From the NCBI GenBank assembly GCA_017991415.1, contig JAGOQR010000001.1:341992-405991 (forward strand): DNA of 64,000 bases. Reading direction: 5' to 3'. The stretch comes from Candidatus Magasanikiibacteriota bacterium (GTDB lineage Bacteria; Patescibacteriota; Patescibacteriia; Magasanikbacterales; GWA2-37-8). Of this stretch, positions 1 through 64,000 are shown piece by piece. The translations under genes and the position numbers were made by a program. The notes beneath the pieces are model-generated. The model was not told where the DNA came from. It was given only the letters and a program-made list of their open reading frames with translations, and did not search any database. Within the stretch, counting starts at the first letter, position 1. The number at the start of each line of letters is the position of its first letter.

Positions 1-49
1 CCTACTTAAAAGTTCTTGTATTTTTTGCGGGTCGGTATTTGTTTTCATA

Positions 50-385
50 CTAATAATTTTTTAATGAGATCTCTGCAGACCAAAATCTAGAAAAGTTTAG
101 TCCGCTATAATATAGTGCCGTACCATTAACCGTACTATAGACTCTATGTACTGACCCGTATCTTACACCAAACCAAGTATATAAATAAGTTACTTCATTA
201 TTATGACTATCAACATCATCATCTATCGCCAATACAAAAAAGTTTTCTGTTCTGCTAAGCATACTCCTTATATCCTTTTCTAAAGAAGACTTCTGTGAAA
301 AATCAGTAATCACAAAAACAGGAATTATATACCCTAGTGCTGCAACAGCTATAACTATTAAAATAATCTTAAGGGATTTAGCCAT
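50..385 (-). CDS. hypothetical small membrane-anchored protein (111 aa)
   Basis: ORF with ATG at 383-385. N-terminal hydrophobic helix (KIILIVIAVAALGYIIPVFVI) then a soluble part. No recognisable family. Confidence 0.45.
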   Translation of the reverse strand: MAKSLKIILIVIAVAALGYIIPVFVITDFSQKSSLEKDIRSMLSRTENFFVLAIDDDVDSHNNEVTYLYTWFGVRYGSVHRVYSTVNGTALYYSGLNFSRFWSAEISLKNY

Positions 386-388
386 ATC

Positions 389-2992
389 TTAATCTAGGGC
401 TTTTAATTGTTCTTTTAATTTTTCTACCTTTACTTTTGCTGCACTTAATTTTGTCTGTTCTTTTTCTACCACTACCGGTGGGGCATTATTTACAAATTCT
501 TGATTAGATAATTTATTTTCTAACCCAGAGATATATTTTGTAATTTCGGCTATTTCTTTTTCTAGTCTTGGTTTTTCTTTTTCTATATCTACTGCCCCTG
601 CTAAATCCAAAGCGATCTCTGCTCCAGATTCTACAAATTCTAATTTTTCTAATCGAGCGAGAGCCTTCACAACTTCTTCGTTTTCTTTTATTAAATTTTT
701 TCTATCTCCGATATTCAAGAAAGCTCCGATTTTTTTTGCTGGTTCTATTTTATTTTCCGCGCGCAACGAACGGATACCAGTAATAATTGATCGTATTAGC
801 TCAAAATCAATCCTGTCAGTTTTTTTATGCACCACACCTTTTGGCCACTGCTCAACCATTAGTATATGGTCTGCCCCATAGACTTCTTGCCAAATAGTTT
901 CGGTTACAAATGGCATATACGGATGCCACAACTTAAGTATCGTGTTTAAAATATAATTTAAAATTTCTGATTTATCTCCCTCCACCTTAGCAATCTCCAA
1001 ATACCAATCAGCCAAATCTCCCCACGTAAAATCTCGTAACTCATCTCCTGCCAAAGCAAAATTAAATTTCTCAATATTTTCTGAAGTGCGATGAATAATC
1101 GTATATAGTTTTTCTAAAATCCATGCGTCAGCTAATGTTTTTGCTTTTGGTTCTTGAACATCCATTTTTGGCTCACTGATATTTATCAGCATAAACCTCG
1201 AAATATTCCACAATTTGTTGGTAAAATTTCTAAAGCCAGCAATTTTTTCTTCGGATAATTTCATATCATTGCCCGGTGTATTGCCCAAAAGCAACGACAA
1301 ACGAGTAGCGTCAGTACCAAATTTGGCAATCATGTCCAGCGGATCAATAATATTACCGAGTGATTTACTCATTTTTCTCCCTTGCTCATCGCGCACTAGT
1401 CCGTGGAGATATACAGTTTTAAATGGAATATCTCCTAGTGTATATGTAGTCATAAGTATCATGCGGGCAACCCAGAAAAATAAAATATCATACCCAGTTT
1501 CCATAACTGAGGTTGGGTGATAATTTTTGAGATCTTCGGCTTTCATGTCTGGATAACCCAGCGTAGAAAAAGTCCATAGACCAGAAGAAAACCAAGTATC
1601 AAGAGTATCTGGATCTTGCACCCAACCTTCGCCTTCTGGCGCTTGCACGCCAACAAAGATTTCTTCGCCTTTGTACCAAACCGGAATCTGATGGCCAAAC
1701 CAAATCTGGCGACTAATACACCAGTCGCGCAAATTATCTATCCAATGAAAATATGTTTTTTCAAAACGATCTGGCACTATTTCTATCTGCTTATTTTTCA
1801 CCACTCCCTGCATTAATTCTTTGAGCGTTTTACCACCTCGTTCTGCCACTGGTTTATTTACATCAATAAACCACTGTGTTTTTGGGAGCGGCTCTATCAC
1901 ATCACCAAATCTGTCGGAAGTACCGACATTTTGAATAATATCTTCTTCTTTTTCTAATAGATTATTAGTCTTTAGATATTCTACAAACTTGTTGCGTGCC
2001 TCAAGCACAGTAAGACCAGCATAGTTTGCACCACCAGCCTCAGTTATGATGCCGTCTTCACCAATTACTTGCACTAAACCGATATCATTACCAGCCGCTT
2101 TTTGTTTTTGATACATTTCAAAATCAACTGCACTGTGAGCGGGTGTAACTCCAAGCGCACCAGTCCCAAATTCTGCATCAACACTATCGTCACCAATAAT
2201 TTTTATTTTGAGCGGCTGGGCGGCGCCGACGTCTATTACAAATTCTTGCCCAATATATTTTTTATAGCGTTTATCTGTTGGATTCACTGCCACCGCTGTA
2301 TCGCCTAATTTAGTTTCGGGCCTGGTAGTAGCAATGGTAATTGGAAAATCTTTGGAATATTTAAAATAATATAGTTTGGCAGGGCGTTCTACATATACTA
2401 GCTCATCGTCACTAGCAGTGGACTGGCCTTTAACAGACCAGTTGATAACCCGATACCCACGATAAATAAGAGCATCGTCGTACATTTTTTTAAATACGGT
2501 GCGCACGGCCAGATTGCGCTCTTGATCAAGAGTATACGCTTCTCTACTCCAATCCAAAGAAGCGCCCATTTTTTTGCTTTGATTGACAATGGTATCGTGA
2601 CTTTCCTGTGCAAATTTTTCTACGCGCTTCAAAAATTCATCCCGACCCAAATCATATTTGGTTTTGCCTTCTTTTTCCAAAACTAATTTTTCTACTTTTG
2701 ATTGGGTGGCAATGGCAGCATGGTCGGTGCCTGGCACCCACAACGTACGGTCGCCTTTCATGCGATGATAACGCACCATTACATCCTGGATAGCCAGCAT
2801 GGCAGCATGGCCCATATGCAAATTACCAGTCACGTTTGGTGGCGGCAGTACGATAGAAAAATAATCGGCAGTATTTTTAGTAAAACCACTTGATATACAA
2901 ACATCAGGATTAAACAATCCTGAATCTTCCCATTTTTTATAAATTGCATCTTCGTACTGTTGGGGTTCGTAGGCCTTAGGCAGTTCTTTCAT
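389..2992 (-). CDS. valS: valyl-tRNA synthetase
   Basis: 867 aa. Class I HIGH-type motif (NVTGNLHMGHA) and KMSKS (KMSKSLGN). C-terminal coiled coil typical of ValRS. Confidence 0.95.
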   Translation of the reverse strand: MKELPKAYEPQQYEDAIYKKWEDSGLFNPDVCISSGFTKNTADYFSIVLPPPNVTGNLHMGHAAMLAIQDVMVRYHRMKGDRTLWVPGTDHAAIATQSKVEKLVLEKEGKTKYDLGRDEFLKRVEKFAQESHDTIVNQSKKMGASLDWSREAYTLDQERNLAVRTVFKKMYDDALIYRGYRVINWSVKGQSTASDDELVYVERPAKLYYFKYSKDFPITIATTRPETKLGDTAVAVNPTDKRYKKYIGQEFVIDVGAAQPLKIKIIGDDSVDAEFGTGALGVTPAHSAVDFEMYQKQKAAGNDIGLVQVIGEDGIITEAGGANYAGLTVLEARNKFVEYLKTNNLLEKEEDIIQNVGTSDRFGDVIEPLPKTQWFIDVNKPVAERGGKTLKELMQGVVKNKQIEIVPDRFEKTYFHWIDNLRDWCISRQIWFGHQIPVWYKGEEIFVGVQAPEGEGWVQDPDTLDTWFSSGLWTFSTLGYPDMKAEDLKNYHPTSVMETGYDILFFWVARMILMTTYTLGDIPFKTVYLHGLVRDEQGRKMSKSLGNIIDPLDMIAKFGTDATRLSLLLGNTPGNDMKLSEEKIAGFRNFTNKLWNISRFMLINISEPKMDVQEPKAKTLADAWILEKLYTIIHRTSENIEKFNFALAGDELRDFTWGDLADWYLEIAKVEGDKSEILNYILNTILKLWHPYMPFVTETIWQEVYGADHILMVEQWPKGVVHKKTDRIDFELIRSIITGIRSLRAENKIEPAKKIGAFLNIGDRKNLIKENEEVVKALARLEKLEFVESGAEIALDLAGAVDIEKEKPRLEKEIAEITKYISGLENKLSNQEFVNNAPPVVVEKEQTKLSAAKVKVEKLKEQLKALD

Positions 2993-3241
2993 AATTGAAA
3001 CAAATCAATAATTCTAAAATAAATACGGGTGTAGATATAGCTAATATACTACTAAAATTAAGGAAAATAATCAAACTAAACGGTTGACACGGTAGGCAAA
3101 AATTGATAGGGTCAATAATCCATAATTTATGGATTTCACCAGTTTTCAAGTAATATAAATAATGAAAGAGTGGTCTACACCCGAACTCAATCGGGTTACA
3201 CCCATTTCAAAACGCTGCTTACTTACCAGGTGTAGCAAGGA

Positions 3242-3296
3242 ACCAACGTGCATATCAGTGATTATCCGAATGATTATAATTGATATGCGCGTTGGT
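3242..3296. repeat. imperfect 16-bp inverted repeat (hairpin, 23-nt loop) at the AT-to-GC composition boundary
   Basis: ACCAACGTGCATATCA (3242-3257) pairs with TGATATGCGCGTTGGT (3281-3296) with 1 mismatch. Confidence 0.5.
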
Positions 3297-3301
3297 AGCC
3301 A

Positions 3302-3313
3302 GGTCAATTGACC
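3302..3313. promoter_or_regulatory. perfect 12-bp palindrome GGTCAATTGACC immediately upstream of the small GC-rich ORF
   Basis: Self-complementary sequence read directly. Lies 10 nt upstream of the ATG at 3323, in an operator-like position. Confidence 0.4.
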
Positions 3314-3322
3314 TAGGACAAC

Positions 3323-3514
3323 ATGCAGGCTTGCCCTGCCCAGTGGGCTCTGTCAAAGAAGACGTTCATGGCGACTTACAATCCCTGGACTGTGAGAATC
3401 TTGACTGCGATTGGTGTCATCCTCCTGGTCACAATGACCACGATCGTAGCCAAGGACATCATCTCGCACAAGGCGCCCCAACCACAAAGGCTCCTTGCCC
3501 CACCCAAGAAGTAG
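3323..3514 (+). CDS. small predicted membrane protein (63 aa) in GC-rich cassette 1
   Basis: ATG preceded by AGGA (3315-3318). Single TM segment (ILTAIGVILLVTMTTIVA), basic C-terminus, TAG stop. Codon composition is GC-rich unlike its neighbours. The TM-coding core is homologous to the minus-strand ORF at 30577-30861. An antisense GTG-start ORF (3353-3577) is the alternative frame. Confidence 0.35.
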   Translation: MQACPAQWALSKKTFMATYNPWTVRILTAIGVILLVTMTTIVAKDIISHKAPQPQRLLAPPKK

Positions 3515-3560
3515 CATGAGAAGAACGGTCCCTGACCCCCTCCTCAACAGCGTTTCCCCT

Positions 3561-3590
3561 GCACCTCCGCCAACCACGGAGGTGCCACTA
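3561..3590 (+). terminator. GC-rich hairpin (9-bp perfect stem GCACCTCCG/CGGAGGTGC, 7-nt loop) then a T-rich tail
   Basis: Stem 3561-3569 / 3577-3585, followed by CACTATTTAT. Candidate terminator of the cassette-1 ORF. Confidence 0.4.
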
Positions 3591-3597
3591 TTTATGC

Positions 3598-3626
3598 TTG
3601 ACAGGTGGCCAAAACCCTGCTAGAAT
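3598..3626 (+). promoter_or_regulatory. sigma70-like promoter TTGACA-N17-TAGAAT for the downstream DHH gene
   Basis: TTGACA 3598-3603, 17-nt spacer, TAGAAT 3621-3626. About 33 nt upstream of the ATG at 3660. Confidence 0.6.
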
Positions 3627-3659
3627 AGCCTGTTATTTAGATTTTTTGACATACTAACC

Positions 3660-4811
3660 ATGGCTCTAAATGAAACCGAACAATTACGCCATCTTCTTGA
3701 AAAGAGTGGGCATATTTTACTCGTTGTTAATTCCAACCAAAATACGGATGCTCTTTGTGCAGCCATGGCTTGGAAAAAACTACTTGAAAAACAACGCAAG
3801 CAAGTCGACATTATTGCCGACAATTTTGTTTTACCAAAAAACCTTAAATTCCTGAAAGGTCTCGAAGAGGTGCAGCCGCAGCTGTCTCATTTACAAAAAT
3901 TTATTCTAAAAGTAGATATTAGCAACGTAAAAATAGATACACTCAGCTATGATATAAAGGACAACTGGCTCTCAATTTATTTAACACCAAAACAAGGGAT
4001 CATCACTAAAAATGAATTGCGCACTGCTCAATCTGGTTTAAAATACGACCTAATCATTTCAATAAATGCCCAAGACCTAGAGTCGCTTGGAAATATTTTT
4101 TTAAACAACACTGATTTATTTTACAAAGTACCAATTATTAATTTTGACAACCATCCTGGCAATGAACATTTTGGACAAGTGAATTTTGTAGATTTAAGCG
4201 CCACTTCCATCTCCGAAAGTATTTATAAAATAATGGCCCAACTATTTGAACCAGATATTGATGCCACGATGGCAAATTTTTTATTAACAGGGATGATTAG
4301 CCAAACACAAAGTTTCAAAACGTCTAACGTCAGTCCTAACACGCTCAATCTCGCCAGCAAATTAATGAGCTTAGGCGCAGATCGAGAAAAAATTGTAAAA
4401 AATTTATATCGCACCAAATCTATTGCCTCACTTCGTATTTGGGGTATTGCACTTACCCATATGGAAAACGATCCAAAACTTGGATTGGTTTGGACCACAA
4501 TTACCAGAGAAGATTTTGCCCGAACTGGAGCAAGCGAAGACGAGCTACAAGACCTTACCGAAGAACTAGTCCACAACTCTCCTGAAGCCAAAATTATTCT
4601 TTTCCTTAACGAAGATACGAAAGGAGAAAATAAAGTGCATGGTTTTCTATACTCAGACAAACAACATGATGCTAAATTACTTTTACAAGGCTTTCAACCA
4701 GAAGGCAATAAAAAAACTGCCTCTTTTGTAATAGCTGACAAAACTATAAAGGAAGTGGAAACGGAAGTGCTCGCAAAAATTAAAAAAATGATTGGCGATG
4801 CGAACCTTTAA
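3660..4811 (+). CDS. DHH-family phosphoesterase (NrnA-like oligoribonuclease / pAp phosphatase)
   Basis: 383 aa. DHH-superfamily N-terminal domain with an NFDNHPGN motif and a DHHA1-like C-terminal region. Size fits NrnA. Confidence 0.65.
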   Translation: MALNETEQLRHLLEKSGHILLVVNSNQNTDALCAAMAWKKLLEKQRKQVDIIADNFVLPKNLKFLKGLEEVQPQLSHLQKFILKVDISNVKIDTLSYDIKDNWLSIYLTPKQGIITKNELRTAQSGLKYDLIISINAQDLESLGNIFLNNTDLFYKVPIINFDNHPGNEHFGQVNFVDLSATSISESIYKIMAQLFEPDIDATMANFLLTGMISQTQSFKTSNVSPNTLNLASKLMSLGADREKIVKNLYRTKSIASLRIWGIALTHMENDPKLGLVWTTITREDFARTGASEDELQDLTEELVHNSPEAKIILFLNEDTKGENKVHGFLYSDKQHDAKLLLQGFQPEGNKKTASFVIADKTIKEVETEVLAKIKKMIGDANL

Positions 4812-6385
4812 ATAAGAGGCTCCCCGGTCATATCTTCTGGCTGACCTACTCCCAATAATTTTAAAACCGTTGGTGCCACGTCTGCCAACACACCGACCGG
4901 TTGCATGAGACTTAAATCGCCTTCTGGCGGATCTCCAGACGGCCCTGCTTGACCCATAAAATCTTGCCCTATAATAATAAGCGGAACTGGATTAGTTGAA
5001 TGCTCTTTATCCATTTCTCCTGTTTGTAAATTACTCATTTCTTCGGCATTGCCATGATCTGCTGTTATTACCATAACTCCATTTTGGGCTAAGGTATGAT
5101 TGGCAATATCTCCTAAACACTTATCAATAATTTTGCAGGCCTTGATACCTGCCTCCAAATTGCCTGTGTGGCCAACCATATCCGCATTGGCGAGGTTGAG
5201 GACAATAAAATCATACCCCCCCTTATCAATTATTTTATTTACTTCTTTGGTAATTTCTAAAGCAGACATTTCTGGTTTTTGATCATAGCTTGGCACTCGA
5301 GCCGAAGGAATAAGTAATCGCTCTTCTCCTGGAAACGGCTCTTCTACTGTGCCATTTAGGAAAAAGGTTACGTGGGCATATTTTTCTGTTTCTGCAACAT
5401 GCATTTGTTTGAGACCTGCTTTGCTTATGACCTCCGCCAAACAATTATGCACTGCCATTGGAGCAAACGCTACGGCCACTGGTAAGTTTTTTTCATACTC
5501 CGTCATAGTCACCACAAACAAATCTTTTATATACTCTTTAGAAAATTTGTTAAAAGATGGCACTGCAAAAGCCTCGGCTAGCTCGCGACCTCTATCTGGT
5601 CTAAAGTTAAAAAATATTACCGCATCACCAGAATCTACTGTTGCGACAGGTTTGTTTTTTGATGTTAAAACTGTTGGAATAAATTCTTCATCGTAATTTT
5701 TTTGCGCATACGACTGGTCGATGGCTGCAAGCGCATCGCTATTATTTCTATCCGCTTTACCTGCCACAATAGCTTGGTACGCTTTTTCACACCTATCCCA
5801 TCTATTATCTCGATCCATAGCAAAATAACGCCCCGATAAAGTTGCAATCTTACCAACTTTTAATGTATCTATTTTTTCTTGAAGCTCGGTGATAAACTCT
5901 CGGCCAGAATTATATAGCGCATCACGCCCATCAAGAATAGCGTGCACAAAAACATTTTTGGTTAATTTTTCTTTTTTACATAATTCAAGCAACGCATACA
6001 GATGCTCATTACTTGAATGAACATTACCAGAACTTACCAACCCAACTAAATGAAGCTTGGAATTATTTTTTTTAACCTTTTCTATAGCTGATAAAAAAGC
6101 TTGATTTTCAAAAAAACTACCTTCGTCGATTGACCTGTTTATTCGTGGGCAACTTTGATAATAGACTCTTCCCGCCCCAATATTAAGATGGCCGACTTCG
6201 GAGTTTCCCATTTCTCCAAACATTAAACCCACCTCGTTGCCAGAGGCGTGCACAGTCATGGTTGGGTAATTTTGAAGAAATTTTGCAAAATTTGGTGTTT
6301 CCGCTTTGGTAATAGCATTACCATCTACACTCGGAGCCACTCCCCAACCATCCATTATCACTAGCACAACAGGCTTATACTTCAT
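4808..6385 (-). CDS. gpmI: 2,3-bisphosphoglycerate-independent phosphoglycerate mutase (copy 1)
   Basis: 525 aa. N-terminal MDGWG and catalytic serine motif GNSEVGHLNIGAGR. Alkaline-phosphatase superfamily iPGM architecture. Confidence 0.9.
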   Translation of the reverse strand: MKYKPVVLVIMDGWGVAPSVDGNAITKAETPNFAKFLQNYPTMTVHASGNEVGLMFGEMGNSEVGHLNIGAGRVYYQSCPRINRSIDEGSFFENQAFLSAIEKVKKNNSKLHLVGLVSSGNVHSSNEHLYALLELCKKEKLTKNVFVHAILDGRDALYNSGREFITELQEKIDTLKVGKIATLSGRYFAMDRDNRWDRCEKAYQAIVAGKADRNNSDALAAIDQSYAQKNYDEEFIPTVLTSKNKPVATVDSGDAVIFFNFRPDRGRELAEAFAVPSFNKFSKEYIKDLFVVTMTEYEKNLPVAVAFAPMAVHNCLAEVISKAGLKQMHVAETEKYAHVTFFLNGTVEEPFPGEERLLIPSARVPSYDQKPEMSALEITKEVNKIIDKGGYDFIVLNLANADMVGHTGNLEAGIKACKIIDKCLGDIANHTLAQNGVMVITADHGNAEEMSNLQTGEMDKEHSTNPVPLIIIGQDFMGQAGPSGDPPEGDLSLMQPVGVLADVAPTVLKLLGVGQPEDMTGEPLI

Positions 6386-6420
6386 AAACAGGAAAATTTT
6401 AATCTTTCAAATATTAATAA

Positions 6421-7971
6421 CTAAACTAAACTCTGGGCTGTCATCTCTTTTGGCTTTTCTATATCCATCATTTTTAAAATGGTTGGCGCTACATTTGCCA
6501 ATTTTCCATTTGCTAACTTACGCGGTGTTTTTACCCGACTATTTATCAGAATAAACGGTACTGGGTTAATAGAGTGTTCGGTGTCTGGCTCCCCACTTTC
6601 TGGGTTTATCATTACTTCAATATTACCATGATCGGCAGTAATAATTCCCTGACCATGATTTTTGATTACTGCATTCATTATTTGTTCTATACTTTTATCA
6701 ATAACAGAAACGGCTTTTTGAGCGGCCATAAAATTACCCGTATGCCCCACCATATCCATGTTCGCAAAATTTACTGCAATAAAATCATACTCCTTTGAGT
6801 TTATAGCTGCAACCGTATAATTGGTCAGCTGCTTGGCGCTCATCTCTGGTTTTTCAGCAAAATTTTTAGCATCTGGGGAAGCAATTTTTACCCAATTTTC
6901 ATCACAAAAATGTTGCGCATAGCCTCCGTTAAGAAAATACGTAATGTGAGCAAATTTTTCAGACTCAGCTATATACATCTGCTTTCGCGGACACAGGGAT
7001 TGCACCAAACCGTTAGTTACATCTCGACTCGGAAACGCCGTTAATACCCCTGGTAAATCTGGACCAAAATCTGAGAGAGCAACAAAACGAATATTTTTTG
7101 GACATTTCGATCTAGTAAATGAATCGAGGTTCATTTCTTTAAAATTAGGCTGCACAAATGCTTTGGTAAGTTCTCGAGCCCGATCACTGCGTAAATTAAA
7201 AAAGAATACTGCGTCATTATTTTTTATCGTTGCCACTGGACGATTTTTTTCCATAATAACTGTGGGGGCCAAAAATTCGTCTGTGTCACCCATATTATAC
7301 GAATTACGCAAAGCTTCTTCGGGCGAACTAGCTTTTTTTCCTTTACCCAAAACGAGAGCGTCATAGGCCTGCTTAACTCGCTCCCAACTCTTATTCCTAT
7401 CCATTGCATAAAATCGCCCCATTAGAGTTGCGACTTTTTCATTGCCATGAAAATATTTTTCTAATAATCTTAAATGCTTTTGTGCTTCATACTGACCAGA
7501 ATCTCTGCCGTCAGTAAAAAGATGCAAATATACTTTTTTAATCTTCTCTCTATGAACTAAATCAAGCAGCGCATACAAATGCTCTGGGTTAGAGTGAGCA
7601 CTATTATGATTGGAGAGGAGCCCCATTAAATGCACAGCGGTATTATATTTTTTTACATGGTGCATAGCCTGATGAAATGCATTGTTTTTGAAAAATACAC
7701 CATCTTTAATTGATTGGGATATGTAGAGTGCGTCCTGAAGAACAACCCGTCCCGCCCCCAAATTGAGGTGGCCTGCTTCACTGTTACCTTCTTGGCCTGG
7801 AAACAACCCAACACTTTCACCACTTGCCTCTAATGTACAGTTTGGATATTTTTTAATCGCTGAAAAATAAAACGGGGCTGTTTTGGGTGTGATGGGATTA
7901 CCTGGGTCTTTCTGACTACCCACACCCCAACCATCAACAATAATTAAAACGGTGTTTTTTGTTTCTGCCAT
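6421..7971 (-). CDS. gpmI: 2,3-bisphosphoglycerate-independent phosphoglycerate mutase paralog (copy 2)
   Basis: 516 aa with VDGWG and GNSEAGHLNLGAGR motifs. Clearly a paralog of the adjacent gene, with the catalytic Ser retained. Confidence 0.85.
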   Translation of the reverse strand: MAETKNTVLIIVDGWGVGSQKDPGNPITPKTAPFYFSAIKKYPNCTLEASGESVGLFPGQEGNSEAGHLNLGAGRVVLQDALYISQSIKDGVFFKNNAFHQAMHHVKKYNTAVHLMGLLSNHNSAHSNPEHLYALLDLVHREKIKKVYLHLFTDGRDSGQYEAQKHLRLLEKYFHGNEKVATLMGRFYAMDRNKSWERVKQAYDALVLGKGKKASSPEEALRNSYNMGDTDEFLAPTVIMEKNRPVATIKNNDAVFFFNLRSDRARELTKAFVQPNFKEMNLDSFTRSKCPKNIRFVALSDFGPDLPGVLTAFPSRDVTNGLVQSLCPRKQMYIAESEKFAHITYFLNGGYAQHFCDENWVKIASPDAKNFAEKPEMSAKQLTNYTVAAINSKEYDFIAVNFANMDMVGHTGNFMAAQKAVSVIDKSIEQIMNAVIKNHGQGIITADHGNIEVMINPESGEPDTEHSINPVPFILINSRVKTPRKLANGKLANVAPTILKMMDIEKPKEMTAQSLV

Positions 7972-7985
7972 AGATGAGAAAATAA

Positions 7986-9233
7986 TTATATTCCTAGCTC
8001 TGCTTCGATCTCCATTAAACGGTTATACTTTTCTATTCGCTCCGAACGAGACATTGATCCTGTTTTTATAAATTCTGAATTAACCGCTACTGCCAAATCT
8101 GCAATAAAGGTATCCGCAGTTTCACCACTACGATGGGAAACAAATATTTGATACTTATTTTCTCGGGCTAATTTTACTGCGGCTATAGTTTCTGACAAAC
8201 TACCAATCTGATTTATTTTTATCAACACTGAATTGGCTACTTTTTCTTTGATACCTCTGGCAATACGTTCTGGATTAGTAACAAAAAGATCATCACCAAC
8301 AAGCGTTACTTTTGCACCTAGCTCTTTTGTTAAGAGAGTCCAATTCTCCCAATCATCTTCGGCTAAAGCATCTTCAATAGAAACGATCGGGTATTTTTTA
8401 ACCCAATTTTTTAAATTATCAATCATTTTACCAGCGTTCCAAGGCTGTTTTTTACTCAAAAAATAATAATTTTTATTCCTATAAAACTCTGAAGCAGCAA
8501 TATCAAGAGCTAAAAATACTTGCTTACCTGGTTCCCATCCAGCTAATTTAATAGCTTGCATGATAAGCTGCAACCCTCTTTCATTATTAAGTAATTCTGG
8601 CGCAAAACCGCCTTCGTCTCCTACACCAGTGGCATACCCTTTTTGACTAAGCAGCCCAGCCAACGCATGAAAAATTTGTGAACCCATACGAACACGCTCT
8701 CGCAAAAGTTTGTGTTTAGGCATAATCATAAACTCTTGGATGGACAAACCATTGTCTGCATGACGACCACCATTAATGATATTCATACCCAAAATAGGCA
8801 TCTTGTATTCTGTAGAGGCAATCTTATACACCTGTCGTATATATTTATATAATGGCATGTTGGCTGCCATAGCCCCGACACGCGCCACTGCCAAAGAAAC
8901 AGATAAAATAGCATTGGCGCCCAATTTTGATTTATTTTTTGTTCCATCAAGCGCAATCATGGCCGCATCAATTTTTTCTATTTCACTTACTTCCATACCA
9001 ACAATTACTCGAGCAATTTCGGTATTAACATTTTTGACTGCTTTGAGAACGCCCTTTCCTCCATATCGCAAACCACCATCTCGAAGCTCCCAGGCTTCAT
9101 GAGCACCTGTCGAAGCGCCAGAAGGCACTTTGGCAACAGCACTTAATCCATTTTCCAAAATTACCTTGGCTTCAACAGTTGGATTTCCTCTTGAATCAAG
9201 AACCTCACGAGCGATAATTTGTTTGATTTTCAT
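7986..9233 (-). CDS. eno: enolase
   Basis: Start set at the internal MKIKQIIAREVLDSRGNPTVEA (ATG at 9231-9233). The ORF track extends N-terminally with a non-ATG start. Full enolase signature present. Confidence 0.9.
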   Translation of the reverse strand: MKIKQIIAREVLDSRGNPTVEAKVILENGLSAVAKVPSGASTGAHEAWELRDGGLRYGGKGVLKAVKNVNTEIARVIVGMEVSEIEKIDAAMIALDGTKNKSKLGANAILSVSLAVARVGAMAANMPLYKYIRQVYKIASTEYKMPILGMNIINGGRHADNGLSIQEFMIMPKHKLLRERVRMGSQIFHALAGLLSQKGYATGVGDEGGFAPELLNNERGLQLIMQAIKLAGWEPGKQVFLALDIAASEFYRNKNYYFLSKKQPWNAGKMIDNLKNWVKKYPIVSIEDALAEDDWENWTLLTKELGAKVTLVGDDLFVTNPERIARGIKEKVANSVLIKINQIGSLSETIAAVKLARENKYQIFVSHRSGETADTFIADLAVAVNSEFIKTGSMSRSERIEKYNRLMEIEAELGI

Positions 9234-9305
9234 ATGCAAATTGAATGAAAAATAGAGATAAAACCCTAATTCTAGCCAGATTATTATACCACAGCCCTTA
9301 CAAAC

Positions 9306-9336
9306 AAAAAAGAGCCCTTTCGGGCTCTTTTTTAAT
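9306..9336 (-). terminator. rho-independent terminator (bidirectional hairpin AGAGCCC-TTTC-GGGCTCT flanked by A/T runs)
   Basis: Stem 9311-9317 / 9322-9328, T-run 9329-9333. Directly after the stop of the minus-strand SIMPL gene. Confidence 0.6.
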
Positions 9337-9339
9337 TTT

Positions 9340-10176
9340 TTACTGCAATATTTCGTACACAACACTTACGTTCATATTTACATCCTTACTACCACTTGAG
9401 ACAGCCGCTGGAGCAGCCCCACCCATGCCACTTGCTTTATCGTACATAACTGGATAAAACTCACCTGGCACCACTTCATTTTCATAATAACTAATAACAG
9501 CTCCTAGACGAACACCAAGCGCTGCGGCTAATTTTGCAGCTTTTGCTTTGGCATCCACTAATGCTTTATCACGAGCTTGCAATTTTAAGTTTTCCGGATC
9601 ATCTATAGTAAAGCTAAGCCCACTCACTTCAGTAGCTCCGTATTTACCAGCTAGTGCCAAAATATCACTTATCTTACTAAGGTCTCTAATTTTAACAGTC
9701 AGGCTGTTAGAAACTCTATATCCTTTTAATTCTTGGCCCTTATCTTGAGTATAGTTATAATCTGGATAAATAGTATAATTACTCTGCAAATCTTTTTCTT
9801 CTACACCCATTTTTTTCAAGTCCATATAAACCTGATCCATAACTTTCTTGTTATCAAGTTGAGCTTGCGCCACATCTTTACTTGTATTTGAAAAACCAAT
9901 AGAAGTTACTGCAATATCATTATTGCCAACTACTTTTCCAAACCCATTAACTGTTATGCTTCTCTCCATACGATCGGCTCTGCCGATAAAATCATACTCC
10001 TTCATGTTTTTACGTATCATTGTACCGAGATAAAACACTGTATATACAAGCAAAATACCAACAAAAGTTAGTAGAATTTTTTTACCAAATCGATGGCCAT
10101 GATGACCATCACATCGACCACATGAGCAGCCGCCTACCATCTGGTCTAATTTATTACCACCTGGTGTTGTAGCCAT
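9340..10176 (-). CDS. SIMPL-domain (DUF541, YggE/BP26-like) membrane-anchored protein
   Basis: 278 aa. N-terminal Cys/His cluster (GGCSCGRCDGHHGH), one TM segment, then a SIMPL-like domain (ITVNG...YRVSNSLTVKIRDL...KDQARDKALVDAKAKA). Confidence 0.65.
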   Translation of the reverse strand: MATTPGGNKLDQMVGGCSCGRCDGHHGHRFGKKILLTFVGILLVYTVFYLGTMIRKNMKEYDFIGRADRMERSITVNGFGKVVGNNDIAVTSIGFSNTSKDVAQAQLDNKKVMDQVYMDLKKMGVEEKDLQSNYTIYPDYNYTQDKGQELKGYRVSNSLTVKIRDLSKISDILALAGKYGATEVSGLSFTIDDPENLKLQARDKALVDAKAKAAKLAAALGVRLGAVISYYENEVVPGEFYPVMYDKASGMGGAAPAAVSSGSKDVNMNVSVVYEILQ

Positions 10177-10231
10177 ATATCTCCTTCTGGATTATTCCCC
10201 GTAAGAAAAATAATCCGATTAAAATTAATTA

Positions 10232-11416
10232 TTAAAATTTAATTATTTTTTTTAACGCTTCTACGCCTGGCAATTTCTTTCCGCCTAAATATTCTAGCAT
10301 AGCCCCACCTCCTGTTGAAGCCAGATCGATATCGTGCAGTAAGCTAAGTTTAGATAAAACTTCTATTGTTTCGCCTCCGCCAACTACACCAAACGCCTCT
10401 CTCTTTGATCGCGAAGCCACCAAATGAGATATAGAGTACGTACCGTAGTGATATGGATGCTGTTCAAAATTTCCCATAGCACCATTCCATACAATTGTTT
10501 TTGCCTTTTTAATGTACTTAGAAAAAAGCATAATACTCTGTGGCCCAATATCAAAAATGCTTTCTCCTGATTTTAAACTAAGATTTTTTACAGACATTGC
10601 CCGCGCTTTTTTACCATCAGCCGAACCTACGATAACATCTACCGGAAGAATAACTTTCTTTTTGGAACAATATTCTAAAATTTCTTTTTTAAATTTTTTA
10701 TCAATAATCGAGCTACCGATCTTATAGCCCTTTGCCCATAAATATGTATTTACAATTCCACCGCCCACCAGTATATAATCTGCTTGCTTCAAAAAGTTTT
10801 TTAACACTGGAATTTTAGTTTCCATTTTTATACCACCCAAGATAGCGGTCATCGGCTTTTTAGGACTCTTTAAAACCATATCTAAACCACGCAGTTCTTC
10901 TTCGAGTAGTGATCCAGCATAAGATGGTAAATACTTTGCCACACCCGATACAGATGCAGATGCCCGATGAGCAACAGCAAACCCGTCTAATACAAAAATA
11001 TCTGCCAACCCTGCCAAATCTTTGGCCAATTTGTCCGAGCTATCTGATTCACCTTTTAAAAAACGAATATTTTCTAGCAAAACAACAGAGCCAGGCACGA
11101 GTTTGTTAATTTTAACTTTTGTTTGAGCAAAATCTGTGATTCCCAGTAAAGGAATCTTCTTTTGTAAAAACTTGCCCAATTCTTCGGCCACCGGTTTAAG
11201 GCTTAGTTTTTTTTCTACTCCTGCAGGCCGCCCTAGATGACTAACTATAACTACTTTTGCGCCTTTTTCTATCAGATTTTTTATAGTTACTAGGCTCTTT
11301 TTTATTTTATAATTATCGGTAACTTTTTTACCTTTTAAGGGAACATTAAAATCTACACGTAGCAATACGGTTTTACCAAATAATTTTCCCGCGTGTTCGA
11401 AGTGCTGTATGGACAT
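10232..11416 (-). CDS. pgk: phosphoglycerate kinase
   Basis: 394 aa with N-terminal VLLRVDFNVP and a hinge/C-domain typical of PGK. Confidence 0.95.
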   Translation of the reverse strand: MSIQHFEHAGKLFGKTVLLRVDFNVPLKGKKVTDNYKIKKSLVTIKNLIEKGAKVVIVSHLGRPAGVEKKLSLKPVAEELGKFLQKKIPLLGITDFAQTKVKINKLVPGSVVLLENIRFLKGESDSSDKLAKDLAGLADIFVLDGFAVAHRASASVSGVAKYLPSYAGSLLEEELRGLDMVLKSPKKPMTAILGGIKMETKIPVLKNFLKQADYILVGGGIVNTYLWAKGYKIGSSIIDKKFKKEILEYCSKKKVILPVDVIVGSADGKKARAMSVKNLSLKSGESIFDIGPQSIMLFSKYIKKAKTIVWNGAMGNFEQHPYHYGTYSISHLVASRSKREAFGVVGGGETIEVLSKLSLLHDIDLASTGGGAMLEYLGGKKLPGVEALKKIIKF

Positions 11417-11509
11417 TTTGCTCTTTTATACGAATAACAAAAAATATATATACTATATAATACATATTATACTACTTTTGTTACATTTGGAGAAGAAGCT
11501 TGTGGAGAT

Positions 11510-12523
11510 CTATTCAACCAAATCTTTATATCCATCCTGATCAGGCCACAAATAATGATCAAAAACCCAGGCTGCCAGATCGCGCGCCTCACTAAACCGC
11601 TCCTCGTTAGTAGCAGCGCCAAGTATCGCCACAGTTATTGTATGTTTTTTATCATCACTTAAACTAACTACAAAATTATACCCCGAATCATCTATATACC
11701 CTGTCTTTCCAGCAATATTTTCTGTTTTAAAATTATTTGGAATCCAATTTGTTAAGAGCCAATTTGTAGTCCACACTCTTTTTGTTTTTTTCTCTCCAAG
11801 CGGCTTGGCATAATACTCAGCTATTTGTACCGTGTTATAAATCTTATCAAACTTTAGCGCATCGATAAGCAATTTGGCAGTATCTGGCGCAGTCGCCATA
11901 TTTCTTTCGGAGAGACCAGTTGGCTCAAAAAATCGTGCCGAAGAAAGCCGGAGGTCTTTTGCTTTCTGGTTCATGAGCTCAACAAATTTTTCTTCTCCAA
12001 CCCCAGAGTTTCGGACCAAAGTATTAATAGCAGAATTAGAGGATCCAATAAGCGCCACATGCCACAAATCTTCTAAAGAAAACCGTTCCCCTACCTCCAC
12101 ATGATGATCCCCTTCGATATCGTCTTCGGTAATAATGGTTGTAGAAGCCCATTTCATTGGCAAATCTAAAAGCACCATAGCTGACATAAGTTTGGTAATA
12201 CTTGCCAAAGAACGTATCTCAGTTTCATTTTTATTAAAAAGGACAGTTTTAGTTTTTGTATCTAATACAGTTGCAGAAATAGCGGTAAGTGGTGACGGAA
12301 AAACATTAGTACCTGCTTTCAGTAACGGAACCGATGGCTTGCTTGGCGGTAAGTTTTCTAACACAATATCACCACCAACGTTTGATCTTTTGCCACTGGT
12401 CGGTAATTGGGCGAAAGAAAAATGATGGTCTGAAGCAAAGTAAACAGAAGAAAAAAATAATAAAAAAACACCAACCAACATCATACCGATAGACGACAAA
12501 AAATCAGTAAACTTAGACAACAT
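11510..12523 (-). CDS. D-alanyl-D-alanine carboxypeptidase (peptidase S11, DacA-like)
   Basis: N-terminal TM/signal. SxxK (SITK), SxN (SSN) and KTG (AGKTGYI) motifs are all present. Confidence 0.75.
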   Translation of the reverse strand: MLSKFTDFLSSIGMMLVGVFLLFFSSVYFASDHHFSFAQLPTSGKRSNVGGDIVLENLPPSKPSVPLLKAGTNVFPSPLTAISATVLDTKTKTVLFNKNETEIRSLASITKLMSAMVLLDLPMKWASTTIITEDDIEGDHHVEVGERFSLEDLWHVALIGSSNSAINTLVRNSGVGEEKFVELMNQKAKDLRLSSARFFEPTGLSERNMATAPDTAKLLIDALKFDKIYNTVQIAEYYAKPLGEKKTKRVWTTNWLLTNWIPNNFKTENIAGKTGYIDDSGYNFVVSLSDDKKHTITVAILGAATNEERFSEARDLAAWVFDHYLWPDQDGYKDLVE

Positions 12524-12528
12524 ACAAA

Positions 12529-13062
12529 CTATTCTGGATTTATATTAGTAATATATGGATGGGCGTGCAACTCGGAATAATCTGGCAATTCTTGCAAACT
12601 TTGTATGCCCATATGACGCAAGTATTCCATAGTAACCTCGTAGGCGGGCAGCAAGTTATTAGCATCTTCGTTTTCTTTTACCAAGCCCCTCAACATAAGG
12701 TTGCGCAAAATAACACCACAATTTACACCTCGTATCTGCTCTAATTCTGGCTTAGTAATTGGCCCACAATACGACACAACCGTTAACGTCTCCAGCTGAG
12801 GCCGAGTAAGCTCTCCAGAAATTTCTGCTTTCATAAAATTTTCAGAGGCTTCTCTGTTTTCTGGATTCGATACCATCTGCCACTCATTATTATTTTGTAT
12901 AATAACCACTCCAGAATCTGGTGTGTTATATTTTGCCTGTATAGCTACGAGCGACTCTGCGACTTCGTTTTCTTTTATAGCCAAAACAGATGCTATTTTT
13001 TTAGCTCCAAGGGGCTTGGAAGCCACAAATAATATTGACTCAATGTTGGATTGAATAGACAT
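12529..13062 (-). CDS. scpB: segregation and condensation protein B
   Basis: 177 aa. Tandem winged-helix ScpB pattern (ELTRPQLETLTVVSYCGPITKPELEQIRGV). Confidence 0.8.
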   Translation of the reverse strand: MSIQSNIESILFVASKPLGAKKIASVLAIKENEVAESLVAIQAKYNTPDSGVVIIQNNNEWQMVSNPENREASENFMKAEISGELTRPQLETLTVVSYCGPITKPELEQIRGVNCGVILRNLMLRGLVKENEDANNLLPAYEVTMEYLRHMGIQSLQELPDYSELHAHPYITNINPE

Positions 13063-13067
13063 ACAGC

Positions 13068-13763
13068 TTAACTTTTTACAATAAACATATCTTCAAACGA
13101 CCACGCTTGTTTTACTGAAACTGTTTTTTCTTTGATGAGTTCGAGTATCGCCAGAAAACTAACTATGACTTCGGTTTTATTTTTAGATGTAGATAGCAAG
13201 TTTTTAAAACTTACTTCTGTACCGCTCTTTAACAAATTACGAATGGTATCTATTTTTTGTTTTACTGATACAGAGTGATCAACTGTTACCTTTGGTAATG
13301 GATCAACCGGCTTTAACCTTCGCAACAGAGTGGTCATGGCCGTGTGTAAATTATTCTTATCAGCGTTAGCTGGCATGATAAATTCGGCAACTTTTATTGG
13401 GGGTTCTGTTCGGCCATATGCAACCTTACCAGCTTGCCACAAAATATTTATTGTCTTGCTTGCCTCTACATATTGTTTATAGAGCTTAAGCTGATCTGCA
13501 AGTGCTGGCCCACCTTCCTCCTCTTGAGGGTTGGCATATTGTAACAAATTATGAGATTTTAAGAAAATTAATCGAGCCGCAATTACCAAAAAATCTGCCA
13601 ACTCTTCGGGACGATTTTTTTCTAACTTATCTAAATAAGTAAAAAACTGCTCAGTAATTTTTGACAGAGCAATCTCACTAATATCCATTTTCTCCTGATC
13701 AATCAGTTGCAAGAGCAGATCCAAAGGCCCTTCAAATTTTTCTAACTTTAATTCGGTAACCAT
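13068..13763 (-). CDS. scpA: segregation and condensation protein A
   Basis: 231 aa. N-terminal FEGPLDLLLQLI motif. Upstream partner of scpB. Confidence 0.8.
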   Translation of the reverse strand: MVTELKLEKFEGPLDLLLQLIDQEKMDISEIALSKITEQFFTYLDKLEKNRPEELADFLVIAARLIFLKSHNLLQYANPQEEEGGPALADQLKLYKQYVEASKTINILWQAGKVAYGRTEPPIKVAEFIMPANADKNNLHTAMTTLLRRLKPVDPLPKVTVDHSVSVKQKIDTIRNLLKSGTEVSFKNLLSTSKNKTEVIVSFLAILELIKEKTVSVKQAWSFEDMFIVKS

Positions 13764-13766
13764 GAT

Positions 13767-15167
13767 TTATTTTTCTAATTTTATATGCACATCTTTGAGT
13801 GCTTTGTCTGGCATCTCGGATGGTGCACTCATCATAAGATCTCTCGCATCCCCAGTCTTTGGGAATGGAATTACTTCACGAATATTTTCTTCGTTAGCTA
13901 ACAACATGAGAATACGATCTATACCGGAAGCAATACCACCATGTGGAGGCGCACCAAAAGTAAACGCTTCTAGCATATGACCAAAACGTTCTTGAATTGT
14001 TTTTTCATCCAACCCTAACAGTTCAAACACTTTATTTTGAAGATCACGTTTATGGATACGAATACTACCACCAAAAATTTCGTTGCCGTTTAAGACTAAA
14101 TCGTAAGCGTTAGCACGAACACTAAACGGATCGGACTCAAGTTTATCCATATCCTCTGCGCGCGGCGATGTAAACGGATGATGCACCGCTTGCACTGAAC
14201 CGTCATCAGCTTTTTCAAACATTGGAAAATCTACCACCCACTCAAACGCAAATAAATTTGGATCATTTTTATCCTTGCGTAAATCTGGTTTATCACTATT
14301 ATACTTTGCCATCGCGTCTGCATAAGAAATTCTTGGAAACGGCACTGATTGTATCTTTTTTTCTGGCGCAACTTTTGCTACCAACTCTACCATCATACCT
14401 TCTACCAAATTCAACACATCTTCTTGTTCTACAAAACTCATTTCCATATCAAGCTGAGTAAATTCTGGCTGCCTATCGCCACGCTGGTCTTCATCACGGA
14501 AACATCTGGCAACTTGGAAATATTTTTCTACACCACCCACCATAAGCAATTGTTTAAACTGTTGTGGTGATTGCGGAAGTACATACATCTTGCCAGAGTG
14601 CACACGAGACGGAACCAAAAATTCACGGGACCCTTCTGGAGTACCTTTGGTTAAATTTGGAGTTTCAACTTCAATAAAATTTTTGGCATGTAGATACTCA
14701 CGGAAAAATGTCTCTACCTTGTCGCGCAATATTAAATTCTTTAACATTCTTTCAGAACGCAAATCCAAATAACGATACTTGAGACGCAGCTCTTCATTTA
14801 TACTTTTTGTATCTTTATCTATTTCAAATGGAGGGGTCTCGGCGGTGTTAAGTACTACAAGCTCCTTCATTAAGATCTCAACTGTACCAGTTGGCATATC
14901 TGGATTTTTTTGCTTCTCTCCGCGCTCTTTTACAATACCTTTAATTTGCAGCACCCATTCTGGACGAACTTCTTTTAGGCTTTCGTTTGAAGCTTCGTCA
15001 AGCTCGCTTGGCACACCTACTACTTGCACAATACCACCACGATCACGCAAATCCAAAAAGACAATCTTGCCCATATTACGACGGGCATTTACCCAACCTT
15101 TAAGCAAAACCTCTTCCCCTACCTTATTTACAGTTTCAGTTGTTAGAATACGCATATATTTACTCAT
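13767..15167 (-). CDS. aspS: aspartyl-tRNA synthetase (short form lacking the bacterial insertion domain; possibly non-discriminating)
   Basis: 466 aa class II aaRS. QSPQQFKQLLMVGG...ARCFRDEDQRGDRQPEFTQLDMEMSF matches AspRS motif 2. N-terminal OB fold. Confidence 0.85.
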   Translation of the reverse strand: MSKYMRILTTETVNKVGEEVLLKGWVNARRNMGKIVFLDLRDRGGIVQVVGVPSELDEASNESLKEVRPEWVLQIKGIVKERGEKQKNPDMPTGTVEILMKELVVLNTAETPPFEIDKDTKSINEELRLKYRYLDLRSERMLKNLILRDKVETFFREYLHAKNFIEVETPNLTKGTPEGSREFLVPSRVHSGKMYVLPQSPQQFKQLLMVGGVEKYFQVARCFRDEDQRGDRQPEFTQLDMEMSFVEQEDVLNLVEGMMVELVAKVAPEKKIQSVPFPRISYADAMAKYNSDKPDLRKDKNDPNLFAFEWVVDFPMFEKADDGSVQAVHHPFTSPRAEDMDKLESDPFSVRANAYDLVLNGNEIFGGSIRIHKRDLQNKVFELLGLDEKTIQERFGHMLEAFTFGAPPHGGIASGIDRILMLLANEENIREVIPFPKTGDARDLMMSAPSEMPDKALKDVHIKLEK

Positions 15168-15172
15168 TGAAC

Positions 15173-16135
15173 TTAATTAAGCTCCGGCTCCTCTACTTTT
15201 GATAATAAATCCTCATAAACTGCTTTATACTCCTGGCATGTTTTTACATACTCTAGTTGTGCTCTTTTATATCCTTCTGTCATATCTGGCGAGCTTGCTA
15301 TCTTTTCTTCCATATTTTTAATTGCATAATCCGCATTGGCAATTAAATTTTCCATAGCTTTTCTAGCCAGCATAATTGCATTTTTATTCTGCAATGTATC
15401 TAATACCACCCTCTTTGTTTCTGACCATCTCCTTTTATACTCCTCAATCAACATATCTTTATGCCAATCGCTTGGACCAAAAACTCTTGCATCCGGCTTT
15501 TCCAAACATTTAACTGCTCGTAAAGCACGGAGCTCATTTAATGTTCCACCTTGAGCATTAACCAGACTCTCAGATAAATTTTCTATATCCTTACCAAAAC
15601 CTAACCTATCAAATTCATGTAAAATTTTAGTGCCTACAGATACTAAAGATGCTATCCTGTCTTCTGTGGAGTCTGGATCGGCAATTTGTCTTGAGGTATA
15701 TTTTATAATAGTCAAAATATCTTTTTTTAAATCAGGATATTTTTCAAAATCAACTTTATCAATTTTGTTTAAAAACTTTAGTAGCGCCTCTCCTTCTATA
15801 ACATAGATCCTTATCTCCAACGGGTGAGCCGGCTCTGCCACGCCAGCTTCCGTTGAAGTAAACATTGTTATAGATTTATTAGTACCAAAATTTAACTCCA
15901 AGCCCAAATTGGATGCCTCGTTATTTGCTTTTATCGCATCTGATAACGACTTCCTTCTTTTTCTTTCACCCTCTGATTCACCTTCACTATTTTTTTCCAA
16001 CCCACCTGCTAATCCAGCAGCAAACATAGCACCCCAACCATGCTCCTTATTATATTCCTCTAATGCCTTAACCATCCCTCTCAACTTAATAAATGACAGC
16101 TCCTCACTTTGTTCAACTTTTGAATATTCTGACAT
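15173..16135 (-). CDS. hypothetical protein (about 320 aa, no recognisable domain)
   Basis: Start moved to the internal ATG at 16133-16135 (MSEYSK...) to avoid overlapping gap. Mixed charged/helical composition. Sits between gap and aspS. Confidence 0.5.
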   Translation of the reverse strand: MSEYSKVEQSEELSFIKLRGMVKALEEYNKEHGWGAMFAAGLAGGLEKNSEGESEGERKRRKSLSDAIKANNEASNLGLELNFGTNKSITMFTSTEAGVAEPAHPLEIRIYVIEGEALLKFLNKIDKVDFEKYPDLKKDILTIIKYTSRQIADPDSTEDRIASLVSVGTKILHEFDRLGFGKDIENLSESLVNAQGGTLNELRALRAVKCLEKPDARVFGPSDWHKDMLIEEYKRRWSETKRVVLDTLQNKNAIMLARKAMENLIANADYAIKNMEEKIASSPDMTEGYKRAQLEYVKTCQEYKAVYEDLLSKVEEPELN

Positions 16136-16151
16136 AATTTTAAAAAAATAA

Positions 16152-17147
16152 TTAAGCAGCGTACATCTCTGCAATTTCTACCAATCTATTTGCATACCCA
16201 ACTTCATTATCATACCAGGCAATCACCTTTACCAAATTTCCTCCTACTACATTGGTTAAACTTAAATCAACGGTAGAAGAATTTGCATTGCCAATAAAAT
16301 CAGATGAGACGAGCTGTTCGGTTGTAGTGCCAAGCACACCCTTAAATCGCTCTGTCTTTGAAGCATCAACCAGCGCTTTGTTTATTTCTTCTTTAGTTAC
16401 ATTTTTTTTAAGCAAGACAGTCATATCAGACAAAGAAACTGTTGGTACTGGCACGCGTAACGCCAACCCATCAAACACACCTTGTATGGCAGGAATTACT
16501 TCAGTTACCGCAATAGCCGCGCCGGTGGTGGTTGGCACAATATTTTCAGCGGCAGCTCTGGCTCTGCGCAAATCTTTATGTGGACCATCTTGCAAATTTT
16601 GATCAGCCGTATACCCATGCACCGTACTCATCATAGCCTTATCAATACCAAATTTCTCATTAAGCACTGCCATTACCGGGCCAATGCTATTGGTCGTACA
16701 AGACGCATTATTAATAACAGAGCTTGTTTCTTTTTTGCATTTAGCACAGTTTACCGCGCGTACATAGGTTGGCACATCGCCGCCTTTAGCGGGCGCGCTA
16801 ATGACTACTTTTTTGGCGCCAGCTTTTACATGTAATTCGGCGCCAGCTTTATCCGTAAACCTACCAGTACATTCAAGCACTACATCTACTTTTAATTTTG
16901 CCCACGGCAAAAGACTCGGATCTTTTTCGGCAAACACGGGAATTTTTTTACCTTTAACAATTAAATTTTTTTCATCGTATTCTACCGACAAATCATAGGT
17001 GCCATATGCCGTATCATACTTGAGCAAATGAGCAAGTGTTTTGGTGTCAGTTAAATCATTGATACCAACAATTTTATGCTTTTTAGCAAAGGCGACTTTG
17101 AATGCTTGACGACCAATTCGGCCAAAACCATTAATTGCTATATTCAT
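16152..17147 (-). CDS. gap: glyceraldehyde-3-phosphate dehydrogenase
   Basis: 331 aa. N-terminal INGFGRIGR Rossmann motif and catalytic ASCTTNS. Confidence 0.95.
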   Translation of the reverse strand: MNIAINGFGRIGRQAFKVAFAKKHKIVGINDLTDTKTLAHLLKYDTAYGTYDLSVEYDEKNLIVKGKKIPVFAEKDPSLLPWAKLKVDVVLECTGRFTDKAGAELHVKAGAKKVVISAPAKGGDVPTYVRAVNCAKCKKETSSVINNASCTTNSIGPVMAVLNEKFGIDKAMMSTVHGYTADQNLQDGPHKDLRRARAAAENIVPTTTGAAIAVTEVIPAIQGVFDGLALRVPVPTVSLSDMTVLLKKNVTKEEINKALVDASKTERFKGVLGTTTEQLVSSDFIGNANSSTVDLSLTNVVGGNLVKVIAWYDNEVGYANRLVEIAEMYAA

Positions 17148-17165
17148 ACACGATAATGAGTGAGC

Positions 17166-17193
17166 GAAGTTATTAAATGTGTTTAATAACTTC
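17166..17193. promoter_or_regulatory. perfect 12-bp inverted repeat GAAGTTATTAAA-tgtg-TTTAATAACTTC upstream of gap
   Basis: Arms 17166-17177 and 17182-17193. Lies 19-46 nt upstream of the gap start codon on the minus strand. Candidate operator or 5' leader hairpin. Confidence 0.35.
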
Positions 17194-17255
17194 CGAACGA
17201 ATAAGTGTATATGGACTTGAGCCCATATATTGAAATGAATGAGGAAATAAATAAA

Positions 17256-17573
17256 CTAATAGACTGCTAACAATACAAATACTGTGACCACAAAAATAAC
17301 AGCCAGGCAACTAAGCGTGTAAAACAGCATAGTGAGCGCGTCTTTCTTTTGATTGTCCAGATACAACAAAATAGGCTTACCAAAAACTAAAATTGCCATA
17401 ATAGCGGCTGACAAAACAAGTAAGGGCAGCATTATAATCGGACCAAAAATTTCTGGCACGTTTTTAAACATTTTTTCTATACCCAAATTAAAGAATGCGG
17501 CAATACCACAAATATAGGCATAGGCCACTACAGCATGTATAAACGAACGTACAAGGAGTTTTTTATTTAACAT
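17256..17573 (-). CDS. hypothetical small integral membrane protein (105 aa, about 3 TM)
   Basis: Three hydrophobic helices. No family recognised. Confidence 0.5.
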   Translation of the reverse strand: MLNKKLLVRSFIHAVVAYAYICGIAAFFNLGIEKMFKNVPEIFGPIIMLPLLVLSAAIMAILVFGKPILLYLDNQKKDALTMLFYTLSCLAVIFVVTVFVLLAVY

Positions 17574-17596
17574 AGACGTTATTAATTATATCCTTT

Positions 17597-18832
17597 TTAC
17601 ACCACTCTCGCAAACACACATTTAAGGTATTCTCCTTCCATAAATGATACGAGTTCTGGATGGTCTATGCCGTGGGTAAACGTCTCCAAAACCTGCAAAC
17701 TACGGCGGGTATGGCCAGCAGACTCAGATAACATATATCTAAAATCCGATAGGGTAACATGTGCCGAGCAAGAAGCTGAAACTAAGATACCGTCAGAAGA
17801 CAAAACACGCAAAGCCATTTCGTTTATTTTTTTATAGCCCATCAACCCTTCTTTTATCTTATGTCTATCTTTTACAAAAGCGGGCGGATCGAGCACTACC
17901 ACATCAAAATTTTTCTTTTCTGTATGTGCATCAAATAAATACTGCTTAACATCACCACAAACAAATTCACATTTTTTAACATCTAGTTTATTTAGTTTTA
18001 TATTTTCAACTGCTAATTCCATCGCACTCTCTGAAGCGTCTACGCTTACTACATGCTTGGCACCAGCACCCAAAGCATACACACTAAAACCACCGGAATA
18101 TGAAAAACAGTTAAGAATACTTTTTTTATCTACATATTTGGTAAGTGCCTGACGCTTATCTCGTTGGTCTAAAAAGAAACCGGTTTTTTGTCCACCAATA
18201 ACATCTACCCAAAATTTATAACCATTCTCAGAAATTTTTATCCGATCTGGCACTTTACCAAAAATCAGACCTGCTTTTTTCTCAGCACCTTCGATACCAC
18301 GGGTACGGACATCAGATCTCTCGTAAATACCTTTGGGTTTTACTACTTTTTTTAAGGCATCAACAATAGCATCTTTCCAAAACTCTATGCCCGTTGTATG
18401 AAACTGCAAGACAAGATAATCGCCATATTTATCTACGATAAGGCCTGGTAACAAATCATTTTCACTATGTACCAACCGATATGAATCCGTCTGTTTGCTT
18501 GCTACAAACTGATCTCGCATGCTAAATGCTTGGCTAATTTTTTTCTCAAAAAACTTCTTATCAACCACCTCGTGCTCATCCCAACTCCACAGACGCACTG
18601 CTATCTGCGAATATGAATTAAAATACCCGTGCGCCAAAAAAGCGCCGTCTTCGTTGACCAGCTGCACTGGCGTACCGCTTTCTAATCCATCAGGGATATT
18701 TTTTAAAGCACCAGAAAATACCCACGGATGCCTGCCTAAAATTGGGCCTACTCTTTGTCTTTGGACAACTAATTTATTCACAGTTATATGGGTTATAAAT
18801 AATACGTCTGAAGTATACCAAAGTATACCCAT
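17597..18832 (-). CDS. rlmI: class I SAM-dependent rRNA methyltransferase (RlmI/RlmK-like, PUA + MTase)
   Basis: 411 aa. N-terminal PUA-like region, central SAM-binding fold, VLDPPAF motif. Confidence 0.7.
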   Translation of the reverse strand: MGILWYTSDVLFITHITVNKLVVQRQRVGPILGRHPWVFSGALKNIPDGLESGTPVQLVNEDGAFLAHGYFNSYSQIAVRLWSWDEHEVVDKKFFEKKISQAFSMRDQFVASKQTDSYRLVHSENDLLPGLIVDKYGDYLVLQFHTTGIEFWKDAIVDALKKVVKPKGIYERSDVRTRGIEGAEKKAGLIFGKVPDRIKISENGYKFWVDVIGGQKTGFFLDQRDKRQALTKYVDKKSILNCFSYSGGFSVYALGAGAKHVVSVDASESAMELAVENIKLNKLDVKKCEFVCGDVKQYLFDAHTEKKNFDVVVLDPPAFVKDRHKIKEGLMGYKKINEMALRVLSSDGILVSASCSAHVTLSDFRYMLSESAGHTRRSLQVLETFTHGIDHPELVSFMEGEYLKCVFARVV

Positions 18833-18854
18833 ATTTTACAAGGACAAAGCAAAC

Positions 18855-18886
18855 AAAAAACCCAGCGCACAGGCTGAGTTTTTTGG
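18855..18886 (-). terminator. weak hairpin flanked by A/T runs after tsf
   Basis: CAGC-gcacag-GCTG stem with A6/T6 runs on either side. Immediately downstream of the tsf stop on the minus strand. Confidence 0.35.
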
Positions 18887-18896
18887 TTTTATTATC

Positions 18897-19769
18897 TTAT
18901 TTTAACTGGGCTTCTACCTCAGCAGCAAAATCTGTCTGTTCTTTTTCTATACCCTCTCCCAATTCAAGTCGTACCATAGTTGCAATGGTAGCATTTTCTG
19001 GTAACAATTTTTGAACGGTTTTTTCTTCATCTTTGATAAAGGCTTGTTCAAGCAAACAAATTTCACTATAAAATTTGTCTAACTTGCCCTTTAGGATATT
19101 AGGGATAGCTGCCTCTGGCTTACCTTGTTGTTTGAGCTGATCAGTATAAATTTCTTTTTCTTTTTCTACTATATCTGATGGCACCTCGTCACGACTAATA
19201 TACTTTGGATTAGAAGCGGCAGCGTGCATAGCAATATCAGCAGCCAAGCCAGTATCGGTAGTATTTTTTAATAATACGAGTACCGAGATTTTTCCTCCCA
19301 AATGAGAGTAGGCTCCAAAAGCATCCTGATCAGTTTTTTCTACCACGGTAAATCGACGTAAGGAAATTTTTTCTCCAATTTTAGCAGTAAAATTATTAAG
19401 CACATCTTGTACAGTTTCGCTACCAACTTTAACACTCATAGCCTCTTCTACACCAGCTGGTTTATTTTGTACCAAGGCATCTACGAGGCTGGTTGCCATA
19501 GCTTGGAAATCTGGACTTCCGGAAACAAAATCAGTTTCAGAATTTACTTCTGCTACGACAGCAACATTACCCACTACTTTTACCTGAGTAGTACCTTCAG
19601 CCGCAATTTTATCTGTTCTTTTTGCAGCTTTAACAATACCTTTTTTTCGTAGGATTTCTCCAGCCTTTTCCATATCGCCCTCGGCTTCATCTAAGGCTTT
19701 TTTACAATCCATCATACCAGCTCCTGTTAGAGATCGGAGCTTGGCTACATCAGCAGCTGTGATTGACAT
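18897..19769 (-). CDS. tsf: elongation factor Ts
   Basis: 290 aa. N-terminal UBA-like AADVAKLRSLTGAGMMDCKKAL. Confidence 0.9.
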   Translation of the reverse strand: MSITAADVAKLRSLTGAGMMDCKKALDEAEGDMEKAGEILRKKGIVKAAKRTDKIAAEGTTQVKVVGNVAVVAEVNSETDFVSGSPDFQAMATSLVDALVQNKPAGVEEAMSVKVGSETVQDVLNNFTAKIGEKISLRRFTVVEKTDQDAFGAYSHLGGKISVLVLLKNTTDTGLAADIAMHAAASNPKYISRDEVPSDIVEKEKEIYTDQLKQQGKPEAAIPNILKGKLDKFYSEICLLEQAFIKDEEKTVQKLLPENATIATMVRLELGEGIEKEQTDFAAEVEAQLK

Positions 19770-19841
19770 ATAATTTTTTGTTAATATTTAATATCTAGTA
19801 TTTTATACTAGATATTAAAATAATTGAAGTCACTAGAGTTA

Positions 19842-20639
19842 TTATACTGATTCTTCTTTTTTAAGAGCTCGTCTTCCAGGCTTGTCAGTTTTTTCTACGT
19901 GCTGGTGTTTAACTGGCTCTTCCTTAACTCTTTCTAACTTTTTCTTTTCAAATTCTTTTCTACCTTCGTTTACTGCTTCGGCCATTAAATCTGCAATCAT
20001 CTTGATTGAGTTAACTGCATCATCATTAGCAGGAATAGGATAGGTAACTTTGTTTGGATTAGTGTTGGTATCAGAAACAGCTACCGTTGGCACTTCGGTT
20101 CGTTCGGTTTCAGCCAATGCTGTTTTTTCAGTTCTCATATCAGCGATATACACTGCATCTGGCAATTTTTCCAAACTAGTCAAACCAATAAGATACTTAT
20201 CAAGTTTTTCTAATTGTTTTTTCATTACTACTTGCTCTTTCTTTGTATATTTTTCAATTTCACCACTAGCAAACTGTTCTTTTAAGTTGTTATATTTCTT
20301 GAGGCGGCGTTTTACTTCTTCGAAGTTTGTAAGAAGCCCACCAATCCAGCGCTCTACCAAATATGGCATTTCGCAGGACATAGCTGCAGCTTTAATAGCT
20401 TCACGAGCTTGACGTTTTGTGCCCACAAATAAAATAACATGACCCTTTGCGGCCAAGTTTTTGGTATATTCTAACGCTTTCTCAAGTTGAGCTTGAGTTT
20501 TTTCTAAATCGATAATATGCACGCCGTTACGAACACCAAAAATGAATTGCTCCATTTTAGGGTGCCAGCGTGACTTTTGGTGGCCGAAATGTACCCCGGC
20601 CTTAAGCATTTCCAACAATGTTGGCATTTTCTTTGACAT
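19842..20639 (-). CDS. rpsB: 30S ribosomal protein S2
   Basis: Start set at MSKKMPTLLEMLKAGVHFGHQ (ATG at 20637-20639) with AAGGA/GGAGG upstream. The ORF track extends 15 codons further. KE-rich C-terminal tail. Confidence 0.9.
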   Translation of the reverse strand: MSKKMPTLLEMLKAGVHFGHQKSRWHPKMEQFIFGVRNGVHIIDLEKTQAQLEKALEYTKNLAAKGHVILFVGTKRQAREAIKAAAMSCEMPYLVERWIGGLLTNFEEVKRRLKKYNNLKEQFASGEIEKYTKKEQVVMKKQLEKLDKYLIGLTSLEKLPDAVYIADMRTEKTALAETERTEVPTVAVSDTNTNPNKVTYPIPANDDAVNSIKMIADLMAEAVNEGRKEFEKKKLERVKEEPVKHQHVEKTDKPGRRALKKEESV

Positions 20640-20768
20640 ATTTTCCTTATTATTGCCTCCTAGCTTTGCCCCGGAGTGGTCCAAGGGAGGAAAAAAGTAG
20701 CTAGCGAGAGTTAATTAAGATGGGTGGATTATATACGAAGAGCCAAAATTAGTCAAGGTTTCCACGCT

Positions 20769-21146
20769 TTAGTTTCTAATACTTTTTAATTTGCGCAAAA
20801 CCTGATCTTTCTTAACACTCAGCTCATCATATTGCCTCTGAAAGAATCTACTTTCCTCGTTTAATTTGTTAAGAAGCTCACTATTTGATTGATATTTTAA
20901 AGCCATTTCCTGATAAGATCGTACCTGACTTTTAGCACGTCTTAGCTCGTCATCTATCGATTCAAGTAATAATAGTAGAGAATCTTCAGTTTCTTGACTA
21001 CTTGCATTCTGATTATTTTCAACAGAGGCAGCAGGTTGCACGTGCTCAACCCCTTCTTCAACCATAACCGAAGGCAAAAAATCAGCAGGCTGGATACTGT
21101 TATAATTTTGCTTAGGATAGATTTCACCTGAAACTTCTGGCATCAT
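20769..21146 (-). CDS. hypothetical coiled-coil protein (125 aa)
   Basis: Acidic N-terminal half. The C-terminal half has heptad-like charged repeats (ELRRAKSQVRSYQEMALKYQ...). Confidence 0.5.
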   Translation of the reverse strand: MMPEVSGEIYPKQNYNSIQPADFLPSVMVEEGVEHVQPAASVENNQNASSQETEDSLLLLLESIDDELRRAKSQVRSYQEMALKYQSNSELLNKLNEESRFFQRQYDELSVKKDQVLRKLKSIRN

Positions 21147-21208
21147 AATTTAGAATTTAATTATTTTTTCGCCTCACCAACTACGAATTTTCATAATTGG
21201 ATTTAGCG

Positions 21209-21231
21209 GCTCGTCTTGGGTGAAGACGAGC
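21209..21231 (-). terminator. GC-rich hairpin GCTCGTCTT-gggtg-AAGACGAGC downstream of the cassette-2 gene
   Basis: Perfect 9-bp stem. About 46 nt past the minus-strand stop. The flanks are not U-rich, so it may be a stability or processing element rather than an intrinsic terminator. Confidence 0.4.
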
Positions 21232-21276
21232 TAGCGGAAATAGACCCGGCCGCGCTTTTGATTGCGCTTTCAGGTA

Positions 21277-21870
21277 CTATTGGAACGGAGACCAGCGAAC
21301 TTCCACCACGGGACGCTCTTCGCTGACCTTGATGGTCTGGGGGCTTGTTTCACACCGATGCTCACAGGGGAGCCTCGTCATCATCACCGTATAGGTTCCC
21401 GGTGCCGAAAGGTAGATCTCGCAGGGCTCGCGAACACCTTCGTAGTGTCCACACCACTTGCGATCCTGACCAGGAACATCCATCTGCACGGAGAAGACAC
21501 CGATTTCAGGAAACACGAGGCGGTAGTCCTTCTCCAGTTGAATGGTGACGTTGAGCCCTTCACCTATTCTACTATCAAACAAGATGCTCAAGCCCTGATC
21601 CCTGTACCACTTGGGCGGCCTGAGTCCCTTGGGCGCCTCGATCTGGATCGAGTTGAGACCAGGTCCGACAGAACCTCGGAACGAAGTGATACCCGCATCC
21701 AGGTGGTTGATCTGCACCTTCGAAGTGACGGACTGTCCCTGGAAGGTCGTCTCAACCGTAGTGATGCCCTTGATGGGGAAGAGCTTCCAAGAGGCGAAGC
21801 CGTTGTAGCAGAGCGCCACCGCCGCAGCGATAAGCGCAGAGATGAATACAAACCAAAACACTTTACGCAT
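21277..21870 (-). CDS. GC-rich exported/membrane-anchored hypothetical protein (197 aa), compositionally foreign
   Basis: GAAGGGG Shine-Dalgarno 6 nt before the ATG at 21868-21870. N-terminal signal/TM (MRKVFWFVFISALIAAAVALCY). Four Cys near the C-terminus. GC3-rich codons unlike the neighbours. The overlapping plus-strand ORF (21262-21915) is Arg-rich, a typical mirror-frame artefact. Confidence 0.55.
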   Translation of the reverse strand: MRKVFWFVFISALIAAAVALCYNGFASWKLFPIKGITTVETTFQGQSVTSKVQINHLDAGITSFRGSVGPGLNSIQIEAPKGLRPPKWYRDQGLSILFDSRIGEGLNVTIQLEKDYRLVFPEIGVFSVQMDVPGQDRKWCGHYEGVREPCEIYLSAPGTYTVMMTRLPCEHRCETSPQTIKVSEERPVVEVRWSPFQ

Positions 21871-21908
21871 TTGAGCCCCTTCGATTCGATTATGCCTTGT
21901 TCAGGCGA

Positions 21909-21960
21909 GTTTTAATGTGTGAAAAACCCACTTACTTACAGGCTATTCACACATTAAAAC
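21909..21960. repeat. perfect 15-bp inverted repeat GTTTTAATGTGTGAA ... TTCACACATTAAAAC in the leader of the cassette-2 gene
   Basis: Arms 21909-21923 and 21946-21960 with a 22-nt loop. Sits between the predicted minus-strand promoter (-10 at about 21990) and the start codon at 21870. Confidence 0.45.
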
Positions 21961-21989
21961 TATTACATCCACTTTAGATATAACTGCAT

Positions 21990-22051
21990 AGCATAGCACA
22001 AAATTTGGCTTTTGTCAACATATTGACAAACACAAGCAATGATGCTACTAT
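21990..22051. promoter_or_regulatory. divergent promoter pair built on an 18-bp palindrome TTGTCAA-CATA-TTGACAA
   Basis: Plus strand has TTGACA (22023-22028), a 17-nt spacer and TACTAT (22046-22051) for rpmE. Minus strand has TTGACA (rc of 22013-22018), a 17-nt spacer and TATGCT (rc of 21990-21995), which would drive the cassette-2 gene. Confidence 0.5.
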
Positions 22052-22085
22052 GTGAGCACCTTTAAATAAAACCTTTCCAAATTTT

Positions 22086-22382
22086 ATGAAGAAAGAAATT
22101 CACCCAGAATATCACAATGATACAGAAGTGATCTGCGCGTGCGGTAACAAATTTACCACTGGCAGCACCCTAAAATCTATCCGTATTGAGTTGTGCAATA
22201 AATGCCATCCTTTTTATACTGGCAAACAAAAATTTGTTGACACCGCTCGTCGTGTAGAGAAATTCAAAGAAAAAACAGACAAACAAACTGCTGCTGCCGC
22301 TACTCGCAAAGGCCAAAAAGTAAAGAAGGCTGCTGTGGCTGCAAAAAAATCTGCCAAAAAAGCCGCTGACAAAAAGGCTTAG
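22086..22382 (+). CDS. rpmE: 50S ribosomal protein L31 with a Lys/Ala-rich C-terminal extension
   Basis: [10 protein letters not shown]...CACGNKF...[10 protein letters not shown]. The Zn-ribbon cysteines are present. Confidence 0.9.
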
Positions 22383-22396
22383 CTTTAATAATCTCA

Positions 22397-22440
22397 AAAA
22401 ACAGACTATAATACTTTTTATGTTTAGTCTGTTTTTTTAA
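22397..22440 (+). terminator. hairpin AAACAGACTA ... TAGTCTGTTT then a T7 run after rpmE
   Basis: 10-bp stem with a 16-nt loop, followed by TTTTTTT (22433-22439). Confidence 0.45.
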
Positions 22441-22476
22441 TAACATTATTAAAGATATAAAAAAACAGCCAAGATT

Positions 22477-23559
22477 ATGCAAAAAAAATACTTAGAGATA
22501 GAAAATAAATTTAGACAACTAGAAGCCGATTTACAAGATCCGAGCGTGCTTAATGATCCTAAAAAAATCAAAGACATCTCTCAGGAATACACAGAACTCA
22601 AACCTACTGTAGAAAAAATACGAGAACTAGCGATAACTGAAAAAGCAATCTCAGAAACTCAAACTATTGTTGATACTGAACCGGATGCACAAATGAAAGA
22701 AATGGCTGCTGCCGAGTTGCCTGATTTAGAAAATAAAAAAACATCTCTCGAAAAAGAATTAGATGAAATGACCAGACCACAAGATCCATTTGATAAAAAA
22801 AGTGTGATTATGGAAATCCGTGCTGGTGTGGGCGGTGATGAATCAGCCTTATTTACCGCTGAGCTGTACCGCATGTATACCCGATATGCCGAAAACCAAG
22901 GCTGGAAAACAACCATGCTTGATTGTAACCGCATTGGTATTGGTGGATTTAAAGAAGTTATTTTTTCCATCAAAGGCAGAAATGTATATAAGGATTTAAA
23001 ATACGAAATGGGCGTGCATAGAGTACAACGAGTGCCTGATACCGAAAAAGCTGGCCGTATCCATACCTCAACCGTTACCGTAGCCGTACTACCTGAAATA
23101 GAAGAAACCGAAATTAAAATTGAACCAAAAGATTTGCGCATCGACACATTCTGTTCAGGTGGCGCGGGCGGACAAAGTGTTAACACCACCTATTCGGCTG
23201 TGCGTATCATCCATATTCCAACCAACATCATGGTGCAATGTCAGGATGAACGATCTCAGACTGCCAACAAAGAAAAAGCTATGGCCGTATTACGTGCCCG
23301 TATTTATGCTGCTGAACGTGAGGAAAAAATGAAGGCTATTACCGAAAAACGACGTTCCCAAATTGGTAGTGGCGACCGTAGTGAAAAAATCCGTACCTAT
23401 AACTTCCCTCAAGACCGCATTACCGATCATCGTATTCATCAAAATTGGAATAGCATTCCTCGAATCTTAGATGGCGAACTTGAGCAAATCATACTCGCGG
23501 TACGTACCGCTGAATTTGAAGGTTTTGACACAAGCGCAAACGACGAAGACGAAGATTAA
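22477..23559 (+). CDS. prfA: peptide chain release factor 1
   Basis: 360 aa with a GGQ motif ([10 protein letters not shown]). The RF1-type tripeptide region reads [14 protein letters not shown]. Adjacent to prmC. Confidence 0.9.
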
Positions 23560-23569
23560 TCTAATCCAG

Positions 23570-25030
23570 ATGCAAAAGTTTAAAAAATACTTCCCTATTG
23601 CCCTTATTCTTATAACGGCTTTCTTTTTGCGTTTACTTATACTTTTTAAGTACGGTAATTTGTGGAGCGACGAATGGTTTAGCATTACCTACAGCCAAAA
23701 ACCGTGGTACTCCAGCCTCACAAAGTTTTGGATATGGGAGACTAACCCTCCCTTACACATGATCTTTCTTAAAGCCTGGTTTTATATTGCGCCCGTTACC
23801 GAATTTTGGGCACGCACTTCGAGCACCATCATTTCCTTATTATCCATAGCTATCCTGTACATTTTAAACAAAAAACTATTTAACGAAAAAATTGCCCTTG
23901 TAAGCGCAGCTATACTCTCCGTAACACCTGTACACTTATTTTTTTCTGCTACTGTTCGTGCCTATGCCCTCCTACTTTTTTTTACTATTATTTCTACCTA
24001 TTACTTTTTTACTATTTTTTATTCCCAAGAAAAAACAAAGAAAAATATTCTTTTGTTTATTCTCTTTACCACCCTTCTTTTATATACCCATCTGACCGCC
24101 ACTCTCGTACTTGCAAGCCAATTTATAGCTCTCCTTATTACCAATCGAACCCAAATTAAACAATGGATTAAACAAATACTACTGCCCGTTGTTTTTTTAC
24201 TCGTATGGGCAATTCCCTCTTTGACTTACAAACTAACATTTAACACTGTCCAAAACGGATGGTTTTTTAATATCAAAAGCAACTACTTAGATGTCGTTGA
24301 AAAAATAGCTTCTTTGTTTATCGGATACACAGATTGGAAAATAGGCATCCTCGCGCTTTTTGTATTCGGTTATGGCACATACTTGTTAATTAAAAAACAA
24401 CGTCAATCTAATCAGCATAGCACTATTATAGTTATTTATATTCTATTTTTATTTCCTATTTGCTGTGCACTTTTTCTCAACCTACTCAATATCAAGTTCT
24501 TTTTAATTACCTTGCCATGGTCTATAACACTTACTGCTTATTTACTCCATACATTTAATAAAAAATATATCGGACATTTTATTATTTACACCCTCCTTAC
24601 AATTAACGCCTTTTCCTTATACAAAAGTTTACCGCTTAACAATTGGCAGCCCGTAGATAGTTATATTAACCAGAGATACAATTCCAGCACCAAACAACTT
24701 ATTATCTACAATTCCTTTACCCAAAAACACGAGGTAGAGCATTACCTAACTACACAAATACCTGCCTATGCCTACGTACCTCACAACACCGACTGGGATA
24801 ATTATTTAATTACTAATAACTATTTACGATATATTCATCCAGATTCAGAAATTAAAAAATGGCTAAACGATTACCAGATACATACATTTCAAGAAATAAT
24901 ATTACTTGATGATAAAGATGTTGGTATAGATATCGCCCCTATACTATTACAGCAAAACTGGCACGAACAAGAGCCAGCATTTAAAGCCCCTTTGGCGGCC
25001 AATGTGTACGTGCGCTATTTTAAAAAATAA
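23570..25030 (+). CDS. glycosyltransferase family 39-like (ArnT/PMT-type) integral membrane protein
   Basis: Start set at MQKFKKYFPIALIL just after the prfA stop. Polytopic membrane protein with a DE-type loop motif (WSDEW) near the first helices. ArnT/PMT_2-like. Confidence 0.55.
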   Translation: MQKFKKYFPIALILITAFFLRLLILFKYGNLWSDEWFSITYSQKPWYSSLTKFWIWETNPPLHMIFLKAWFYIAPVTEFWARTSSTIISLLSIAILYILNKKLFNEKIALVSAAILSVTPVHLFFSATVRAYALLLFFTIISTYYFFTIFYSQEKTKKNILLFILFTTLLLYTHLTATLVLASQFIALLITNRTQIKQWIKQILLPVVFLLVWAIPSLTYKLTFNTVQNGWFFNIKSNYLDVVEKIASLFIGYTDWKIGILALFVFGYGTYLLIKKQRQSNQHSTIIVIYILFLFPICCALFLNLLNIKFFLITLPWSITLTAYLLHTFNKKYIGHFIIYTLLTINAFSLYKSLPLNNWQPVDSYINQRYNSSTKQLIIYNSFTQKHEVEHYLTTQIPAYAYVPHNTDWDNYLITNNYLRYIHPDSEIKKWLNDYQIHTFQEIILLDDKDVGIDIAPILLQQNWHEQEPAFKAPLAANVYVRYFKK

Positions 25031-25037
25031 GTTCGAT

Positions 25038-25889
25038 ATGAATATTCATGAAATACAAAAAAAATTGCACACCTATACCCCTCTCGATATTGAGGTATTA
25101 CTTGGAGCAGCCATAAAAAAACCAAGAGAATTTTTATATACTCACCCTGAATACAAACTAACACTTATTCAGAGCATCCGTTTACGATACAGTATTTTTT
25201 TATATAAAAAAGGTTATTCCGTAGCCGCTATTATTGGTCATAAAGAATTTTATGGCTTAGATTTTTTGGTAAACAAGCACGTACTTATTCCTCGCCCTGA
25301 TACAGAACTTATGGTAGAGGAAGCTATAAAAACTCTTGGCCATGAACTAGAAACAAAAAATACCAACATCATATATATAGACGTGGGTACAGGCAGCGGC
25401 TGCATTCCAATTTCTGTTGTAAAAAATTTACCAAAATTAGAGCAGGCATACGCTATCGACAATTCCAATTTGGCGCTCAAAGTAGCTAAGAAAAATGCCA
25501 AAAAACACCGGGTGCATATAGATTTTTTACACGGTAATTTACTTGAACCTATCTTAAAAAATAAATCACTCCTTGGCACTCCTTGCTTTTTTACTATCAC
25601 TGCCAATCTTCCGTACCTCAGCGAAGCTCAATTTAGATCCGAACCTTCTATTTGGCGAGAACCAAAAAATGCTCTAGTGGCAAAAAATAACGGCCTTGAT
25701 TTGTACGAAAAATTACTAAACCAAATTAAAGATCTGCCTAATTTTTGCCAGATGTTTCTATTCCTTGAAATTGACCCATCTCAAACAGAGGCAATTGTCC
25801 AGCTGGTTTTCAAATATATTCCTAAAGCACAGATTAAAATAAAAAAAGATCTAGCTGACCTAGATCGTCTGGTGATTATTTCTCTATAA
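25038..25889 (+). CDS. prmC: release factor glutamine N5-methyltransferase (HemK/PrmC)
   Basis: Start at MNIHEIQKK. SAM-binding IYIDVGTGSGCI and catalytic ITANLPYL (NPPY variant). Confidence 0.85.
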   Translation: MNIHEIQKKLHTYTPLDIEVLLGAAIKKPREFLYTHPEYKLTLIQSIRLRYSIFLYKKGYSVAAIIGHKEFYGLDFLVNKHVLIPRPDTELMVEEAIKTLGHELETKNTNIIYIDVGTGSGCIPISVVKNLPKLEQAYAIDNSNLALKVAKKNAKKHRVHIDFLHGNLLEPILKNKSLLGTPCFFTITANLPYLSEAQFRSEPSIWREPKNALVAKNNGLDLYEKLLNQIKDLPNFCQMFLFLEIDPSQTEAIVQLVFKYIPKAQIKIKKDLADLDRLVIISL

Positions 25890-25897
25890 AAGTTACT

Positions 25898-26974
25898 CTA
25901 CGGGCTCGAATTAGCTGCGGATACTTTCATATTTTTATCAACTACTTCAATCCAGGTGTTACCTGGAGTAAGCACAATTTCCTGGCCATTTGCATCATAA
26001 AAACGAGTACGGCCTGACAGACTTTTTTTCTCCCATGTTCCGTGCACGACCTCACCTTTTCTTAAAATAGTCGCCTCACCACTACCCACAGTTTTTATTT
26101 CTTGCCTACCCTTATCATCATTGGCAATATCTTCTACGCTGGTAACTTGAACTATAATATTGCGAGCCCACACTTCCGAACCATCTCTGTCTCGTTCATT
26201 TTTACTATTTATACTGCGCTGATACTGCATCGTAGCAGAATCATATTTCCAAGCTATCGTATACCCAACACTAAAAGTAATTTGTAACTCACTACTACTT
26301 GCTACGCTACTACCAACATCCTGATCAAACTTCCAAGCCATATCTGCAGTAAACAATGAGCTCGAGTTCGCTCGCCTATCTAACATTGCTTGCCAATTTT
26401 TACTGCTGATAAATAAATTATGTGGGGCAAAATGATGTGTACCGCGCCAAAAATATTGCCCCCAGAAAAACTCATTGGCATCAAAAATTTTACGAGGCTT
26501 AATAGCAGCGAGCGCTTGTGGTGACCCACCAGAATGAACATATAAGCCATCACCATATTCTTGAATCCAATCTAAAAAATATAGCCTGGCACTTCGTACA
26601 GGGCCAACTTCAGCTACTTCTTGCGCGCTATCAAAAATCGCAAAATAACGAGTAATACCACCTTCTACCATTGCTTCATATACGATTTTGGCACGAGAAA
26701 CACCAGACTGCGGCCATGCATCAACGTGATTATCTATCATAATACCTACTGCTCGCACACTTGTTTCTTCCTGAGAATTAACTGCTGCACCATCAAGCGG
26801 ATTTTGAAACTCTATTTTTTTAGCACTGTGTAAAACGCCCTCTTGGAACGGAAACACAACTAGGGATCTTTCTGAAAATCTATACCAAATTGCCGACCCA
26901 AGAATAAAAATCAAAAAAAATATAGCATATACCGAATACGGACGAATCCTTGATAAACGAAAAGGCATTTTCAT
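25898..26974 (-). CDS. DUF3048-like (YerB family) membrane-anchored protein
   Basis: 358 aa. N-terminal TM, then an ITRYFAIFDS-type motif and a C-terminal beta-rich domain. Tentatively assigned to the YerB/DUF3048 family. Confidence 0.45.
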   Translation of the reverse strand: MKMPFRLSRIRPYSVYAIFFLIFILGSAIWYRFSERSLVVFPFQEGVLHSAKKIEFQNPLDGAAVNSQEETSVRAVGIMIDNHVDAWPQSGVSRAKIVYEAMVEGGITRYFAIFDSAQEVAEVGPVRSARLYFLDWIQEYGDGLYVHSGGSPQALAAIKPRKIFDANEFFWGQYFWRGTHHFAPHNLFISSKNWQAMLDRRANSSSLFTADMAWKFDQDVGSSVASSSELQITFSVGYTIAWKYDSATMQYQRSINSKNERDRDGSEVWARNIIVQVTSVEDIANDDKGRQEIKTVGSGEATILRKGEVVHGTWEKKSLSGRTRFYDANGQEIVLTPGNTWIEVVDKNMKVSAANSSP

Positions 26975-27000
26975 ATATGTAATAGTAGCAAAATAAAATT

Positions 27001-27032
27001 AAAACTGCCAGGGCAAAAGCTCTGGCAGTTTT
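27001..27032 (-). terminator. rho-independent terminator after rplY (AAACTGCCAG ... CTGGCAGTTT hairpin + T-run)
   Basis: 10-bp stem 27002-27011 / 27022-27031. T-rich 3' flank on the minus-strand reading. Confidence 0.55.
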
Positions 27033-27056
27033 AATTTTGGAAGTATATTGTTTATT

Positions 27057-27746
27057 TTATTTCTTTTCAGTCTCTTCTTTCTTTTCAGCGCCGTCTGCAG
27101 CTTCAGCACCTTCTTCATCTTCTTTCTTCTTACCCGCTGTTTCGATCTTAGTAAGATCGACTGGAGCAGCTGCTTCCATAGCCTTCATTTCTTCTTCAGT
27201 CATAGCTGGGGTAGCTTTGGCTACCAAATCATCTGCTTGAGGACTGGTAATAGTAACAGAACTTGGAACAACTAAATCTTTAACTTTAATTGCATCGTCA
27301 AAAGTTTTAAGAGAGGAAATATCAACATCAATGTGAGAAATCAAATCTTTTGGCAAACATTCAACTTCTACAGAAGAGATATTATGCATCAAAGTACCGC
27401 CTTGTTCTTTAATAACTGACGCTTCTCCAACAAAACGCAACTCAACCGTAGCAGTCATGGACTTGTTCATATCGATACGGCGTAAATCTACGTGGATAAT
27501 TTGGTCAGTAACTGGATCGTATTGAATATCGTGAATCAAAATTTTACCTTCTGCTTTTTCATCCAAGAATAAATCGATCAAACTAGCTTCACCAGCTTCG
27601 TTATACAATCGTACAAATTCGTCATGACTTAACGTAACAGACAAAGCTTCTCCGCCCATTCCATATACCACTGCTGGTAAAACAGTTTTAGTACGAATTT
27701 TTTCTCCTTTTTCTTCTCTTTTTTTGGCCGATAATTTTAATGTCAT
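27057..27746 (-). CDS. rplY: 50S ribosomal protein L25 / general stress protein Ctc, with an acidic KE-rich C-terminal tail
   Basis: N-terminal L25 fold motif (KTVLPAVVYGMGGEALSVTL) and a C-terminal beta-barrel domain. Confidence 0.85.
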   Translation of the reverse strand: MTLKLSAKKREEKGEKIRTKTVLPAVVYGMGGEALSVTLSHDEFVRLYNEAGEASLIDLFLDEKAEGKILIHDIQYDPVTDQIIHVDLRRIDMNKSMTATVELRFVGEASVIKEQGGTLMHNISSVEVECLPKDLISHIDVDISSLKTFDDAIKVKDLVVPSSVTITSPQADDLVAKATPAMTEEEMKAMEAAAPVDLTKIETAGKKKEDEEGAEAADGAEKKEETEKK

Positions 27747-27751
27747 AAATA

Positions 27752-28120
27752 TTATTTCAATTTTGCCGAATCGGCGGAATCGCGCCTTACAGCAGTAATA
27801 AAATCTGGACTATTTATAAATTGATGCGCCTCTATAGTTTCATCTACTGAAATAGAGGGCAGTTTGTACAATTTTTGCACATCCTTGAAACTCAAATCAG
27901 TAATCATTCCTACCGTACTCACACCTTTTGCCAAGGTCATTACCATGGCAATAAAGTAACCATGACAACCTTCACACGTAAAGTGCACAAATTTAGCTTC
28001 GCTTTCGTTTGCAAACAATTGTATTGCCTCTGACTTATAATCACGATTACAAACCGGGCAATGACTGATTAATTTTAAAGTTTTTCGCCAAGAATCTGAG
28101 TTGCTGTTGTTTGCCAACAT
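27752..28120 (-). CDS. hypothetical small zinc-ribbon protein (122 aa)
   Basis: CPVCN ... CEGCHG (two CxxC pairs about 28 residues apart). Confidence 0.45.
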   Translation of the reverse strand: MLANNSNSDSWRKTLKLISHCPVCNRDYKSEAIQLFANESEAKFVHFTCEGCHGYFIAMVMTLAKGVSTVGMITDLSFKDVQKLYKLPSISVDETIEAHQFINSPDFITAVRRDSADSAKLK

Positions 28121-28184
28121 ATATTTTTGTATGCCCTATACTAAATTATTTTAAGAAAAATGTCAAGACGTGGAAGATGCCCGT

Positions 28185-29279
28185 TTAATACCTTCGCACC
28201 ATCATACTCTCTAGAATACCAATGAGCAGTAAGTTTATTATCAGCGACGACCCCCCGTAGCTCACAAAAGGTAGTGTTACCCCCGTAATAGGCAAAAGCC
28301 CCAAATTTGCCCCAACATTGGTAATTAACTGGACAAAAAAGAGAATAAGAATACCAGTGGCTGTGGTCGCTACAAAATCGTCATCTGATTTCCTAATAAT
28401 AGATACGAGGCGCCAAAATATAAGGGCAAATAACGCCAGCATAACAACTACCCCAGCTAACCCCAACTCTTCTCCAATTACAGAGAACACGAAGTCTGTT
28501 TGTGCTTCTGGCAAGAAGCGCAACTGACTTTGCGAACCAAAACCCAAACCACGCCCAAATACCTGGCCAGCGCCAATAGCTATTGTAGACTGAGCAATGT
28601 TATAGCCACTACCGAGCGGATCTCTCTCTGGATTAATAAAATTAGCAACCCGATCTTTTTGATAATCTTGTAAAAAGAAAAACCAGCTTGCGACTGCAAG
28701 CAAGGCAACTAGTGCTACAAATCCAGCTAAGTATAAACGCCTGGCTCCAACTGCCCAGATCATACCAAACCAAATAGCTCCAAGCAGCAGCGCCGAACCC
28801 AAGTCTGGCTGCAACATCACAAGTCCAATAAACAAAAAAGAGACTGCACCCGTACCCAAAAAAAATAACGGGCGATCAAACCTACGTCCAAACCTCGACA
28901 CAATATAGGCAATCATAAGAATCAAGCCAATTTTAGCCATCTCAACTGGCTGAAAAGAAAATCCAAAAAAAGAAAACCAACCTTTCGTACCGCGAATAGT
29001 CTCTCCAAAAAATAGGACGCCTGCTAATAACAACAGGGAAAAAAAATACCACCATTTCGCCAAATAACGCCAGAGAATATGCTGACTGATACTCGCAATA
29101 AATAAAAGAAGCAGACCTAAACAAAAAGCTATCAATTGTTTTTTAAAATAAAAAAGCTCTGAACCTCGCGAAAGGTCTACACTATATACCGAAGCGAGCC
29201 CCATCATAACTAAAAACACCACGCAGATAAAAAGCTGCCAATCAAAACTACGAGGTGATAATTTTCCAATATCTAGCAT
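28185..29279 (-). CDS. SEDS-family peptidoglycan glycosyltransferase (RodA/FtsW)
   Basis: 364 aa with 10 TM segments. Conserved SEDS motifs (GWFSFFGFSFQP ... DFVFSVIGEELG). Confidence 0.85.
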   Translation of the reverse strand: MLDIGKLSPRSFDWQLFICVVFLVMMGLASVYSVDLSRGSELFYFKKQLIAFCLGLLLLFIASISQHILWRYLAKWWYFFSLLLLAGVLFFGETIRGTKGWFSFFGFSFQPVEMAKIGLILMIAYIVSRFGRRFDRPLFFLGTGAVSFLFIGLVMLQPDLGSALLLGAIWFGMIWAVGARRLYLAGFVALVALLAVASWFFFLQDYQKDRVANFINPERDPLGSGYNIAQSTIAIGAGQVFGRGLGFGSQSQLRFLPEAQTDFVFSVIGEELGLAGVVVMLALFALIFWRLVSIIRKSDDDFVATTATGILILFFVQLITNVGANLGLLPITGVTLPFVSYGGSSLIINLLLIGILESMMVRRY

Positions 29280-29305
29280 ATATTAATTACACATGAATCA
29301 CCCAC

Positions 29306-30247
29306 TTATGGAATATATACCGAATCATCGTACACATTAATTATCGGATAGATTGCAATTTCGGAAATATTTAAGTTTTGAGCAAAACTACGAAGGTCTA
29401 CATCTTTTACTTCAAGCGAATTAATTCTGTCGAGCTGCAGAGGCAAGACACCAACCAGCTGTCCATTTTGGAGTAGTGCTACATAAAAATTAGGCAATAT
29501 ATAATTGTACGGACTATTGTTGGTAAGCTTAAACTGTACAGCATCAGCGTTATTGCCTTCTTGGGCCAAAGATTTTGAAAAAACAAAATCAGTTACTTGA
29601 AAATTTAATCTGTACCGCTGATAGTCTATCGGACTGGCAATAGCATGATTAGAAATACGTTTGTATTGTATATTTTCTAAAACAATTACTGGCGACTCGC
29701 TGCCTACATCGCCCACTCCTAGACTGGCTGCCAACCTACTTTCACCAGGAAGTAAAAAAGTCTTTTGCATTTTTGTTTTTATACCACTCACAACAAAATA
29801 ATAATCAAACTGTATCAAAAAATTGCTATTAGGGTTCACTAGCTCTGCCACTAGATCATACTTATTATTCCCACTAGAAAAAACATGCGTACTTACTACC
29901 TGCACAGGCTGAGCAGCAAAATGAGGTTGGATTCCTGTGTAATTTATAGACGCGGTCAAACTTCTTTCTAATTTTTGCTGATCAGTATAGCCAAGCAAAA
30001 ATACAGCCCATTTCCAAATACTAAAAATAATAAAAGCAAGATTAATAACAATTAAAGTAATTACAACAATTTTATAAACCAAGGCTTTGTTATGCAACAA
30101 CCAAAAACCCCATTTTAATTCACTAGAACTAAATTCTTTGGTCGGATCTTCGTATTTGGTAAAACTGGATTTAGGAAGAACCTTCCCCGAAGATACATCA
30201 TTTATTTTTTCTTCGTTGTGGTTGTTAGAATTATAAATGTTAAGCAT
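29306..30247 (-). CDS. hypothetical membrane-anchored protein (about 313 aa)
   Basis: Start set at the internal MLNIYNS. The ORF track extends 42 codons upstream. One TM segment (IVVITLIVINLAFIIFSIW), then a large extracytoplasmic domain. Confidence 0.45.
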   Translation of the reverse strand: MLNIYNSNNHNEEKINDVSSGKVLPKSSFTKYEDPTKEFSSSELKWGFWLLHNKALVYKIVVITLIVINLAFIIFSIWKWAVFLLGYTDQQKLERSLTASINYTGIQPHFAAQPVQVVSTHVFSSGNNKYDLVAELVNPNSNFLIQFDYYFVVSGIKTKMQKTFLLPGESRLAASLGVGDVGSESPVIVLENIQYKRISNHAIASPIDYQRYRLNFQVTDFVFSKSLAQEGNNADAVQFKLTNNSPYNYILPNFYVALLQNGQLVGVLPLQLDRINSLEVKDVDLRSFAQNLNISEIAIYPIINVYDDSVYIP

Positions 30248-30405
30248 ACCAAAATGGTAATTTATTTTTGCAATTATTACTACAGTATACCTTAAAATAA
30301 CTTTTTTAAAAACTCTGTAAAATATTTCATAAAATAAAGGCCGCCCTCCGAAGCACAGACACTGCACGAGCACCTCAGATTTATTATATGATTAGAAAAA
30401 ATAAA

Positions 30406-30435
30406 ACACAAGCCAGTATTTGGCTTGTGTTTTTT
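30406..30435 (-). terminator. hairpin ACACAAGCCA-gtatt-TGGCTTGTGT flanked by A/T runs; downstream of the cassette-3 minus-strand ORF
   Basis: 10-bp perfect stem 30406-30415 / 30421-30430. T5 run 30431-30435 and A-run on the other side (bidirectional). Confidence 0.5.
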
Positions 30436-30576
30436 ACGCTGTTCTCAAATGTAAAAATTTAAAAACAATGCAACGATGCCAGCCGACCACGTGTCCTTGT
30501 AGGACTTGTCCCTGAACGGGAACTCTGGTGGAAGGCTGGGTAGGAGTTGAAGGAAGGGGTGTGGATCACGCAGCGA

Positions 30577-30861
30577 CTAGAGGCTGCAGATGACGATGGT
30601 CGCAACGATCATGGCGATCGCGACCAGCCCCATGAGCACCATCACGAAGGCCTTGTTCCCGCGGGACGAAGTCTCCACGGTGACCGAAGGCAGCGCCTGG
30701 ACGACCTCCGTCTGGACGGGCTTCGCGCTGGCCGCCGACGCCTGGAACGCATCGTTCTTGGGTGCCGCCTGGGACGGGTACGGGTGGTACGGCACCGACA
30801 GACGGGTGTCAGAGGTGGCGCAGTCAGTGTTGGCATCAGAACGCAAGGCAGGTCCGCGCAT
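30577..30861 (-). CDS. small protein with a C-terminal TM segment (94 aa) in GC-rich cassette 3
   Basis: ATG at 30859-30861 preceded by GGGGGG. C-terminal FVMVLMGLVAIAMIVATIVICSL. The TM-coding core and 3' flank are homologous to the cassette-1 ORF (3323-3514). An overlapping plus-strand ORF (30590-30865) is the alternative frame. Confidence 0.35.
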   Translation of the reverse strand: MRGPALRSDANTDCATSDTRLSVPYHPYPSQAAPKNDAFQASAASAKPVQTEVVQALPSVTVETSSRGNKAFVMVLMGLVAIAMIVATIVICSL

Positions 30862-30941
30862 GTAGGTTCCCCCCGAGAATGACGTTGAGCCAAACAGAAA
30901 CTGTTGGCTATGGTCAGGATGATATTACCCTCTTCATCAAT

Positions 30942-30968
30942 CCATGTAGAGACAATGTCTCTACATGG
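30942..30968. promoter_or_regulatory. 27-bp perfect palindrome CCATGTAGAGACA-a-TGTCTCTACATGG upstream of the cassette-3 ORF
   Basis: 13-bp arms 30942-30954 / 30956-30968. About 80 nt upstream of the minus-strand ATG. Confidence 0.5.
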
Positions 30969-31232
30969 TCTTTAAGAGTAACTACTTCCCGACCATTTAT
31001 ACAACTTTTTTCCTTCAATTTGAAAAGAACGATTATTAGTCTCAAAACTAATAAAAAGCAGTATACTAAAAACACGCTCATTTGTCAATGGTTTTATTCA
31101 CTTTAATCTTTAAATAAACATAAAAAATCCCTTAAATAAGCCAAAAAATAAACTTGGCACATTACCCCACCCTTGCCCTATAAATATCAGTATGATAAAA
31201 TATCATCATAAAATATTTACAATCTTAATTGT

Positions 31233-33380
31233 ATGCCTACCAAAAAAGTTGAAAAAGGAAGAATGGAACAAAAAACTGAAGAAACAAAACCAACTCCCGC
31301 CAAAGTAAAAGCCAAGGTTTCCGATAAAGCGGATGCGAGCTATAGCGCTTCAAACATTACCATTTTAGAAGGTTTAGAAGCTGTTCGTCGTCGCCCTGGT
31401 ATGTATATCGGCTCAACTGGCCCTGTTGGCTTACACCACCTTATCTGGGAAGTTGTCGATAACTCTATCGATGAATCTATGGCTGGTTTTTGTAACCAAA
31501 TTGATATCTCTTTATTGCCCGATCATTATATAGAAGTAAAAGATAATGGCCGTGGTATCCCTGTAGATATTCACCCTCAAATGGGTGTTAGTGCCCTAGA
31601 AGTAGTAATGACCAAGCTGCACGCGGGTGGTAAATTTGATGCAGGTAGCTACAAAGTATCTGGTGGTTTGCACGGCGTAGGCGTCTCAGTAGTTAACGCC
31701 CTCTCCACTCACACCAAAGCCGAGGTACATCGTGATGGTAAAATTTGGCTACAAGAATTTAGAGACGGTGGTAAGCCAGTAAAAAAAGCTAGAGAAATTG
31801 GTACCTGCAAAGATCGAGGTACTATTATTACCTTCCGTGCCGACGATACTATTTTTGAAACTATCGACTACGAATGGAAAACCATCGTCGACCATATTCG
31901 CCAACAAGCATACCTCTCAAAAGGTATTCGTATTTCTATTACCGATAGACGTGAAGGCCAAGAAAAATCAGATGACAAAACTGCTATCTCGTTCCCTAAC
32001 CCTACTTATGCCTTTTATTTTGAGGGTGGTGTTGCTTCGTATGTACGACACCTAAACCAAAATAAAGAAGTTAAAAATGAAAATGTTTTCTACGTAGAAA
32101 AAGAACAAGACGATGTCAAGGTAGAAGTAGCTTTACAATATAATAACGAATTTAACGAACTACTCTCTGCTTTTACCAATAATATTTACAATCCAGAGGG
32201 CGGTACTCATGTAGCTGGTTTTCGTACTGCACTTACCCGTAGCTTAAACAGTTACGCTCGTAACAAAGGCTTCCTCAAAGAAAAAGATCCAAATCTTACT
32301 GGTGAAGATGTACGTGAAGGGCTTACTTGTATTGTGTCCATCAAAGTTACCGAACCTCAATTTGAAGGACAAACAAAAGCCAAACTAGGAAATACCGAAG
32401 TAAAAGCAGCTGTCGAAGCAGTCATGAATGATGCTTTCCTTATTTTCTTGGAAGAACATCCAAAGGATGCCGAAGGCATTGTAGAAAAATGCTTACTCTC
32501 TGCCCGTGCTCGCAATGCGGCCAAGATGGCTCGCGACACTATCTTGCGTAAAGGTGCTTTGGAAGGTTTCACCTTACCAGGAAAACTAGCCGACTGCAGC
32601 AGTCGCCACGCTGAAGAATCTGAACTATTTATCGTAGAGGGAGACTCCGCTGGTGGTAGTGCCAAACAAGGACGTGACCGTGAACACCAGGCTATCTTGC
32701 CATTACGTGGTAAAGTACTAAATGTAGAACGCGCTCGTTTAGATAAAATATTAACAAACAATGAGTTAAAGTCTCTTATTATTGCCATGGGCACAAACAT
32801 TGGCGAACAGTTTGATATTTCCAAATTACGCTACCATAGATTGGTTATTATGACCGATGCCGATGTAGACGGCGCCCATATCCGCACACTACTTCTCACT
32901 TTCTTCTACCGCTACTACCCTACTCTTATTACAGGTGGACACGTACTTATCGCCCAACCGCCATTATACAGTTTAAAATATGGCAAAAACATGAAGTATG
33001 CCTATAACGATGAAGAAAAAGAAAAAATTCTGTTAGAAATTGGCAAAACTTCAACTAATAAAGATCAAAAATTAAAGACTCCTAAAATAGAAACCGAAGA
33101 AACCGAAAATACCGAAACAAAAGATGATGGCGAGATCCAAGGACTTGAAGTAAACGGTATCAAGGTAAACATTCAGCGCTATAAAGGTTTGGGAGAAATG
33201 AACCCAGAACAACTTTGGGAAACAACCATGAACCCAAAAAACCGCATGATGAAACGCGTTACCATAGAAGATGCCGAACTGGCCAACGAGGTCTTTGAAG
33301 TGCTTATGGGCGACGAAGTTGGCCCGCGCAAAAACTTTATTCAGACCCATGCTAAGAGTGTAAGCAACCTTGATATCTAA
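31233..33380 (+). CDS. gyrB: DNA gyrase subunit B
   Basis: 715 aa. GHKL ATPase motifs (LEGLEAVRRRPGMYIGS, GLHHLIWEVVDNSIDE). Toprim EGDSAGGSAKQGRDR. C-terminal QRYKGLGEM. Confidence 0.95.
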   Translation: MPTKKVEKGRMEQKTEETKPTPAKVKAKVSDKADASYSASNITILEGLEAVRRRPGMYIGSTGPVGLHHLIWEVVDNSIDESMAGFCNQIDISLLPDHYIEVKDNGRGIPVDIHPQMGVSALEVVMTKLHAGGKFDAGSYKVSGGLHGVGVSVVNALSTHTKAEVHRDGKIWLQEFRDGGKPVKKAREIGTCKDRGTIITFRADDTIFETIDYEWKTIVDHIRQQAYLSKGIRISITDRREGQEKSDDKTAISFPNPTYAFYFEGGVASYVRHLNQNKEVKNENVFYVEKEQDDVKVEVALQYNNEFNELLSAFTNNIYNPEGGTHVAGFRTALTRSLNSYARNKGFLKEKDPNLTGEDVREGLTCIVSIKVTEPQFEGQTKAKLGNTEVKAAVEAVMNDAFLIFLEEHPKDAEGIVEKCLLSARARNAAKMARDTILRKGALEGFTLPGKLADCSSRHAEESELFIVEGDSAGGSAKQGRDREHQAILPLRGKVLNVERARLDKILTNNELKSLIIAMGTNIGEQFDISKLRYHRLVIMTDADVDGAHIRTLLLTFFYRYYPTLITGGHVLIAQPPLYSLKYGKNMKYAYNDEEKEKILLEIGKTSTNKDQKLKTPKIETEETENTETKDDGEIQGLEVNGIKVNIQRYKGLGEMNPEQLWETTMNPKNRMMKRVTIEDAELANEVFEVLMGDEVGPRKNFIQTHAKSVSNLDI

Positions 33381-33443
33381 TATTTCTTGTGGACAAGGCT
33401 CTATTGACTTATTCCTAAAAATAAGATATTATACACAGTATTA

Positions 33444-33470
33444 AAGCAGCCCGAAAAGGCTGTTTTAAGA
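33444..33470 (+). terminator. hairpin AAAGCAGCC-cgaaaa-GGCTGTTTT after gyrB
   Basis: 9-bp stem (one G-U pair) ending in TTTT. Confidence 0.4.
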
Positions 33471-33504
33471 ACCAAAATATTACAACCAGATTAAAACTAA
33501 TACT

Positions 33505-33693
33505 ATGTTTACTGCTATCAAAAACTACTTTGTTGGATCTTACCAGGAAATGAAAAAAGTTACCTGGCCAACCAAAAGCCAAACTATCAACTACAGCGCC
33601 CTTGTTGTTGGCCTTAGTGTTGGTATGGCTCTATTTTTAGGTCTACTCGATTATATCTTTAACGCAGGTGTAACTACCCTGTTTTTAAAATAA
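33505..33693 (+). CDS. secE: preprotein translocase subunit SecE
   Basis: 62 aa. Single C-terminal TM segment with KKVTWP, typical of minimal SecE. Precedes nusG. Confidence 0.8.
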   Translation: MFTAIKNYFVGSYQEMKKVTWPTKSQTINYSALVVGLSVGMALFLGLLDYIFNAGVTTLFLK

Positions 33694-33736
33694 TAAAATA
33701 AATAAAAACTACTTGGTATTTTAAGTATTAACATGT

Positions 33737-34282
33737 ATGGCAAAGCAAACCCTTAATCTTGGACGACGCTGGTATGTACTTCATACATATAGCGGCTATG
33801 AAGAAAACGTAAAAAGCAACCTTGCACAACGTATTGAATCTTTTGCCATGCACGATAAAATTTTTAATATTCTCGTTCCAAAAGAGAAAAAAATTAAAAT
33901 TAAAAATAGTAAGCGATCTGTAATAGAAGAAAAAATATTTCCTGGTTATGTACTTGTTGAAATGATCGTAACCGATGACTCTTGGTATGTTGTACGCAAC
34001 ACCCCAAACGTTACTGGTTTCGTTGGTTCTGGTACTACCCCTACTCCAATTGATCAATCCGAAGTTGATTCCTTGCTCAAACGCATGTCTGCTTCCGAAC
34101 CTCAACATAGAATTGATATGGAAATTAACGACGTGGTTCATATTACTGACGGACCATTTAAGAATTTTGAAGGTAAAGTAAGTAATGTTGATCAAGAAAG
34201 AGGCAAAGTAAAAGTACTTATCACCATGTTTGGACGTGAAACACCAGTAGAGCTGGATGCAATGCAAGTAAAGAAGAGTTAA
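33737..34282 (+). CDS. nusG: transcription termination/antitermination factor NusG
   Basis: 181 aa. NGN domain (WYVLHTYSGYE), C-terminal KOW (GKVKVLITMFGRETPVEL). Confidence 0.9.
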   Translation: MAKQTLNLGRRWYVLHTYSGYEENVKSNLAQRIESFAMHDKIFNILVPKEKKIKIKNSKRSVIEEKIFPGYVLVEMIVTDDSWYVVRNTPNVTGFVGSGTTPTPIDQSEVDSLLKRMSASEPQHRIDMEINDVVHITDGPFKNFEGKVSNVDQERGKVKVLITMFGRETPVELDAMQVKKS

Positions 34283-34354
34283 AATTATTAATAACCTAGA
34301 CTGTCCCAACTGTTGGGAGCTTCTCTGTCTAGATTTAATTAAAACAAGATTAAT

Positions 34355-34780
34355 ATGGCAAAAAAATTAGTGGCCCAAATTAAATTACAAATTATTGGAG
34401 GTGCTGCCAATCCAGCGCCACCAGTCGGTCCAGCACTTGGTCAACATGGTTTAAATATCCAAAGTTTTTGTAAAGAGTTTAACGATAAAACTCAGGACAA
34501 AAAAGGAGAAGTGGTGCCAATCATTATTTCTGTCTACGCAGACCGAACATTTGATTTCATCATGAAGACTCCTCCAGTCCCAGAGCTTATCAAAAAAGCA
34601 GCCAAAATTTCTAAAGGTTCTGCTAAACCATTACAAGAAAAAGTTGGAAAAATTACCAAAGCTCAAGTAAGAGAAATCGCTGAGAAAAAAATGCCCGATC
34701 TTAATGCTCATACTGTCGAAGCTGCCATGAGAATGGTAGAAGGTACTGCACGAAACATGGGCGTGACAGTAGAAGGATAA
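34355..34780 (+). CDS. rplK: 50S ribosomal protein L11
   Basis: 141 aa. [24 protein letters not shown]. Confidence 0.95.
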
Positions 34781-34795
34781 AAAAATAAATTAAAT

Positions 34796-34830
34796 AAAAA
34801 AGACGCTAACATAACTAGCGTCTTTTTTAT
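34796..34830 (+). terminator. rho-independent terminator (AGACGCTA-acataac-TAGCGTCT + T6) directly after rplK
   Basis: Perfect 8-bp stem 34801-34808 / 34816-34823 with A5 upstream and T6 downstream. Bidirectional, with a convergent minus-strand gene at 34831. Confidence 0.65.
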
Positions 34831-35304
34831 TTAATTTGTCTTGATAGTATTTTTTTCAATTGTAGTTCTAACCAACTCTTGCAGACCTGGCTCAACAATC
34901 TTATTGGCTGTTCGCCACGCTTCATCTACTTTATTCTTCTGTAAAAAAAGAATAGCTATAAGGGCGTAATTAAAATTTTTTTCTTTTTCATTTGTTTCGT
35001 ATTCATTTAGACCTTCGGCAAAACGCTCTTTTCCCAAGCCAAAACTACTTAACACAAATCTTCGTACAACCCTTGTAAGCTGTTGTGGATTAAGAGCAGT
35101 TAACCTACGCTCCATACCACCCTCCCCCATCCGTCCATTTCTAAAAAAATCTACAGCCTGTTCTGCTAACAAAACTTCTTGTGGCTGCAGTTCATAATCG
35201 TCAGGCCAACCATTTTTAATTAAGTCAGCTACTTCCTTTAAACGCTCCTTCGACTCCAATTCTGGAGACACAAACATCACTTCGCCTCTTTTTTCTTTAG
35301 ACAT
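34831..35304 (-). CDS. hypothetical protein (about 157 aa)
   Basis: ORF downstream of queA on the minus strand. Start set at the internal Met to reduce overlap. No family recognised. Confidence 0.4.
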   Translation of the reverse strand: MSKEKRGEVMFVSPELESKERLKEVADLIKNGWPDDYELQPQEVLLAEQAVDFFRNGRMGEGGMERRLTALNPQQLTRVVRRFVLSSFGLGKERFAEGLNEYETNEKEKNFNYALIAILFLQKNKVDEAWRTANKIVEPGLQELVRTTIEKNTIKTN

Positions 35305-35308
35305 ATAT

Positions 35309-36397
35309 TTAAGATATAAACATGGCATCGCCAAAACTAAAAAATCGATATTTTTCTGCTACTGCCTTATAATAACATTCTAGCATAAACTCTCGACTCC
35401 CCGCAAAGGCAGAAACAAGCATGAGGAGAGTAGATTTTGGCAAATGAAAATTGGTAATCAGAGCATTGATAACTTTAAATTCAAAACCAGGGTAGATAAA
35501 AATATTTATATCACCAGTATACGGACGCAAGGCTCCTTCTTTTTTTACCACCCCTTCGAGCACTCGCACAGTGGTGGTGCCCACTGCCACCACCCGCCTC
35601 CCTTCGGTCTTGGCTTGATTTATTAAATCTACATTTTTCGAAGTTATTTCTACCCATTCATTATGCATGGTGTGCTCTTCAATCTTATCTGTTTTTACTG
35701 GCAAAAATGTTCCAAGCCCCACATGCAACGTTACTTCTGCGAACTCTACCCCTTTAGCCTTTAAAGCCTCTATAAGTTGTGGCGTAAAATGAAAACCTGC
35801 AGTTGGTGCCGCTACCGACCCCTCCTCTTTTGCATAGACAGTTTGATACGTTTGTTCAAATGCAGAATCTTTATTTTCAACATACGGGGGCGTTGGCACT
35901 TCTCCATATTTATTTGCCTTAGCTCGGACAGACATATCATCTTCATCAAACTGAAGAAGATAGGTGCCGTCATTTTCTTTAAGCATTACTTCGGCACTAA
36001 AATCTTCAGCAAAAACAACTTTCATTCCGAGCCGTAACTTACGACCTGGTTTTGCCAAAACTTTCCATACTTTATTATTCTCCATAGGTCGTACCAAAAA
36101 AATCTCCACCGGAGCAACATTTAAAATGTTATCAGTTGTATCTATTTTTTTGTCTATCTTTATTACACTTTCATCTAACATAAGATTACCCCGTAACCGA
36201 GCCTTAAACACTTTTGTATTATTCCAAACAAGCAGATCGCCCTTCTGCAAGAAATCAATAATATCCGAGAAGTGCTTATCTACAGATTGCCGACCTGCCT
36301 TATCTACAACCATTAACCGAGAACTATCACGGGGCTCGAGTGGAAATTGAGCAATTAATTGTTTGGGTAAATTATAATCAAAATCAGAGGTAAGCAT
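35309..36397 (-). CDS. queA: S-adenosylmethionine:tRNA ribosyltransferase-isomerase
   Basis: 362 aa. N-terminal FDYNLPKQLIAQFPLEPRDSSRLMVV, conserved QueA core. Confidence 0.9.
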   Translation of the reverse strand: MLTSDFDYNLPKQLIAQFPLEPRDSSRLMVVDKAGRQSVDKHFSDIIDFLQKGDLLVWNNTKVFKARLRGNLMLDESVIKIDKKIDTTDNILNVAPVEIFLVRPMENNKVWKVLAKPGRKLRLGMKVVFAEDFSAEVMLKENDGTYLLQFDEDDMSVRAKANKYGEVPTPPYVENKDSAFEQTYQTVYAKEEGSVAAPTAGFHFTPQLIEALKAKGVEFAEVTLHVGLGTFLPVKTDKIEEHTMHNEWVEITSKNVDLINQAKTEGRRVVAVGTTTVRVLEGVVKKEGALRPYTGDINIFIYPGFEFKVINALITNFHLPKSTLLMLVSAFAGSREFMLECYYKAVAEKYRFFSFGDAMFIS

Positions 36398-36405
36398 ACT
36401 TATAT

Positions 36406-37239
36406 TTAATATTTTCTTCTGTTGGCATTATGCTCATCGAGTGTAGATGCGTAATGCATATAGCCATCTTTGTCAGACAAAAAATACCAATAGGTGTTTT
36501 TTTCTGGATACAGAGCAGCCTGAATAGATTTCACACTTGGGTTTGCAATTGGCCCTGGAGGAAGACCTGGATATTTATATGTATTCCACAACGAATCAAT
36601 TTCTCGCTCTTTTTCTGTAGTAAAAACATCGCCACTTCTATCTACCAGATAATGAACACTTGAATCAACCTGCAAAGCCCACCCTTTAGCCAAACGGCGC
36701 CACAAAATGTCTGATACTATTTGCCTGTCTTCGTCATATTTAACTTCTTTTTCAATAATACTGGCCATAGTTAAAATTTGATGCATTGTTTGTTTTAACT
36801 CTTTGGCGCGCTCGTACATAGAAGGTGTAATTTCTTTTACTCGCTCAAAATAAAACCTGTCTATAACCCCTTCTGCCAAACTGGCATCAGCAAAAACACG
36901 AATGGTTTCTGGCGCCAGATACCCTTCCATACTAGCACCTGCTGGCGCTTGCTCCATCAAATCATCTGAGGGGCCAAAAAAAGTGCCGGGAGGATACTTA
37001 GCAGCAGGCTTTCCTGTAATTTTAAAAACATCTTCGGTTGTAGAAGCAAAACCTTTTTCTACCAAGTAATCTGCGATTTGTCGCAAATTCCAACCAGGAA
37101 TAATAGTGAGGCTAACCTCAGGCCTAGGGGGCAACGGAACATATACGGGATGCAATTTTTTATAATACCAAATACCAATGAGCGGCAACAAAACGATGAG
37201 AAAAATAGAAAAGGCGGTAGCTTTTTGATTAAAGGACAT
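36406..37239 (-). CDS. mltG: endolytic murein transglycosylase MltG (YceG family)
   Basis: N-terminal TM and a YceG-like domain with the C-terminal NTYKYPGLPPGPIANP motif. Confidence 0.75.
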   Translation of the reverse strand: MSFNQKATAFSIFLIVLLPLIGIWYYKKLHPVYVPLPPRPEVSLTIIPGWNLRQIADYLVEKGFASTTEDVFKITGKPAAKYPPGTFFGPSDDLMEQAPAGASMEGYLAPETIRVFADASLAEGVIDRFYFERVKEITPSMYERAKELKQTMHQILTMASIIEKEVKYDEDRQIVSDILWRRLAKGWALQVDSSVHYLVDRSGDVFTTEKEREIDSLWNTYKYPGLPPGPIANPSVKSIQAALYPEKNTYWYFLSDKDGYMHYASTLDEHNANRRKY

Positions 37240-37308
37240 AAAAAAATAATCTATGCACTATTTTTTAGTGCACACATAATGTGCGCACTATGTTGTAAAT
37301 AAATACAC

Positions 37309-37995
37309 TTAGGATTGCCAATACTGCCTAGCCCACTCTAATCGTTCTGGAACACCGATATCAACCCACGACTCGTTGGATTCGTACACATACAAATCTT
37401 TCATTTTAGGAAAGACATCATATTCGATACTAAAAGATTTTTCTGATGGAAAATAATCTTTAGCTTTATTATTAAATATATATACTCCACCATTTATATA
37501 CCCCGATTGATGAATGCCTTCTTTTTCTTTAAACTGTTTCAAATGAAACTTTTTGTCATACTCCAATGTGCCATACGCAAACACATCATCTACCTTTGCA
37601 CCTAAAATCATTCCGTCGCTTGTTGGCGACAAATATCGAACCATATCTCCCAAATCAACGGTCGTAAAAATATCACCGTTTAAAATCACTACCGGCTCAT
37701 TTGGGTGAGCAACGTACTCCCATGCATGCTTTATAGCCCCACCTGTACCTAATTTTTCTTGTTCAATAGCATAAACCAGATCTACCCCATCTTTATGCAA
37801 ACCAACATTTTTTTCTAACACTTGAGATAGATGGCCTGCTGCGAGTATCACTTCGGTAATACCAATTTTTTTTAATTTTTCTAACTGCCATTCCAAAACC
37901 GTCCTACCTTTTATTTCTAATAAAACTTTGGGGGTGGATTTAGTAATTTCTCCTAAACGTGTAGACAGCCCCCCGCACAAAATAATCGCATTCAT
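37309..37995 (-). CDS. sugar-phosphate nucleotidyltransferase (NTP_transferase family)
   Basis: 228 aa. N-terminal ILCGGLSTRLGEITKSTPKVLL (GxGxR-type motif) and GTGGAI. Confidence 0.7.
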   Translation of the reverse strand: MNAIILCGGLSTRLGEITKSTPKVLLEIKGRTVLEWQLEKLKKIGITEVILAAGHLSQVLEKNVGLHKDGVDLVYAIEQEKLGTGGAIKHAWEYVAHPNEPVVILNGDIFTTVDLGDMVRYLSPTSDGMILGAKVDDVFAYGTLEYDKKFHLKQFKEKEGIHQSGYINGGVYIFNNKAKDYFPSEKSFSIEYDVFPKMKDLYVYESNESWVDIGVPERLEWARQYWQS

Positions 37996-38014
37996 AATTG
38001 TAAAATAGTTAAGA

Positions 38015-38542
38015 TCAAGCTACCAACCGAACTGCATAATAAGAAATAGTGGCTACAAACCCGGCCACAACAGCCCCTCCTAAAATATCGAGCGGGTAGT
38101 GTACACCCGCATACACTCGCCCCCAAACTACCCACAGAGCCATAACTCCCAAAGCCCACGCACCTGGTAAATTAAAAATACCAGCCATAAAGAAAACGAG
38201 AAAGGCAGAAAAACTATGATCGGAAGGGAAGGATTTCCAACTCATCAGTGGCTTAAATAAAAATTTAATATATGGATATGAAACATATGGCCGAGGTTCG
38301 CGCACAGATAGTGCCAAACCCAGATTAATCAACCAGCCCACACACCACGCACCAAACAAAAATGCTAACACCCAAAAAGTTTTGGTCTTATCAGGCATAA
38401 TATCAACAAACGTTGCCCCTATATACCAAGCAATCATCGCCAGAATCACCCATTCTGCGCCAGCCCGACCAAAACTATCAAGCAATTTTGATTTGCCTAC
38501 CAAGCTGTTAATTTTGAGAAAAATTTTAGCATTTAGGTCCAT
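38015..38542 (-). CDS. PAP2-family phosphatase (undecaprenyl-diphosphatase-like)
   Basis: 175 aa membrane protein with PAP2 motifs (KplmswkSFPSDHS ... GVHYPLD). Confidence 0.7.
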   Translation of the reverse strand: MDLNAKIFLKINSLVGKSKLLDSFGRAGAEWVILAMIAWYIGATFVDIMPDKTKTFWVLAFLFGAWCVGWLINLGLALSVREPRPYVSYPYIKFLFKPLMSWKSFPSDHSFSAFLVFFMAGIFNLPGAWALGVMALWVVWGRVYAGVHYPLDILGGAVVAGFVATISYYAVRLVA

Positions 38543-38596
38543 ATGATTTGATATACTTTAACAGTTTAACCATGGTTTGGCAATGCCATCTATGAC

Positions 38597-38624
38597 TTGA
38601 AATTATTACCAAAGCTGCTATACT
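38597..38624 (+). promoter_or_regulatory. candidate promoter for the tRNA-Ile locus (TTGAAA-N16-TGcTATACT, extended -10)
   Basis: -35-like 38597-38602 and -10 TATACT 38619-38624 preceded by TGC. About 15 nt upstream of the first tRNA fragment. Confidence 0.4.
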
Positions 38625-38638
38625 GAGCTCTATATTAA

Positions 38639-38675
38639 GCGCCCGTAGCTCAGTGGTTAGAGCACTGCCCTTATA
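38639..38675 (+). tRNA. tRNA-Ile(UAU) 5' fragment (nt 1-37, ends inside the anticodon loop)
   Basis: Identical to the first 37 nt of the intact copy at 38806 (GCGCCCGTAGCTCAGTGGTTAGAGCACTGCCCTTATA), then diverges. Confidence 0.6.
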
Positions 38676-38724
38676 TTTACTAGGGAGAGGGAAAGAGGGA
38701 GAGAGCTCACTCTTTCACCGACCG

Positions 38725-38755
38725 ACGTAAATATATCCACGTCGTTCGCGGAAAA
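38725..38755 (+). repeat. 31-bp direct repeat, copy 1 (ACGTAAATATATCCACGTCGTTCGCGGAAAA)
   Basis: Exact second copy at 38905-38935. Contains an internal hairpin GACGT-N10-ACGTC. Confidence 0.7.
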
Positions 38756-38805
38756 CATATTTATTAGCTAATAACAAAACGCCAGTTTCCGGTGTGCCAG
38801 TCAAT

Positions 38806-38878
38806 GCGCCCGTAGCTCAGTGGTTAGAGCACTGCCCTTATAAGGCAGGGGTCGACGGTTCAAATCCATCCGGGCGCA
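38806..38878 (+). tRNA. tRNA-Ile with UAU anticodon (intact copy)
   Basis: Hand-folded cloverleaf: acceptor GCGCCCG/CGGGCGC, D-stem GCTC/GAGC, anticodon stem CTGCC/GGCAG with loop CTTATAA (anticodon TAT), T-arm GACGG-TTCAAAT-CCATC (one C-A mismatch), discriminator A, CC encoded. D-arm resembles bacterial tRNA-Ile2. Confidence 0.8.
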
Positions 38879-38904
38879 CCGGAAACTTGTATTTTTTATA
38901 AGCA

Positions 38905-38935
38905 ACGTAAATATATCCACGTCGTTCGCGGAAAA
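38905..38935 (+). repeat. 31-bp direct repeat, copy 2
   Basis: Identical to 38725-38755. Confidence 0.7.
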
Positions 38936-38971
38936 TGAAAAATAATTTTCATTTTACCACTCACTAGTGGA

Positions 38972-39011
38972 TATAAGGCAGGGGTCGACGGTTCAAATCC
39001 ATCCGGGCGCA
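38972..39011 (+). tRNA. tRNA-Ile(UAU) 3' fragment (nt 34-73)
   Basis: Identical to the 3' part of the intact copy from anticodon position 34 (TATAAGGCAGGGGTCGACGGTTCAAATCCATCCGGGCGCA). Confidence 0.6.
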
Positions 39012-39035
39012 CCATCTGAGCTTAAAAATAAAAAT

Positions 39036-39332
39036 ATGCCTGGTCTAAAAAACATGATTACTGGCGCCTCCAAACTACCATCCAAACCTGGCTTAGGTAA
39101 TTTTTTAAACAGACCAAAACCTGGCCTTACCAGTATTACCCACCAAAACAAACCAACAGCTTCTTTTCATCAATTTGGAGATGCAGTGAGCCATACACAA
39201 AATAATGAACGTTCAGGAAAAATTTTTGGCAGCATTAACAGAGCAATAAAAAACAAACTTGATTCTGGCCTTAACGCTCCTTCTGGCAAAAATAATACTC
39301 CCCCTAACACCAACTTTAGACCAAAAATTTAA
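39036..39332 (+). CDS. hypothetical low-complexity small protein (98 aa, P/G/K/N-rich)
   Basis: ATG at 39036-39038. The ORF track starts earlier at a GTG inside the tRNA 3' fragment. No SD and no recognisable domain, so it may be non-coding. Confidence 0.3.
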   Translation: MPGLKNMITGASKLPSKPGLGNFLNRPKPGLTSITHQNKPTASFHQFGDAVSHTQNNERSGKIFGSINRAIKNKLDSGLNAPSGKNNTPPNTNFRPKI

Positions 39333-39352
39333 ACGCTAATCTACTGATTTAG

Positions 39353-40342
39353 TTGCGACAAACTATGAAACTACCGACAAAAATTATAATTACTGAAGAT
39401 CAAGCCAAAGAACGGCTCGATATTTTTTTATCAAAAGAACTTGCCATCAGTCGCTCTCAAGCACAAAAACTAATTGAAAACGAACAGGTTCTTCTGAATA
39501 AAAAATTAACCACCAAAGCCAGCGAACGACTCAAAGCAACAGACACCATTTCTTTTACTAAACATAAAACCTCGTCGCAATCTACAGAACCAGAAACAAA
39601 GAGCTCTACAAAATCTATCACAAAAAACAAAGAGTTAATTCCTCAGATAATAGCCGACACCCCGGATTATATTGTCATCAATAAGCCAACTGGTATGTTA
39701 AGCCATCCAACTATGGCCAAAGAAACAAATACCGTGGCTGATTTTGTTACAAAAAAATATCCAAAAATTAAAAAGGTGGGTGACGACCCAATTCGCCCTG
39801 GGATTGTACATAGATTAGATAAAGAGGCATCAGGTTTAATGGTAATTGCCAAAACAACAAAAATGTTTAACTCTCTCAAAGACCAATTTAAAAATCGAAC
39901 CATTGAAAAAGAATATATCGCTTTAGTTCATGGAAAAGTCGCCAGGGATTGGGGTGAAATAAATTTTCCAATTACCAGATCAGAGACATCCGAACGAATG
40001 GCTGCTATTCCAAATAATGGCCTGCAAAATATGCCAAGTGCCAAAGAAGCAAAAACTGAATTTTTGGTAGAAAAAAAATTCGTAAACTTTACCTTGGTAC
40101 GGGTTAAAATTTATACTGGACGCATGCACCAAATCCGTGTTCACCTCCTTGCCTACAATCACCCACTCGTCGGAGACCCTCTCTACTTTCAAAAAAAACA
40201 AAAACGGCATTGGGATGAAAAATTAGGTCGGTTATTTTTACACTCCGCAAAACTTGGCTTTACTGATTTAGATAACCAGAAACAAACATTCGAACTCCCG
40301 CTCCCAACAAATTTATCTGATTTTCTTAAGCTCCTTAAATAA
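39353..40342 (+). CDS. rluD: RluA-family RNA pseudouridine synthase (RluD-like, with N-terminal S4 domain)
   Basis: S4-like N-terminus (RLDIFLSKELAISRSQAQKLI). Catalytic HRLDKEASG motif. Likely true start at the ATG at 39365. Confidence 0.8.
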   Translation: MRQTMKLPTKIIITEDQAKERLDIFLSKELAISRSQAQKLIENEQVLLNKKLTTKASERLKATDTISFTKHKTSSQSTEPETKSSTKSITKNKELIPQIIADTPDYIVINKPTGMLSHPTMAKETNTVADFVTKKYPKIKKVGDDPIRPGIVHRLDKEASGLMVIAKTTKMFNSLKDQFKNRTIEKEYIALVHGKVARDWGEINFPITRSETSERMAAIPNNGLQNMPSAKEAKTEFLVEKKFVNFTLVRVKIYTGRMHQIRVHLLAYNHPLVGDPLYFQKKQKRHWDEKLGRLFLHSAKLGFTDLDNQKQTFELPLPTNLSDFLKLLK

Positions 40343-40345
40343 CAA

Positions 40346-40939
40346 ATGGTTATGGCTCACAAAACAGGATTATTTATTATAATTTCTTCTCCTACAGGTG
40401 GCGGTAAAGATACCGTTATTTCTGAAATTTTAAAAATAATTCCCAACTGCCAGCGCCTCGTTACTACCACCTCCCGCCTACCACGTCCGAACGACAAAGA
40501 AGGGCTTGCCTACCACTTTATTTCCCGAGAAGATTTTGAACAAAAAATAAAAGAAGGTTATTTTTTAGAATACAATAACTTCGCCGACAATTACTACGGC
40601 ACCCCCAAAACACACCTGGCTGCAATGCTTGAAAAAAACGAATGTGTCCTCTCTAACCTCGATGTAAACGGCAAACACAGTATGGATACACTGGGTATAA
40701 AAAATATCTCCATTTTTCTTCTACCTGAAAATATGGAAACACTCATAAAACGCGCTCAAGCCCGTGGCGGCATTACCCAAGAGATGATTGATAAACGTAT
40801 CCAGATTGCAGAACAAGAAATTGCCCAGTCTACAGATTATGACTACCAAATAACCAATTATGAAGGCAAGCTAGACCAAACGGTGGCTACCGTGGCCGAA
40901 ATCATTAGAAAGCATATAGCCCTAGTTGACAAAAAATGA
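40346..40939 (+). CDS. gmk: guanylate kinase
   Basis: 197 aa. P-loop SSPTGGGKDT and the TTSRLPRPNDKEGLAYHF motif. Confidence 0.85.
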   Translation: MVMAHKTGLFIIISSPTGGGKDTVISEILKIIPNCQRLVTTTSRLPRPNDKEGLAYHFISREDFEQKIKEGYFLEYNNFADNYYGTPKTHLAAMLEKNECVLSNLDVNGKHSMDTLGIKNISIFLLPENMETLIKRAQARGGITQEMIDKRIQIAEQEIAQSTDYDYQITNYEGKLDQTVATVAEIIRKHIALVDKK

Positions 40940-40984
40940 ATAATAGGCTACTATTAAACCACTTAATTACCCTTTTATATTAAT

Positions 40985-41326
40985 ATGACAGATCAAGCTG
41001 CTCCAAAAGCAACTATTTACCAGCCGGGAATGCTTGTAAAGGTTCACCAAAAAATCAAAGAAACAAACGCTAAAGGCGAAGAAAAAGACCGTATCCAGAT
41101 CTTTGAAGGTACTATTATTGCTTCCAAACATGGTCAAGAAGCTGGCGGAACTATCACCGTACGCAAAATTTCAAATGCCGTTGGTGTTGAAAAAATATTC
41201 CCTATCCATTCCCCTATTATAGATAAGATCGAAGTAGTAAAAGAATACGCAGTAAGACGAGCAAAACTCCACTACTTACGCGATCCAAAATTCAAAAGAA
41301 AAATGGAAGAAAAGAAAACTAAGTAA
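40985..41326 (+). CDS. rplS: 50S ribosomal protein L19
   Basis: 113 aa with conserved L19 core ([21 protein letters not shown]). Confidence 0.9.
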
Positions 41327-41342
41327 TCTCACATTTAAAATA

Positions 41343-41372
41343 AAAAACCTCCTGCTCAGGAGGTTTTTTATT
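41343..41372. terminator. bidirectional rho-independent terminator (CCTCCTG-ct-CAGGAGG flanked by A6 and T6) between convergent rplS and uvrA
   Basis: Stem 41349-41355 / 41357-41363. A/T runs on both sides. Confidence 0.65.
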
Positions 41373-41376
41373 TTTC

Positions 41377-44265
41377 TTATATGGTCTTTAGATACTTACC
41401 AGTCCAACTATCTTTTCTTTTCATAATTTCTTTGGCTGTACCCTGTGCAACTACTCGGCCTCCGTGCTTACCTCCACCTGGACCCATGTCTATAATCCAA
41501 TCAGCGCAGGCAATGATTTCTAAGTTATGCTCGATAATTAATACCGTATTACCTTTACTTACGAGCCGATTAAGCACCTGCAATAAATGACGTATATCCT
41601 CGAAGTGCAGGCCAGTAGTTGGCTCATCTAATATATACAGGGTACTACCAGTCGAGCTACGAGAGAGCTCGGTAGCTAACTTTACTCTCTGTGCTTCACC
41701 GCCAGATAACTTGGTGGCTGGCTGACCTAAATGCATATAGCCCAAACCAACCTCGCGCAGAATATTAAGCTTATCAGCAATATTTGGTATATCACTAAAA
41801 AATACACGCGCCTCTTCAACGGTCATACTGAGAACATCAGCAATATTTTTATTTCGATAATGGATCTCCAACGCTTCTCTATTATATCGTGCCCCATCAC
41901 ACTCAGAACACTGCACATACACATCAGCCAAAAACTGCATCGGAATCCTTGTGTAGCCATCTCCAGCGCACGCTTCACACCTACCTCCGCCTTTTACATT
42001 AAAACTAAATTTACCTGCATCATAGTTATTCATTCGCGCTTCTGGCAAATCAGCGAATAAATCTCTAATTAAGGTAAACACACCTGTATAGGTCGCAGGG
42101 CTCGAGCGAGGTGTGCGGCCAATTGGGGACTGATCAATAGCAATTACTTTATCAATATTTTCTAAACCTTTTATTTCCTTATGTTCACCCGGCTCCTCTT
42201 TAGCTCGATAAAAATGTTTTGATAAAGATTTACCAAGGATATCTATTACCAATGTCGATTTACCCGAACCTGACACACCAGTTACACAAACCAATTTACC
42301 GAGCGGAATTTCTACATCAACATTTTGCAAATTAAATGCTTTAGCACCAACAATTTTTAAAGATTTTGTATTAGCTTTTTTAACAGAAGACTTTACATCT
42401 TCTGGCGCGCAACTAATTTTATTACGCCCAGATAAATAATCTCCTGTTAGGGAACTTTTTGTTTTTTTAATTTGAGCGACTGTGCCTTGAGCAATGATTT
42501 GTCCGCCTCCCACACCAGCTCCTGGACCCACATCAATAATATAGTCAGCTGCTTCCATCATAGCACTGTCGTGCTCTACCACAATGACACTATTACCTAA
42601 ATCACGCAACGATCGGAGCGTTTCAATAAGCATCTTATTATCTTTTGGATGTAAGCCAATAGAAGGTTCGTCTAGTATATAAATCACTCCAATAAGTCCT
42701 GTGGAAAGCTGAGTAGCCAGTCTCGTACGTGTTACCTCACCACCAGATAATGTATTCATAGACCGATCTATGGCCAAATAGCTCAGACCTACTTTGGAAA
42801 GACTCTCAAGTCGCTGCATGATTTCTTTTATAATTGGTTTGGCAATAGCTGTTTTTTGCCCTTGGCTTAAATTATCTTCGGCCTTACTATTTTGTTTTTT
42901 GGCACCAGAAACCAAACTTTGCAACGAAGAGAAAAATTCAATATTATCTTCTATATTTAAAGAAGACAGGTCAGCAATCGTGTGATCACCAATCTTTACC
43001 GCCAATGAATTACGATGCAATCTTTTTCCTGCACAAAGCGGACAAACAGCTTCACGCATATACTGCTCTATCTCTCGACGTACATATTCCGAATCAGTTT
43101 CTAAATGTCTTTGTAATAAGTTGGGTATTACACCAGCAAATTTTGTTTTCTTACCATCTACCACATACTCTTCTTCGCCTGTACCTTGCAAAATAATATG
43201 TTGAATTTTTGAGCTTAAATCTTTAACAGGAACAGCGGTAGAAAAACCATGTCGCTGCGCCACTTCTCCAATAATTTTTTGATACCAATTTTGATTGCCT
43301 GTAATTCGAGTCCATGGCTGAATAGCCCCTTCGGCTAGCGTTAATCTGTTGTTAGGTATAACAAGCGCCGCATCGACTTCTTGTGTAACTCCCAAACCAG
43401 TACAGCGAGGACAGGCACCATACGGACTATTAAAACTAAAACTACGCATATCAAGCTTAGGCATTATTTTGCCACAAGTAAGACATCGCCCTGCTGTAGA
43501 AAATATATTTTCTTTTTTGCCATCCACTACAATAATAAGTCCGTCGCTTAAATCAAGTGCTACTTCTACCATTTTCATTATGTCTTGCTTCTGAAAATCA
43601 GCGAGTTTACCAATTAGCAATTCAACTGTGTATAATTTTTTATCTGAAAATTCATACTGAGCAAAATTGTTTATTTTCATCAGCTCTTTATTCACCCGAA
43701 CCCATTCATAGCCAGATTTTTCTACTTTTTCAATTAACGTAGCTCGCACTACTTTTGCCTCACGTACCAGCGGCGACAAGATTAATAATTCATTAATATT
43801 TTTTACCGTAGCCTCTTTTCCTCGTTGGGCACGTGCCAAGCCACGAATTTCTTCTAGAATTGCTCCTGTTGTATAGGCCCGTACTGGCTCATGACAATCA
43901 GGGCAATACTGCTGTCCAACACGAGAAAACAATAAGCGAAGATAGTCATAAATTTCAGTTACCGTCCCAACAGTTGAACGAGGGTTTTGCGTATAACTTT
44001 TTTGATCAATAGCAATGGTAGGAGACAGACCTTCAATACTATCTACATCTGGCTTATCTCGTACTTCCATAAATTGCCTCGCATACGAAGACAAAGATTC
44101 AGCATATCGTCTCTGACCCTCAGCATAAATAGTATCGAAAGCTAAGCTAGATTTTCCTGAACCCGATAGACCAGTAATAACTACTAATTTATTTTTCGGA
44201 ATCTCGAGTGATACATTTTTTAAATTATGTACACGCGCGCCTTTAATGATTAACTTATCATGCAT
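41377..44265 (-). CDS. uvrA: excinuclease ABC subunit A
   Basis: 962 aa. Two ABC ATPase modules ([10 protein letters not shown] and [10 protein letters not shown] Walker A). Zn-finger cysteines present. Confidence 0.95.
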
Positions 44266-44367
44266 AAACCAATTGATTAGGGCTGCTTTTTAAATTAGTG
44301 GTATATTGTACCAGCTTTTAACAAAATGTCAATCAGTAAAAGATGCAGGGCGAAATATGTAGAAAAA

Positions 44368-44400
44368 TTAAAACACCCTCTTTTATAGAGGGTGTTTTAA
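44368..44400 (-). terminator. rho-independent terminator after the cysteine-rich exported protein gene
   Basis: CACCCTCT-tttat-AGAGGGTG stem with a T-run on the minus-strand reading. Confidence 0.55.
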
Positions 44401-44423
44401 TTGAACATACTTATGATAAATTT

Positions 44424-46001
44424 TTATTCAGCAGGTACGCCTGGTGATATATTTTCAGGAAAACTTGCCGGAGTTTCTCCAGATTTACCTTTCATTTTCA
44501 CCAGCTTTCCTATAGTAAGAGGAACATCTAAAGACAATCCCCCTTTTTCTAATTCCTCTATTGGAATATAGTTATTTAAACTTTTTATATCATCAGAAAA
44601 AGTGCCAAACACTGCTTGTCCTGTGCTTCTATCATATCCTATATTTAAATTCGGCTGTGATGCATTCCCAAACAAATTTGAAGCAAATTTAGCTGCTCCA
44701 TATACTGGGAACAGCGCAGACACTGGGCTCAAGCTAGACTTAAAATCATTCCATACCGACTGCCGAGCTGCAGTTTCTATTCTAATCATATAACCAACGA
44801 GTTGCCCTCCCTTATCACAGTTCCAACCTCTATCCTGGTAATCAACTAAATTTTCATAATAAAACTGATATTCCCAATAAGGCGATTTTGATATTCCTCC
44901 TGCCGGAACAGACCATCTCTTGTCATCCCCACCATTAGCCAAATAAAGTGTGCCAGCATTTTTACATACCCCTCTAAAAACTTGCGTTTGGTAAATCCAA
45001 TTTGAATCCATGGCTTTAGTAATAAAGATACCTAAATTTACCCTATCGAGCGACTGGCTTATTTGTTCGCCTATATCAAATGCTTCTACATCAATACGAA
45101 GATGAATTGCAAGTTCTCCTTTTTTACAAGACATATCCTGTTTTTCTTCCTCTTGCGTACAGACCTGTCTATTACCTGGCTCCCAAGGACACAGATCTCC
45201 AAAGCAAGCTTGTGTTCCAGCTCCTTCTGCCAAAAATCTTCGCCCACAAGTAAATAACGGGTTATCATTTCCATCTTTTTGCGTTCCGTAATTAAACTGG
45301 TCCTTACTTGCCTTATCTAAATCTACTTCTGATTTCTGATCATCATAATTTGCATAATACACAAACTTGAGCCTGTCGCCGTCTGCCCCTTTTATTTGCT
45401 TACAAAATTTAGGAATAAGCTGCTGTGGCCGCACTAACCACACCTGGGGCAATCGAAAATTAACCAAAGCTGGATTTACCGTATTTAAAATAAAATAAGA
45501 CATATAGGCAATAAAAAGCCCAATGACAGCGCCCCCGATTCTTTTTTTAGCACCGCTAATTGTTTCACTATTACCACCTGAGGTTAACCATTGCAAACCA
45601 GCAATAATTATCATAATGACTGATATAATGCTTGCAACTGCTATTAGGTATTTATACATGAGCAAAATAAAATCCCCGATATTGGCAAACTTGCTTTGGC
45701 CACCAAATGATATTTCGGTTTTAGTTACTCCCGCTGGCAAACACTTACCCCACTGTTCATCACCTTCACCACCCACACATGGAAATACTGAGTTACCTGT
45801 CACAAATCCACTTTCTAACTCTGCCTCCGAAGGAGCACCTGGTAAATACTGCTCTCTAATTATTTTGCAATCTTTTTTACGCCAACAAAAAGGATTAAGA
45901 GCTGGAATTGCACTCGAACCATCAACAGCTGCGTTTGTAATTGGGGCAACAGATAAAAAGACAAAAAATAATAAAGCGCCAATAACAATTTTACGAAACA
46001 T
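44424..46001 (-). CDS. exported cysteine-rich protein with a VirB2/TrbC-pilin-like double-TM hairpin
   Basis: 525 aa. Signal peptide (MFRKIVIGALLFFVFLSVAPITNA), a Cys-containing segment, then two TM helices separated by a short loop (LIAVASIISVIMIIIAGLQWL-TSGGNSETISGAKKR-IGGAVIGLFIAYMSYFIL). The C-terminal domain of about 330 aa carries at least 12 further cysteines. Confidence 0.5.
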   Translation of the reverse strand: MFRKIVIGALLFFVFLSVAPITNAAVDGSSAIPALNPFCWRKKDCKIIREQYLPGAPSEAELESGFVTGNSVFPCVGGEGDEQWGKCLPAGVTKTEISFGGQSKFANIGDFILLMYKYLIAVASIISVIMIIIAGLQWLTSGGNSETISGAKKRIGGAVIGLFIAYMSYFILNTVNPALVNFRLPQVWLVRPQQLIPKFCKQIKGADGDRLKFVYYANYDDQKSEVDLDKASKDQFNYGTQKDGNDNPLFTCGRRFLAEGAGTQACFGDLCPWEPGNRQVCTQEEEKQDMSCKKGELAIHLRIDVEAFDIGEQISQSLDRVNLGIFITKAMDSNWIYQTQVFRGVCKNAGTLYLANGGDDKRWSVPAGGISKSPYWEYQFYYENLVDYQDRGWNCDKGGQLVGYMIRIETAARQSVWNDFKSSLSPVSALFPVYGAAKFASNLFGNASQPNLNIGYDRSTGQAVFGTFSDDIKSLNNYIPIEELEKGGLSLDVPLTIGKLVKMKGKSGETPASFPENISPGVPAE

Positions 46002-46020
46002 ATTTTTAATTGTAATTAAA

Positions 46021-46752
46021 CTAAAATTGTTTTACAAAGCCGTCCCATACCTCCCACGGTATGACTCCTTCTATTTTTTGACCATTTATAAAAAATGTAG
46101 GTGTACCACCAACGCCAAACCGAACCCCATCGGCATAGTCTCTATTTATTTTCACTAAAGCTTCACTTGAATTCAAACATTCGTTTAATTTTACCACGTC
46201 CAGACCAACATCTTTGGCTAGATTTGAAATATCTGAAGAGGCCAAATATGTAGGCAGGCTATCCTGATTAGTAAATAAATAATTATGTACACCCCAATAT
46301 TTATCTTGGCCCTGAGCGTAGGCACACACACCAATTTGCGAAAGCTTATTTGCGCCTGGATGAATGGATTCTCCTGGAAAATGTCTGTATATCAATTTTA
46401 CCTTATAACTATACTGACCTAACAGTCTCTGCAAAATAGGCCAGGCATTTTTAGTATTAGGACACCTAAAATCACCAAACAGAACAATAGTAATAGGCGC
46501 ATTTGGATTACCCAAAAAAGGAAAATCGCCTTTTTCAAGAACAGCTCTGTCTACAGCCTCACCTTTCGTATTTTGTTTCTGACGATCAAACCCGTTATAG
46601 ACCTGTTGCTGCAGCAAATTACCGTTACCTTTTTTAATTTGGTACCAAAACTTAATGGTAATAACACTAAAAACAGTTGCGCCGACCACTAATAAAGCCA
46701 ACAATCCCAGCAAAACCACTCCCCAGGTCGTTTTATACCATGACATATGCAA
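46021..46752 (-). CDS. DsbA-like thioredoxin-fold protein (membrane-anchored) with a CPNT active-site-position motif
   Basis: 243 aa. N-terminal TM. Thioredoxin-fold pattern (PITIVLFGDFRCPNTKNAWP ... GTPTFFINGQKIEG). The canonical CxxC reads CPNT. Confidence 0.6.
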   Translation of the reverse strand: MHMSWYKTTWGVVLLGLLALLVVGATVFSVITIKFWYQIKKGNGNLLQQQVYNGFDRQKQNTKGEAVDRAVLEKGDFPFLGNPNAPITIVLFGDFRCPNTKNAWPILQRLLGQYSYKVKLIYRHFPGESIHPGANKLSQIGVCAYAQGQDKYWGVHNYLFTNQDSLPTYLASSDISNLAKDVGLDVVKLNECLNSSEALVKINRDYADGVRFGVGGTPTFFINGQKIEGVIPWEVWDGFVKQF

Positions 46753-46825
46753 GAAATATAAATCTTATGTAAAAAAGAGACAATTAACTTAAGATTTTAT
46801 CTTAGTATACTATACTATTACTATG

Positions 46826-46855
46826 TTGACAAAATTGGACATCTAGTGGTATAAT
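46826..46855 (+). promoter_or_regulatory. near-consensus sigma70 promoter for secG (TTGACA-N18-TGgTATAAT)
   Basis: TTGACA 46826-46831, TATAAT 46850-46855 with an upstream TG (extended -10). About 30 nt before the secG start. Confidence 0.55.
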
Positions 46856-46885
46856 GATTTTACCTTAAATTACTTCTTTCTACTT

Positions 46886-47104
46886 ATGAATACGACTATT
46901 TTCAATATCGTTCAATTTTTTCTAGCTGCCCTACTAGTAACAGCTATTCTTTTACAGCAAAAAGGTACTGGCCTCAGCGGTGTCTTCGGAGGTTCAAGCA
47001 ACATCTATAGTACAAAAAGAGGCGTAGATAAAATCCTTCATCTTGCCACAATTATTATTTCCATTGTTTTTTTTAGCATCTCTCTAATTAGACTGGCTTT
47101 ATAA
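46886..47104 (+). CDS. secG: preprotein translocase subunit SecG
   Basis: 72 aa, two TM segments, conserved LQQKGTGLSGVFGG motif. Confidence 0.75.
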   Translation: MNTTIFNIVQFFLAALLVTAILLQQKGTGLSGVFGGSSNIYSTKRGVDKILHLATIIISIVFFSISLIRLAL

Positions 47105-47169
47105 AGCCATAATTTTGATTGTAAACGAACGGGGCTACACCTGTCGTTAATTTATACTTCATAAATCAC

Positions 47170-49158
47170 ATGAATTTGTCCAAACTATTTTTTTGGATTA
47201 AGAAAAAAAAGGGTTCTCTTTCCCCTACCTTACCCTCACATAATTTTGACCAAAAACTTATAAAAAAAATGCGCTCAAATTTAATACCTAACTGGTCTCA
47301 ATTTAGATACCTCGGTAGTTTTTTGACAAACAAAGAAAAAATAACAATTAACATATCTCTCGCTGTGCTCGTTTTAGCAATTCTATCCTGGGGCACAATC
47401 TGGGTTATACAAAACCAAACTGTTGTTCCTGCGAGCGGTGGCGACTATAGCGAAGCACTTATTGGGCAGCCCAAATATATCAACCCCCTATTCGCTTCAA
47501 CCAATGATGTAGACGCGGATCTGAGCTCCCTTATTTATTCTAGCTTGTTTACATACAACAACACCGAACAAAAAATTACTCCAGACCTAGCTTTGGATTA
47601 TACAATTAGCAACGAAGGAAAAACATACGATATAAATCTCCGCCAAGATGTAAAATGGTCTGATGGAGAACCTTTAAGTGCAGATGATGTTATATACACC
47701 TTTGAAACTATTCAGGATCAAGAGGTCGGTAGCCCTCTCATTACTGCCTTCCAAGGAACAACTATAGAACGTACTGGCGATTATTCAATTCGCTTCACCT
47801 TAAAAGAGCCATTTGCTCCCTTTTTAACAAGCTTAACTACTGGCATTTTACCTCAACATATCTGGATAAACATTCCTCCATCTGGAATCAGACTTGCCAA
47901 AAATAATCTACAACCAGTAGGATCTGGCCCTTGGAAATTCAACAAACTAACCAAAGATTCGAGTGGAAATATTCAAAACTATACCCTTGATCGAAACACG
48001 CTCTATTATAAAAACCAACCTCATTTAAAAACTCTTACATTCAAATTTTATACTGATTTTACCCAAGCTGCCAGCGCCTTAAAAATTCAAGATATTTCAG
48101 CAGTAAGCTTCCTCCCTAATGATTTAACTGATAAGATTGCTGGAAAAAATTTCGTCTCCTACGAATTTGAGCTCCCTCAATATACTGCCCTATTTTTTAA
48201 CCAAGATTCAAATATAGTTCTCAAAGATACTGATTTTCGTAAAGCACTCAGTTTTGCTGTAGATAAAAATAGCATTATTGCTGGCGCTTTAGGAAACAAA
48301 GGAGAGGTCGTCAGCTCACCAATTTTAACAGAACCTTTTGGTTTTATAGCTTCAACATCTATTTCCTTTGACCCAGAAAAAGCTAATGAAATCTTAAATA
48401 AATCTTGGGCAAAAATTCAACCTGAAGATTATTTTAAAATTGAATACGAAGCAGCTATAAAATCAAAGCAGAATTTCTTTGATGAAATCAAAAATAATAC
48501 AAGCACCCCCGCAGAAGAAGCTGAGGCGCAAATTAAAAAACTAGAAGAAGAAATTAGTCTTGGTATTCGCCAGGGTACGGACACAGACCAAGGAATGGAT
48601 CCAGACCAAAGTTTTTATAGAAAAAATAAAAATAACGAAATTTTAACGCTCAGCATTACTACAGTAGATACACCGGAATACCAACAAGTAGCCGAAGCAG
48701 TAGCAAAAATGTGGCGATCTGTTGGCATTAAAACGAACGTTCAGATTGTGGGTAGCAGTCAAATTTCCCGAGATATTTTACGTAGTCGAAATTATGAAAT
48801 TCTTTTATACGGAGAAATTGTAGGTGCTGATCCTGACCCATATCCATTCTGGCACTCCTCTCAGGTCAATTATCCTGGACTCAACCTATCACTCTTTATC
48901 AACAGGTCTGCTGACAAACTTTTAGAAGATGCGCGAGCTACTACTACTGAGGCTGCCCGAAGCAGTAACTATGAAAAATTCCAAGAAATTTTAGCAAAAG
49001 AAATTCCCGCTATCTTTCTTTATACACCAACATATAATTTTGTGGTTAGCAAAGAAATAAAAGGCATCCATCTCAAACATATCTACTCCCCTTCAGACAG
49101 ATTTAATGATCTGGGTGATTGGTATATAAAAACAAAACACCAGTGGAAAAAAGACTAG
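47170..49158 (+). CDS. ABC transporter substrate-binding protein, family 5 (OppA/DppA-like), membrane-anchored
   Basis: 662 aa. N-terminal TM anchor. SBP_bac_5-like core (GGDYSEALIGQPKYINPL...). Confidence 0.65.
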   Translation: MNLSKLFFWIKKKKGSLSPTLPSHNFDQKLIKKMRSNLIPNWSQFRYLGSFLTNKEKITINISLAVLVLAILSWGTIWVIQNQTVVPASGGDYSEALIGQPKYINPLFASTNDVDADLSSLIYSSLFTYNNTEQKITPDLALDYTISNEGKTYDINLRQDVKWSDGEPLSADDVIYTFETIQDQEVGSPLITAFQGTTIERTGDYSIRFTLKEPFAPFLTSLTTGILPQHIWINIPPSGIRLAKNNLQPVGSGPWKFNKLTKDSSGNIQNYTLDRNTLYYKNQPHLKTLTFKFYTDFTQAASALKIQDISAVSFLPNDLTDKIAGKNFVSYEFELPQYTALFFNQDSNIVLKDTDFRKALSFAVDKNSIIAGALGNKGEVVSSPILTEPFGFIASTSISFDPEKANEILNKSWAKIQPEDYFKIEYEAAIKSKQNFFDEIKNNTSTPAEEAEAQIKKLEEEISLGIRQGTDTDQGMDPDQSFYRKNKNNEILTLSITTVDTPEYQQVAEAVAKMWRSVGIKTNVQIVGSSQISRDILRSRNYEILLYGEIVGADPDPYPFWHSSQVNYPGLNLSLFINRSADKLLEDARATTTEAARSSNYEKFQEILAKEIPAIFLYTPTYNFVVSKEIKGIHLKHIYSPSDRFNDLGDWYIKTKHQWKKD

Positions 49159-49170
49159 CTAAGTCTTAAG

Positions 49171-49252
49171 GGACGAGTGGCGGAACTGGTATACGCGTAC
49201 GTCTCAGAAGCGTATGGAGCAATCCTTGAGAGTTCGAGTCTCTCCTCGTCCA
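49171..49252 (+). tRNA. tRNA-Leu(CAG), class II with long variable arm
   Basis: Hand fold: acceptor GGACGAG/CTCGTCC, 3-bp D-stem with D-loop GAACTGGTATA, anticodon stem TACGT/GCGTA with loop CTCAGAA (anticodon CAG), 13-nt variable arm, T-arm GAGAG-TTCGAGT-CTCTC, discriminator A. D-arm matches bacterial tRNA-Leu. Confidence 0.8.
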
Positions 49253-49366
49253 CATGCACAATCTAATATATTAAATAATAAAAACCCTTTTTCCAAACTT
49301 CAAACTGGAAATCAAGGAAATTCAATTTTTCTCATACAAAAAATTGGATCTAACTTATACACGTTT

Positions 49367-51253
49367 ATGACAACCAGATACTCAGCCAGCCCCAGCCAAA
49401 ATTCACAAGCAGGCAGCCCAAACAGACAACCTCTCGCTCCACAAGCAGCGCCGTTTCCTGTGCGCCCTCACAACTCAACTATGAACCCTCAAAGGCAGCG
49501 AAGGACCTTTCAGACTAATAGACCTACCAATAACCTACGACCACCGACCAAGCCAACAGAAGGTTCTTCGTTCGCCCGTTTTCGCGTGGAAGAAAAAAAA
49601 TTAAGAGTAGCTGTTATCGGCGGCCTCGAAGAGGTTGGCCGCAACTGTACATTGTTTGAATATGGCGAGGATATTATTTTGGTAGATATGGGCCTCCAAT
49701 TCCCCGAAGAAGACATGCCAGGTATCGACTACATTATTCCTAATATGTCGTACCTAAAGGGTAAAGAAAAAAATATTCGCGGTGTTATTATTACCCATGG
49801 TCACTACGACCATATTGGCGGCATCCCTCATTTGATTCCAAAAATAGGCTTCCCTCCGATCTACGCCTTGCCTATGACCAATAGCATTATTAAAAAACGC
49901 CAAGAAGATTTTAAAGATACTGGCAAATTTTCAATTAATAATGTAAAGCTTACCGACAAGCTACATCTTGGTTCTTTTGAAGTAGAGTTTTTCCATGTTA
50001 ACCATAATATTCCTGATTCCATGGGAATCGTCATTCGCAGCCCAGAGGGCGTAGTCATTCATACTGGAGATTGGAAATTTGACTATCAACCAGTGGGAGA
50101 ACCACCAGCCGATCTGCAACGCATTGCCCGCATTGGCGACCAGGGAGTATTAGCACTAATGAGTGATTCAACTAATGCCATGATGCCAGGTCATCAAACT
50201 TCGGAAACAGAAATTGGCGGAAATTTGGAAACAATCATTCAAAAAGCTCCGGGCCGCATTATTATCGGCGCCTTTTCCTCACTTCTATCTCGCATCAAAA
50301 TGCTTATCGAGCTTTCGGAAAAGCATGGCAAGGTTGTGGCTTTAGGTGGATTTAGTATGAAAAGCAACGTAGAGATCGCCAAAGAACTGGGCTACATGAA
50401 ATTTAACCCAAAAATTCTTATTGACATGCAGCAGGTAGAAAAATATCCGCCTAATAAAGTTGTAATTATTTGTACTGGTGCCCAGGGAGAAAAGAATGCC
50501 TCATTAATGCGCATTGCCACTGGTGAACACCGAGATATTAAACTTGTACCTGGCGACACCGTTGTGTTTTCTTCTTCAGTTATTCCTGGGAACGAACGCA
50601 CAGTCCAACGCCTTAAAGATACGCTATTTAGGAAAGGAGCAGAAGTAGTCCACAACGAAATGATGGACGTGCATGCTGGTGGCCATGCCAAAGCCGAAGA
50701 AGTAAAACTGATGCTGACACTCCTCAAACCAAAATATTTTATCCCTCAGCACGGCAACCATTACATGCTTCGCCTCAATGGCCGTATCGCCGTTTCAATG
50801 GGCATGCCAAAAGAAAATATTTTTATTGCTGACAATGGCCAGGTAATGGAATTTAAAAATGGCGCCGGTGTTTTGACCAAGGAAAAATTGCCTTCAGACC
50901 ATGTCTTTGTAGACGGACTTGGCGTAAGTGATGAAACAAATATTGTGCTCCGTGATAGACAGGTACTTGCAGAAGATGGCATGGTGGTAATTATTGCAAC
51001 CGTAGATAGCAAAACTGGAAAACTAATCCAAAATCCAGATATTATTTCTCGTGGTTTTGTCTTCTTAAAAGAACATAAGGAACTAATTGAGGACTTACGT
51101 CATCGAGTGAAAAAAATGGTAACTGATTCCGACCCTCTTTCTTGGGCAGATACCAATAATATAAAAAATAAACTTCGGGATTATGTTGGTCAATTCCTAT
51201 TTACTAAAACAGAAAAAAGGCCAATGATATTACCTGTTGTAATTGAAGTCTAA
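49367..51253 (+). CDS. rnj: ribonuclease J (metallo-beta-lactamase/beta-CASP) with a low-complexity N-terminal extension
   Basis: Start set at the ATG at 49367; the ORF track starts inside the tRNA-Leu. Motifs HTGDWKFD and VIITHGHYDHIGG, plus beta-CASP and a C-terminal domain. About 80 aa of P/Q/N/R-rich extension before the catalytic core. Confidence 0.85.
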   Translation: MTTRYSASPSQNSQAGSPNRQPLAPQAAPFPVRPHNSTMNPQRQRRTFQTNRPTNNLRPPTKPTEGSSFARFRVEEKKLRVAVIGGLEEVGRNCTLFEYGEDIILVDMGLQFPEEDMPGIDYIIPNMSYLKGKEKNIRGVIITHGHYDHIGGIPHLIPKIGFPPIYALPMTNSIIKKRQEDFKDTGKFSINNVKLTDKLHLGSFEVEFFHVNHNIPDSMGIVIRSPEGVVIHTGDWKFDYQPVGEPPADLQRIARIGDQGVLALMSDSTNAMMPGHQTSETEIGGNLETIIQKAPGRIIIGAFSSLLSRIKMLIELSEKHGKVVALGGFSMKSNVEIAKELGYMKFNPKILIDMQQVEKYPPNKVVIICTGAQGEKNASLMRIATGEHRDIKLVPGDTVVFSSSVIPGNERTVQRLKDTLFRKGAEVVHNEMMDVHAGGHAKAEEVKLMLTLLKPKYFIPQHGNHYMLRLNGRIAVSMGMPKENIFIADNGQVMEFKNGAGVLTKEKLPSDHVFVDGLGVSDETNIVLRDRQVLAEDGMVVIIATVDSKTGKLIQNPDIISRGFVFLKEHKELIEDLRHRVKKMVTDSDPLSWADTNNIKNKLRDYVGQFLFTKTEKRPMILPVVIEV

Positions 51254-51260
51254 GATAACA

Positions 51261-51288
51261 AAAAACGCTTTTTCAAAAGCGTTTTTTG
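51261..51288 (+). terminator. rho-independent terminator after rnj (AAAACGCTTTT / AAAGCGTTTT + T-run)
   Basis: Perfect inverted repeat 51262-51272 / 51276-51285, then TTTTTT. Confidence 0.6.
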
Positions 51289-51373
51289 TTTATCGGCGTT
51301 AGTACTTGTCTCATACATACACATCATATACAATAAGAAGAAATACACCTTTAATACATCCTAATTTAACACT

Positions 51374-52387
51374 ATGGCATCACTACCAAAAATCTCTATT
51401 TACGGCATCTGGCCAGAAATGACTGAGTATGTAAAAAAGAATTTAAAAGGCCTTAAACTTACTATTTCCACTGAAAAAATAAATGGACAGAATATCAATC
51501 CAGATACAGACATCTTGGCAGTATTTGTAGAAGCCCCGGTTACCAAAGAAATTATAGAAAAACTACCTAAACTCAAAATGATTGCAGCTATGAGCACAGG
51601 ATTTGATCATATAGATTTAGCTACTGCCAAAAAACACGACATTGCCGTCTGTAACGTGCCAACATATGGAGAAAATACTGTGGCCGAACATGCTATGGCA
51701 CTCATCTTAGGACTTACGCGAAAACTATTTCCATCTGTCAAAAGAGTTAAAGAAGGCGTATATGATTTTCGCGGTCTGCGCGGTATTGACCTAAAAGATA
51801 AAACTATTGGCGTAATAGGCACTGGTCATATTGGTGCTCGTCTTATAAAAATGGCTAGTGGTTTTGAAATGAAAATTGTAGCATATGATGCTTTTCCTAA
51901 TAAGGAACTAGAGAAAAAACTTGGTTTTACCTATACAAGCCTTGAAAAATTACTTGCTCAGTCTGATGTTATCAGCCTTCATACACCGCTCCTACCAAGC
52001 ACACACCATCTTATAAATAAGAAAAACATTAAAAAAATAAAAAAAGGAGCATACCTAATTAACACGGCTCGCGGCGCACTTATTGATCCAGAAGCGCTTG
52101 TGTGGGCTCTCAAAAATAATCATATAGCTGGCACAGGACTCGATGTTATGGAAGATGAAAATCTCATTCAAAATCATGAGGAAATTATCTCTTGTAAAGA
52201 TGATTGTAAAATTAAAACCACCTTATTTAATAGTATAATTATCGACCATCCCAATAGTATCGTTACGCCCCATAACGCCTTCAATAGCGTGGAAGCAATC
52301 CAACGAATACTCGACGTTACTATTACCAATATAAAATCCTTTACCCAAGGCAACACCGTGAATGATGTTACAAAACAAAAAAAATAA
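51374..52387 (+). CDS. D-isomer-specific 2-hydroxyacid dehydrogenase (D-lactate dehydrogenase-like)
   Basis: 337 aa. NAD-binding GVIGTGHIGARL. Catalytic-domain architecture of LdhA/PGDH-family enzymes. Confidence 0.8.
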   Translation: MASLPKISIYGIWPEMTEYVKKNLKGLKLTISTEKINGQNINPDTDILAVFVEAPVTKEIIEKLPKLKMIAAMSTGFDHIDLATAKKHDIAVCNVPTYGENTVAEHAMALILGLTRKLFPSVKRVKEGVYDFRGLRGIDLKDKTIGVIGTGHIGARLIKMASGFEMKIVAYDAFPNKELEKKLGFTYTSLEKLLAQSDVISLHTPLLPSTHHLINKKNIKKIKKGAYLINTARGALIDPEALVWALKNNHIAGTGLDVMEDENLIQNHEEIISCKDDCKIKTTLFNSIIIDHPNSIVTPHNAFNSVEAIQRILDVTITNIKSFTQGNTVNDVTKQKK

Positions 52388-52392
52388 ACCAA

Positions 52393-52428
52393 TAAAAAAA
52401 TACATACCCAAGGGTATGTATTTTTTTG
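52393..52428. terminator. bidirectional rho-independent terminator shared by the dehydrogenase gene (+) and RNase P RNA (-)
   Basis: TACATACCC-aa-GGGTATGTA with an A7 run upstream and T7 downstream. Confidence 0.6.
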
Positions 52429-52825
52429 TATAGTATAAGCCGAATTTTGTTTTTTACCTGTTCACACAGGTAAAACAATGATCATTTATCTAGGACCTGT
52501 GTTGCCACGGGCCTCAAGCGAACGAACTTTTCCCTCGTCTAAATTGCTTTACACGAAGGCTGTTCTTGCATACAGGTAAGGATTTTGCCGTTTCACCTCT
52601 TAGCTTGCTACCTCCGCTAAGAATTAAGCAATCAATCTTGATTTACCAAGAATTTGAGGTTTGCTCTCTCTTTCTTTTCAAAAAGAGACGTCTCTGCTCG
52701 CACCTCTCTCTAGTTTTACCTAGAGCGACGGGTGTTACCCGCTACCATTTTTCTTGTGGCTTACACCACAAAAGAATGTTCGGACTTTCCTCCCCGACTT
52801 ACGTCAAGGCGATCATCACTATACG
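52428..52825 (-). ncRNA. rnpB: RNase P RNA (bacterial type A-like), unannotated by the ORF track
   Basis: Minus-strand transcript carries GGGAGGAAAGUCCGAAC (P4 5' strand), GGGUAACACCCG, AGAGAGCAAACC, UAAGAGGUGAAACGGC, GCUUGAGGCCCGUGGCAAC ... CCUAGAUAAAUGA and 3' ACAAAAUUCGGCUUAUAC. P1 pairs 5' GUAUAGUG with 3' UACUAUAC. About 397 nt. Confidence 0.8.
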
Positions 52826-52831
52826 AGTAAT

Positions 52832-52860
52832 ATATTAGCAAAAATTAGCCATTTTGTCAA
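52832..52860 (-). promoter_or_regulatory. consensus-like promoter for rnpB (TTGACA-N17-TAATAT on the minus strand)
   Basis: rc of 52855-52860 is TTGACA; rc of 52832-52837 is TAATAT; 17-nt spacer. Predicted start site coincides with the RNase P P1 5' end at about 52825. Confidence 0.55.
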
Positions 52861-53008
52861 TCCTGTACCATAAAAAATAAAGTTCAACAAACAGTAAAAG
52901 AATTTATAGAAATTACCTTGCCCAAAGGTAAACAATATAGTAAAATAAAACCATTAACAGATCGTATACAAACTTTGTTCATTTACCCCCTCCTACCGCC
53001 TCTATCGT

Positions 53009-54430
53009 ATGAAAAAATTTGAACTTATTTTTGCTTTTATCCAGCTCCCCCTGGACTATATTCTTATAGTATTAGCAGGGCTTACTGCATACGCACTCCG
53101 CTTTACCTCTTTTACTAAGAACATTCGCCCTGTTTTATTTAATTTATCCTGGGACACATACTGGCCACTTGTACTTATAACTGCTCTTGGCTGGGTACTT
53201 ATTTTTGCCTTAGCAGGACTCTACAACACCAACCCTTATCGCAAGCTCGCTAAAGATTTAACTCGAGTAATACTCTCATGTTCGACGGGTTTTGCAGCTA
53301 TTACTATTTATGTTTTTTTTACCCTACAAAAATTTGATTCTAGATTTTTACTATTAGCTGGCTGGTTTTTAGCCATGGCATATGTCTGTATTGGTAGAAT
53401 TGCTATGAATGGATTGAAAAAAATAATGCATAGAGCTGGTTTTGGTTTACGCAAAACTGTTATTATTGGCAAAGAATTAGTAGCTAATCAAATCAAGGAT
53501 ATTCTCCTTTCTCGACCAGGCTTAGGTTACAAACTTGCAAATGTGTTTCCCCATTTTAATCTAGAGAGTAGAAAATATTTATTAAATAATCGCCCAGACG
53601 AAATAATTTTTACAGACCCGAAAGCTCATGGCGACGAAGCCATTGAAGCAATAGATTTTGCCAATGAGCACCATATTACATTCAAATACTCCGCCGATCT
53701 TTTTTCTACTATTTCTACCAACATGGCCGTGAGTACCATTGGCGGAATCCCTATTATCGAACTTCGCCTTACTCGATTAAACGGCTGGAACAGAATTATT
53801 AAAAGACTTGTAGATATTATTGGCAGCTTATTTCTTATCATCTTATTTTTACCGCTGTTTATTCTGCTTTCTATTATTGTAGCTATCGAAACTGGCTGGC
53901 CAGTTATCTATAAAAACGAACGCGTAGGACAAGAGGACAAAAAATTTTTTACACTCAAATTTCGAACCATGTATCAAAAATTTTCTACTGGCTCACAATT
54001 TGGTAAACAAGGAGAAAAAGCACTCCTGGCAGAAAAAAAACTTATTGCCAAACAGAGCATTAAAGCTGGCCCGATCTATAAAATTAAAGACGACCCTCGA
54101 ATCACCTCTTTTGGTAAATTTTTAAGACGCTGGAGCCTCGATGAATTACCTCAATTTTTTAATGTCCTAAAAGGAGAAATGAGTCTTGTTGGACCACGAC
54201 CACATCAGCCACGAGAAGTTGAAGGATATAAACGACAACATAAGATAGTTTTAGCTATCAAACCAGGGATTACTGGTCTATCGCAAATTTCGGGACGCAG
54301 TAATTTAAGCTATGAGGAAGAAATAAATCTAGATACTTTTTATATTGAAAATTGGAGCTTATATATGGACCTTATCATTCTCATCAAAACCCCTTTTATT
54401 GTCTTAACTAAATACGGATCAGTAGTATAA
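53009..54430 (+). CDS. polyprenyl glycosylphosphotransferase (WbaP/EpsL-like priming sugar transferase)
   Basis: 473 aa. N-terminal multi-TM region and a C-terminal bacterial sugar transferase domain (KRLVDIIGSLFL ... DELPQFFNVLKGEMSLVGPRP). Confidence 0.8.
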   Translation: MKKFELIFAFIQLPLDYILIVLAGLTAYALRFTSFTKNIRPVLFNLSWDTYWPLVLITALGWVLIFALAGLYNTNPYRKLAKDLTRVILSCSTGFAAITIYVFFTLQKFDSRFLLLAGWFLAMAYVCIGRIAMNGLKKIMHRAGFGLRKTVIIGKELVANQIKDILLSRPGLGYKLANVFPHFNLESRKYLLNNRPDEIIFTDPKAHGDEAIEAIDFANEHHITFKYSADLFSTISTNMAVSTIGGIPIIELRLTRLNGWNRIIKRLVDIIGSLFLIILFLPLFILLSIIVAIETGWPVIYKNERVGQEDKKFFTLKFRTMYQKFSTGSQFGKQGEKALLAEKKLIAKQSIKAGPIYKIKDDPRITSFGKFLRRWSLDELPQFFNVLKGEMSLVGPRPHQPREVEGYKRQHKIVLAIKPGITGLSQISGRSNLSYEEEINLDTFYIENWSLYMDLIILIKTPFIVLTKYGSVV

Positions 54431-54437
54431 AACATTT

Positions 54438-55556
54438 ATGAAGATTGCTCTAGTTCACGACTATCTGGCTCAAGATGGAGGGGCAGAAAGAGTGCTAAAA
54501 TCATTACATCAGCTATGGCCAGAGGCGCCTATTTTTGTTTTATTCCATGACAAAGAAAAAATAAAATTCTTTAACAACAAAAATATTAACGAGTCTTTTT
54601 TAGCAAAAATGCCACTGAGTAGCTCTTTATACCAATGGTACTTACCGTGGATGCCACTTGCCACCGAACAGCATAATTTAAAAGATTTTGATGTGGTTAT
54701 TTCTACGGCAAGCATGTTTGCCAAGGGCATTATTACTGGCCCCGACACACTCCACATCTCTTACTGCCATACCCCACCACGATTTTTATGGATTGATAAC
54801 TATGATTATATTGCCGATTTAAAACAAAACCGCCTTATCAAACTTATCCTCCCTCACCTTATTCATCGACTGCGTATTTGGGACAAAATGAGCGTAGATC
54901 GAGTTGATAATTTTATTGCTAACTCACGCACCGTACAACAAAGAATCAACAAATACTACCGCCGTGAAAGCGACGTAATCTACCCCCCTGTCGAACTTGA
55001 CTCTTGCTCACTACAAAAAACCAGCGATTATTTTGCTGCAGGTGGCCGCCTCGTTGGATATAAACGATTTGATCTCATAGTTAAAACATTCAATAGGTTA
55101 CAATGGCCACTCAAAATTTTTGGCACTGGCCCCGAACTAAACACCTTGAAAAAAATGGCAAAAAATAATATAGAATTTCTAGGACAAATAACAGATGAAG
55201 CTAAGGGCCAAGTGCTTTCTGGAGCTAAAGCATTTATCCATCCCCAACTCGAAGATTTTGGAATTGCTGCCGTCGAAGCTATGGCCTGCGGTCGACCAGT
55301 AATTGCATTCTCTCAAGGTGGAGCCACGGAAACTATTATTTCTAACGAAACTGGCATATTCTTTCATGCCCAAACATGGGAATCATTACTAGACAAAATT
55401 CTTCACTTTAACCATGAAAATTGGGATAGCGCAAAAATTCGTGAACATGCGGCCAAATTTGATGCGCAAAATTTTAAAACGAGTATTAAAAAATATGTAG
55501 AAGACCGATATGAGGAATTTAAAAGGGGCTTTAATCAGCAGGCGCTCCTTGGGTAA
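54438..55556 (+). CDS. glycosyltransferase family 4 (GT-B)
   Basis: 372 aa. C-terminal EDFGIAAVEAMACGRPVIAFSQGGATETI (GT4 E-x7-E region). Confidence 0.75.
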   Translation: MKIALVHDYLAQDGGAERVLKSLHQLWPEAPIFVLFHDKEKIKFFNNKNINESFLAKMPLSSSLYQWYLPWMPLATEQHNLKDFDVVISTASMFAKGIITGPDTLHISYCHTPPRFLWIDNYDYIADLKQNRLIKLILPHLIHRLRIWDKMSVDRVDNFIANSRTVQQRINKYYRRESDVIYPPVELDSCSLQKTSDYFAAGGRLVGYKRFDLIVKTFNRLQWPLKIFGTGPELNTLKKMAKNNIEFLGQITDEAKGQVLSGAKAFIHPQLEDFGIAAVEAMACGRPVIAFSQGGATETIISNETGIFFHAQTWESLLDKILHFNHENWDSAKIREHAAKFDAQNFKTSIKKYVEDRYEEFKRGFNQQALLG

Positions 55557-55565
55557 CAGCTTTGT

Positions 55566-56756
55566 ATGAACATTGGAATTGATATTCGCCCACTCATGTC
55601 ACCCGCTCGCTCTGGTGTCGGTGAGTATACATACGAACTTGTAGATGCCCTACTTAAAATAGATACAAAGAACCACTATTTCCTTTTTTATAATTCATAC
55701 AAAAATACTTCACACCACATACCTACATGGAACCAAGCCAATGTACACTATGTACACAAAAAGTGGCCAAACAAATTTTTTAATATTGCCATCAAAATTT
55801 TTGGCATTCCACACATAGACAGCATTATTAAAAAAACTGTTAACCCTCCACTCTCACACGAGTTGGACTATTTCTTTTCTCCTAATTTTGGTTTTAGCGC
55901 GCTAGGCAAAAAAACTAAACATATTTTAACGGTACACGACCTATCATTCGAATTTTTTCCTGAATTTTTTTCTTTCAAACAAAAATTGTGGCACTGGGCA
56001 ATTAACCCAAAACGCCAATGCCAAAACGCCCATTTAATTTTAACACCTTCGGAAAATACCAAAAGAGATATTATCTCTCGGTACCAGGTACCTGCTGAAA
56101 AAATCAAAGTTATTTACCCTGGCATTTCTTGCCATCGTACACAAAATTCAGAACAACCAGAAACACAAAAATTAGATATACTACAAAAATACAACCTTCC
56201 TCATAACTATCTTCTTTTTTTAGGCACAGCCGAACCTCGCAAAAATATTATTGGCTTAATTGAAGCTTTTGAAAAAGCTTCTCAAAACACCATCTTACCA
56301 AAGAGCAGCACTCCATACTCTCTGGTTATCACAGGCTATAAGGGCTGGAAAGATAAAAAGATATACCAAAAATTTCTCTCTTCCCCGATAAAAGAAAGGA
56401 TTAAATTTATAGGCCCTGTAGAAGCAACCGACAAACCCGCGCTCTACGCAGCATCTACCCTTTTTATCTACCCAAGCTTCTACGAAGGCTTTGGTTTTCC
56501 TGTCGCCGAGGCTATGGCTTGCGGCACGCCTGTAATTACCTCTAACCGATCATCTTTACCTGAGATATCAGGTAGTAGCGCTTTCCTCATCAATCCTAAT
56601 CGTCCATCCGAATTAGCTGACGCTATAGCCAAGATGCTAAACGAAAAAACGCTACGAGAACATTTTAAAAACTCAGGTCTTGAACAATCAAAAAAATTTA
56701 ATTGGGAAAAATCAGCCCAAGAATTTCTCTCCACACTCCAACACGCAAGCACCTAA
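55566..56756 (+). CDS. glycosyltransferase family 4 (GT-B)
   Basis: 396 aa. EGFGFPVAEAMACGTPVITSNRSSLPEISG. Confidence 0.75.
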   Translation: MNIGIDIRPLMSPARSGVGEYTYELVDALLKIDTKNHYFLFYNSYKNTSHHIPTWNQANVHYVHKKWPNKFFNIAIKIFGIPHIDSIIKKTVNPPLSHELDYFFSPNFGFSALGKKTKHILTVHDLSFEFFPEFFSFKQKLWHWAINPKRQCQNAHLILTPSENTKRDIISRYQVPAEKIKVIYPGISCHRTQNSEQPETQKLDILQKYNLPHNYLLFLGTAEPRKNIIGLIEAFEKASQNTILPKSSTPYSLVITGYKGWKDKKIYQKFLSSPIKERIKFIGPVEATDKPALYAASTLFIYPSFYEGFGFPVAEAMACGTPVITSNRSSLPEISGSSAFLINPNRPSELADAIAKMLNEKTLREHFKNSGLEQSKKFNWEKSAQEFLSTLQHAST

Positions 56757-56762
56757 AAAGAC

Positions 56763-57176
56763 TTATTTAAGACGGACAATACTTGCCCCCTTACCTTTTG
56801 ACAATCTTGATTTGTTTCTTATCTCCCATAACCTCAGATTAATCTCTTCAACAAGAGCCTTAAACATAACCCCCGAGATTTTCCAATTCTCCATTTTGGT
56901 ATCTTTAATCTCATCAACTAACTGCTTGGTGCTATAATTTTTTAACATATCTATCAAATTTCCAGGAATAGGACTATTCTTGTGCAGTTCCAAAATTTCA
57001 TTCCCAAAATCCAATAATGTTTTTTTCAAAATTTTATCATACTCTACATATGGGTCGGCTTCTACTTTGGCTTCTTTTACTGCACTTTCTGGAACATCAA
57101 TATGCCCCGCACGCCTTTGCGGACCATCATTTTTAGGATACTCTTTCCTCAAACCAACTCCAAAAAATTCAGACAT
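56763..57176 (-). CDS. hypothetical protein (137 aa) on the opposite strand within the glycosyltransferase cluster
   Basis: Clean ORF. No recognisable family. Confidence 0.4.
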   Translation of the reverse strand: MSEFFGVGLRKEYPKNDGPQRRAGHIDVPESAVKEAKVEADPYVEYDKILKKTLLDFGNEILELHKNSPIPGNLIDMLKNYSTKQLVDEIKDTKMENWKISGVMFKALVEEINLRLWEIRNKSRLSKGKGASIVRLK

Positions 57177-57231
57177 ATATAATTTTAATTTAAAAAACCA
57201 CTACTATAAAATAGCCTGAGTATATGCTACA

Positions 57232-58464
57232 ATGAGCCTGGTCTCTAACCTTAAAATAGTAGCACGCAAGCTAAAATACCGCAAATTTAGCCAAAATATG
57301 CCTAACCAACAACCAAAAATTCTCATCCTTCATGACTACTTTCTCTACAAGGGAGGCGGTGAGCGACTCATAATTAGCCTGGCCAAAAATCTCCAAGCAG
57401 ACGTAGCCACGGCTTTTATAGCCAAAGATGCATTTGACCCACGTACGGAAGGTATTAATACCATCGAACTCTACAAAGAAAAACCTTGGTCAAACCTGCC
57501 TGGATTTCGCTACCTGCAAGTACAGCTTTCTTTTTTATTTAAAACTGGCTTTGCCAAAAATTACGATATAATAATTTATAGTGGGGACTGCCTTATTACT
57601 ATACTCAGAACCTTAATTTGGAAATTTTTTAATAAAAAAAAGCACTCTAATTCAAAAGAAAATACAGAACAAAACCGTACTATCATAAAAAATATTGCCT
57701 ACATGCATACACCCCCTCGACATCTCTACGATAGTTATCAGGATCGGCTACGAGAATACCCACTTTGGAAAAAAATTATTTTTATACCTTTTGTATTTTT
57801 CAATCGCTGGCGTTTTGAGATGCTTTCCAAACAACTTGACCTTATCATTACTAACTCCGAAAATACGAGGGCGCGCATCAAACAATACTTACATATTGAT
57901 TCTACTGTTGTATACCCACCATGCAATACCCTACCATTTAAAAACCTTGGATATAGCGACTACTTCTTCTCTTGGGCTCGCCTATACCCAGTAAAACAAG
58001 TAGATAAAATTGTACAGGCATTTACTAGCATGCCAGATAAAAAATTAATTGTAGCTTCGGGCGGTCCAGAGCTAGAAAAGATCCAAAAAATGGCAGCGGG
58101 ACACCCCAACATTACTATTTTAGGATGGATACAGGATGAACAGCTCTTACACTATCTCGGTAACTGCCTCGCTACCATTTACATCCCTATTCGTGAAGAT
58201 TTTGGCATGAGTGCCGTAGAATCTATGCAAGCAGGAAAGCCAGTGATTGGTATAGCTGAAGGAGGTCTTTTAGAAATTATTACCCATGATAAAAATGGCA
58301 TGTTATTGTCACCAAAACTTACACCAGAAGACATCTGCCGTGCGGTAGAAACTATGACCCTAGAAAAAGCAAAAAAAATGGAACATGCCTGCTACGAAAC
58401 TGCCCAAAAATTCACTGAACAAGCCTTTATCCAAGGAATGAAAAAATCGCTTAACCTGCCATAA
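57232..58464 (+). CDS. glycosyltransferase family 4 (GT-B)
   Basis: 410 aa. EDFGMSAVESMQAGKPVIGIAEGGLLEII. True start may be the internal MPNQQPKILILHDY. Confidence 0.75.
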   Translation: MSLVSNLKIVARKLKYRKFSQNMPNQQPKILILHDYFLYKGGGERLIISLAKNLQADVATAFIAKDAFDPRTEGINTIELYKEKPWSNLPGFRYLQVQLSFLFKTGFAKNYDIIIYSGDCLITILRTLIWKFFNKKKHSNSKENTEQNRTIIKNIAYMHTPPRHLYDSYQDRLREYPLWKKIIFIPFVFFNRWRFEMLSKQLDLIITNSENTRARIKQYLHIDSTVVYPPCNTLPFKNLGYSDYFFSWARLYPVKQVDKIVQAFTSMPDKKLIVASGGPELEKIQKMAAGHPNITILGWIQDEQLLHYLGNCLATIYIPIREDFGMSAVESMQAGKPVIGIAEGGLLEIITHDKNGMLLSPKLTPEDICRAVETMTLEKAKKMEHACYETAQKFTEQAFIQGMKKSLNLP

Positions 58465-58553
58465 ATTATACACAGCCTCTGGACTCAAAAACATGTCCTC
58501 AAAATAGTAAAAATAAGGTATAATATACCCTATAATTAAGAACACTCTTTTTC

Positions 58554-61103
58554 ATGCCGAAAAGAAAAATTGAAAATAAAAAAATGCAACTTCGGCGTTG
58601 TGGTTTCTGTCAAAAAACAGGGCATAATAAATCAACCTGCGAACAAAAATTTGAGGAGCCGCTGATAAAAAATGATGCTGCCATAACGCCACTTGCCAAC
58701 AAACAAACGGTTCGTCCACCGCTTAATTTTTTTGTCCATCACGTACAATACCAAAATCACGAATCACCTCACCTGGTTAATTTGCGACAACAGAAAAGTT
58801 CTTTGCACGAAGATATTCAAGCCGCTGCCCCAAAAGAGAAAGAAAATGATGACTATTATTTTTTCCACCAAACACAGCCAAAAACTATAGTTCAAAAAGC
58901 ACCTCCTCCAATTTACAGCCCTTCTTTTATACCAAAAACCCCTGTAATAGCTCCTTCAAAAAAATTAACCCCTCATGTAAAACTGCCTTCCATTTCTTTG
59001 CACAAAGGCAGGCAACTAAAAAATAAAATAACAGAAAAATTTACCCACATAAAAAATGCTCATGTGAGGGCAGCTCAAAAAATTTCTCACACCATGAAGG
59101 CAACAGCTGCGCCTAAACATTTTATTCGAGCTGCTGCTTTATTATTATTTTTATTATTCGTACCTTCAACTGCACGTACTTACTATTTTGATTTAAAATC
59201 CACTACCAATAAAATTGCCGACAGCAGCACTGCAGGATTTTCTGCCTTGCACGACTCTACATCTGCCCTTATGACGGGAAATCTAGGCGGTGCCCAAACC
59301 TCTCTAACTGATGCTCTTCAAAACTTTGATCAAGCAGTAAACATCCTAGATACTAAATATAATTTTTTACAAAAAGTTATAAGCGCTGTTCCTGTTGTAA
59401 ACAAAGAAATTCAAAGTCGACAAAAACTTATCGCTGCTGGTCAAGAAATATCACTCGGCAATACCTACCTCCTTAAAGGCCTCTCCGAAATCCAGCATAC
59501 AAATTCCACTATCACAAAAAATTTAGGCTCTCTCGGCAACCACTTAAACTCCGCTCTTCCCCACTACCAAACTGCCTCGGCACAGCTACAGAATGTAGAC
59601 TCCGACGTCTTACCTTTTGAATATCAGGATACATTTAAAGAATTCCGAGTGCTGTTTAATCTATATGTGAAAGACCTAGAAAATATTGCCAAATTAAATA
59701 CTTCTGTACAAGAAATTTTTGGTGGCAAGGGGCTACGACGATACCTGCTTATTTTCCAAAACCCAGCCGAGATTCGACCTACTGGCGGTTTTATGGGTAG
59801 TTTTGCGATGCTCGACATAAAAGATGGAGAGATAATTAACATTGATATCCCAGCTGGCGGATCATACGATCTACAAGGCCAACTCACCGAACATGTTGCA
59901 CCGCCTACCCCCCTCCTTCTCTCAAATAAACGCTGGGAATTCCAAGATGCCAACTGGTTTCCCGATTTTCCTGCAAGTGCTCAAAAAATACTCTGGTTCT
60001 ATCGCCACAGCCGCAATATCACGGCCGATGGTGTGATATCTATCAACGCAACTGTTTTAAACAGGCTGCTCTCTATCACAGGTCCTGTGGCTGAAAATAG
60101 CAGAGATTTAATTCTAGATAAAACCAACGCGCTCGAAACAATCCAACACATTGTTGAATTTGGACCAGAAAAAAAACAAAACAAACCAAAGCAAGTTCTA
60201 TCCGACTTAGCTCCCTTATTTATCGAAAATTTTAAAAAGATGAAACCAGGCGCGGTTTTACCACTACTCTCAAACCTCGAAGAATCGCTTGAGCAAAAAG
60301 AAATACAGGCTTATTTTTCAGATGAAAATACAGAAAAAACTATTACAGAATTTGGCTGGAGCGGTGAAATTACAAATACTAATCCCGACCAAGACTATTT
60401 ATTTGTAGTAAATACTAATATCCAAGGTCAAAAAAGCGATGCTCGAATTAAACAATCAATCAGTCATCAGGCTGTAATACAACCAGATGGAACAATCTTA
60501 GATAGCGTTGTAATTACCCGTGAACACACAGGCGTGATTGAAGAAAAATTATACGGACAAACTAATATAGATTATGTCCGCATCTATGTTCCAGCTGGCA
60601 GCGAACTCGTGCGGTCAAGCGGCTTCATCTGGCCAGATGAAAAAATGTTTAAAGCCCCTGATGTATGGTCTCAAAAAGACCCTACTTTAGATAAGTTAGA
60701 AAAAGAAACTGCAGTTGATAGCAACTCTGGCACCCGTATTACAAGCGAATTCGGAAAAACTGCTTTTGGAAATTGGATTATCACTGAACCAGGGCAAACA
60801 AGCCAAGTTCAATTTATTTACAAACTCCCATTCAAAGCATGGAATAACCAAACTGATTCCAACTTAAATCAGTGGGCTAAAATTTTTCAAACTCAAAGCC
60901 CAACTTCAAAATACCAACTGATAGCCCAAAAACAATCTGGCGTAGAAAGCCTTTTTGAGAGCCAAATCATATACCCAGAAGGCTGGTTACCAATCTGGCA
61001 AGATGGTGCTATGGCCAAAGCAGCGAGCAACGGGCTTTCAATAGATTCTATCAAACTCACTACAGACCGAATCTGGAGTTTAGTCATGAAAAAACAAGAC
61101 TAG
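58554..61103 (+). CDS. DUF4012-like large membrane-anchored protein with an N-terminal CCHC zinc-knuckle-like motif
   Basis: 849 aa. N-terminal CGFCQKTGHNKSTC, a TM segment near residue 190, and LLIFQNPAEIRPTGGFMGSF resembling the DUF4012 signature. Such proteins typically flank polysaccharide clusters. Confidence 0.55.
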   Translation: MPKRKIENKKMQLRRCGFCQKTGHNKSTCEQKFEEPLIKNDAAITPLANKQTVRPPLNFFVHHVQYQNHESPHLVNLRQQKSSLHEDIQAAAPKEKENDDYYFFHQTQPKTIVQKAPPPIYSPSFIPKTPVIAPSKKLTPHVKLPSISLHKGRQLKNKITEKFTHIKNAHVRAAQKISHTMKATAAPKHFIRAAALLLFLLFVPSTARTYYFDLKSTTNKIADSSTAGFSALHDSTSALMTGNLGGAQTSLTDALQNFDQAVNILDTKYNFLQKVISAVPVVNKEIQSRQKLIAAGQEISLGNTYLLKGLSEIQHTNSTITKNLGSLGNHLNSALPHYQTASAQLQNVDSDVLPFEYQDTFKEFRVLFNLYVKDLENIAKLNTSVQEIFGGKGLRRYLLIFQNPAEIRPTGGFMGSFAMLDIKDGEIINIDIPAGGSYDLQGQLTEHVAPPTPLLLSNKRWEFQDANWFPDFPASAQKILWFYRHSRNITADGVISINATVLNRLLSITGPVAENSRDLILDKTNALETIQHIVEFGPEKKQNKPKQVLSDLAPLFIENFKKMKPGAVLPLLSNLEESLEQKEIQAYFSDENTEKTITEFGWSGEITNTNPDQDYLFVVNTNIQGQKSDARIKQSISHQAVIQPDGTILDSVVITREHTGVIEEKLYGQTNIDYVRIYVPAGSELVRSSGFIWPDEKMFKAPDVWSQKDPTLDKLEKETAVDSNSGTRITSEFGKTAFGNWIITEPGQTSQVQFIYKLPFKAWNNQTDSNLNQWAKIFQTQSPTSKYQLIAQKQSGVESLFESQIIYPEGWLPIWQDGAMAKAASNGLSIDSIKLTTDRIWSLVMKKQD

Positions 61104-61194
61104 CCCATATTTACATGCAAGGCAAAAAAACAAAGGGCACCGAACCTTTTAGATAAAAAACGTAAAAAAATCAGTTTATATTTAAAATAAAAAT

Positions 61195-63126
61195 ATGCCA
61201 GAAGAACCATCTTTCTCCTCCAAACCACTTTCTGACTCCCCAGAAACAGAAATAAAAAAAATCCGTCGAAAAAGAGCACCTCGCCCCGCTACGCCAAAAT
61301 CTTCGGCAGATATTAAGCAAACAAAAATTTCTAGGCAATTAACCCAGATTTACCAAGATGACCAGGGTCATTTACCAGATATGAAAAAAATAAAAATTAA
61401 GAAAAAAGGATCTGCTTTCAAATTTTTCTTAGGCATTATTTTATTTGGTGGCATTCTAGCAGCCACAGCTTGGATTGGATTCTTCTTTATCCCAAATAGT
61501 AAACAATTCTCCGAAGACAAGGTTGCCTTACGAGTAAGTGGACCAACGGCTATCACTGCTGGCACTACTACTACCTATAAAATAGTATACGAAAATAATC
61601 AAAACATTCTGCTTAAAGCAGCCACGCTCAACGTCCAATACCCTGATGGATTTGTATTTTTATCAAGTGATTTAGAGGCTAAAAATACTGGCCACACCGA
61701 ATGGAATTTGGGAGAAATCGCAGTTGGCAAAAAGAAAGAGCTCACTATTACTGGCCTTTCCTACGGCTCAATAAACCAAAAACAATCTTGGAGGGTATTC
61801 TTAACATATACACCAGAAAATTTTGGATCTGAATTACAAAAATCAATGATTTTAGATACAGTCATAGACAAGACACCCTTTTCTCTTGCAGTAACTGGCT
61901 CTAACAAAACAACCCTTGGTAGCAATTCAGAGTATACTTTTACCATTAAAAAAGAATACGAATCAGCTATAAACAAACTAGAAATTAAACCTTCTTGGCC
62001 AAAGAACTTCTTAGTTTCATCCTCTTCACCAGCTCTCAGCAAAGATTTTAAATGGGTAATCGAACCAAATAAAAAATTAAGCGCTTCGAGCACACCAGGA
62101 ATTTGGATATTTAAACTAACTGGCAATTTTTCCAACGCCGCTTCCAGCTCAAGTAGTACTGACACCTCCGAAAACTCCAACGATATTTCTGGTGCAATTT
62201 TAGTTACAGCTAACAACAAAGTATTTAACCTCACCGATACAAAAATAACCACCGAAGTAGCACAAAATAATTTAGACTTTAACCTTGCTATTAATGGCTC
62301 ACTTTCCAACTTCAGCGTTCAGCCTGGCGGAGACCTTACTATGAGCCTTACCCTCAAAAATCAAAGCCCTAATGACATTAAAGATATTGTGCTCAAACTT
62401 GGACTAAACGGACCAGCCATCAAAAAAACAACCCTTCTTGATTGGGCAAAAATAGAAGACAAATATGATGGCGACATCCGCGGAACACAAATAAATGACA
62501 CGCTCCGAAGAGGAGAAATTGTATGGGATAAAAATAAAATTCCTAACTTAGCAAAAATTGGCAAAGGTCAAGAAATCACAATCGATATCAAACTTCCTAT
62601 TAAAGATGCTACCACGTTCACTAACCTATCCGACCTCGGCAGCTCCTCTCAAATTACCGCTTTAGCCGAGCTTACCTTCAAAGATCTAGCGAATACAGCT
62701 CAGACTGCATCCAGTAACCAAATTATTATTACAGTTAATTCTGATTTAAAATTTGAAGCTCGTGATACCATTTCTGGATCTGGTAACGGAGAAAAACACC
62801 AAATTAACTGGGTACTTACTAACAATTTTCACCCTCTTAAAAATATAACCCTCTTGGCAGACGTCTACGGCGATGTACATGTAGAGCTTCCAACAACAGC
62901 GCCGGCTGGTGAAATAAATTTCAACGCTGCCAGTAAAAAAATTACCTGGAATATCCCTTCAATGCCAGAAAGCGTAGACGTACTCGCACTACCCTTTACT
63001 GTTACTCTAAATAAAACAAATCCTACTCAAGAGCTCCTCGTCTCAAAAGTTCATATTCAAGCTGAAGACACAATTACTGGTGAAAAACTAGATTTTATGG
63101 GAGAAGAAATTGGTTTAAACCGATAA
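61195..63126 (+). CDS. hypothetical large surface protein (basic N-terminal tail, single TM, repeated beta-rich domains)
   Basis: 643 aa. K/R-rich N-terminus, TM (FFLGIILFGGILAATAWIGFFFI), then Thr/Ser/Asn-rich repetitive extracellular domains. Confidence 0.5.
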   Translation: MPEEPSFSSKPLSDSPETEIKKIRRKRAPRPATPKSSADIKQTKISRQLTQIYQDDQGHLPDMKKIKIKKKGSAFKFFLGIILFGGILAATAWIGFFFIPNSKQFSEDKVALRVSGPTAITAGTTTTYKIVYENNQNILLKAATLNVQYPDGFVFLSSDLEAKNTGHTEWNLGEIAVGKKKELTITGLSYGSINQKQSWRVFLTYTPENFGSELQKSMILDTVIDKTPFSLAVTGSNKTTLGSNSEYTFTIKKEYESAINKLEIKPSWPKNFLVSSSSPALSKDFKWVIEPNKKLSASSTPGIWIFKLTGNFSNAASSSSSTDTSENSNDISGAILVTANNKVFNLTDTKITTEVAQNNLDFNLAINGSLSNFSVQPGGDLTMSLTLKNQSPNDIKDIVLKLGLNGPAIKKTTLLDWAKIEDKYDGDIRGTQINDTLRRGEIVWDKNKIPNLAKIGKGQEITIDIKLPIKDATTFTNLSDLGSSSQITALAELTFKDLANTAQTASSNQIIITVNSDLKFEARDTISGSGNGEKHQINWVLTNNFHPLKNITLLADVYGDVHVELPTTAPAGEINFNAASKKITWNIPSMPESVDVLALPFTVTLNKTNPTQELLVSKVHIQAEDTITGEKLDFMGEEIGLNR

Positions 63127-64000
63127 AAAATCCTTTACCGAATCTACTGCCAAACTTAGATTTCTAACGTTTACCCAAATAATTCTTTTGTCACGTTTAA
63201 ACCAAGTCATCTGTCTTTTGGCAAATTTTTTAGTATCACTCTTCAACTTTTCTTCTGCTTCCTGTAAATTCATTTCACCTTTTATATAATAACCCATCTG
63301 CTTATAGCCTATACCACTCATGCTTGGCAAATCCCATCCATACCCAAACTGCACCAAAGCTTCTGTTTCCGATAATAAACCGTCTACCATCTGCTTATCT
63401 ACTCTTGCATCAATCCGTTTATAAAGCTCTTCTTTGGATACTTCTATACCAATTTGCAAGGCTTCAAATAATGGTTCTGATTTTGTTCGTTGCGCAAAAA
63501 AAGACTGACCACTCGAAATAACTACCTCAAGTGCCCGTAAGACACGACGAGGATTATGAAGATCTATTTTGGCACAGGTTTCTGGATCTAATTTTTCTAA
63601 CATAGCCACCAGCTCAGGCAAACTCTTTTTTGCCAAATCATTTCTTAGTTCTATGTTTGGCGACACAGATGGTATATCTAAATTATCCACGACCGACCAT
63701 ATATACAATCCAGTGCCACCCACAATAATTGGTATTTTTTTTCTACCTATAATATCCTGTATACATTTTGTGGCCAAAGCCTTAAAATCTGCCAAGGTAA
63801 ATTCTTGATTTGGCTCAATAATATCCATGCCATAATGCGAAATACCTTCTACCATATATACATCTTTTTTCCATTCGCCTTTTGGTTTTGCGGTACCAAT
63901 ATCCATCTTTTTATATACTTGGCGCGAATCAGCAGAAATAATTTCCCCATCAAATTTTTTTGCTAACATCAAACCAAGATCTGTTTTACCAGATGCGGTC
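63115..64000 (-). CDS. miaA: tRNA dimethylallyltransferase (partial; N-terminus beyond the window end)
   Basis: Translation at the window edge reads ...TASGKTDLGLMLAKKFDGEIISADSRQVYKKMDIGTAKP, so the P-loop is cut by the boundary. The ORF track shows only the in-window part from the internal Met. Confidence 0.85.
   Translation of the reverse strand, partial: TASGKTDLGLMLAKKFDGEIISADSRQVYKKMDIGTAKPKGEWKKDVYMVEGISHYGMDIIEPNQEFTLADFKALATKCIQDIIGRKKIPIIVGGTGLYIWSVVDNLDIPSVSPNIELRNDLAKKSLPELVAMLEKLDPETCAKIDLHNPRRVLRALEVVISSGQSFFAQRTKSEPLFEALQIGIEVSKEELYKRIDARVDKQMVDGLLSETEALVQFGYGWDLPSMSGIGYKQMGYYIKGEMNLQEAEEKLKSDTKKFAKRQMTWFKRDKRIIWVNVRNLSLAVDSVKDFLSV

Follow-up and report, generated by a model that had tools for sequence, protein, structure and literature searches.

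The hok mRNA of the hok/sok type I toxin-antitoxin system undergoes fbi/tac pairing, a 5'-3' fold-back, and its hydrophobic toxin is kept untranslated via the folded mRNA. A different kind of precedent, concerning base composition, comes from Borrelia, in which the vls cassettes of the vlsE antigenic variation system, based on gene conversion, reach 49% GC on a chromosome of 28.6%, and the authors argue that selection maintains this high GC (PMC11499132). Here, we describe three GC-rich islands (cassettes 1, 2 and 3) in a window of 64 kb, the whole stretch of DNA analysed, from a Candidatus Magasanikbacteria MAG (Patescibacteria/CPR). They belong to a class of fast-evolving envelope genes that is real in composition and architecture but is not a single mobile family, and this class extends, as the related loci show, far beyond the window.

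The window has a GC content of 38.4%, and runs of more than 280 bp with a GC of at least 0.50 occur in it only at 3281-3640, 21171-21910 and 30461-30940, the three segments that a preliminary description had singled out. The ORF and 3'UTR of cassettes 1, 2 and 3 have a GC of 0.56, 0.55 and 0.60, respectively (z = 5-6 against a background of 300-bp windows), and GC3 in the ORF frames is 0.72, 0.69 and 0.86, vs 0.29-0.36 in core genes and 0.32 in the genome. As had also been proposed, all three lie at divergent promoter regions, between flanking genes whose identities were assigned by Pfam: cassette 1 between ValRS and DHH, cassette 2 between the h125-S2-EF-Ts block and L31, and cassette 3 between a 355-aa membrane gene and GyrB, together occupying three of the approximately six divergent junctions in the window. 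The segments recur in other assemblies: cassette 2 is present with identical junctions in eight contigs from independent assemblies, cassette 3 and both its AT-rich junctions are 100% identical in an NCBI contig, and cassette 1 is found in L076 and L077 (89% nucleotide identity). Since the junctions are reproduced independently, an assembly artefact is ruled out.

Read from the sequence, each island is a predicted monocistronic transcription unit in its own right, in the same orientation as the core gene downstream (DHH for cassette 1, h125-rpsB-tsf for cassette 2, the 355-aa membrane gene for cassette 3). The order is the same in all three: a sigma70-like promoter, a structured 5' leader, a GC3-rich ORF, a GC-rich 3'UTR and an intrinsic terminator, with the composition rising in a step at the start codon, from a GC of 0.36-0.40 in the leaders to 0.55-0.60 in the ORF and 3'UTR. 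One strong hydrophobic segment is predicted per ORF, in agreement with the small membrane protein formerly proposed for each cassette; the palindromes (3242-3296, 21908-21961 and 30942-30968) are present too, but as hairpins within conserved 5' leaders rather than as private boundaries of an element, and the GC-rich hairpins (3561-3585, 21209-21231 and 30403-30433) resemble terminators. Compensatory changes in relatives back the leader structures of all three cassettes. Pfam, NCBIfam, PHROGs and PADLOC held no family for the cassette proteins, the cassette 1 ORF included, and Rfam gave no match for the GC-rich segments at gathering or relaxed thresholds, nor a family for the leaders of cassettes 1 and 3. 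The features are the following:

3084..3112, plus strand: promoter-like site of cassette 1, read from the sequence (TTGACA, 17 nt, TAGGGT with TG extension)
3164..3307, plus strand: structured 5' leader of cassette 1 (model R2), with a small hairpin enclosed by a helix GUGG/CCCA, then the invariant CCCAUUUCAAAA, and a 21-bp hairpin, the palindrome at 3242-3296
3210..3217, plus strand: leader segment AAACGCUG of cassette 1, predicted 5' partner of a long-range helix, pairing with 3548-3555
3323..3514, plus strand: ORF of cassette 1, 63 aa, one central TM (residues 21-48), basic Pro-rich tail
3548..3555, plus strand: 3'UTR segment CAGCGUUU of cassette 1, predicted 3' partner of the long-range helix (MFE fold)
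3561..3585, plus strand: intrinsic-terminator-like hairpin of cassette 1 (9 bp, 7 G-C)
3598-3626, after the cassette 1 terminator-like hairpin: DHH promoter (TTGACA/TAGAAT, 11/12)
21209..21231, minus strand: terminator-like GC-rich hairpin of cassette 2, with the h125-rpsB-tsf operon downstream
21277..21870, minus strand: ORF of cassette 2, 197 aa, N-terminal membrane anchor (TM 1-27), two beta-sandwich domains
21908..21961, minus strand: 5'UTR hairpin of cassette 2 (stem of ~15 bp), the palindrome of the preliminary description
21990..22018, minus strand: promoter of cassette 2 (TTGACA, 17 nt, TATGCT, TG-extended)
30353..30371, minus strand: scar left by a gene deletion (residual RBS and one half of a terminator)
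30403..30433, minus strand: intrinsic terminator of cassette 3 (13-bp stem and T-run)
30547..30555, minus strand: 3'UTR motif UUCCUUCAA of cassette 3, predicted 3' partner of a long-range helix, core of the 3' flank motif reported before
30577..30861, minus strand: ORF of cassette 3, 94 aa, with ~30 conserved residues at the N terminus, a middle part of low complexity that varies, and a TM tail anchor at the C terminus (68-94)
30906..30996, minus strand: structured 5' leader of cassette 3 (model R1), a rod of three stacked helices, ~92 nt, whose tip is formed by the perfect palindrome 30942-30968
31010..31018, minus strand: leader motif UUGAAGGAA of cassette 3, predicted 5' partner of the long-range helix (9-mer inverted pair)
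31060..31088, minus strand: promoter of cassette 3 (TTGACA, 17 nt, TATACT, 11/12)

The promoter-like site of cassette 1, for which the consensus scanner gave no call, is kept in L076 as TAGAGT and lies where the empty-site relatives compared (L082-L085) have their only DHH promoter. Its leader alignment (A9, four sequences) contains 28 pairs, six of them with compensatory changes, and the R2 covariance model matches the window, L076/77, L078 and L081 only (112-144 bits). The 5'-3' pairing appears in the MFE fold of the full transcript in 4/4 orthologous units, with a different sequence in each; the helix 8-mer occurs three times in the window, two of which are the inverted pair, and the 3'UTR segment starts right after the previously noted motif at 3535-3548. 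The ORF, with a GC by codon position of 0.47/0.45/0.72, is retained in L076 with a GTG start and 83% aa identity, and is uncalled as a gene in public assemblies. Behind a leader of the same type, L081 and L078 carry TM and Cys-rich proteins of 141-158 aa, and cassette 1 is probably a truncated relative or remnant of such a protein with a TM and a Cys-rich ectodomain.

The promoter of cassette 2 has its homologue in the promoter of the rpsB operon in relatives with an empty site (L018, L015 and L017 were compared), and it stands back-to-back with the rpmE promoter at 22023-22051. The leader is present only where the cassette is present, and a comparison of the window with L007 and L013 shows compensatory changes at three pairs of its hairpin (U-A to G-C, U-A to C-G and G-C to A-U); L013 also retains a hairpin similar to the terminator-like one. 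Protein fold prediction is confident and places a PEGA-like domain before a Cys-containing ‘PGPGxY’ Ig/CnaB-like domain, and on this model the product would be a membrane-anchored cell-surface protein.

In cassette 3, five relatives (L010, L012, L014, L016 and L017) keep the promoter and a CUUCCUU(C/G) right after the stop codon, though their ORFs are unalignable. The leader alignment (A5) and its fold give 34 pairs and -40.9 kcal/mol; the R1 covariance model finds one match per genome, in this slot only (window, L010, L012, L014, L016, L018 and L020; 85-107 bits), and scores the sense strand about twice as high as the antisense. The 9-mer of the predicted helix occurs just twice in the 64 kb, as the inverted pair itself, the leader motif is kept in relatives with one compensatory change (G-C to C-G) in L017, and the MFE fold pairs both motifs in 3/5 full transcripts. 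In duplex-energy tests against shuffles, the 5'-3' helices of cassettes 1 and 3 reach modest significance (P 0.008-0.31), and cassette 2 has no such long-range helix. The ORF, annotated in the MAG as a hypothetical protein (KBC69_01950), has homologues with 78% and 65-69% identity, which carry in-frame indels in the middle part, and weak N-terminal homology to the slot ORFs of L017 (E = 7e-5) and L020 (48% identity). The product is presumably a tail-anchored protein and, as such, would be mostly cytoplasmic. Relatives also conserve the block at the 3' end of the unit. At the position of the scar, relatives carry a gene for a ~200-aa metzincin-like lipoprotein.

Across dozens of related metagenome loci, the ValRS<>DHH slot comes in two states, an empty, AT-rich one of 110-280 bp and one filled with a GC-rich segment of 500-1250 bp that encodes diverse small TM proteins, and the other two slots are likewise empty or GC-rich-occupied among relatives, some lineages having the slot empty or with extra genes. 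Relatives retain the unit's position, its leader and its ends, with equally GC-rich ORFs that barely align or fail to align, residual ORF homology being detectable within slots. The dN/dS is 0.22 for cassette 2, 0.37-0.5 for cassette 1 and 0.57-1.2 for cassette 3, vs 0.01-0.09 in the flanks; dS is similar in cassettes and flanks, which fits vertical descent. Coding status is indicated by GC3 periodicity in the predicted frame and by retention of the ORFs with in-frame indels; nevertheless, given that cassette 1 is nowhere called as a gene and that the dN/dS of cassette 3 is near 1, the ORF of either may be decaying or without function. On these comparisons, the cassettes are long-standing occupants of conserved slots.

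The account that we favour, with moderate confidence, is that of three unrelated monocistronic units, each coding for a lineage-restricted, very fast-evolving single-pass membrane protein, that are accessory envelope genes and long-standing residents. Their products may be accessory envelope or surface proteins, surface exposure having fold support in cassette 2 only, and their rapid change would most likely reflect selection, either diversifying or relaxed, at the surface of an episymbiotic cell, where host, phage or neighbours could be the selective contact partners. The leaders, together with the long-range helix that in cassettes 1 and 3 would close the mRNA around the variable ORF, may serve post-transcriptional control or stability. 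The high GC is confined to the ORF and 3'UTR and does not decay towards the level of the AT-rich genome. In cassette 2, 60 GC>AT substitutions stand against 57 AT>GC (parsimony on three taxa at a dS of ~0.5, so that direction can be mis-inferred), and this balance implies no such decay; at third positions the ratio is 33:27, where amelioration expects 83% GC>AT (p = 7e-7). The balance in cassette 3 also departs from the amelioration expectation (p = 0.0016), and substitutions are balanced in the core-gene controls. The neighbouring gene h125 is fast-evolving yet AT-rich, so rapid evolution alone does not yield GC-richness; the GC might be upheld by GC-biased repair of the many mismatches that recombination between divergent alleles creates, or by selection acting on the mRNA or the DNA.

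The preliminary description had instead taken the cassettes, at least 1 and 3, for copies, now diverged, of a single selfish or mobile element of small genes that inserts at promoter hubs. All three are indeed GC-rich and encode a small TM protein, with a palindrome upstream and a hairpin downstream; slot occupancy is patchy among relatives, and the quoted 35-nt match and 3' motif are both present in the sequence. Cassette 1 and the reverse complement of cassette 3 share a match of 27-29/40 nt and a CU-rich motif of 13/15 nt. However, the DNA match (score 23) is reached by 8% of mononucleotide shuffles and the 3' motif has a P of 0.13 in dinucleotide shuffles, so that formal alignment puts the similarity at chance level; the CDS-against-CDS score of 25 falls within the 16-29 that both reach against clearly unrelated GC-rich TM ORFs (29 for cassette 1 vs cassette 2). 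Even at E <= 100, BLASTP aligns nothing between the two proteins, the TM is central in one and a C-terminal tail anchor in the other, and the leaders are unrelated, R1 and R2 each matching its own slot only. Neither terminal or target-site repeats around the cassettes nor a transposase, an integrase or second copies in the 64-kb window were found; none of 158 GC3-rich ORFs belongs to a family seen in more than one slot, and dS is at flank level. Descent from one element is thus very improbable: self-contained, compositionally deviant membrane-protein modules at promoter hubs do recur at many related loci, but not as a single family. It is unlikely, although less so, that the cassettes are recently acquired DNA from a GC-rich donor, such as a host bacterium, that is yet to ameliorate, as their GC3 in this genome, their lack of a known family, their patchy presence and the HGT, including genomic islands, reported as common in Patescibacteria (PMC12455944) would suggest. 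Against such an acquisition, 5.8 billion proteins included no homologue from beyond the lineage, and phage and plasmid records gave none for cassette 2, whose distant homologues, equally GC-rich (GC3 0.71 in L013), sit in the same slot of related CPR genomes; the ORFs in the cassette 3 slot of relatives share the native leader and 3' end, those of L014, L016, L017 and L020 have a GC3 of 0.73-0.84, the GC step falls at the start codon within a unit with native promoter and leader, and substitutions are not AT-ward. We infer that the GC-richness does not stem from a recent foreign origin. GC-rich islands in AT-rich genomes are often RNA genes, and the tRNAs at 38806 and 49171 have 55-60% GC, but structured non-coding RNA genes, like chimeric assembly artefacts, deserve almost no credence: they are refuted by the Rfam result, the three-base periodicity, the conserved ORFs with in-frame indels, the confident fold of cassette 2 and the reproduced junctions.

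Coming back to the systems described above, the predicted long-range helices flanking the ORFs of cassettes 1 and 3 resemble the fbi/tac pairing of hok mRNA, and small single-TM peptides in intergenic regions behind long structured leaders could be expected of type I toxin-antitoxin-like loci. Yet at 63-94 aa these proteins are unlike toxins of fewer than 60 aa, and their orthologues in the slots, which bear Pro-rich linkers and Cys-rich ectodomains, reach 123-158 aa; furthermore, no antisense promoter or antitoxin RNA is detectable in either cassette, both are single-copy, dN/dS is ~0.5-1.2, and no Rfam toxin or antitoxin RNA family matches, which makes this identity rather improbable. Accessory envelope genes residing long in their slots remain our preferred reading also against expression sites of vlsE-like antigenic variation, with silent donors elsewhere and GC needed by the switching, to which we give little weight: hypervariable envelope genes that are GC-rich within an AT-rich genome and have inverted repeats beside the expression site would suit it, but silent or partial copies are absent from the 64-kb window, dS is on a par with that of the flanks, and independent assemblies of the same strain are sequence-identical. 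Compared with vls, the cassettes agree in the maintenance of a steady-state GC and differ in coding-strand GC skew, which is -0.21, +0.02 and -0.12 in cassettes 1, 2 and 3, no strong skew, vs +0.52 in vls.

The window has a GC content of 38.4% and contains just three runs above 280 bp with at least 50% GC, in agreement with the preliminary description of GC-rich islands in AT-rich DNA. Each island encodes a single ORF with a strong hydrophobic segment according to TM prediction (3/3), and the palindromes and GC-rich hairpins that had been noticed in the units of these islands, here termed c1, c2 and c3, are present.

Features of the three GC-rich units, in window coordinates
3242-3296: c1, palindrome
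3281-3640: c1, GC-rich run (>280 bp, at least 50% GC)
3323-3514, plus strand: c1, ORF of 63 aa with a central TM segment
3561-3585: c1, GC-rich hairpin
21171-21910: c2, GC-rich run (same definition)
21209-21231: c2, GC-rich hairpin
21277-21870, minus strand: c2, ORF of 197 aa with an N-terminal anchor
21908-21961: c2, palindrome
30403-30433: c3, GC-rich hairpin
30461-30940: c3, GC-rich run (same definition)
30577-30861, minus strand: c3, ORF of 94 aa with a C-terminal anchor
30942-30968: c3, palindrome

Compared with a background of 300-bp windows (mean 0.381, sd 0.035), the GC content of the ORF plus 3'UTR is 0.56 in c1, 0.55 in c2 and 0.60 in c3 (z = 5-6), and GC3 in the predicted frames is 0.72, 0.69 and 0.86, respectively, versus 0.29-0.36 in ten core genes. 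The GC content steps up at the start codon and remains high through the 3'UTR; the leaders are at background GC (0.36-0.40). The identities of the flanking genes place all three islands in divergent intergenic regions, as had been proposed: c1 lies between the genes for ValRS and a DHH phosphoesterase, c3 between a gene for a 355-aa membrane protein (memb355) and GyrB, and c2 between a 125-aa gene followed by S2 and EF-Ts on one side, and L31 and RF-1 on the other. They occupy three of the approximately six divergent junctions of the window. A junction of this type without a GC-rich cassette contains a tRNA-Ile with anticodon UAU (ARAGORN; 38806-38880, 60% GC).

Chimeric assembly does not account for the islands: c2 was found with unchanged neighbours on 8 contigs from independent assemblies, c3 and both of its junctions are identical in an NCBI contig, and c1 occurs in two further assemblies. 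In the annotation of a Candidatus Magasanikbacteria MAG, c3 corresponds to KBC69_01950 and DHH to KBC69_01815, and the exact c1 protein has no public record. Searches of Pfam, PHROGs, PADLOC and NCBIfam returned nothing for c1, c3 and seven further ORFs from the same intergenic positions (slots) in relatives; the metzincin-like genes of relatives, absent from the window, did match in the same scans. Rfam 15 at the gathering threshold identified in the whole window two tRNAs only, both outside the islands, and at E <= 5 each island gave only chance-level matches.

RF-1 and an alignment of DHH, used as queries, yielded about 140 loci of relatives, and a contig scan with the PMT_2 protein as query yielded no relatives. 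Two arrangements are conserved, tsf-rpsB-(h125)-[slot]-rpmE-prfA-...-memb355-[slot]-gyrB, where h125 is the 125-aa gene, and valS-[slot]-DHH, and GC-rich, self-contained small membrane-protein genes recur at these promoter hubs across Magasanikbacteria. Many of the GTDB MAG records among loci L014-L044 bear the title 'uncultured Gammaproteobacteria' or 'Candidatus Udaeobacter'; by synteny they are clearly Magasanikbacteria, with RF-1 62-87% identical, and the public titles are probably mislabelled.

The preliminary description considered c1 and c3 to be diverged copies of one element in opposite orientation. The quoted match between c1 and the reverse complement of c3 does exist; its score of 23, however, is reached by 8% of shuffles (P = 0.08). 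The alignment of the two coding sequences scores 25, within the range of 16-29 obtained when c1 and c3 were aligned to eleven GC-rich TM ORFs unrelated to them; c1 versus c2 scores 29. A similarity of this kind is produced by two TM helices encoded with GC-ending codons. The proteins gave no BLASTP alignment at E <= 100 and differ in topology. The 3' flank motif reported as shared (13/15 positions) has P = 0.13. Its core in c3 is a real conserved element, the predicted partner in a 5'-3' helix, and yet no evidence of kinship with c1. Covariance models of the c3 leader (R1) and of the c1 leader (R2) each match their own slot only, which gives no sign of a leader or ends shared by c1 and c3 and speaks against one leader common to all three units. 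Copying from one element thus finds no above-chance DNA or protein similarity in its favour and, by sequence comparison, the three units are mutually unrelated.

In the c3 unit, a predicted promoter (31088-31060, 11/12 match to consensus) precedes about 190 nt of leader, after which come the ORF, about 115 nt of GC-rich 3'UTR and a terminator. Three helices within the leader form a rod of about 92 nt (30906-30996) with the palindrome at its tip. R1 matches once per genome and only in the c3 slot, in six relatives (L010, L012, L014, L016, L018, L020; 85-107 bits), with a score on the sense strand about twice that on the antisense strand; the 3' end block and the terminator are also kept. Between these conserved ends lie ORFs of 94, 90, 89, 78, 146 and 123 aa with GC3 of 0.73-0.86, most of them ending in a TM segment and barely alignable (c3 versus L017, E = 7e-5 over 28 aa; versus L016, E = 0.28). 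In relatives, a gene for a metzincin-like (HExxHxxGxxH) putative lipoprotein lies between c3 and the 355-aa membrane gene (201 aa in L010/L011, 189 aa in L017); it is deleted in the window, where a scar at about 30353-30371 retains an RBS (GAGGTG) together with the 3' half of a terminator. Two further observations were made at this slot. L012 carries between gyrB and the c3 promoter an additional GC-rich ORF of 39 aa with a single TM segment and its own terminator (1-290), which is not found in the window, and in L020 a secreted protein of 1054 aa (16533-19697), which has a signal-like segment at the N terminus and contains repeated segments, is encoded beside a disrupted c3 homologue.

Empty slots between ValRS and DHH consist of 110-280 bp of AT-rich DNA in which the promoters of valS and DHH stand back to back. 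In the occupied slot of the window, c1 has the first TTGACA (3084-3089) as its predicted promoter, and DHH a second one (3598-3626). The c1 leader (3164-3307) is kept in L076/77, L078 and L081; six of its 28 pairs show compensatory changes among four sequences. The ORFs that follow this type of leader have 63, 158 and 141 aa; both longer proteins comprise a TM segment, a Pro-rich linker and a Cys-rich domain, with faint mutual resemblance (E = 0.21), and c1 is most simply read as a truncated version of these longer slot proteins. Other occupied slots of this type encode GC-rich small TM proteins, always oriented as DHH, for example L088, 88 aa; L100, 158 aa; L106, 226 aa; L114, 89 aa with GC3 of 0.90; L121, 199 aa. 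The neighbourhood showed other peculiarities. In L078-L080 the ValRS (901-4059) has 1052 aa with an inserted His_Phos_1 (histidine-phosphatase) domain, and that of the window has 867 aa. Tandem iPGM paralogues (Metalloenzyme/iPGM_N; cofactor-independent phosphoglycerate mutase) at 4808-6385 and 6421-7971 of the window are kept in relatives. A GC-rich ORF of 157 aa without TM segment lies at the convergent DHH/iPGM junction of L076 (6104-6577) and L077 (1891-2364), the closest relatives of the window, which lacks it (equivalent position about 4811); therefore, GC-rich accessory ORFs are confined neither to divergent junctions nor to membrane proteins.

At the c2 slot, the putative c2 promoter is the counterpart of the rpsB-operon promoter of relatives with an empty site. 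The back-to-back -35 boxes (TTGTCAA nnn(n) TTGACA; 22008-22028) of the rpsB-operon and rpmE promoters are kept from the window to the empty-slot relatives L018, L015 and L017. Across the window, L007 and L013, three pairs of the hairpin in the c2 5'UTR have changed in a compensatory way. Close homologues at the same place have 99, 81 and 80% identity, and the nearest GTDB relatives without c2 have gaps of 118-300 bp or other GC-rich ORFs instead (122 aa in L021, 210 aa in L022). The c2 protein has no Pfam match at E <= 0.1. A profile search found distant homologues of equal size with Pfam PEGA, two of which, P0011 and P0013, are located between rpmE and rpsB and exceed the PF08308 cut-off of 20.8 bits at the aligned region (24.0 and 29.8, respectively); the P0011 locus has GC3 of 0.71 amid AT-rich flanks. 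AF2 gave pLDDT 37.6 from four close sequences and a usable model after the addition of four distant homologues, in which c2 is predicted to adopt a beta-sandwich fold outside the membrane. The adjoining h125 gene (20769-21146) belongs to no Pfam family, is AT-rich (GC3 0.29) and, in contrast to the GC-rich units in composition, evolves fast between genera with 32-53% identity where RF-1 has 84-86%.

The ends of the c1 and c3 units may also be joined by pairing. In c3 the 9-mer TTGAAGGAA has only two copies in 64 kb, an inverted pair located in the leader (31010-31018) and just past the stop codon (30547-30555). Both motifs are kept in relatives with non-aligning ORFs, L017 showing one compensatory G-C to C-G change, and they pair with each other in three of five MFE folds of whole c3-slot transcripts. 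In the c1 slot, the MFE folds of 4/4 transcripts join the segment 3' of an invariant CCCAUUUCAAAA to the 3'UTR through helices of different sequence (8 bp at 3210-3217/3548-3555 of the window, 12 bp in L078, 10 bp in L081). Duplex-energy shuffles of the c1 and c3 helices gave modest values (P 0.008-0.31), so these predicted helices are reported as a suggestive further architectural feature shared by c1 and c3. The c2 transcript has no consistent 5'-3' long-range pairing.

The units evolve faster than their flanks. Measured to the same relative, dN/dS and amino acid identity are 0.22 and about 80% for c2, 0.37-0.5 and 83% for c1, and 0.57-1.2 and 69-78% for c3; the flanks have dN/dS of 0.01-0.09, with identities of 99% for RF-1 and, for DHH, 95.5% (codon alignment) or 96-97% (BLASTP/tblastn). 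The dS of the units is of the same order as that of the flanks and therefore they co-diverge with their surroundings. The 158 GC3-rich ORFs of all loci form families within a single slot and among close relatives only, with 104 singletons.

A selfish or mobile family, or else a foreign or host-derived acquisition, had been suggested for such compositionally deviant modules, and atypical composition together with a patchy distribution is indeed what genomic islands exhibit. However, no outside donor or homologue, no mobility genes and no decay of composition to the host level were found. Neither a copy, a template repeat nor a silent cassette of any island occurs elsewhere in the window, different slots have no ORF family in common among about 120 related loci, and neither a transposase nor an integrase is encoded in or beside the units. 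Ends of a transposable element or MITE are likewise missing, the inverted repeats being internal hairpins and not terminal, and no phage, plasmid, defence or curated-family matches were obtained. Three-taxon parsimony points in the same direction: c2 changes are balanced (60 GC>AT versus 57 AT>GC; 33:27 at third positions), whereas a drift of GC3 from 0.69 to the core equilibrium of 0.32 would give about 83% GC>AT (p = 7e-7), and in c3, where 93% GC>AT would be expected, the split is 13:6 GC>AT:AT>GC (p = 0.0016). The core genes used as controls show balance or a slight excess of AT>GC. The balanced substitutions and the GC-rich distant orthologues argue for active maintenance and against unameliorated foreign DNA. 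GC-richness therefore appears stable and, judged from sequence, the units are resident rather than mobile, with no detectable donor. The preliminary observation is confirmed in part, and its interpretation is supported in part.

We infer the cause of this composition and the function of the units, and the former has two readings. GC-richness might result from a repair of heteroduplex mismatches that favours GC, acting on a segment with many mismatches, following the hypothesis of bacterial biased gene conversion (gBGC; PMC4450053), or from selection on mRNA or DNA. Evolutionary rate alone is insufficient, as h125 is fast and yet AT-rich. Three features look new, namely the maintained GC-richness, the conserved structured leaders ahead of ORFs that are hypervariable, and the helices that may close the 5' and 3' ends; the literature on Patescibacteria offers general accounts of HGT, and no description was found of GC-rich small membrane-gene slots. 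A bolder proposal, to which we assign a rather low probability, is that Magasanikbacteria, and perhaps other CPR, possess an expression platform of a new kind, in which promoter, leader and 5'-3' helix would frame a hypervariable envelope ORF. A process specific to the locus would actively keep the GC of this ORF high, for example a dedicated diversification mechanism or, if alleles are often exchanged, GC-biased gene conversion. If so, an episymbiont would have a built-in means of changing its cell surface. Patescibacteria (CPR) are believed to live attached to other cells, and ORFans make up most of their surface proteins. The locus suggests that part of this surface repertoire is held in fixed slots at housekeeping promoter hubs, with native promoters, conserved structured leaders and extremely fast turnover. 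Accessory and ORFan genes are usually AT-richer than the core, and the signature described here (GC3 0.7-0.9 in a genome of GC3 0.3) is the opposite and easily scanned. Should the stable GC reflect biased gene conversion or mRNA selection, the slots would offer a clean natural test of what opposes AT-biased mutation in bacteria. Candidates for new cis-regulatory RNAs are the two leader motifs and the helices predicted to close the 5' and 3' ends. If the genes are merely relaxed ORFans, the locus would be an ordinary orphan-gene hotspot.

Several known systems resemble the units in part. For c2 only, the comparison is with PEGA (PF08308) and CnaB/transthyretin-like surface proteins, from which c2 differs in being below every Pfam threshold, short, with two domains and conserved Cys pairs and without sortase or LPXTG signal, and in its confinement to one Magasanikbacteria subclade. 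Integron gene cassettes are likewise small, usually single-ORF modules with an imperfect palindrome; the units, however, have their own promoter and terminator, and are single, scattered and not common to different sites. An attC was rejected, the palindromes being on the wrong side (5') of the ORFs within predicted transcribed leaders; no integrase was present in the 64-kb ORF lists and no attC-type core was seen by eye. A DGR target was also rejected, with no template-like repeat of any island within the 64-kb window.

Closure of 5' and 3' ends recalls hok-type toxin mRNAs, and type I systems of the hok/sok kind have in common with c1 and c3 a single-TM peptide of small size, a 5'UTR that is long and folded, and a long-range pairing, predicted here, of the 5' and 3' ends around the ORF. 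The proteins are nevertheless larger (c1 63 aa and c3 94 aa, one TM segment each; slot orthologues 123-158 aa), the orthologues have ectodomains, and no sequence or Rfam relationship exists. For an antisense antitoxin RNA, no opposite-strand promoter-like site in or beside the ORFs and no Rfam antitoxin match were detected.

Among hypervariable surface genes that stay GC-rich although the genome is AT-rich, the vls locus of Lyme Borrelia is the best-known case, with GC of 49% versus 28.6% and a GC skew of 0.52 (PMC11499132). Like vlsE with its silent cassettes, the units encode hypervariable, putative surface proteins at a GC content far above that of the genome and apparently maintained, and inverted repeats lie close to the site of expression (PMC11499132). 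Unlike in vls, for which silent cassettes and GC skew are defining, the coding-strand GC skew is -0.21 in c1, +0.02 in c2 and -0.12 in c3 at GC 0.55-0.60, the proteins are unrelated, no within-sample variation was seen, and the 64-kb window has no silent cassette array; a donor array of this type is ruled out there, no paralogous fragments being present.

Most similar are hotspots of hypervariable accessory genes, also termed 'islets' or flexible genomic islands, which lie between conserved core genes and carry surface-protein ORFans specific to a lineage. The slots share with them a fixed site between syntenic core genes, variable content with some sites empty, and fast-evolving envelope proteins without known families. 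They differ in that the units have no associated integrase or tRNA, are GC-richer than the core, and retain in each slot the native promoter, the structured leader and the 3' end while the ORF changes.

Follow-up and report, generated by a model that had tools for sequence, protein, structure and literature searches.

Hypervariability limited to the coding sequence of a GC-rich small-protein gene between rpmE and rpsB in Candidatus Magasanikbacteria

How does a GC-rich gene come to lie beside the ribosomal genes of an AT-rich genome, and what keeps it GC-rich? The question is raised by a segment of a 64,000-nucleotide stretch of Candidatus Magasanikbacteria DNA, referred to here as the window, in which the GC content reaches 0.53–0.59 over positions 21200–21900 (200-nt windows), compared with 0.31–0.43 in the flanks and 0.384 in the whole window. 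A sequence-only reading of this stretch had ascribed the composition to horizontal acquisition from a higher-GC donor, possibly a high-GC host.

The layout proposed in that reading was largely reproduced. The GC-rich island stands out from its AT-rich surroundings as claimed, and it contains the predicted 197-aa ORF, with a hydrophobic N-terminus (an AF2 helix at residues 2–30, in line with the signal/TM segment proposed) and the GAAGGGG Shine-Dalgarno sequence. The perfect 9-bp GC hairpin downstream has its arms at 21209–21217 and 21223–21231, and the perfect 15-bp inverted repeat noted in the leader is the core of a 21-nt repeat with 90% complementarity (21908–21928/21941–21961). The palindrome carrying divergent −35 hexamers, for rpmE on the plus strand and for the GC-rich gene on the minus strand, has its half-sites at 22011–22018 and 22023–22030 (Table 1). 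A comparison with neighboring genes confirmed the grossly atypical, GC3-rich codon usage: the GC3 of the coding sequence is 0.685, about 7 SD over the window mean of 0.326 (SD 0.053, 55 window ORFs), the flanks are not equal to it in GC, and its codon preferences are the mirror image of those of the genome. The boundary is sharp, with GC jumping from 0.33 to 0.70 inside 30 nt at the ATG. The location between the rpsB–tsf block and rpmE stood in part: a short spacer is indeed interrupted (the rpmE–rpsB gap is only ~195–210 bp in related genomes without the gene), but the adjacent gene on the rpsB side is a 125-aa ORF, h125, and not rpsB directly.

The h125 gene is AT-rich, with a GC3 of 0.29, and it is present in the relatives L001, L005, L043, L009, L011, and L014 and absent in L040, L041, L044, and L046. 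The long antisense ORF opposite the coding sequence was rejected as a gene, since it is an artefact of high GC3 and is broken in L041 and L042. An assembly chimera was likewise rejected, because the same arrangement occurs in at least seven independent assemblies (Logan, ENA, JGI, NCBI).

Table 1. Positions of the features of the rpmE–rpsB region in the window
Feature	Positions	Strand	Remarks
h125, AT-rich 125-aa neighboring ORF	20769..21146	-	Variably present accessory gene outside the unit, on its rpsB side
Structured 3'UTR	21167..21276	-	Three hairpins; no U-tract after
3'UTR hairpin H3	~21208-21170	-	Ends in UUGGUGAGGCG
3'UTR hairpin H2	21231-21209	-	The 9-bp GC hairpin
3'UTR hairpin H1	~21275-21244	-	
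Antisense 217-aa ORF	21262..21915	+	Not a gene; open -1 frame opposite the GC3-rich CDS
CDS, 197 aa	21277..21870	-	MBP6859357.1, KBC69_01900; GC 0.55, GC3 0.69
Structured 5' leader, ~115 nt	21871..21989	-	Three hairpins and unpaired Shine-Dalgarno GAAGGGG (21882-21876)
Leader small hairpin	~21906-21894	-	GCCUGAACAAGGC
Leader long hairpin	21961-21908	-	
Leader 5'-proximal hairpin	~21984-21962	-	
Sigma-70-type promoter of the GC-rich gene	21990..22018	-	TTGACA-17-TATGCT; TG-extended -10; 10/12 matches
Palindrome TTTGTCAA-CATA-TTGACAAA	22011..22030	.	Two back-to-back -35 hexamers; divergent promoters of rpmE (+) and the GC-rich gene (-)

The 197-aa ORF is a genuine gene under purifying selection. 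Its dN/dS is 0.20–0.23, third-position changes are in excess, and there is one in-frame indel, which together identify a protein gene and not an RNA; a structured RNA without a protein was rejected on the coding pattern of substitution and the empty Rfam search. The exact protein is present in NCBI, where it is annotated as a hypothetical protein. It consists of a membrane anchor (residues ~1–30), a PEGA-like beta-sandwich (~35–120), and an Ig/PKD-like beta-sandwich (~125–195), the last with conserved cysteines (Cys140, Cys150, Cys173, and a fourth near 169); divergent alleles keep the reading frame, the domain layout, and the cysteines. The AF2 model (pLDDT 81, pTM 0.64) was matched by Foldseek to beta-sandwich modules of SdrD B domains, Gram-positive pilins, and SlaB, with low TM-scores of 0.25–0.4 and identities of 7–14%. 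The two-sandwich ectodomain is matched best by the Ig/prealbumin modules of Gram-positive adhesins and pilins (SdrD B, SpaA, BcpA, RrgB), a likeness of fold class only at these scores, and the protein differs from them in having no sortase motif. From the sequence and the model, we predict a membrane-anchored cell-surface protein whose ectodomain is probably exposed and may contain disulfides.

The window protein by itself has no Pfam match even at E ≤ 1, and its PEGA-like assignment, made through homologous relatives, is accordingly a putative one. Two of these relatives reach the gathering score of 20.8 bits for PF08308 (P0008 with 24.0 and P0010 with 29.8 bits), and PEGA is matched at E ≤ 0.1 in eight of the nine aligned family members, the window's copy falling below any Pfam threshold. 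PEGA, a domain of ~70 aa, occurs in cell-surface proteins of archaea and bacteria (PMC2447325). The slot family resembles PEGA proteins in these N-terminal beta-sandwich matches and in the membrane anchor/cell-surface context; it differs in the fusion of the PEGA-like module to a cysteine-bearing Ig/PKD-like domain within a small single-pass protein of 174–214 aa. One relative shows a resemblance to CopC that is below threshold. Searches of NCBIfam and of PDB sequences returned nothing significant, and PADLOC gave no match to a defence system.

The gene is accompanied by an AT-rich promoter, leader, and 3'UTR, which co-occur with it and show covariation. The leader folds with a z-score of −5.4, and five alleles give a consensus structure of 37 pairs, with compensatory double changes in 6 of these pairs. 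For the 3'UTR, the z-score is −6.1; in eight alleles, 90.7% of cells are paired and 10 pairs show double changes, compared with 32–42% and 0–3 in slid controls, and 0 of 500 shuffles reached the observed values. A terminator scan found no Rho-independent terminator after the gene, the hairpins having no T-run behind them, and Rfam 15 gave no match at the gathering score for the leader or the segment, with chance-level matches only at E ≤ 5. The terminal hairpins would mainly stabilize the mRNA of the slot gene. A metagenome probe with the 3' element, restricted to exact matches and so missing variants such as TTGGTAAGGCG of L044, recovered another copy of the slot-gene unit and nothing else. 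We rejected a generic cassette chassis, as the 3' element was found with this family alone, which is weak evidence given the exact-match pattern.

On the plus strand, the rpmE promoter reads TTGACA-17-TACTAT (22023→22051) and, like that of the GC-rich gene, has an extended −10 TG. The motif TTGACAAAAG is conserved in front of all family members, also of those outside the slot. The palindrome half-sites are 3, 4, or 9 nt apart depending on the allele, and at empty slots just the rpmE half is left; a repressor operator was therefore judged unlikely, and the sequence comparisons suggest that two juxtaposed promoters fit better than an operator of fixed geometry.

We searched collections of 5.8 billion and 1.84 billion proteins, as well as GTDB genomes. 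The family is tiny, and its full-length relatives are small proteins, nearly all of them encoded in the rpmE|rpsB slot of Magasanikbacteria (P0008, P0010, P0016, P0017, and P0018 all lie between these two genes), and every member more than 40% identical to another sits there. The gene is present in some relatives, but the slot is empty or filled with other genes in others; it is missing from the nearest GTDB representative genomes, several of which have an empty slot, and in L013 and L008 the slot holds GC-rich accessory ORFs of other kinds. The distribution is patchy, as lineages with RpsB 88% and at least 99% identical have the gene and lineages at 91–92% do not. One distant member, P0020 (L045), comes from an organism of ~53% GC, where it occupies an unrelated locus and has a similar TTGACAAAAG promoter. 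These data support the slot gene as an accessory insertion into a short spacer. At the border of the slot, no tRNA gene, integrase, direct repeat, or phage match was found, and tblastn against 50,697 phage records gave no match. The 64-kb window contains no repeat of the unit longer than 16 nt, and no second copy or pseudo-cassette was found in the window, L044, or L001. No attC-type shared site was found either: no sequence is common to the window's three GC islands, and the metagenome probe, being an exact-match one, makes this a weak negative.

The main new finding is that hypervariability is limited to the coding sequence of the slot gene. Between the window and L044, the flanking proteins are nearly invariant (identity of 99.2% for RpsB, 98.3% for PrfA, 98.0% for RpmE, 97.8% for L25, and 97.6% for Tsf), and the slot proteins are 29.8% identical. 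Nucleotide similarity stops at 21860 and returns at 21231, and the hairpins H2 and H3 are 90–95% identical while the coding sequences are not alignable, so that the breakpoints of divergence lie at the ATG and the 3' hairpins. With ~90% nucleotide identity, these two genomes represent sister lineages and not strains of one species. The same picture is given by L041 and L046, in which the leader is 86%, the 3'UTR 92%, and the protein 30% identical, and by L005 and L044, with 88% for the leader and 34% for the protein. UTR type is thus uncoupled from the type of coding sequence.

Among the ~12 distinct alleles sampled, many of them on contigs of 1–3 kb, proteins are 26–41% identical between allele classes and 76–81% identical within the window's class. 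Flank dS is 0.18–0.39 in both the window–L044 and the window–L005 pairs, yet slot-protein identity is 30% in the former and 80% in the latter. A block swap between the window and L005 was rejected, because the flank dS of 0.27–0.36 is close to the 0.48 of the gene and the pair reflects a fast-evolving protein; the case for allele classes is built on L044, L041, and L046, not on L005. Synonymous sites are saturated between allele classes; within a class, the dS of the slot gene is near that of its neighbors, indicating ordinary purifying selection.

GC3 is 0.64–0.83 in every allele, compared with 0.33 for the genome and a GC of 0.36–0.43 for the rest of the locus in slot copies. The GC3* estimated from polarized substitutions, on just 36 polarized synonymous changes, is 0.69, close to the current 0.67 and well apart from the 0.37–0.43 of the neighbors (binomial P from 9 × 10−5 to 2 × 10−4). 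Since GC3* equals the current GC3, there is no amelioration, and because allele classes 26–40% identical are equally GC3-rich, the bias has outlasted many rounds of synonymous turnover. The gene is being kept GC-rich, and the idea that its composition is the fading trace of a recent import is not supported. Being at equilibrium and common to alleles that are ~30% identical, the composition must be maintained by some force on the coding sequence.

We consider it fairly probable that the segment is a self-contained expression unit and a polymorphic cell-surface protein locus of Candidatus Magasanikbacteria, with alleles exchanged between conserved arms. The alleles would be swapped by homologous recombination, with the UTRs and the flanking ribosomal genes serving as arms, and old allele classes would persist through frequency-dependent pressure that phages or the partner or host cell exert on an exposed ectodomain. 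The protein would thus be a serotype-like surface antigen or adhesin, and its GC-rich codon usage would be held by a force on the coding sequence itself, being neither a donor leftover nor the result of regional repair bias. Deep alleles at one locus with breakpoints at conserved arms, as in a polymorphic surface antigen, were observed; a dN/dS above 1 was not found in the window's class, in which no 25-codon window exceeded 0.5 (three members).

Hypervariable surface-antigen loci between housekeeping genes, with exchange by homologous recombination, are known in the Clostridioides difficile S-layer (slpA) cassette types, the pneumococcal cps locus (dexB–aliA), and the E. coli O-antigen locus (galF–gnd). 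The slot shares with them discrete divergent alleles at one chromosomal place in close genomes, sharp breakpoints at conserved arms with the allele type uncoupled from the flank type, and a product predicted to be surface-exposed. It differs in comprising one 0.6-kb gene whose arms are its own structured UTRs together with rpmE and rpsB, and in the codon usage of every allele, which is opposite to that of the genome. In Borrelia, vlsE is a variable surface-protein gene that is GC-rich in an AT-rich genome and undergoes segmental conversion from adjacent silent vls cassettes. The slot gene is similarly far above the GC of its own genome, but the repeat search found no silent cassettes, and the differences between alleles extend along the entire gene.

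A cassette recently acquired from a foreign donor of higher GC, perhaps the episymbiont's host, with its GC signature not yet ameliorated, would account for the extreme GC3, for the absence of the gene from the nearest GTDB representatives, for the GC-rich accessory ORFs of L013 and L008, and for the distant member in a GC-richer organism. We nevertheless regard it as quite improbable, given GC3* at its current value, divergent alleles that are all GC3-rich within the same slot and between the same AT-rich promoter, leader, and 3'UTR, and a border without marks of mobility. In neither protein collection was a close relative found in any GC-rich genome. Of the features of a recent genomic island, atypical composition is present, and amelioration, donor homologues, and mobility hallmarks are not. 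An ancient origin in a GC-richer lineage may be considered, because L045 sits in such an organism. Repeated import from an unsampled GC-richer reservoir, or from a mobile element with the same UTR arms, would let the equilibrium be that of the reservoir; the uncoupled UTR and coding types, the patchy distribution, and the family and promoter in L045 agree with it. It is rather unlikely in our estimate, as the close members are confined to the slot in Magasanikbacteria, the UTR arms share the AT-richness of the recipient genome, and the phage search was negative. Moreover, small membrane-protein genes at other loci of the same genome have the same GC3 bias, which suggests that the bias belongs to a class of the genome's own genes.

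Diversification in situ is another route to variation limited to a coding sequence with hairpins just downstream. Many CPR bacteria carry diversity-generating retroelements, some of whose targets contain PEGA domains (bioRxiv 10.1101/2020.04.01.020958). Such a retroelement, or conversion from silent cassettes, is very improbable here: no template repeat, second copy, or pseudo-cassette was found in the 64-kb window, L044, or L001, the divergence spans the whole coding sequence with its membrane anchor and indels and not one variable region of 100–150 bp, and evolution within a class is ordinary purifying selection with dS near that of the neighbors. The remaining candidate, a GC-rich structured RNA or assembly artefact with a chance ORF, draws on the long ORFs open on both strands and on the fact that GC-rich islands of AT-rich genomes are often RNA genes. 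We give it practically no weight in view of the coding substitution pattern, the frame, domains, and cysteines kept by divergent alleles, the confident AF2 model, the lack of an Rfam match, and the recurrence of the arrangement in independent assemblies.

GC-biased gene conversion in recombining bacterial genes shifts GC3 by a few points and acts regionally (PMC4450053). The slot gene resembles such genes in raised GC3 and in probable frequent recombination; it differs in a shift of ~35 points that stops at the borders of the coding sequence and spares a gene 130 nt away, and regional GC-biased gene conversion was judged unlikely since the bias ends at those borders.

An attached life on other cells is generally assumed for CPR/Patescibacteria, and to our knowledge almost nothing is known of the surface molecules that set their partner or phage specificity. 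The slot gene is an easily tracked candidate for surface variation in these bacteria, being tiny, with serotype-like alleles and near-invariant ribosomal flanks that could serve as anchors for PCR or read mapping. It is also a warning that atypical GC need not mean recent horizontal transfer, the composition here being at equilibrium and common to highly divergent alleles; the identity of the force behind it would be informative about what shapes the codon usage of reduced genomes.

A speculative proposal, which we think unlikely, is that in this CPR bacterium selection on synonymous sites keeps the codon usage of an entire class of small, rapidly evolving membrane or surface protein genes the inverse of that of the genome. 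If it is true, the high GC would serve surface-variation genes as a means of regulation and would not be a relic of their history. By analogy, the inverted usage could be a rare-codon/tRNA-gated expression program, the mirror image of bldA/TTA control in Streptomyces; it could instead make unusually stable, structured mRNAs with terminal hairpins. The GC3-rich class has three members in the window, which encode proteins of 63, 197, and 94 aa.

The slot gene, a GC-rich coding sequence between rpmE and rpsB, forms a self-contained accessory gene unit set into a short spacer, and the best-supported reading of the slot is a polymorphic surface-protein locus in which deeply divergent alleles would be exchanged between conserved arms. 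What the sequence-only reading observed is confirmed, and its explanation is right in part: a GC-rich cassette does interrupt this spacer, but recent origin from a high-GC donor is not supported, the composition being at equilibrium.

GC content is 0.53–0.59 over positions 21200–21900, against 0.31–0.43 in the flanks and 0.384 in the whole window, which bears out the GC-rich segment described earlier, and rises sharply at the ATG, from 0.33 to 0.70 inside 30 nt. The three repeats named in the sequence-only reading lie where it had placed them, and a consensus scan recovers both divergent promoters exactly as it proposed. Its placement of the gene between rpsB-tsf and rpmE is right as to the spacer, but h125, an AT-rich ORF, and not rpsB lies directly downstream. 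The equally long plus-strand ORF was rejected, as an open antisense frame is expected opposite a GC3-rich gene and this one is broken in two compared loci (L041, L042).

Features of the rpmE–rpsB slot and of other loci considered (window positions unless a locus is named)
Feature	Position	Strand	Remark
Slot gene, 197 aa	21277–21870	−	
Antisense ORF	21262–21915	+	rejected
GC hairpin, 9 bp	21209–21231		
Leader inverted repeat	21908–21961		perfect 15-bp core
Palindrome	22011–22030		
Slot-gene promoter		−	TTGACA-17-TG-TATGCT
rpmE promoter		+	TTGACA-17-TG-TACTAT
h125, 125 aa	20769–21146	−	AT-rich
rpsB 5′UTR	~20640–20727	−	…TCTCGCTAGC…TTTTTCCTCCCTTGGACCACTCCGGGGCAAAGCTAGGAGGCAATAATAAGGAAAATATG
PMT_2-family and DUF3048 proteins	23471–25030, 25898–26974		
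tRNA-Ile (TAT) and tRNA-Leu (CAG)	38806–38880, 49171–49253		
Cassette 1 ORF, 63 aa	3323–3514 (island 3200–3750)	+	one membrane helix (residues 23–48), GC3 0.71
Cassette 3 ORF (KBC69_01950), 94 aa	30577–30861 (island 30350–31050)	−	C-terminal membrane helix, GC3 0.86
Membrane peptide, 57 aa	L020 11044–11217		GC3 0.81; other than the rpmE/rpsB slot
Unrelated GC-rich ORF, 210 aa	L013 3846–6000		acidic protein, ~0.67 GC, GC3 0.82
Unrelated GC-rich ORF, 122 aa	L008 5217–6000		
Fourth GC bump	49351–49650		rejected as a cassette
679-aa ORF	49214–51253		

A search of 5.8 billion proteins gave three relatives ~80–99% identical to the slot protein. Codon alignments show a dN/dS of 0.20–0.23, with third-position changes two to three times in excess and a single in-frame indel; the segment has no Rfam match. 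The order rpmE ← / → gene → (h125) → rpsB → tsf is found in seven independent assemblies (Logan, ENA, JGI) and one further JGI contig (L043), and NCBI lists the identical protein as MBP6859357.1 ('hypothetical protein KBC69_01900 [Candidatus Magasanikbacteria bacterium]'), encoded on contigs as long as 831 kb; the assembly chimerism that the sequence-only reading had wanted checked is therefore excluded. RpsB assigns the organism to Candidatus Magasanikbacteria (CPR).

Of the distant small relatives, five occupy the same rpmE–rpsB interval: P0008 (L040), P0016 (L041), P0010, P0017 (L044) and P0018 (L046/L047). P0020 (L045) lies elsewhere, beside AhpC, in a ~53% GC organism. No family member occurs at any of 32 GTDB representative loci; the slot then holds the two promoters only (~195–210 bp; L010, L016, L018, L020), h125 alone (L009, L011, L014) or unrelated GC-rich ORFs (L013, L008). 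Lineages whose RpsB matches that of the window at 88% or at least 99% identity carry the gene and those at 91–92% lack it, so the gene is accessory and patchily distributed. h125, which has no Pfam match, is missing from L044, L040, L041 and L046 and occurs in L001, L005, L043, L009, L011 and L014. Compared with L001 it shows an elevated dS (0.19, against 0.007 in the adjacent gene), which suggests mosaic recombination in its region.

Divergence among alleles is confined to the coding sequence. Between the window and L044, the flanking proteins are nearly identical (RpsB 99.2%, PrfA 98.3%, RpmE 98.0%, L25 97.8%, Tsf 97.6%), whereas the slot proteins share 29.8%; at the nucleotide level the flanks are 89–94% and the promoter and leader ~80% identical, similarity stops 10 nt into the CDS, and it returns at the second 3′ hairpin (90–95%). 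The window is about equally distant from L044 and L005 in flank dS (0.18–0.39 and 0.07–0.36), and despite this the slot proteins are 30% and 80% identical, respectively, a pattern that points to discrete allele classes rather than one fast clock. CDS type is uncoupled from UTR type: L041 and L046 share 86% of the leader and 92% of the 3′UTR but 30% of the protein, and L005 and L044 share 88%, 77% and 34%. This implies that recombination takes place at the borders of the CDS or close to them. The window, L044 and L001 contain neither a template repeat nor a silent cassette nor a second copy, which leaves a mechanism of the DGR or vls/pilS kind without a substrate. Within the allele class of the window, 25-codon windows show purifying selection throughout and no direct sign of positive selection, with a dN/dS maximum of 0.5 around the membrane helix and the C140–C150 loop. 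Elsewhere, the PMT_2-family glycosyltransferase-like membrane protein and the DUF3048 protein are 88% and 83% identical to their L044 counterparts, against 98–99% for housekeeping neighbours, so fast evolution seems to extend to other envelope-related genes.

Recent acquisition from a higher-GC donor accords with the atypical codon usage of the slot gene: GC3 is 0.685 against a mean of 0.326 (SD 0.053) for 55 window ORFs, and codon preferences in the family are the mirror image of those in housekeeping genes (AAG 85% and 17%, GAG 65% and 17%, TTC 79% and 21%, ATC 80% and 30%), with C3 and G3 both elevated. However, there is no drift towards the composition of the recipient genome. GC3 is 0.64–0.83 in every allele, the rest of the locus having a GC content of 0.36–0.43 for slot copies and 0.53 for L045. 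Polarization of synonymous third positions with three ~80%-identical alleles gave 19 A/T-to-G/C changes on 46 A/T sites and 17 reverse changes on 92 G/C sites, that is, an equilibrium GC3 of 0.69 against the current 0.67; the same test gave 0.37–0.43 for prfA, rpsB and tsf. The share of A/T-to-G/C changes was 0.53, against 0.23–0.24 expected under flank rates (P 9e-5 to 2e-4). The GC-richness of the gene is thus not a record of a recent high-GC donor. Classes ~30% identical lie far beyond synonymous saturation, where no donor signature could survive, and the bias therefore appears to be actively held. GC-biased gene conversion (PMC4450053), or another repair bias acting regionally, is an unlikely cause, because the bias ends at the CDS borders: leader GC is 0.37, and h125, 130 nt away, has a GC3 of 0.29. 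In its divergent allele classes between conserved arms, the polymorphic slot resembles loci that determine serotype and lie between housekeeping genes; its alleles add actively maintained inverted codon usage. The window also encodes tRNA-Ile (TAT) and tRNA-Leu (CAG), the latter reading CUG, which makes up 6% of Leu codons in housekeeping genes and 21% in the GC-rich family.

When 1.84 billion representatives were searched exhaustively with a profile, only 14 matched, 4 of them small proteins matched over the whole length (26–31% identity) and the rest PKD, SpaA or Big repeat proteins similar to the C-terminal module only; a second alignment-based search added four small members. All members share an N-terminal hydrophobic helix, in keeping with the exported or membrane-anchored product proposed earlier, a PEGA-like domain (Pfam PF08308, matched in 8 of 9 members, the window copy alone being unmatched) and a second beta-sandwich with an LPGPGxY-like motif and conserved cysteines at C140, C150, C173 and near 169. 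AlphaFold with nine diverse sequences (pLDDT 81, pTM 0.64) places a helix at residues 2–30 before two all-beta domains, whose best Foldseek PDB matches, at low TM-score, are beta-sandwich modules of the surface adhesins/pilins SdrD, SpaA, BcpA and SlaB. NCBIfam, PADLOC and PDB sequence searches gave nothing. We infer a small single-pass protein with a two-domain, probably disulfide-bonded ectodomain outside the membrane. Our literature searches found no description of the family; the hypervariable CPR gene of PMC6851277 is a tandem-repeat locus and a different phenomenon.

The structured leader proposed earlier folds with z = −5.4; its three hairpins are kept in five alleles, with compensatory double changes in 6 pairs and an unpaired Shine–Dalgarno sequence, and in L041 and L046 the long hairpin is missing and the small GCCUGAAAAGGC hairpin retained. 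The 3′UTR (z = −6.1) forms three hairpins in eight alleles, with 90.7% of cells paired against 32–42% in slid controls and 10 pairs with double changes against 0–3; none of 500 shuffles reached the observed values, and no U-tract follows. Because one hairpin marks the predicted 5′ end, the 3′ end has several and the Shine–Dalgarno sequence is free, the terminal hairpins would stabilize the mRNA, perhaps also binding protein, and are probably not a riboswitch. The palindrome is most plausibly a pair of adjacent −35 hexamers, as its half-sites are 3, 4 or 9 nt apart among alleles and empty slots retain only the rpmE half. The rpsB 5′UTR is almost invariant across Magasanikbacteria loci with RpsB only 85–92% identical and has no Rfam match at gathering score; it may be an S2 autoregulatory leader.

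High GC3 is shared by small single-pass membrane genes in the window (63 and 94 aa) and in L020 (57 aa), and Magasanikbacteria seem to have a recurrent class of small accessory genes with GC3-rich codons. The fourth GC bump encodes the Pro/Gln/Arg-rich, low-complexity extension at the N-terminus of the 679-aa ORF, a putative RNase J-like protein. Cassette 1 lies between valS and a DHH-family gene, with a GC-rich hairpin (GGCACCTCCG...CGGAGGTGCC) after it, and shares no sequence similarity with cassette 2 (the slot gene) or cassette 3. The cassette 3 island reaches a GC content of up to 0.65; a perfect hairpin lies near 30942–30970 in the leader, which also contains a G-rich Shine–Dalgarno sequence. 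The cassette 3 protein has only two relatives (78% and 65% identical) and evolves fast, being 65% identical to the sister-strain copy (L048) between flanks of ~93% nucleotide identity; that copy is still GC3-rich (0.73), with an extra 201-aa gene inserted alongside.

Follow-up and report, generated by a model that had tools for sequence, protein, structure and literature searches.

What kind of event leaves an intact tRNA gene lying between the two halves of another copy of itself? This question is raised by a locus in a 64,000-nt stretch of DNA from a Candidatus Magasanikiibacteriota bacterium (assembly GCA_017991415.1, contig JAGOQR010000001.1, positions 341,992-405,991 of the forward strand), which was analyzed as a whole and is called the window hereafter; coordinates are window positions on the plus strand unless the minus strand is indicated. 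The gene affected encodes tRNA-Ile(UAU), the decoder of the AUA isoleucine codon, and the break falls in its anticodon loop: nucleotides (nts) 1-37 come first, then a 296-bp insert with the same tRNA intact inside it, and nts 34 to the end complete the locus. The first-pass annotation had read such a composite from the letters, and a repeat search of the window found it to be real, with perfect repeats between 38639-38675 and 38806-38842 (37/37) and between 38972-39013 and 38839-38880 (42/42). The 31-bp direct repeat reported there was likewise borne out (38725-38755 equals 38905-38935, 31/31), and this 31-mer has only two copies in the 64 kb, with none expected by chance; direct reading of the sequence further agreed with the description of the ACTAG-type ends, the polypurine tract and the two spacers, 130 and 93 bp long. 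In the ARAGORN run that had been proposed as a check, as well as in Rfam, the inner gene alone, tRNA-Ile(TAT) at 38806-38880, was called at the locus.

The locus begins with a presumably ancestral sigma-70-like promoter, TTGAAA-16-TGcTATACT (38597..38624; 10/12 match, extended −10), located 5′ of the outer 5′ half. No other promoter-like site has the orientation to drive the locus, none having been found inside the insert, and the same promoter type precedes the simple tRNA in two related loci (L033 and L009) and the inverted locus in a third (L035). The outer 5′ half (38639..38675), apparently an ancestral relic, ends with TATA (nt 34-37), and its upstream flank is homologous to that of the uninterrupted gene in L033. 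It runs into a 64-nt hairpin module, H+ (38672..38735; CM R1 80.8 bits, with compensatory pairs), which has TATA on both sides, a base helix of TATATTTAC/GTAAATATA and an apical stem whose 5′ arm is the polypurine tract; the fold z-scores of H+ are −5.8 as DNA and −5.9 as RNA. In the first copy of the 31-bp repeat (38725..38755), the final 11 nt of H+ are joined to 20 nt that duplicate the beginning of H− (38736-38755). Next lies x2 (38756..38805), the 5′ arm of a long stem around the inner tRNA that was delineated by inverted repeat I4, compensatory pairs and the predicted fold; its core, 38776-38798, can pair with the tRNA 3′-end and the trailer. The inner intact tRNA-Ile(UAU) (38806..38880; ARAGORN, Rfam 70.7 bits) is followed by y1 (38881..38904), the 3′ arm of the long stem, which was recognized as an inverted repeat, whose pairing already starts inside the tRNA 3′-end at 38873 and whose end is a T-run resembling a weak terminator. 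The second copy of the 31-bp repeat (38905..38935) combines a 7-nt duplicate of the end of H+ (38905-38911) with the first 24 nt of H−, and the 64-nt module H− itself (38912..38975, minus strand; CM R1 88.6 bits on that strand, with compensatory pairs) is an inverted paralogue of H+, with TATATCCAC/GTGGATATA as base helix and a variable loop on an apical stem, AAAATGAAAA/TTTTCATTTT, that does not vary. The outer 3′ part (38972..39013), again apparently a relic of the ancestral gene, starts with the second TATA and covers tRNA nt 34-73 plus CC; its downstream flank equals that of the uninterrupted gene in L033.

The insert thus consists of two inverted ~64-nt H copies bounded by TATA, with a ~35-bp stem between them and the tRNA at its tip, so that the cassette can also be described as a tRNA flanked by imperfect inverted repeats of ~110-130 nt. 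H+ and the reverse complement of H− align over 63-65 nt with ends and structure in common, and the alignment of 11 H copies holds 23 pairs, of which 9 show compensatory changes. The long stem around the tRNA is maintained by 8-9 compensatory pairs across five composite loci (the other four come from related genomes, see below), and in 5/5 composites the two sides of the inner tRNA form colinear inverted repeats. Conservation within the cassette is highest in H−, at 86-94% identity in all lineage pairs. The 31-bp repeat proved to be the end of H+ fused to the start of H−, which shows that the two modules are able to abut directly; it is imperfect in L030 and shrunk to about ATATAT in L007 and L035.

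These data also revise how the ends of the block are to be understood. The 11/15 terminal inverted repeats of the first-pass annotation do have an inverted likeness, which turned out to belong to the outer ends of two inverted ~64-nt H modules and not to simple termini. A rod in which the left end pairs with the right end, as the terminal-repeat idea and the minimum free energy fold of the single sequence had implied, was rejected: in the five composites, compensatory changes fall within the intra-H helices, and none (0) was found for the H+:H− alternative, so the rod is not what selection maintains. Two further candidates were tried for x2. A primer-binding-site-like complement of the tRNA 3′-end, in the style of retroelements, was dropped because the pairing runs on for ~25 nt into the trailer, and a microhomology-mediated template switch from the native leader was dropped because x2 has no resemblance to that leader.

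How the site looks without the cassette can be read from the closest relative, L033 (RluD ~88-91%, UvrA 99% and flanks 91% nt identity with the window). There, the same flanks enclose one uninterrupted tRNA, and the alignment has a single large gap of 300 bp, the insert plus the TATA duplication. The TA/TATA duplication noted earlier around the block is therefore TATA on both sides in the window against a single TATA in L033. This also corrects the predicted excision. That a deletion could rebuild a perfect tRNA gene holds for 300 bp (38672-38971, equivalently 38676-38975), which is exactly the gap between the window and its empty-site relative; it does not hold for the 296 bp first proposed (38676-38971), the removal of which leaves TATATATA, because TATA is present in both outer fragments. 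Eleven other relatives likewise have a single intact syntenic tRNA-Ile(TAT) (L006, L008-L013, L042, L044/45), with extra 5′-fragment material upstream of it in L006 and L012. The contig of P0004, with 94% RluD identity, ends short of the tRNA.

Four further Magasanikbacteria lineages, at least, have homologous composites at the same TATA: L030 (JGI Ga0154020) together with L032 (ENA ERZ27250730), L007 (CAZUFD01), L035 (ENA ERZ1760152) and L043 (GCA_964395135). A metagenome scan with the right-junction pattern returned a single locus, L030. The presence of the cassette at the same spot in several related species and its lack in the closest relative make it look like a small mobile element. Scars of repeated events at a tRNA attachment site, one of the readings offered by the first-pass annotation, proved partly right: L037 is a partial form with tRNA, Y and the 3′ half only, the outer 5′ half being absent, and extra, older 5′ fragments occur in L007 and L012, which suggests that the site has been hit or rearranged repeatedly.

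Which of the tRNA copies serves the cell? tRNA-Ile(UAU) is a single-copy gene in the host genome, and AUA is used at 17 per 1000 codons (23% of Ile codons), so that a replacement tRNA would be needed once the gene is broken. The inner tRNA is intact in every composite. In L032 the outer 3′ half carries a single-nucleotide polymorphism, and in L035 it has suffered a deletion; the window, L030, L007 and L043 retain perfect outer halves. Judged from these sequences, the inner tRNA is the working gene and the outer halves are relics, since the only recognizable promoter is the outer one and two relatives show decay of these halves. Within each genome the inner and outer tRNAs are identical, even where the tRNA differs between genomes, as with the variant specific to L043.

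A comparison of cassette and host divergence indicates, for one lineage pair, horizontal movement of the cassette. RluD identity is 65-70% across all host pairs and ~68% between the window and L030, and the tRNA flanks of these two are only 56-62% identical. Nevertheless, the variable cassette parts x2 and y1 are 93% and 91% identical between them, as against 45-66% in every other pair.

Three readings of the locus had been offered without a choice. Among them, a MITE-like or integrative insertion that brought a replacement tRNA is favoured by the precise empty site, the TATA duplication, the lack of coding capacity, the patchy distribution and the horizontal-transfer signal. We hold with moderate confidence that the composite is a non-autonomous, site-specific, MITE/REPIN-like cassette with its own replacement tRNA, an explanation offered for what is established at the locus, namely its anatomy, precise empty site, recurrence at the same site, hairpin covariation, missing coding capacity, outer-half decay and discordant divergence of cassette and host. 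Under this explanation, the single-copy tRNA-Ile(UAU) gene would have been interrupted at the palindromic TATA of nt 34-37 by a 296-bp non-coding fold-back cassette, arranged as H+, 5′ stem arm, complete tRNA-Ile(UAU), 3′ stem arm and inverted H−, with duplication of TATA. A trans-acting transposase or recombinase acting at TATA probably created the composite. The inner tRNA would substitute for the gene destroyed by the insertion; it would be transcribed from the ancestral promoter via a 167-nt leader (outer 5′ half, H+ and x2) and cut from the precursor. Gained by insertion at one site, the cassette would move between lineages, presumably by uptake and homologous recombination with the 37- and 42-nt tRNA halves as arms, a route that would explain the match of inner and outer tRNA within each genome. 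Its loss or truncation would proceed via recombination between the duplicated tRNA halves: A × A recombination would give the tRNA-Y-3′half form, as in L037, and A × A followed by B × B would restore the simple gene.

There is also a stronger version, which we consider speculative and rather unlikely, in which the cassette is a break-and-rescue selfish element that homes into an essential single-copy tRNA gene at its anticodon loop, uses the cassette hairpins as putative sites for a trans-acting nuclease or recombinase and spreads between CPR lineages via the tRNA-half homology arms; such an element would be tolerated only because it carries the replacement copy. Bolder still, both tRNAs may be made, the outer one through protein-dependent cleavage and ligation in a bacterium.

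In search of the machinery for such movement, no ORF of >39 aa was found in the insert, and neither a transposase, an integrase nor a homing endonuclease was found in the 64-kb window by Pfam for ~45 ORFs and by the public-contig annotation for most others, a search that left out three ORFs of ~100-180 aa. Specifically, Pfam detected no Y1 transposase in the 64 kb, and no mobility enzyme was seen adjoining the cassette in the related loci. Strong H copies (CM R1) were confined to tRNA-Ile loci in the ~64 kb plus 220 kb searched, so the multi-copy hallmark of a MITE does not appear within this DNA. Weak H-like hairpins occur at two unrelated intergenic sites, one in the window (17147..17209; CM R1 19.5 bits, E 0.02) and one in L043 (71-131; CM R1 26.3 bits, E 8e-4); the latter is lineage-specific and closely resembles the former, which is possibly a distant member of the H repeat family. 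No dispersed 31-mer, H− palindrome or H ends were found outside the tRNA-Ile sites in the window and the fetched loci, and scans of viral contigs gave nothing relevant, with two chance matches within coding sequence.

Could the composite have arisen in place and never moved? In this alternative, which we regard as unlikely but serious, a hairpin- or palindrome-mediated duplication arose once in an ancestor and was kept for a role of its hairpins and long stem at the RNA level (a processing or stability signal, or a clamp against mis-pairing), with repeated loss by recombination between the halves and with gene conversion holding these halves identical. The identity of inner and outer tRNA within every genome, the L043-specific variant included, fits in-situ duplication or gene conversion just as well as a mobile cassette. 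In L030 and L007, y1 resembles the native trailer 3′ of the outer 3′ half, which could mean that the inner copy was made locally, and the strong conservation of H−, together with helices kept by compensatory change, could reflect RNA function. The mobility-gene search of the 64-kb window and of the related loci, with its negative outcome, and the restriction of high-scoring H copies to the tRNA locus in the ~64 kb plus 220 kb, hits elsewhere being weak, point the same way and speak against a mobile cassette. What weighs against a purely local origin is the 91-93% identity of x2/y1 between the window and L030, compared with 45-66% in equally distant host pairs, as vertical descent would need many independent precise losses and a special constraint in one pair. 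The clean empty site in L033 argues against it as well. Moreover, every module is bounded by TATA and TATA is duplicated, which looks like insertion chemistry, and the older 5′ fragment in L007 suggests repeated events. An integrase-based origin, in which phage- or ICE-type elements used the tRNA-Ile anticodon loop as attB and then lost their interior, leaving att duplications, is improbable in our judgement. The anticodon loop reportedly figures in the Williams 2002 classification as a classical integrase crossover site, and the layout of L037 is exactly attL (intact tRNA), remnant and attR (3′ fragment); in addition, joining the cassette ends gives ..CACTAGTGGA-TATA-TTTACTAGGG.., an imperfect inverted repeat centred on TATA and loosely like the anticodon arm, CACTGCCCT-TATA-AGGCAGGG. 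However, the duplication takes in the 5′ half besides the 3′ part, an outcome that a standard attP site would not yield, and only the 4 bp of TATA are common at the junctions, too short for the 6-8 bp overlap of tyrosine recombinases. The remnants are, furthermore, the same structured and covarying 296-bp unit in five lineages and not the product of random decay, and the lack of an integrase in the 64 kb (Pfam) and in the insert, as well as the viral contigs without matches, also counts against this origin.

The large tRNA intron suggested by the first-pass annotation was not supported. Here a 375-nt transcript would be processed such that the outer halves are joined and the inner tRNA is released from the "intron". 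The junction does allow placement at the canonical 37/38 position as well as at 35/36, the position of the Patescibacteria group I introns; in predicted folds the insert can be enclosed by the outer acceptor, D and anticodon stems; and four composites have perfect outer halves. Yet Rfam 15 gave no intron family at E≤10 across 38400-39300, and in six related loci searched at the gathering threshold only the tRNA was matched. With the right junction reading ...GTGGA|TATA|AGG, the last intron base is A or U in all five equivalent TATA registers, so an omega-G is not possible; the insert is too short for a group II intron and has no group II ends; and the junctions lie in the regular base helices of the H modules in the predicted, covariation-supported structure, or in a continuous 13-15-bp helix in an alternative predicted fold, with no bulge-helix-bulge (BHB). 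Group I, group II and BHB introns were therefore rejected, on these grounds and on the decay of the outer halves in relatives, where L035 has a broken and L032 a mutated 3′ half and L037 lacks the 5′ half, the inner gene being kept. RNA-level joining is thus very improbable. An assembly artefact across a tandem tRNA repeat, which the first-pass annotation had asked to be excluded, can be dismissed with near certainty, because the same layout recurs with diverged sequence and compensatory changes in at least five independent assemblies from different studies and assemblers. Short-read Logan contigs (k=31) from two samples do end 30 nt inside each outer half. Such breaks say no more than that the assembly graph contains the tRNA repeatedly, and they are no proof of the composite either, because other organisms in a sample with the same tRNA sequence would also break k=31 contigs.

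If the mobile-cassette explanation is true, a small bacterial insertion element offsets its landing in an essential gene by bringing a full spare copy, in contrast to known tRNA-targeting integrative elements, which bring only a 3′ tRNA fragment and an integrase, and a new kind of intervening sequence would join the already unusual set found in the tRNA and rRNA genes of Patescibacteria. For annotation, the locus is a warning that halves of a tRNA on either side of a normal one may be what is left of the original gene. As a system it is tractable too: the 4-bp target is defined, the 64-nt hairpin module covaries, and empty, full and half-deleted alleles occur naturally. It could help to find the enzyme acting on TATA-bounded hairpins in these uncultured bacteria and may bear on the upkeep and exchange of the rare bacterial tRNA-Ile(UAU) gene.

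Our literature search found no description of such a tRNA-carrying arrangement, and the known systems resemble it only in part. Patescibacteria tRNA genes have group I introns in the anticodon loop at position 35/36 (PMC13011429). These share with the insert the phylum, the loop, a similar size range and a patchy distribution, whereas the insert lacks a ribozyme core and omega-G, holds a tRNA and hairpin modules, and has outer exons that decay in relatives. Similarly, the split and permuted tRNA genes of Nanoarchaeota and Cyanidioschyzon have anticodon-loop halves parted by sequence that is able to pair; there, however, the halves are the sole copy and are joined through a BHB endonuclease, whereas here an intact copy lies between the halves and no BHB motif is found. 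Phages, ICEs and genomic islands in tRNA genes likewise target the anticodon loop, keep a working tRNA and leave a duplicated tRNA fragment, which the attL-remnant-attR-like L037 recalls. Unlike these kilobase-sized elements with a 3′ tRNA part and an integrase, the cassette has a whole tRNA, both halves duplicated and no protein gene; neither an integrase within it nor a 3′-only duplication with an identity block across the crossover is seen, and its junctions share TATA only.

Closer parallels are found among small non-autonomous repeats. Bacterial MITEs of the Correia/NEMIS, RUP and ERIC-like kinds, which leave short TA-type duplications, are similarly small, non-coding and fold-back with inverted-repeat ends, as is the 296-bp insert without an ORF >39 aa. 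They too use AT targets with a short duplication, differ in presence between close relatives and are likely co-transcribed with a host gene; TATA on both sides in the window, with one TATA and a 300-bp difference in L033, gives the cassette both a target-site duplication and a precise empty site. No cognate transposase is known for the cassette, and known MITEs carry no gene. The cassette departs from those named MITEs in carrying a functional cargo gene identical to its target, in being seen at one specific site and not at many, and in having ends that are two self-folding hairpin modules instead of simple terminal repeats. A possible further parallel is with PATEs, derived from IS200/IS605, which have subterminal hairpins at either end, insert 3′ of a fixed tetranucleotide with no duplication and go with a TnpA(Y1) in the genome; the cassette has hairpins at both ends, and its two flanking TATA copies may represent the target together with a matching site at the right end, or else a genuine duplication. 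Finally, REPINs are inverted REP doublets mobilized by RAYT of the IS200-IS605 type, and H+ and H− form just such an inverted doublet of a hairpin-forming repeat, two copies acting as one unit with pairing kept by compensation; in contrast to REPINs, which have tens to hundreds of intergenic copies and no gene, the cassette carries a tRNA and has two weak H-like matches elsewhere in the ~64 kb plus 220 kb searched.

The split tRNA-Ile(UAU) locus of the window was found to be laid out as the first-pass annotation had described, with the outer 5′ half (38639-38675) matching nt 1-37 of the intact inner tRNA (38806-38880) at 37/37 positions, the outer 3′ part (38972-39013) matching it from nt 34 to the end at 42/42, and two copies of a 31-mer (38725-38755 and 38905-38935) agreeing at 31/31 with no third copy in the window. 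Both Rfam and ARAGORN, the latter a check proposed in that annotation, called the inner gene alone, as tRNA-Ile with anticodon TAT. Because TATA occurs in both outer fragments, excision of the 296 bp at 38676-38971, which had been expected to recreate a perfect tRNA, leaves TATATATA behind, and restoration of the gene requires the loss of 300 bp. The insert contains no ORF of more than 39 aa. A 121-aa GTG ORF (38967-39332) beginning within the outer 3′ part is an ORF-calling artefact; the true conserved protein there is a clade-specific hypothetical of 98 aa with few homologues, its ATG at 39036.

One intact tRNA-Ile(TAT) was found at the syntenic position in each of 12 related genomes. In the closest relative, L033 (RluD ~88-91% identical by tblastn and global alignment, UvrA 99%, PAP2 94%), the gene is uninterrupted, and the sequences around it, the promoter region upstream and the trailer downstream, correspond to those that flank the outer halves in the window. 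Over ~990 nt of flank the two loci are 91% identical, and their sole large difference is one 300-bp gap (38672-38971); therefore, the window amounts to the L033 arrangement with 296 bp inserted and TATA duplicated. By this sequence comparison, the outer split gene is the ancestral one.

The same composite, that is, 5′ half, X, intact tRNA, Y and 3′ part, where X and Y are the sequences on either side of the inner tRNA, is carried by the near-identical loci L030 (JGI) and L032 (ENA) and by L007, L035 and L043, with X and Y homologous and diverged, while L037 is partial, having the intact tRNA, Y and the 3′ part and lacking the outer 5′ half. As these composites come from different studies and assemblers, the assembly artefact considered in the first-pass annotation is excluded; short-read contigs built at k=31 stop 30 nt inside each outer half, which fits the repeat without proving it. 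The inner tRNA is intact in every case, whereas the outer 3′ part is altered by a SNP in the T stem in L032 and by the loss of 4 nt in L035. Recombination between the two copies of the 5′ half could turn the full composite into a form of the L037 type. In L035 the entire locus is inverted, the tRNA-Ile locus with its TTGAAA/TATACT promoter and cassette (1728-2071) being flipped relative to PAP2 and RluD, unlike in all other genomes.

Comparative folding resolved the insert into three hairpin domains with TATA at the boundaries of each. In Domain I (H+, 38672-38735) the base helix is TATATTTAC/GTAAATATA and the polypurine tract forms one arm of the apical stem, and Domain III (H−, 38912-38975), an inverted paralogue of H+, has the base helix TATATCCAC/GTGGATATA and an invariant stem AAAATGAAAA/TTTTCATTTT with a variable loop. 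The 11 H copies (five H+ and six reverse-complemented H−) align over 63-65 nt with the shared ends TATAT..nCTAGnGAr ... CGAnnGACGn..ATATA, and the consensus hairpin comprises 23 pairs, nine of them compensatory, with up to four pair types at one position. Among the five composites, variable columns covary inside each H (pairs 40-92, 46-85, 285-338 and 287-336) and none covaries between H+ and H−; a fold pairing H+ with H− was rejected, since the covariation lies within each H only. The “terminal inverted repeats” initially reported thus correspond to the outer ends of two modules that each fold on themselves: the inverted ends are present, and the simple paired termini are not. The 31-bp repeat joins the final 11 nt of H+ to the first 24 nt of H− via a shared TATA. 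In the window this junction occurs on either side of the middle domain; the duplication is imperfect in L030 and amounts to no more than ~ATATAT in L007 and L035.

In the middle domain, the 5′ arm x2 and the 3′ arm y1 form an imperfect stem of ~35 bp, with the tRNA at its tip and the 5′ arm additionally pairing with the final 7-8 nt of the tRNA. The arms differ greatly across lineages yet stay complementary, with 8-9 compensatory pairs. Taken as a whole, the sequences flanking the inner tRNA are imperfect inverted repeats of each other, 110-130 nt long and colinear. Shuffled sequences fold far less well than H+, H− or the middle domain, whether modelled as DNA or as RNA (z −4.7 to −6.6). In L043 the 5′ arm (936-949 versus 1015-1030) reads TGGTGCGCC, the complement of the mature ...GGCGCACCA 3′ end, although the gene there continues with CCG, not CCA; in the window, CCG follows the inner tRNA and CCA the outer 3′ part.

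Cassette-bearing hosts are roughly equidistant, with 65-70% RluD identity in all pairs, and the sequence-unconstrained x2 and y1 are 45-66% identical in all pairs except window-L030, where x2 reaches 93% and y1 91%. In this pair, identity is as low as 56-62% for the native tRNA flanks and 64% for the small downstream ORF, so that the cassettes of two distant hosts are more alike than their genomes; the insert is present in some relatives and missing from others, including L033. This discordance between cassette and host similarity, together with the cassette-free L033, is hard to square with vertical descent and points to recent transfer into or between lineages.

An additional outer 5′ fragment in L007, and a similar one beside the simple tRNA of L012, suggests that this gene had already been disrupted in earlier rounds. 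Such tRNA-Ile 5′-half-like leaders lie upstream of the functional gene at 3214-3290 in L007 and 2535-2645 in L012, with a degenerate one at ~3800-3900 in L006. In the first two, a GC-rich hairpin, CCCGCCCG...CGGGCGGG, is inserted exactly between D-loop nt 21 and 22, and the tRNA-like portions have kept full identity with the working gene; this arrangement may date from a previous round of such disruption or represent a conserved leader. Separately, the trailer after the outer 3′ part of L030 resembles y1 well past the tRNA (7366-7395 versus 7480-7500), as in L007, which suggests gene conversion between copies or a local origin of the inner copy, while the window retains the L033-type native trailer.

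The search for further copies of the repeat and termini, envisaged as genome-wide, covered the 64-kb window and 220 kb of related loci: the 31-mer, with its two copies in the window, has none away from the tRNA-Ile sites, and an H covariance model detected strong copies at tRNA-Ile loci only. Two weak matches were obtained at unrelated intergenic sites, 17147-17209 of the window (E 0.02) and 71-131 of L043 (E 8e-4). These two hairpins are closely alike (..ATGAGTGAG..stem-loop..CGAnCGAAT..GTnTATAT), and each is followed by a small TATATG..CCCATATA hairpin; in L043 the stretch with both is 71-163. The start of the small hairpin, TATATGCGGCGAA, also starts x2 in L007, with the variant TATATGCGGCAAA in L035. 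The L043 hairpin occupies a spacer merely 3-43 nt long in five other genomes. H-like hairpins may thus form a dispersed palindromic repeat family of Magasanikbacteria.

The locus is surrounded by housekeeping genes. One flank carries GyrB, SecE, NusG, L11, QueA, YceG, a nucleotidyltransferase and PAP2; the other has a small ORF, RluD, Gmk, L19 and UvrA. The window is assigned to Candidatus Magasanikbacteria (Patescibacteria/CPR) by the relatives of its RluD and by the name that the small ORF bears in the source. AUA is common (17 per 1000 codons, 23% of Ile codons), and an AUA-reading tRNA is therefore needed. Bacteria usually decode AUA with a CAU anticodon and TilS/lysidine; decoding by a tRNA-Ile with a UAU anticodon (38806-38880) is unusual, and neither TilS nor tRNA-Ile(CAU) was seen within the 64-kb window. 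The only good promoter, a sigma-70-like TTGAAA-16-TGcTATACT (38597-38624), precedes the outer 5′ half and none was found within the insert, so that the inner tRNA would most likely derive from a longer transcript whose structured leader measures 167 nt; after the tRNA, y1 contains a T-run resembling a weak terminator. Elsewhere in the window, two tandem iPGM (cofactor-independent phosphoglycerate mutase) paralogues (4808-6385 and 6421-7971) adjoin enolase and PGK, a notable duplication in a reduced CPR genome, and tRNA-Leu(CAG) (49171-49253) overlaps the 5′ end of the longest RNase J ORF (49214-51253), whose real start is presumably further downstream.

At a single position in one gene, the locus thus carries a precisely placed, non-coding fold-back insert with TATA on both sides, and the insert brings that gene's replacement. 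A large tRNA intron, one of the initial readings, was rejected: the insert has no Rfam match even at E≤10, in the search suggested for group I introns and other RNA families, and six related loci matched tRNA only; the final intron base is A or U in all five equivalent junction registers, which makes a group I omega-G impossible; both junctions are predicted to sit in ordinary helices with no bulge-helix-bulge; and the outer halves are mutated in L032 and L035, and the 5′ one is absent in L037, with the inner gene intact. The insert does not belong to the group I introns known at position 35/36 of Patescibacteria tRNA genes (PMC13011429). The same observations make RNA splicing of the outer halves less likely. 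Of the proposed scar of repeated att-site events, the L007 and L012 fragments suggest the repetition; an integrase as its cause is less likely, since Pfam annotation of ~45 window ORFs and the neighbours annotated on public contigs revealed no integrase, transposase or homing endonuclease.

Most likely, the insert is a non-autonomous MITE/REPIN-like cassette worked in trans at its TATA-bounded hairpins. The initial suggestion of a MITE-like insertion with its own replacement tRNA is favoured by the precise empty site in L033 and the TATA duplication, and from these comparisons we infer its mobility. The main rival is a local rearrangement, retained because its RNA has a role and kept uniform by gene conversion. 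It is supported by the identity of inner and outer copies, the resemblance of y1 in L030 and L007 to the native trailer, the 86-94% sequence conservation of H− and the lack of annotated mobility genes; the window-L030 arm identities and the cassette-free L033 are difficult to reconcile with the vertical descent it would entail. Under the mobile-cassette reading, an enzyme acting in trans would work on the hairpins, and the insertion would be tolerated in an essential gene by bringing a spare tRNA copy. Spread between genomes would plausibly proceed by DNA uptake and homologous recombination via the 37- and 42-nt tRNA halves, which would automatically keep inner and outer sequences identical, as they are even for the divergent L043 tRNA.

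Our literature search turned up no account of a cassette that interrupts a tRNA gene and holds the same tRNA in full. The nearest known systems, namely MITEs with TA-type duplications, REPINs, tRNA-restoring integrative elements and the anticodon-loop group I introns of the same phylum, each share individual features with the cassette, but not their combination.
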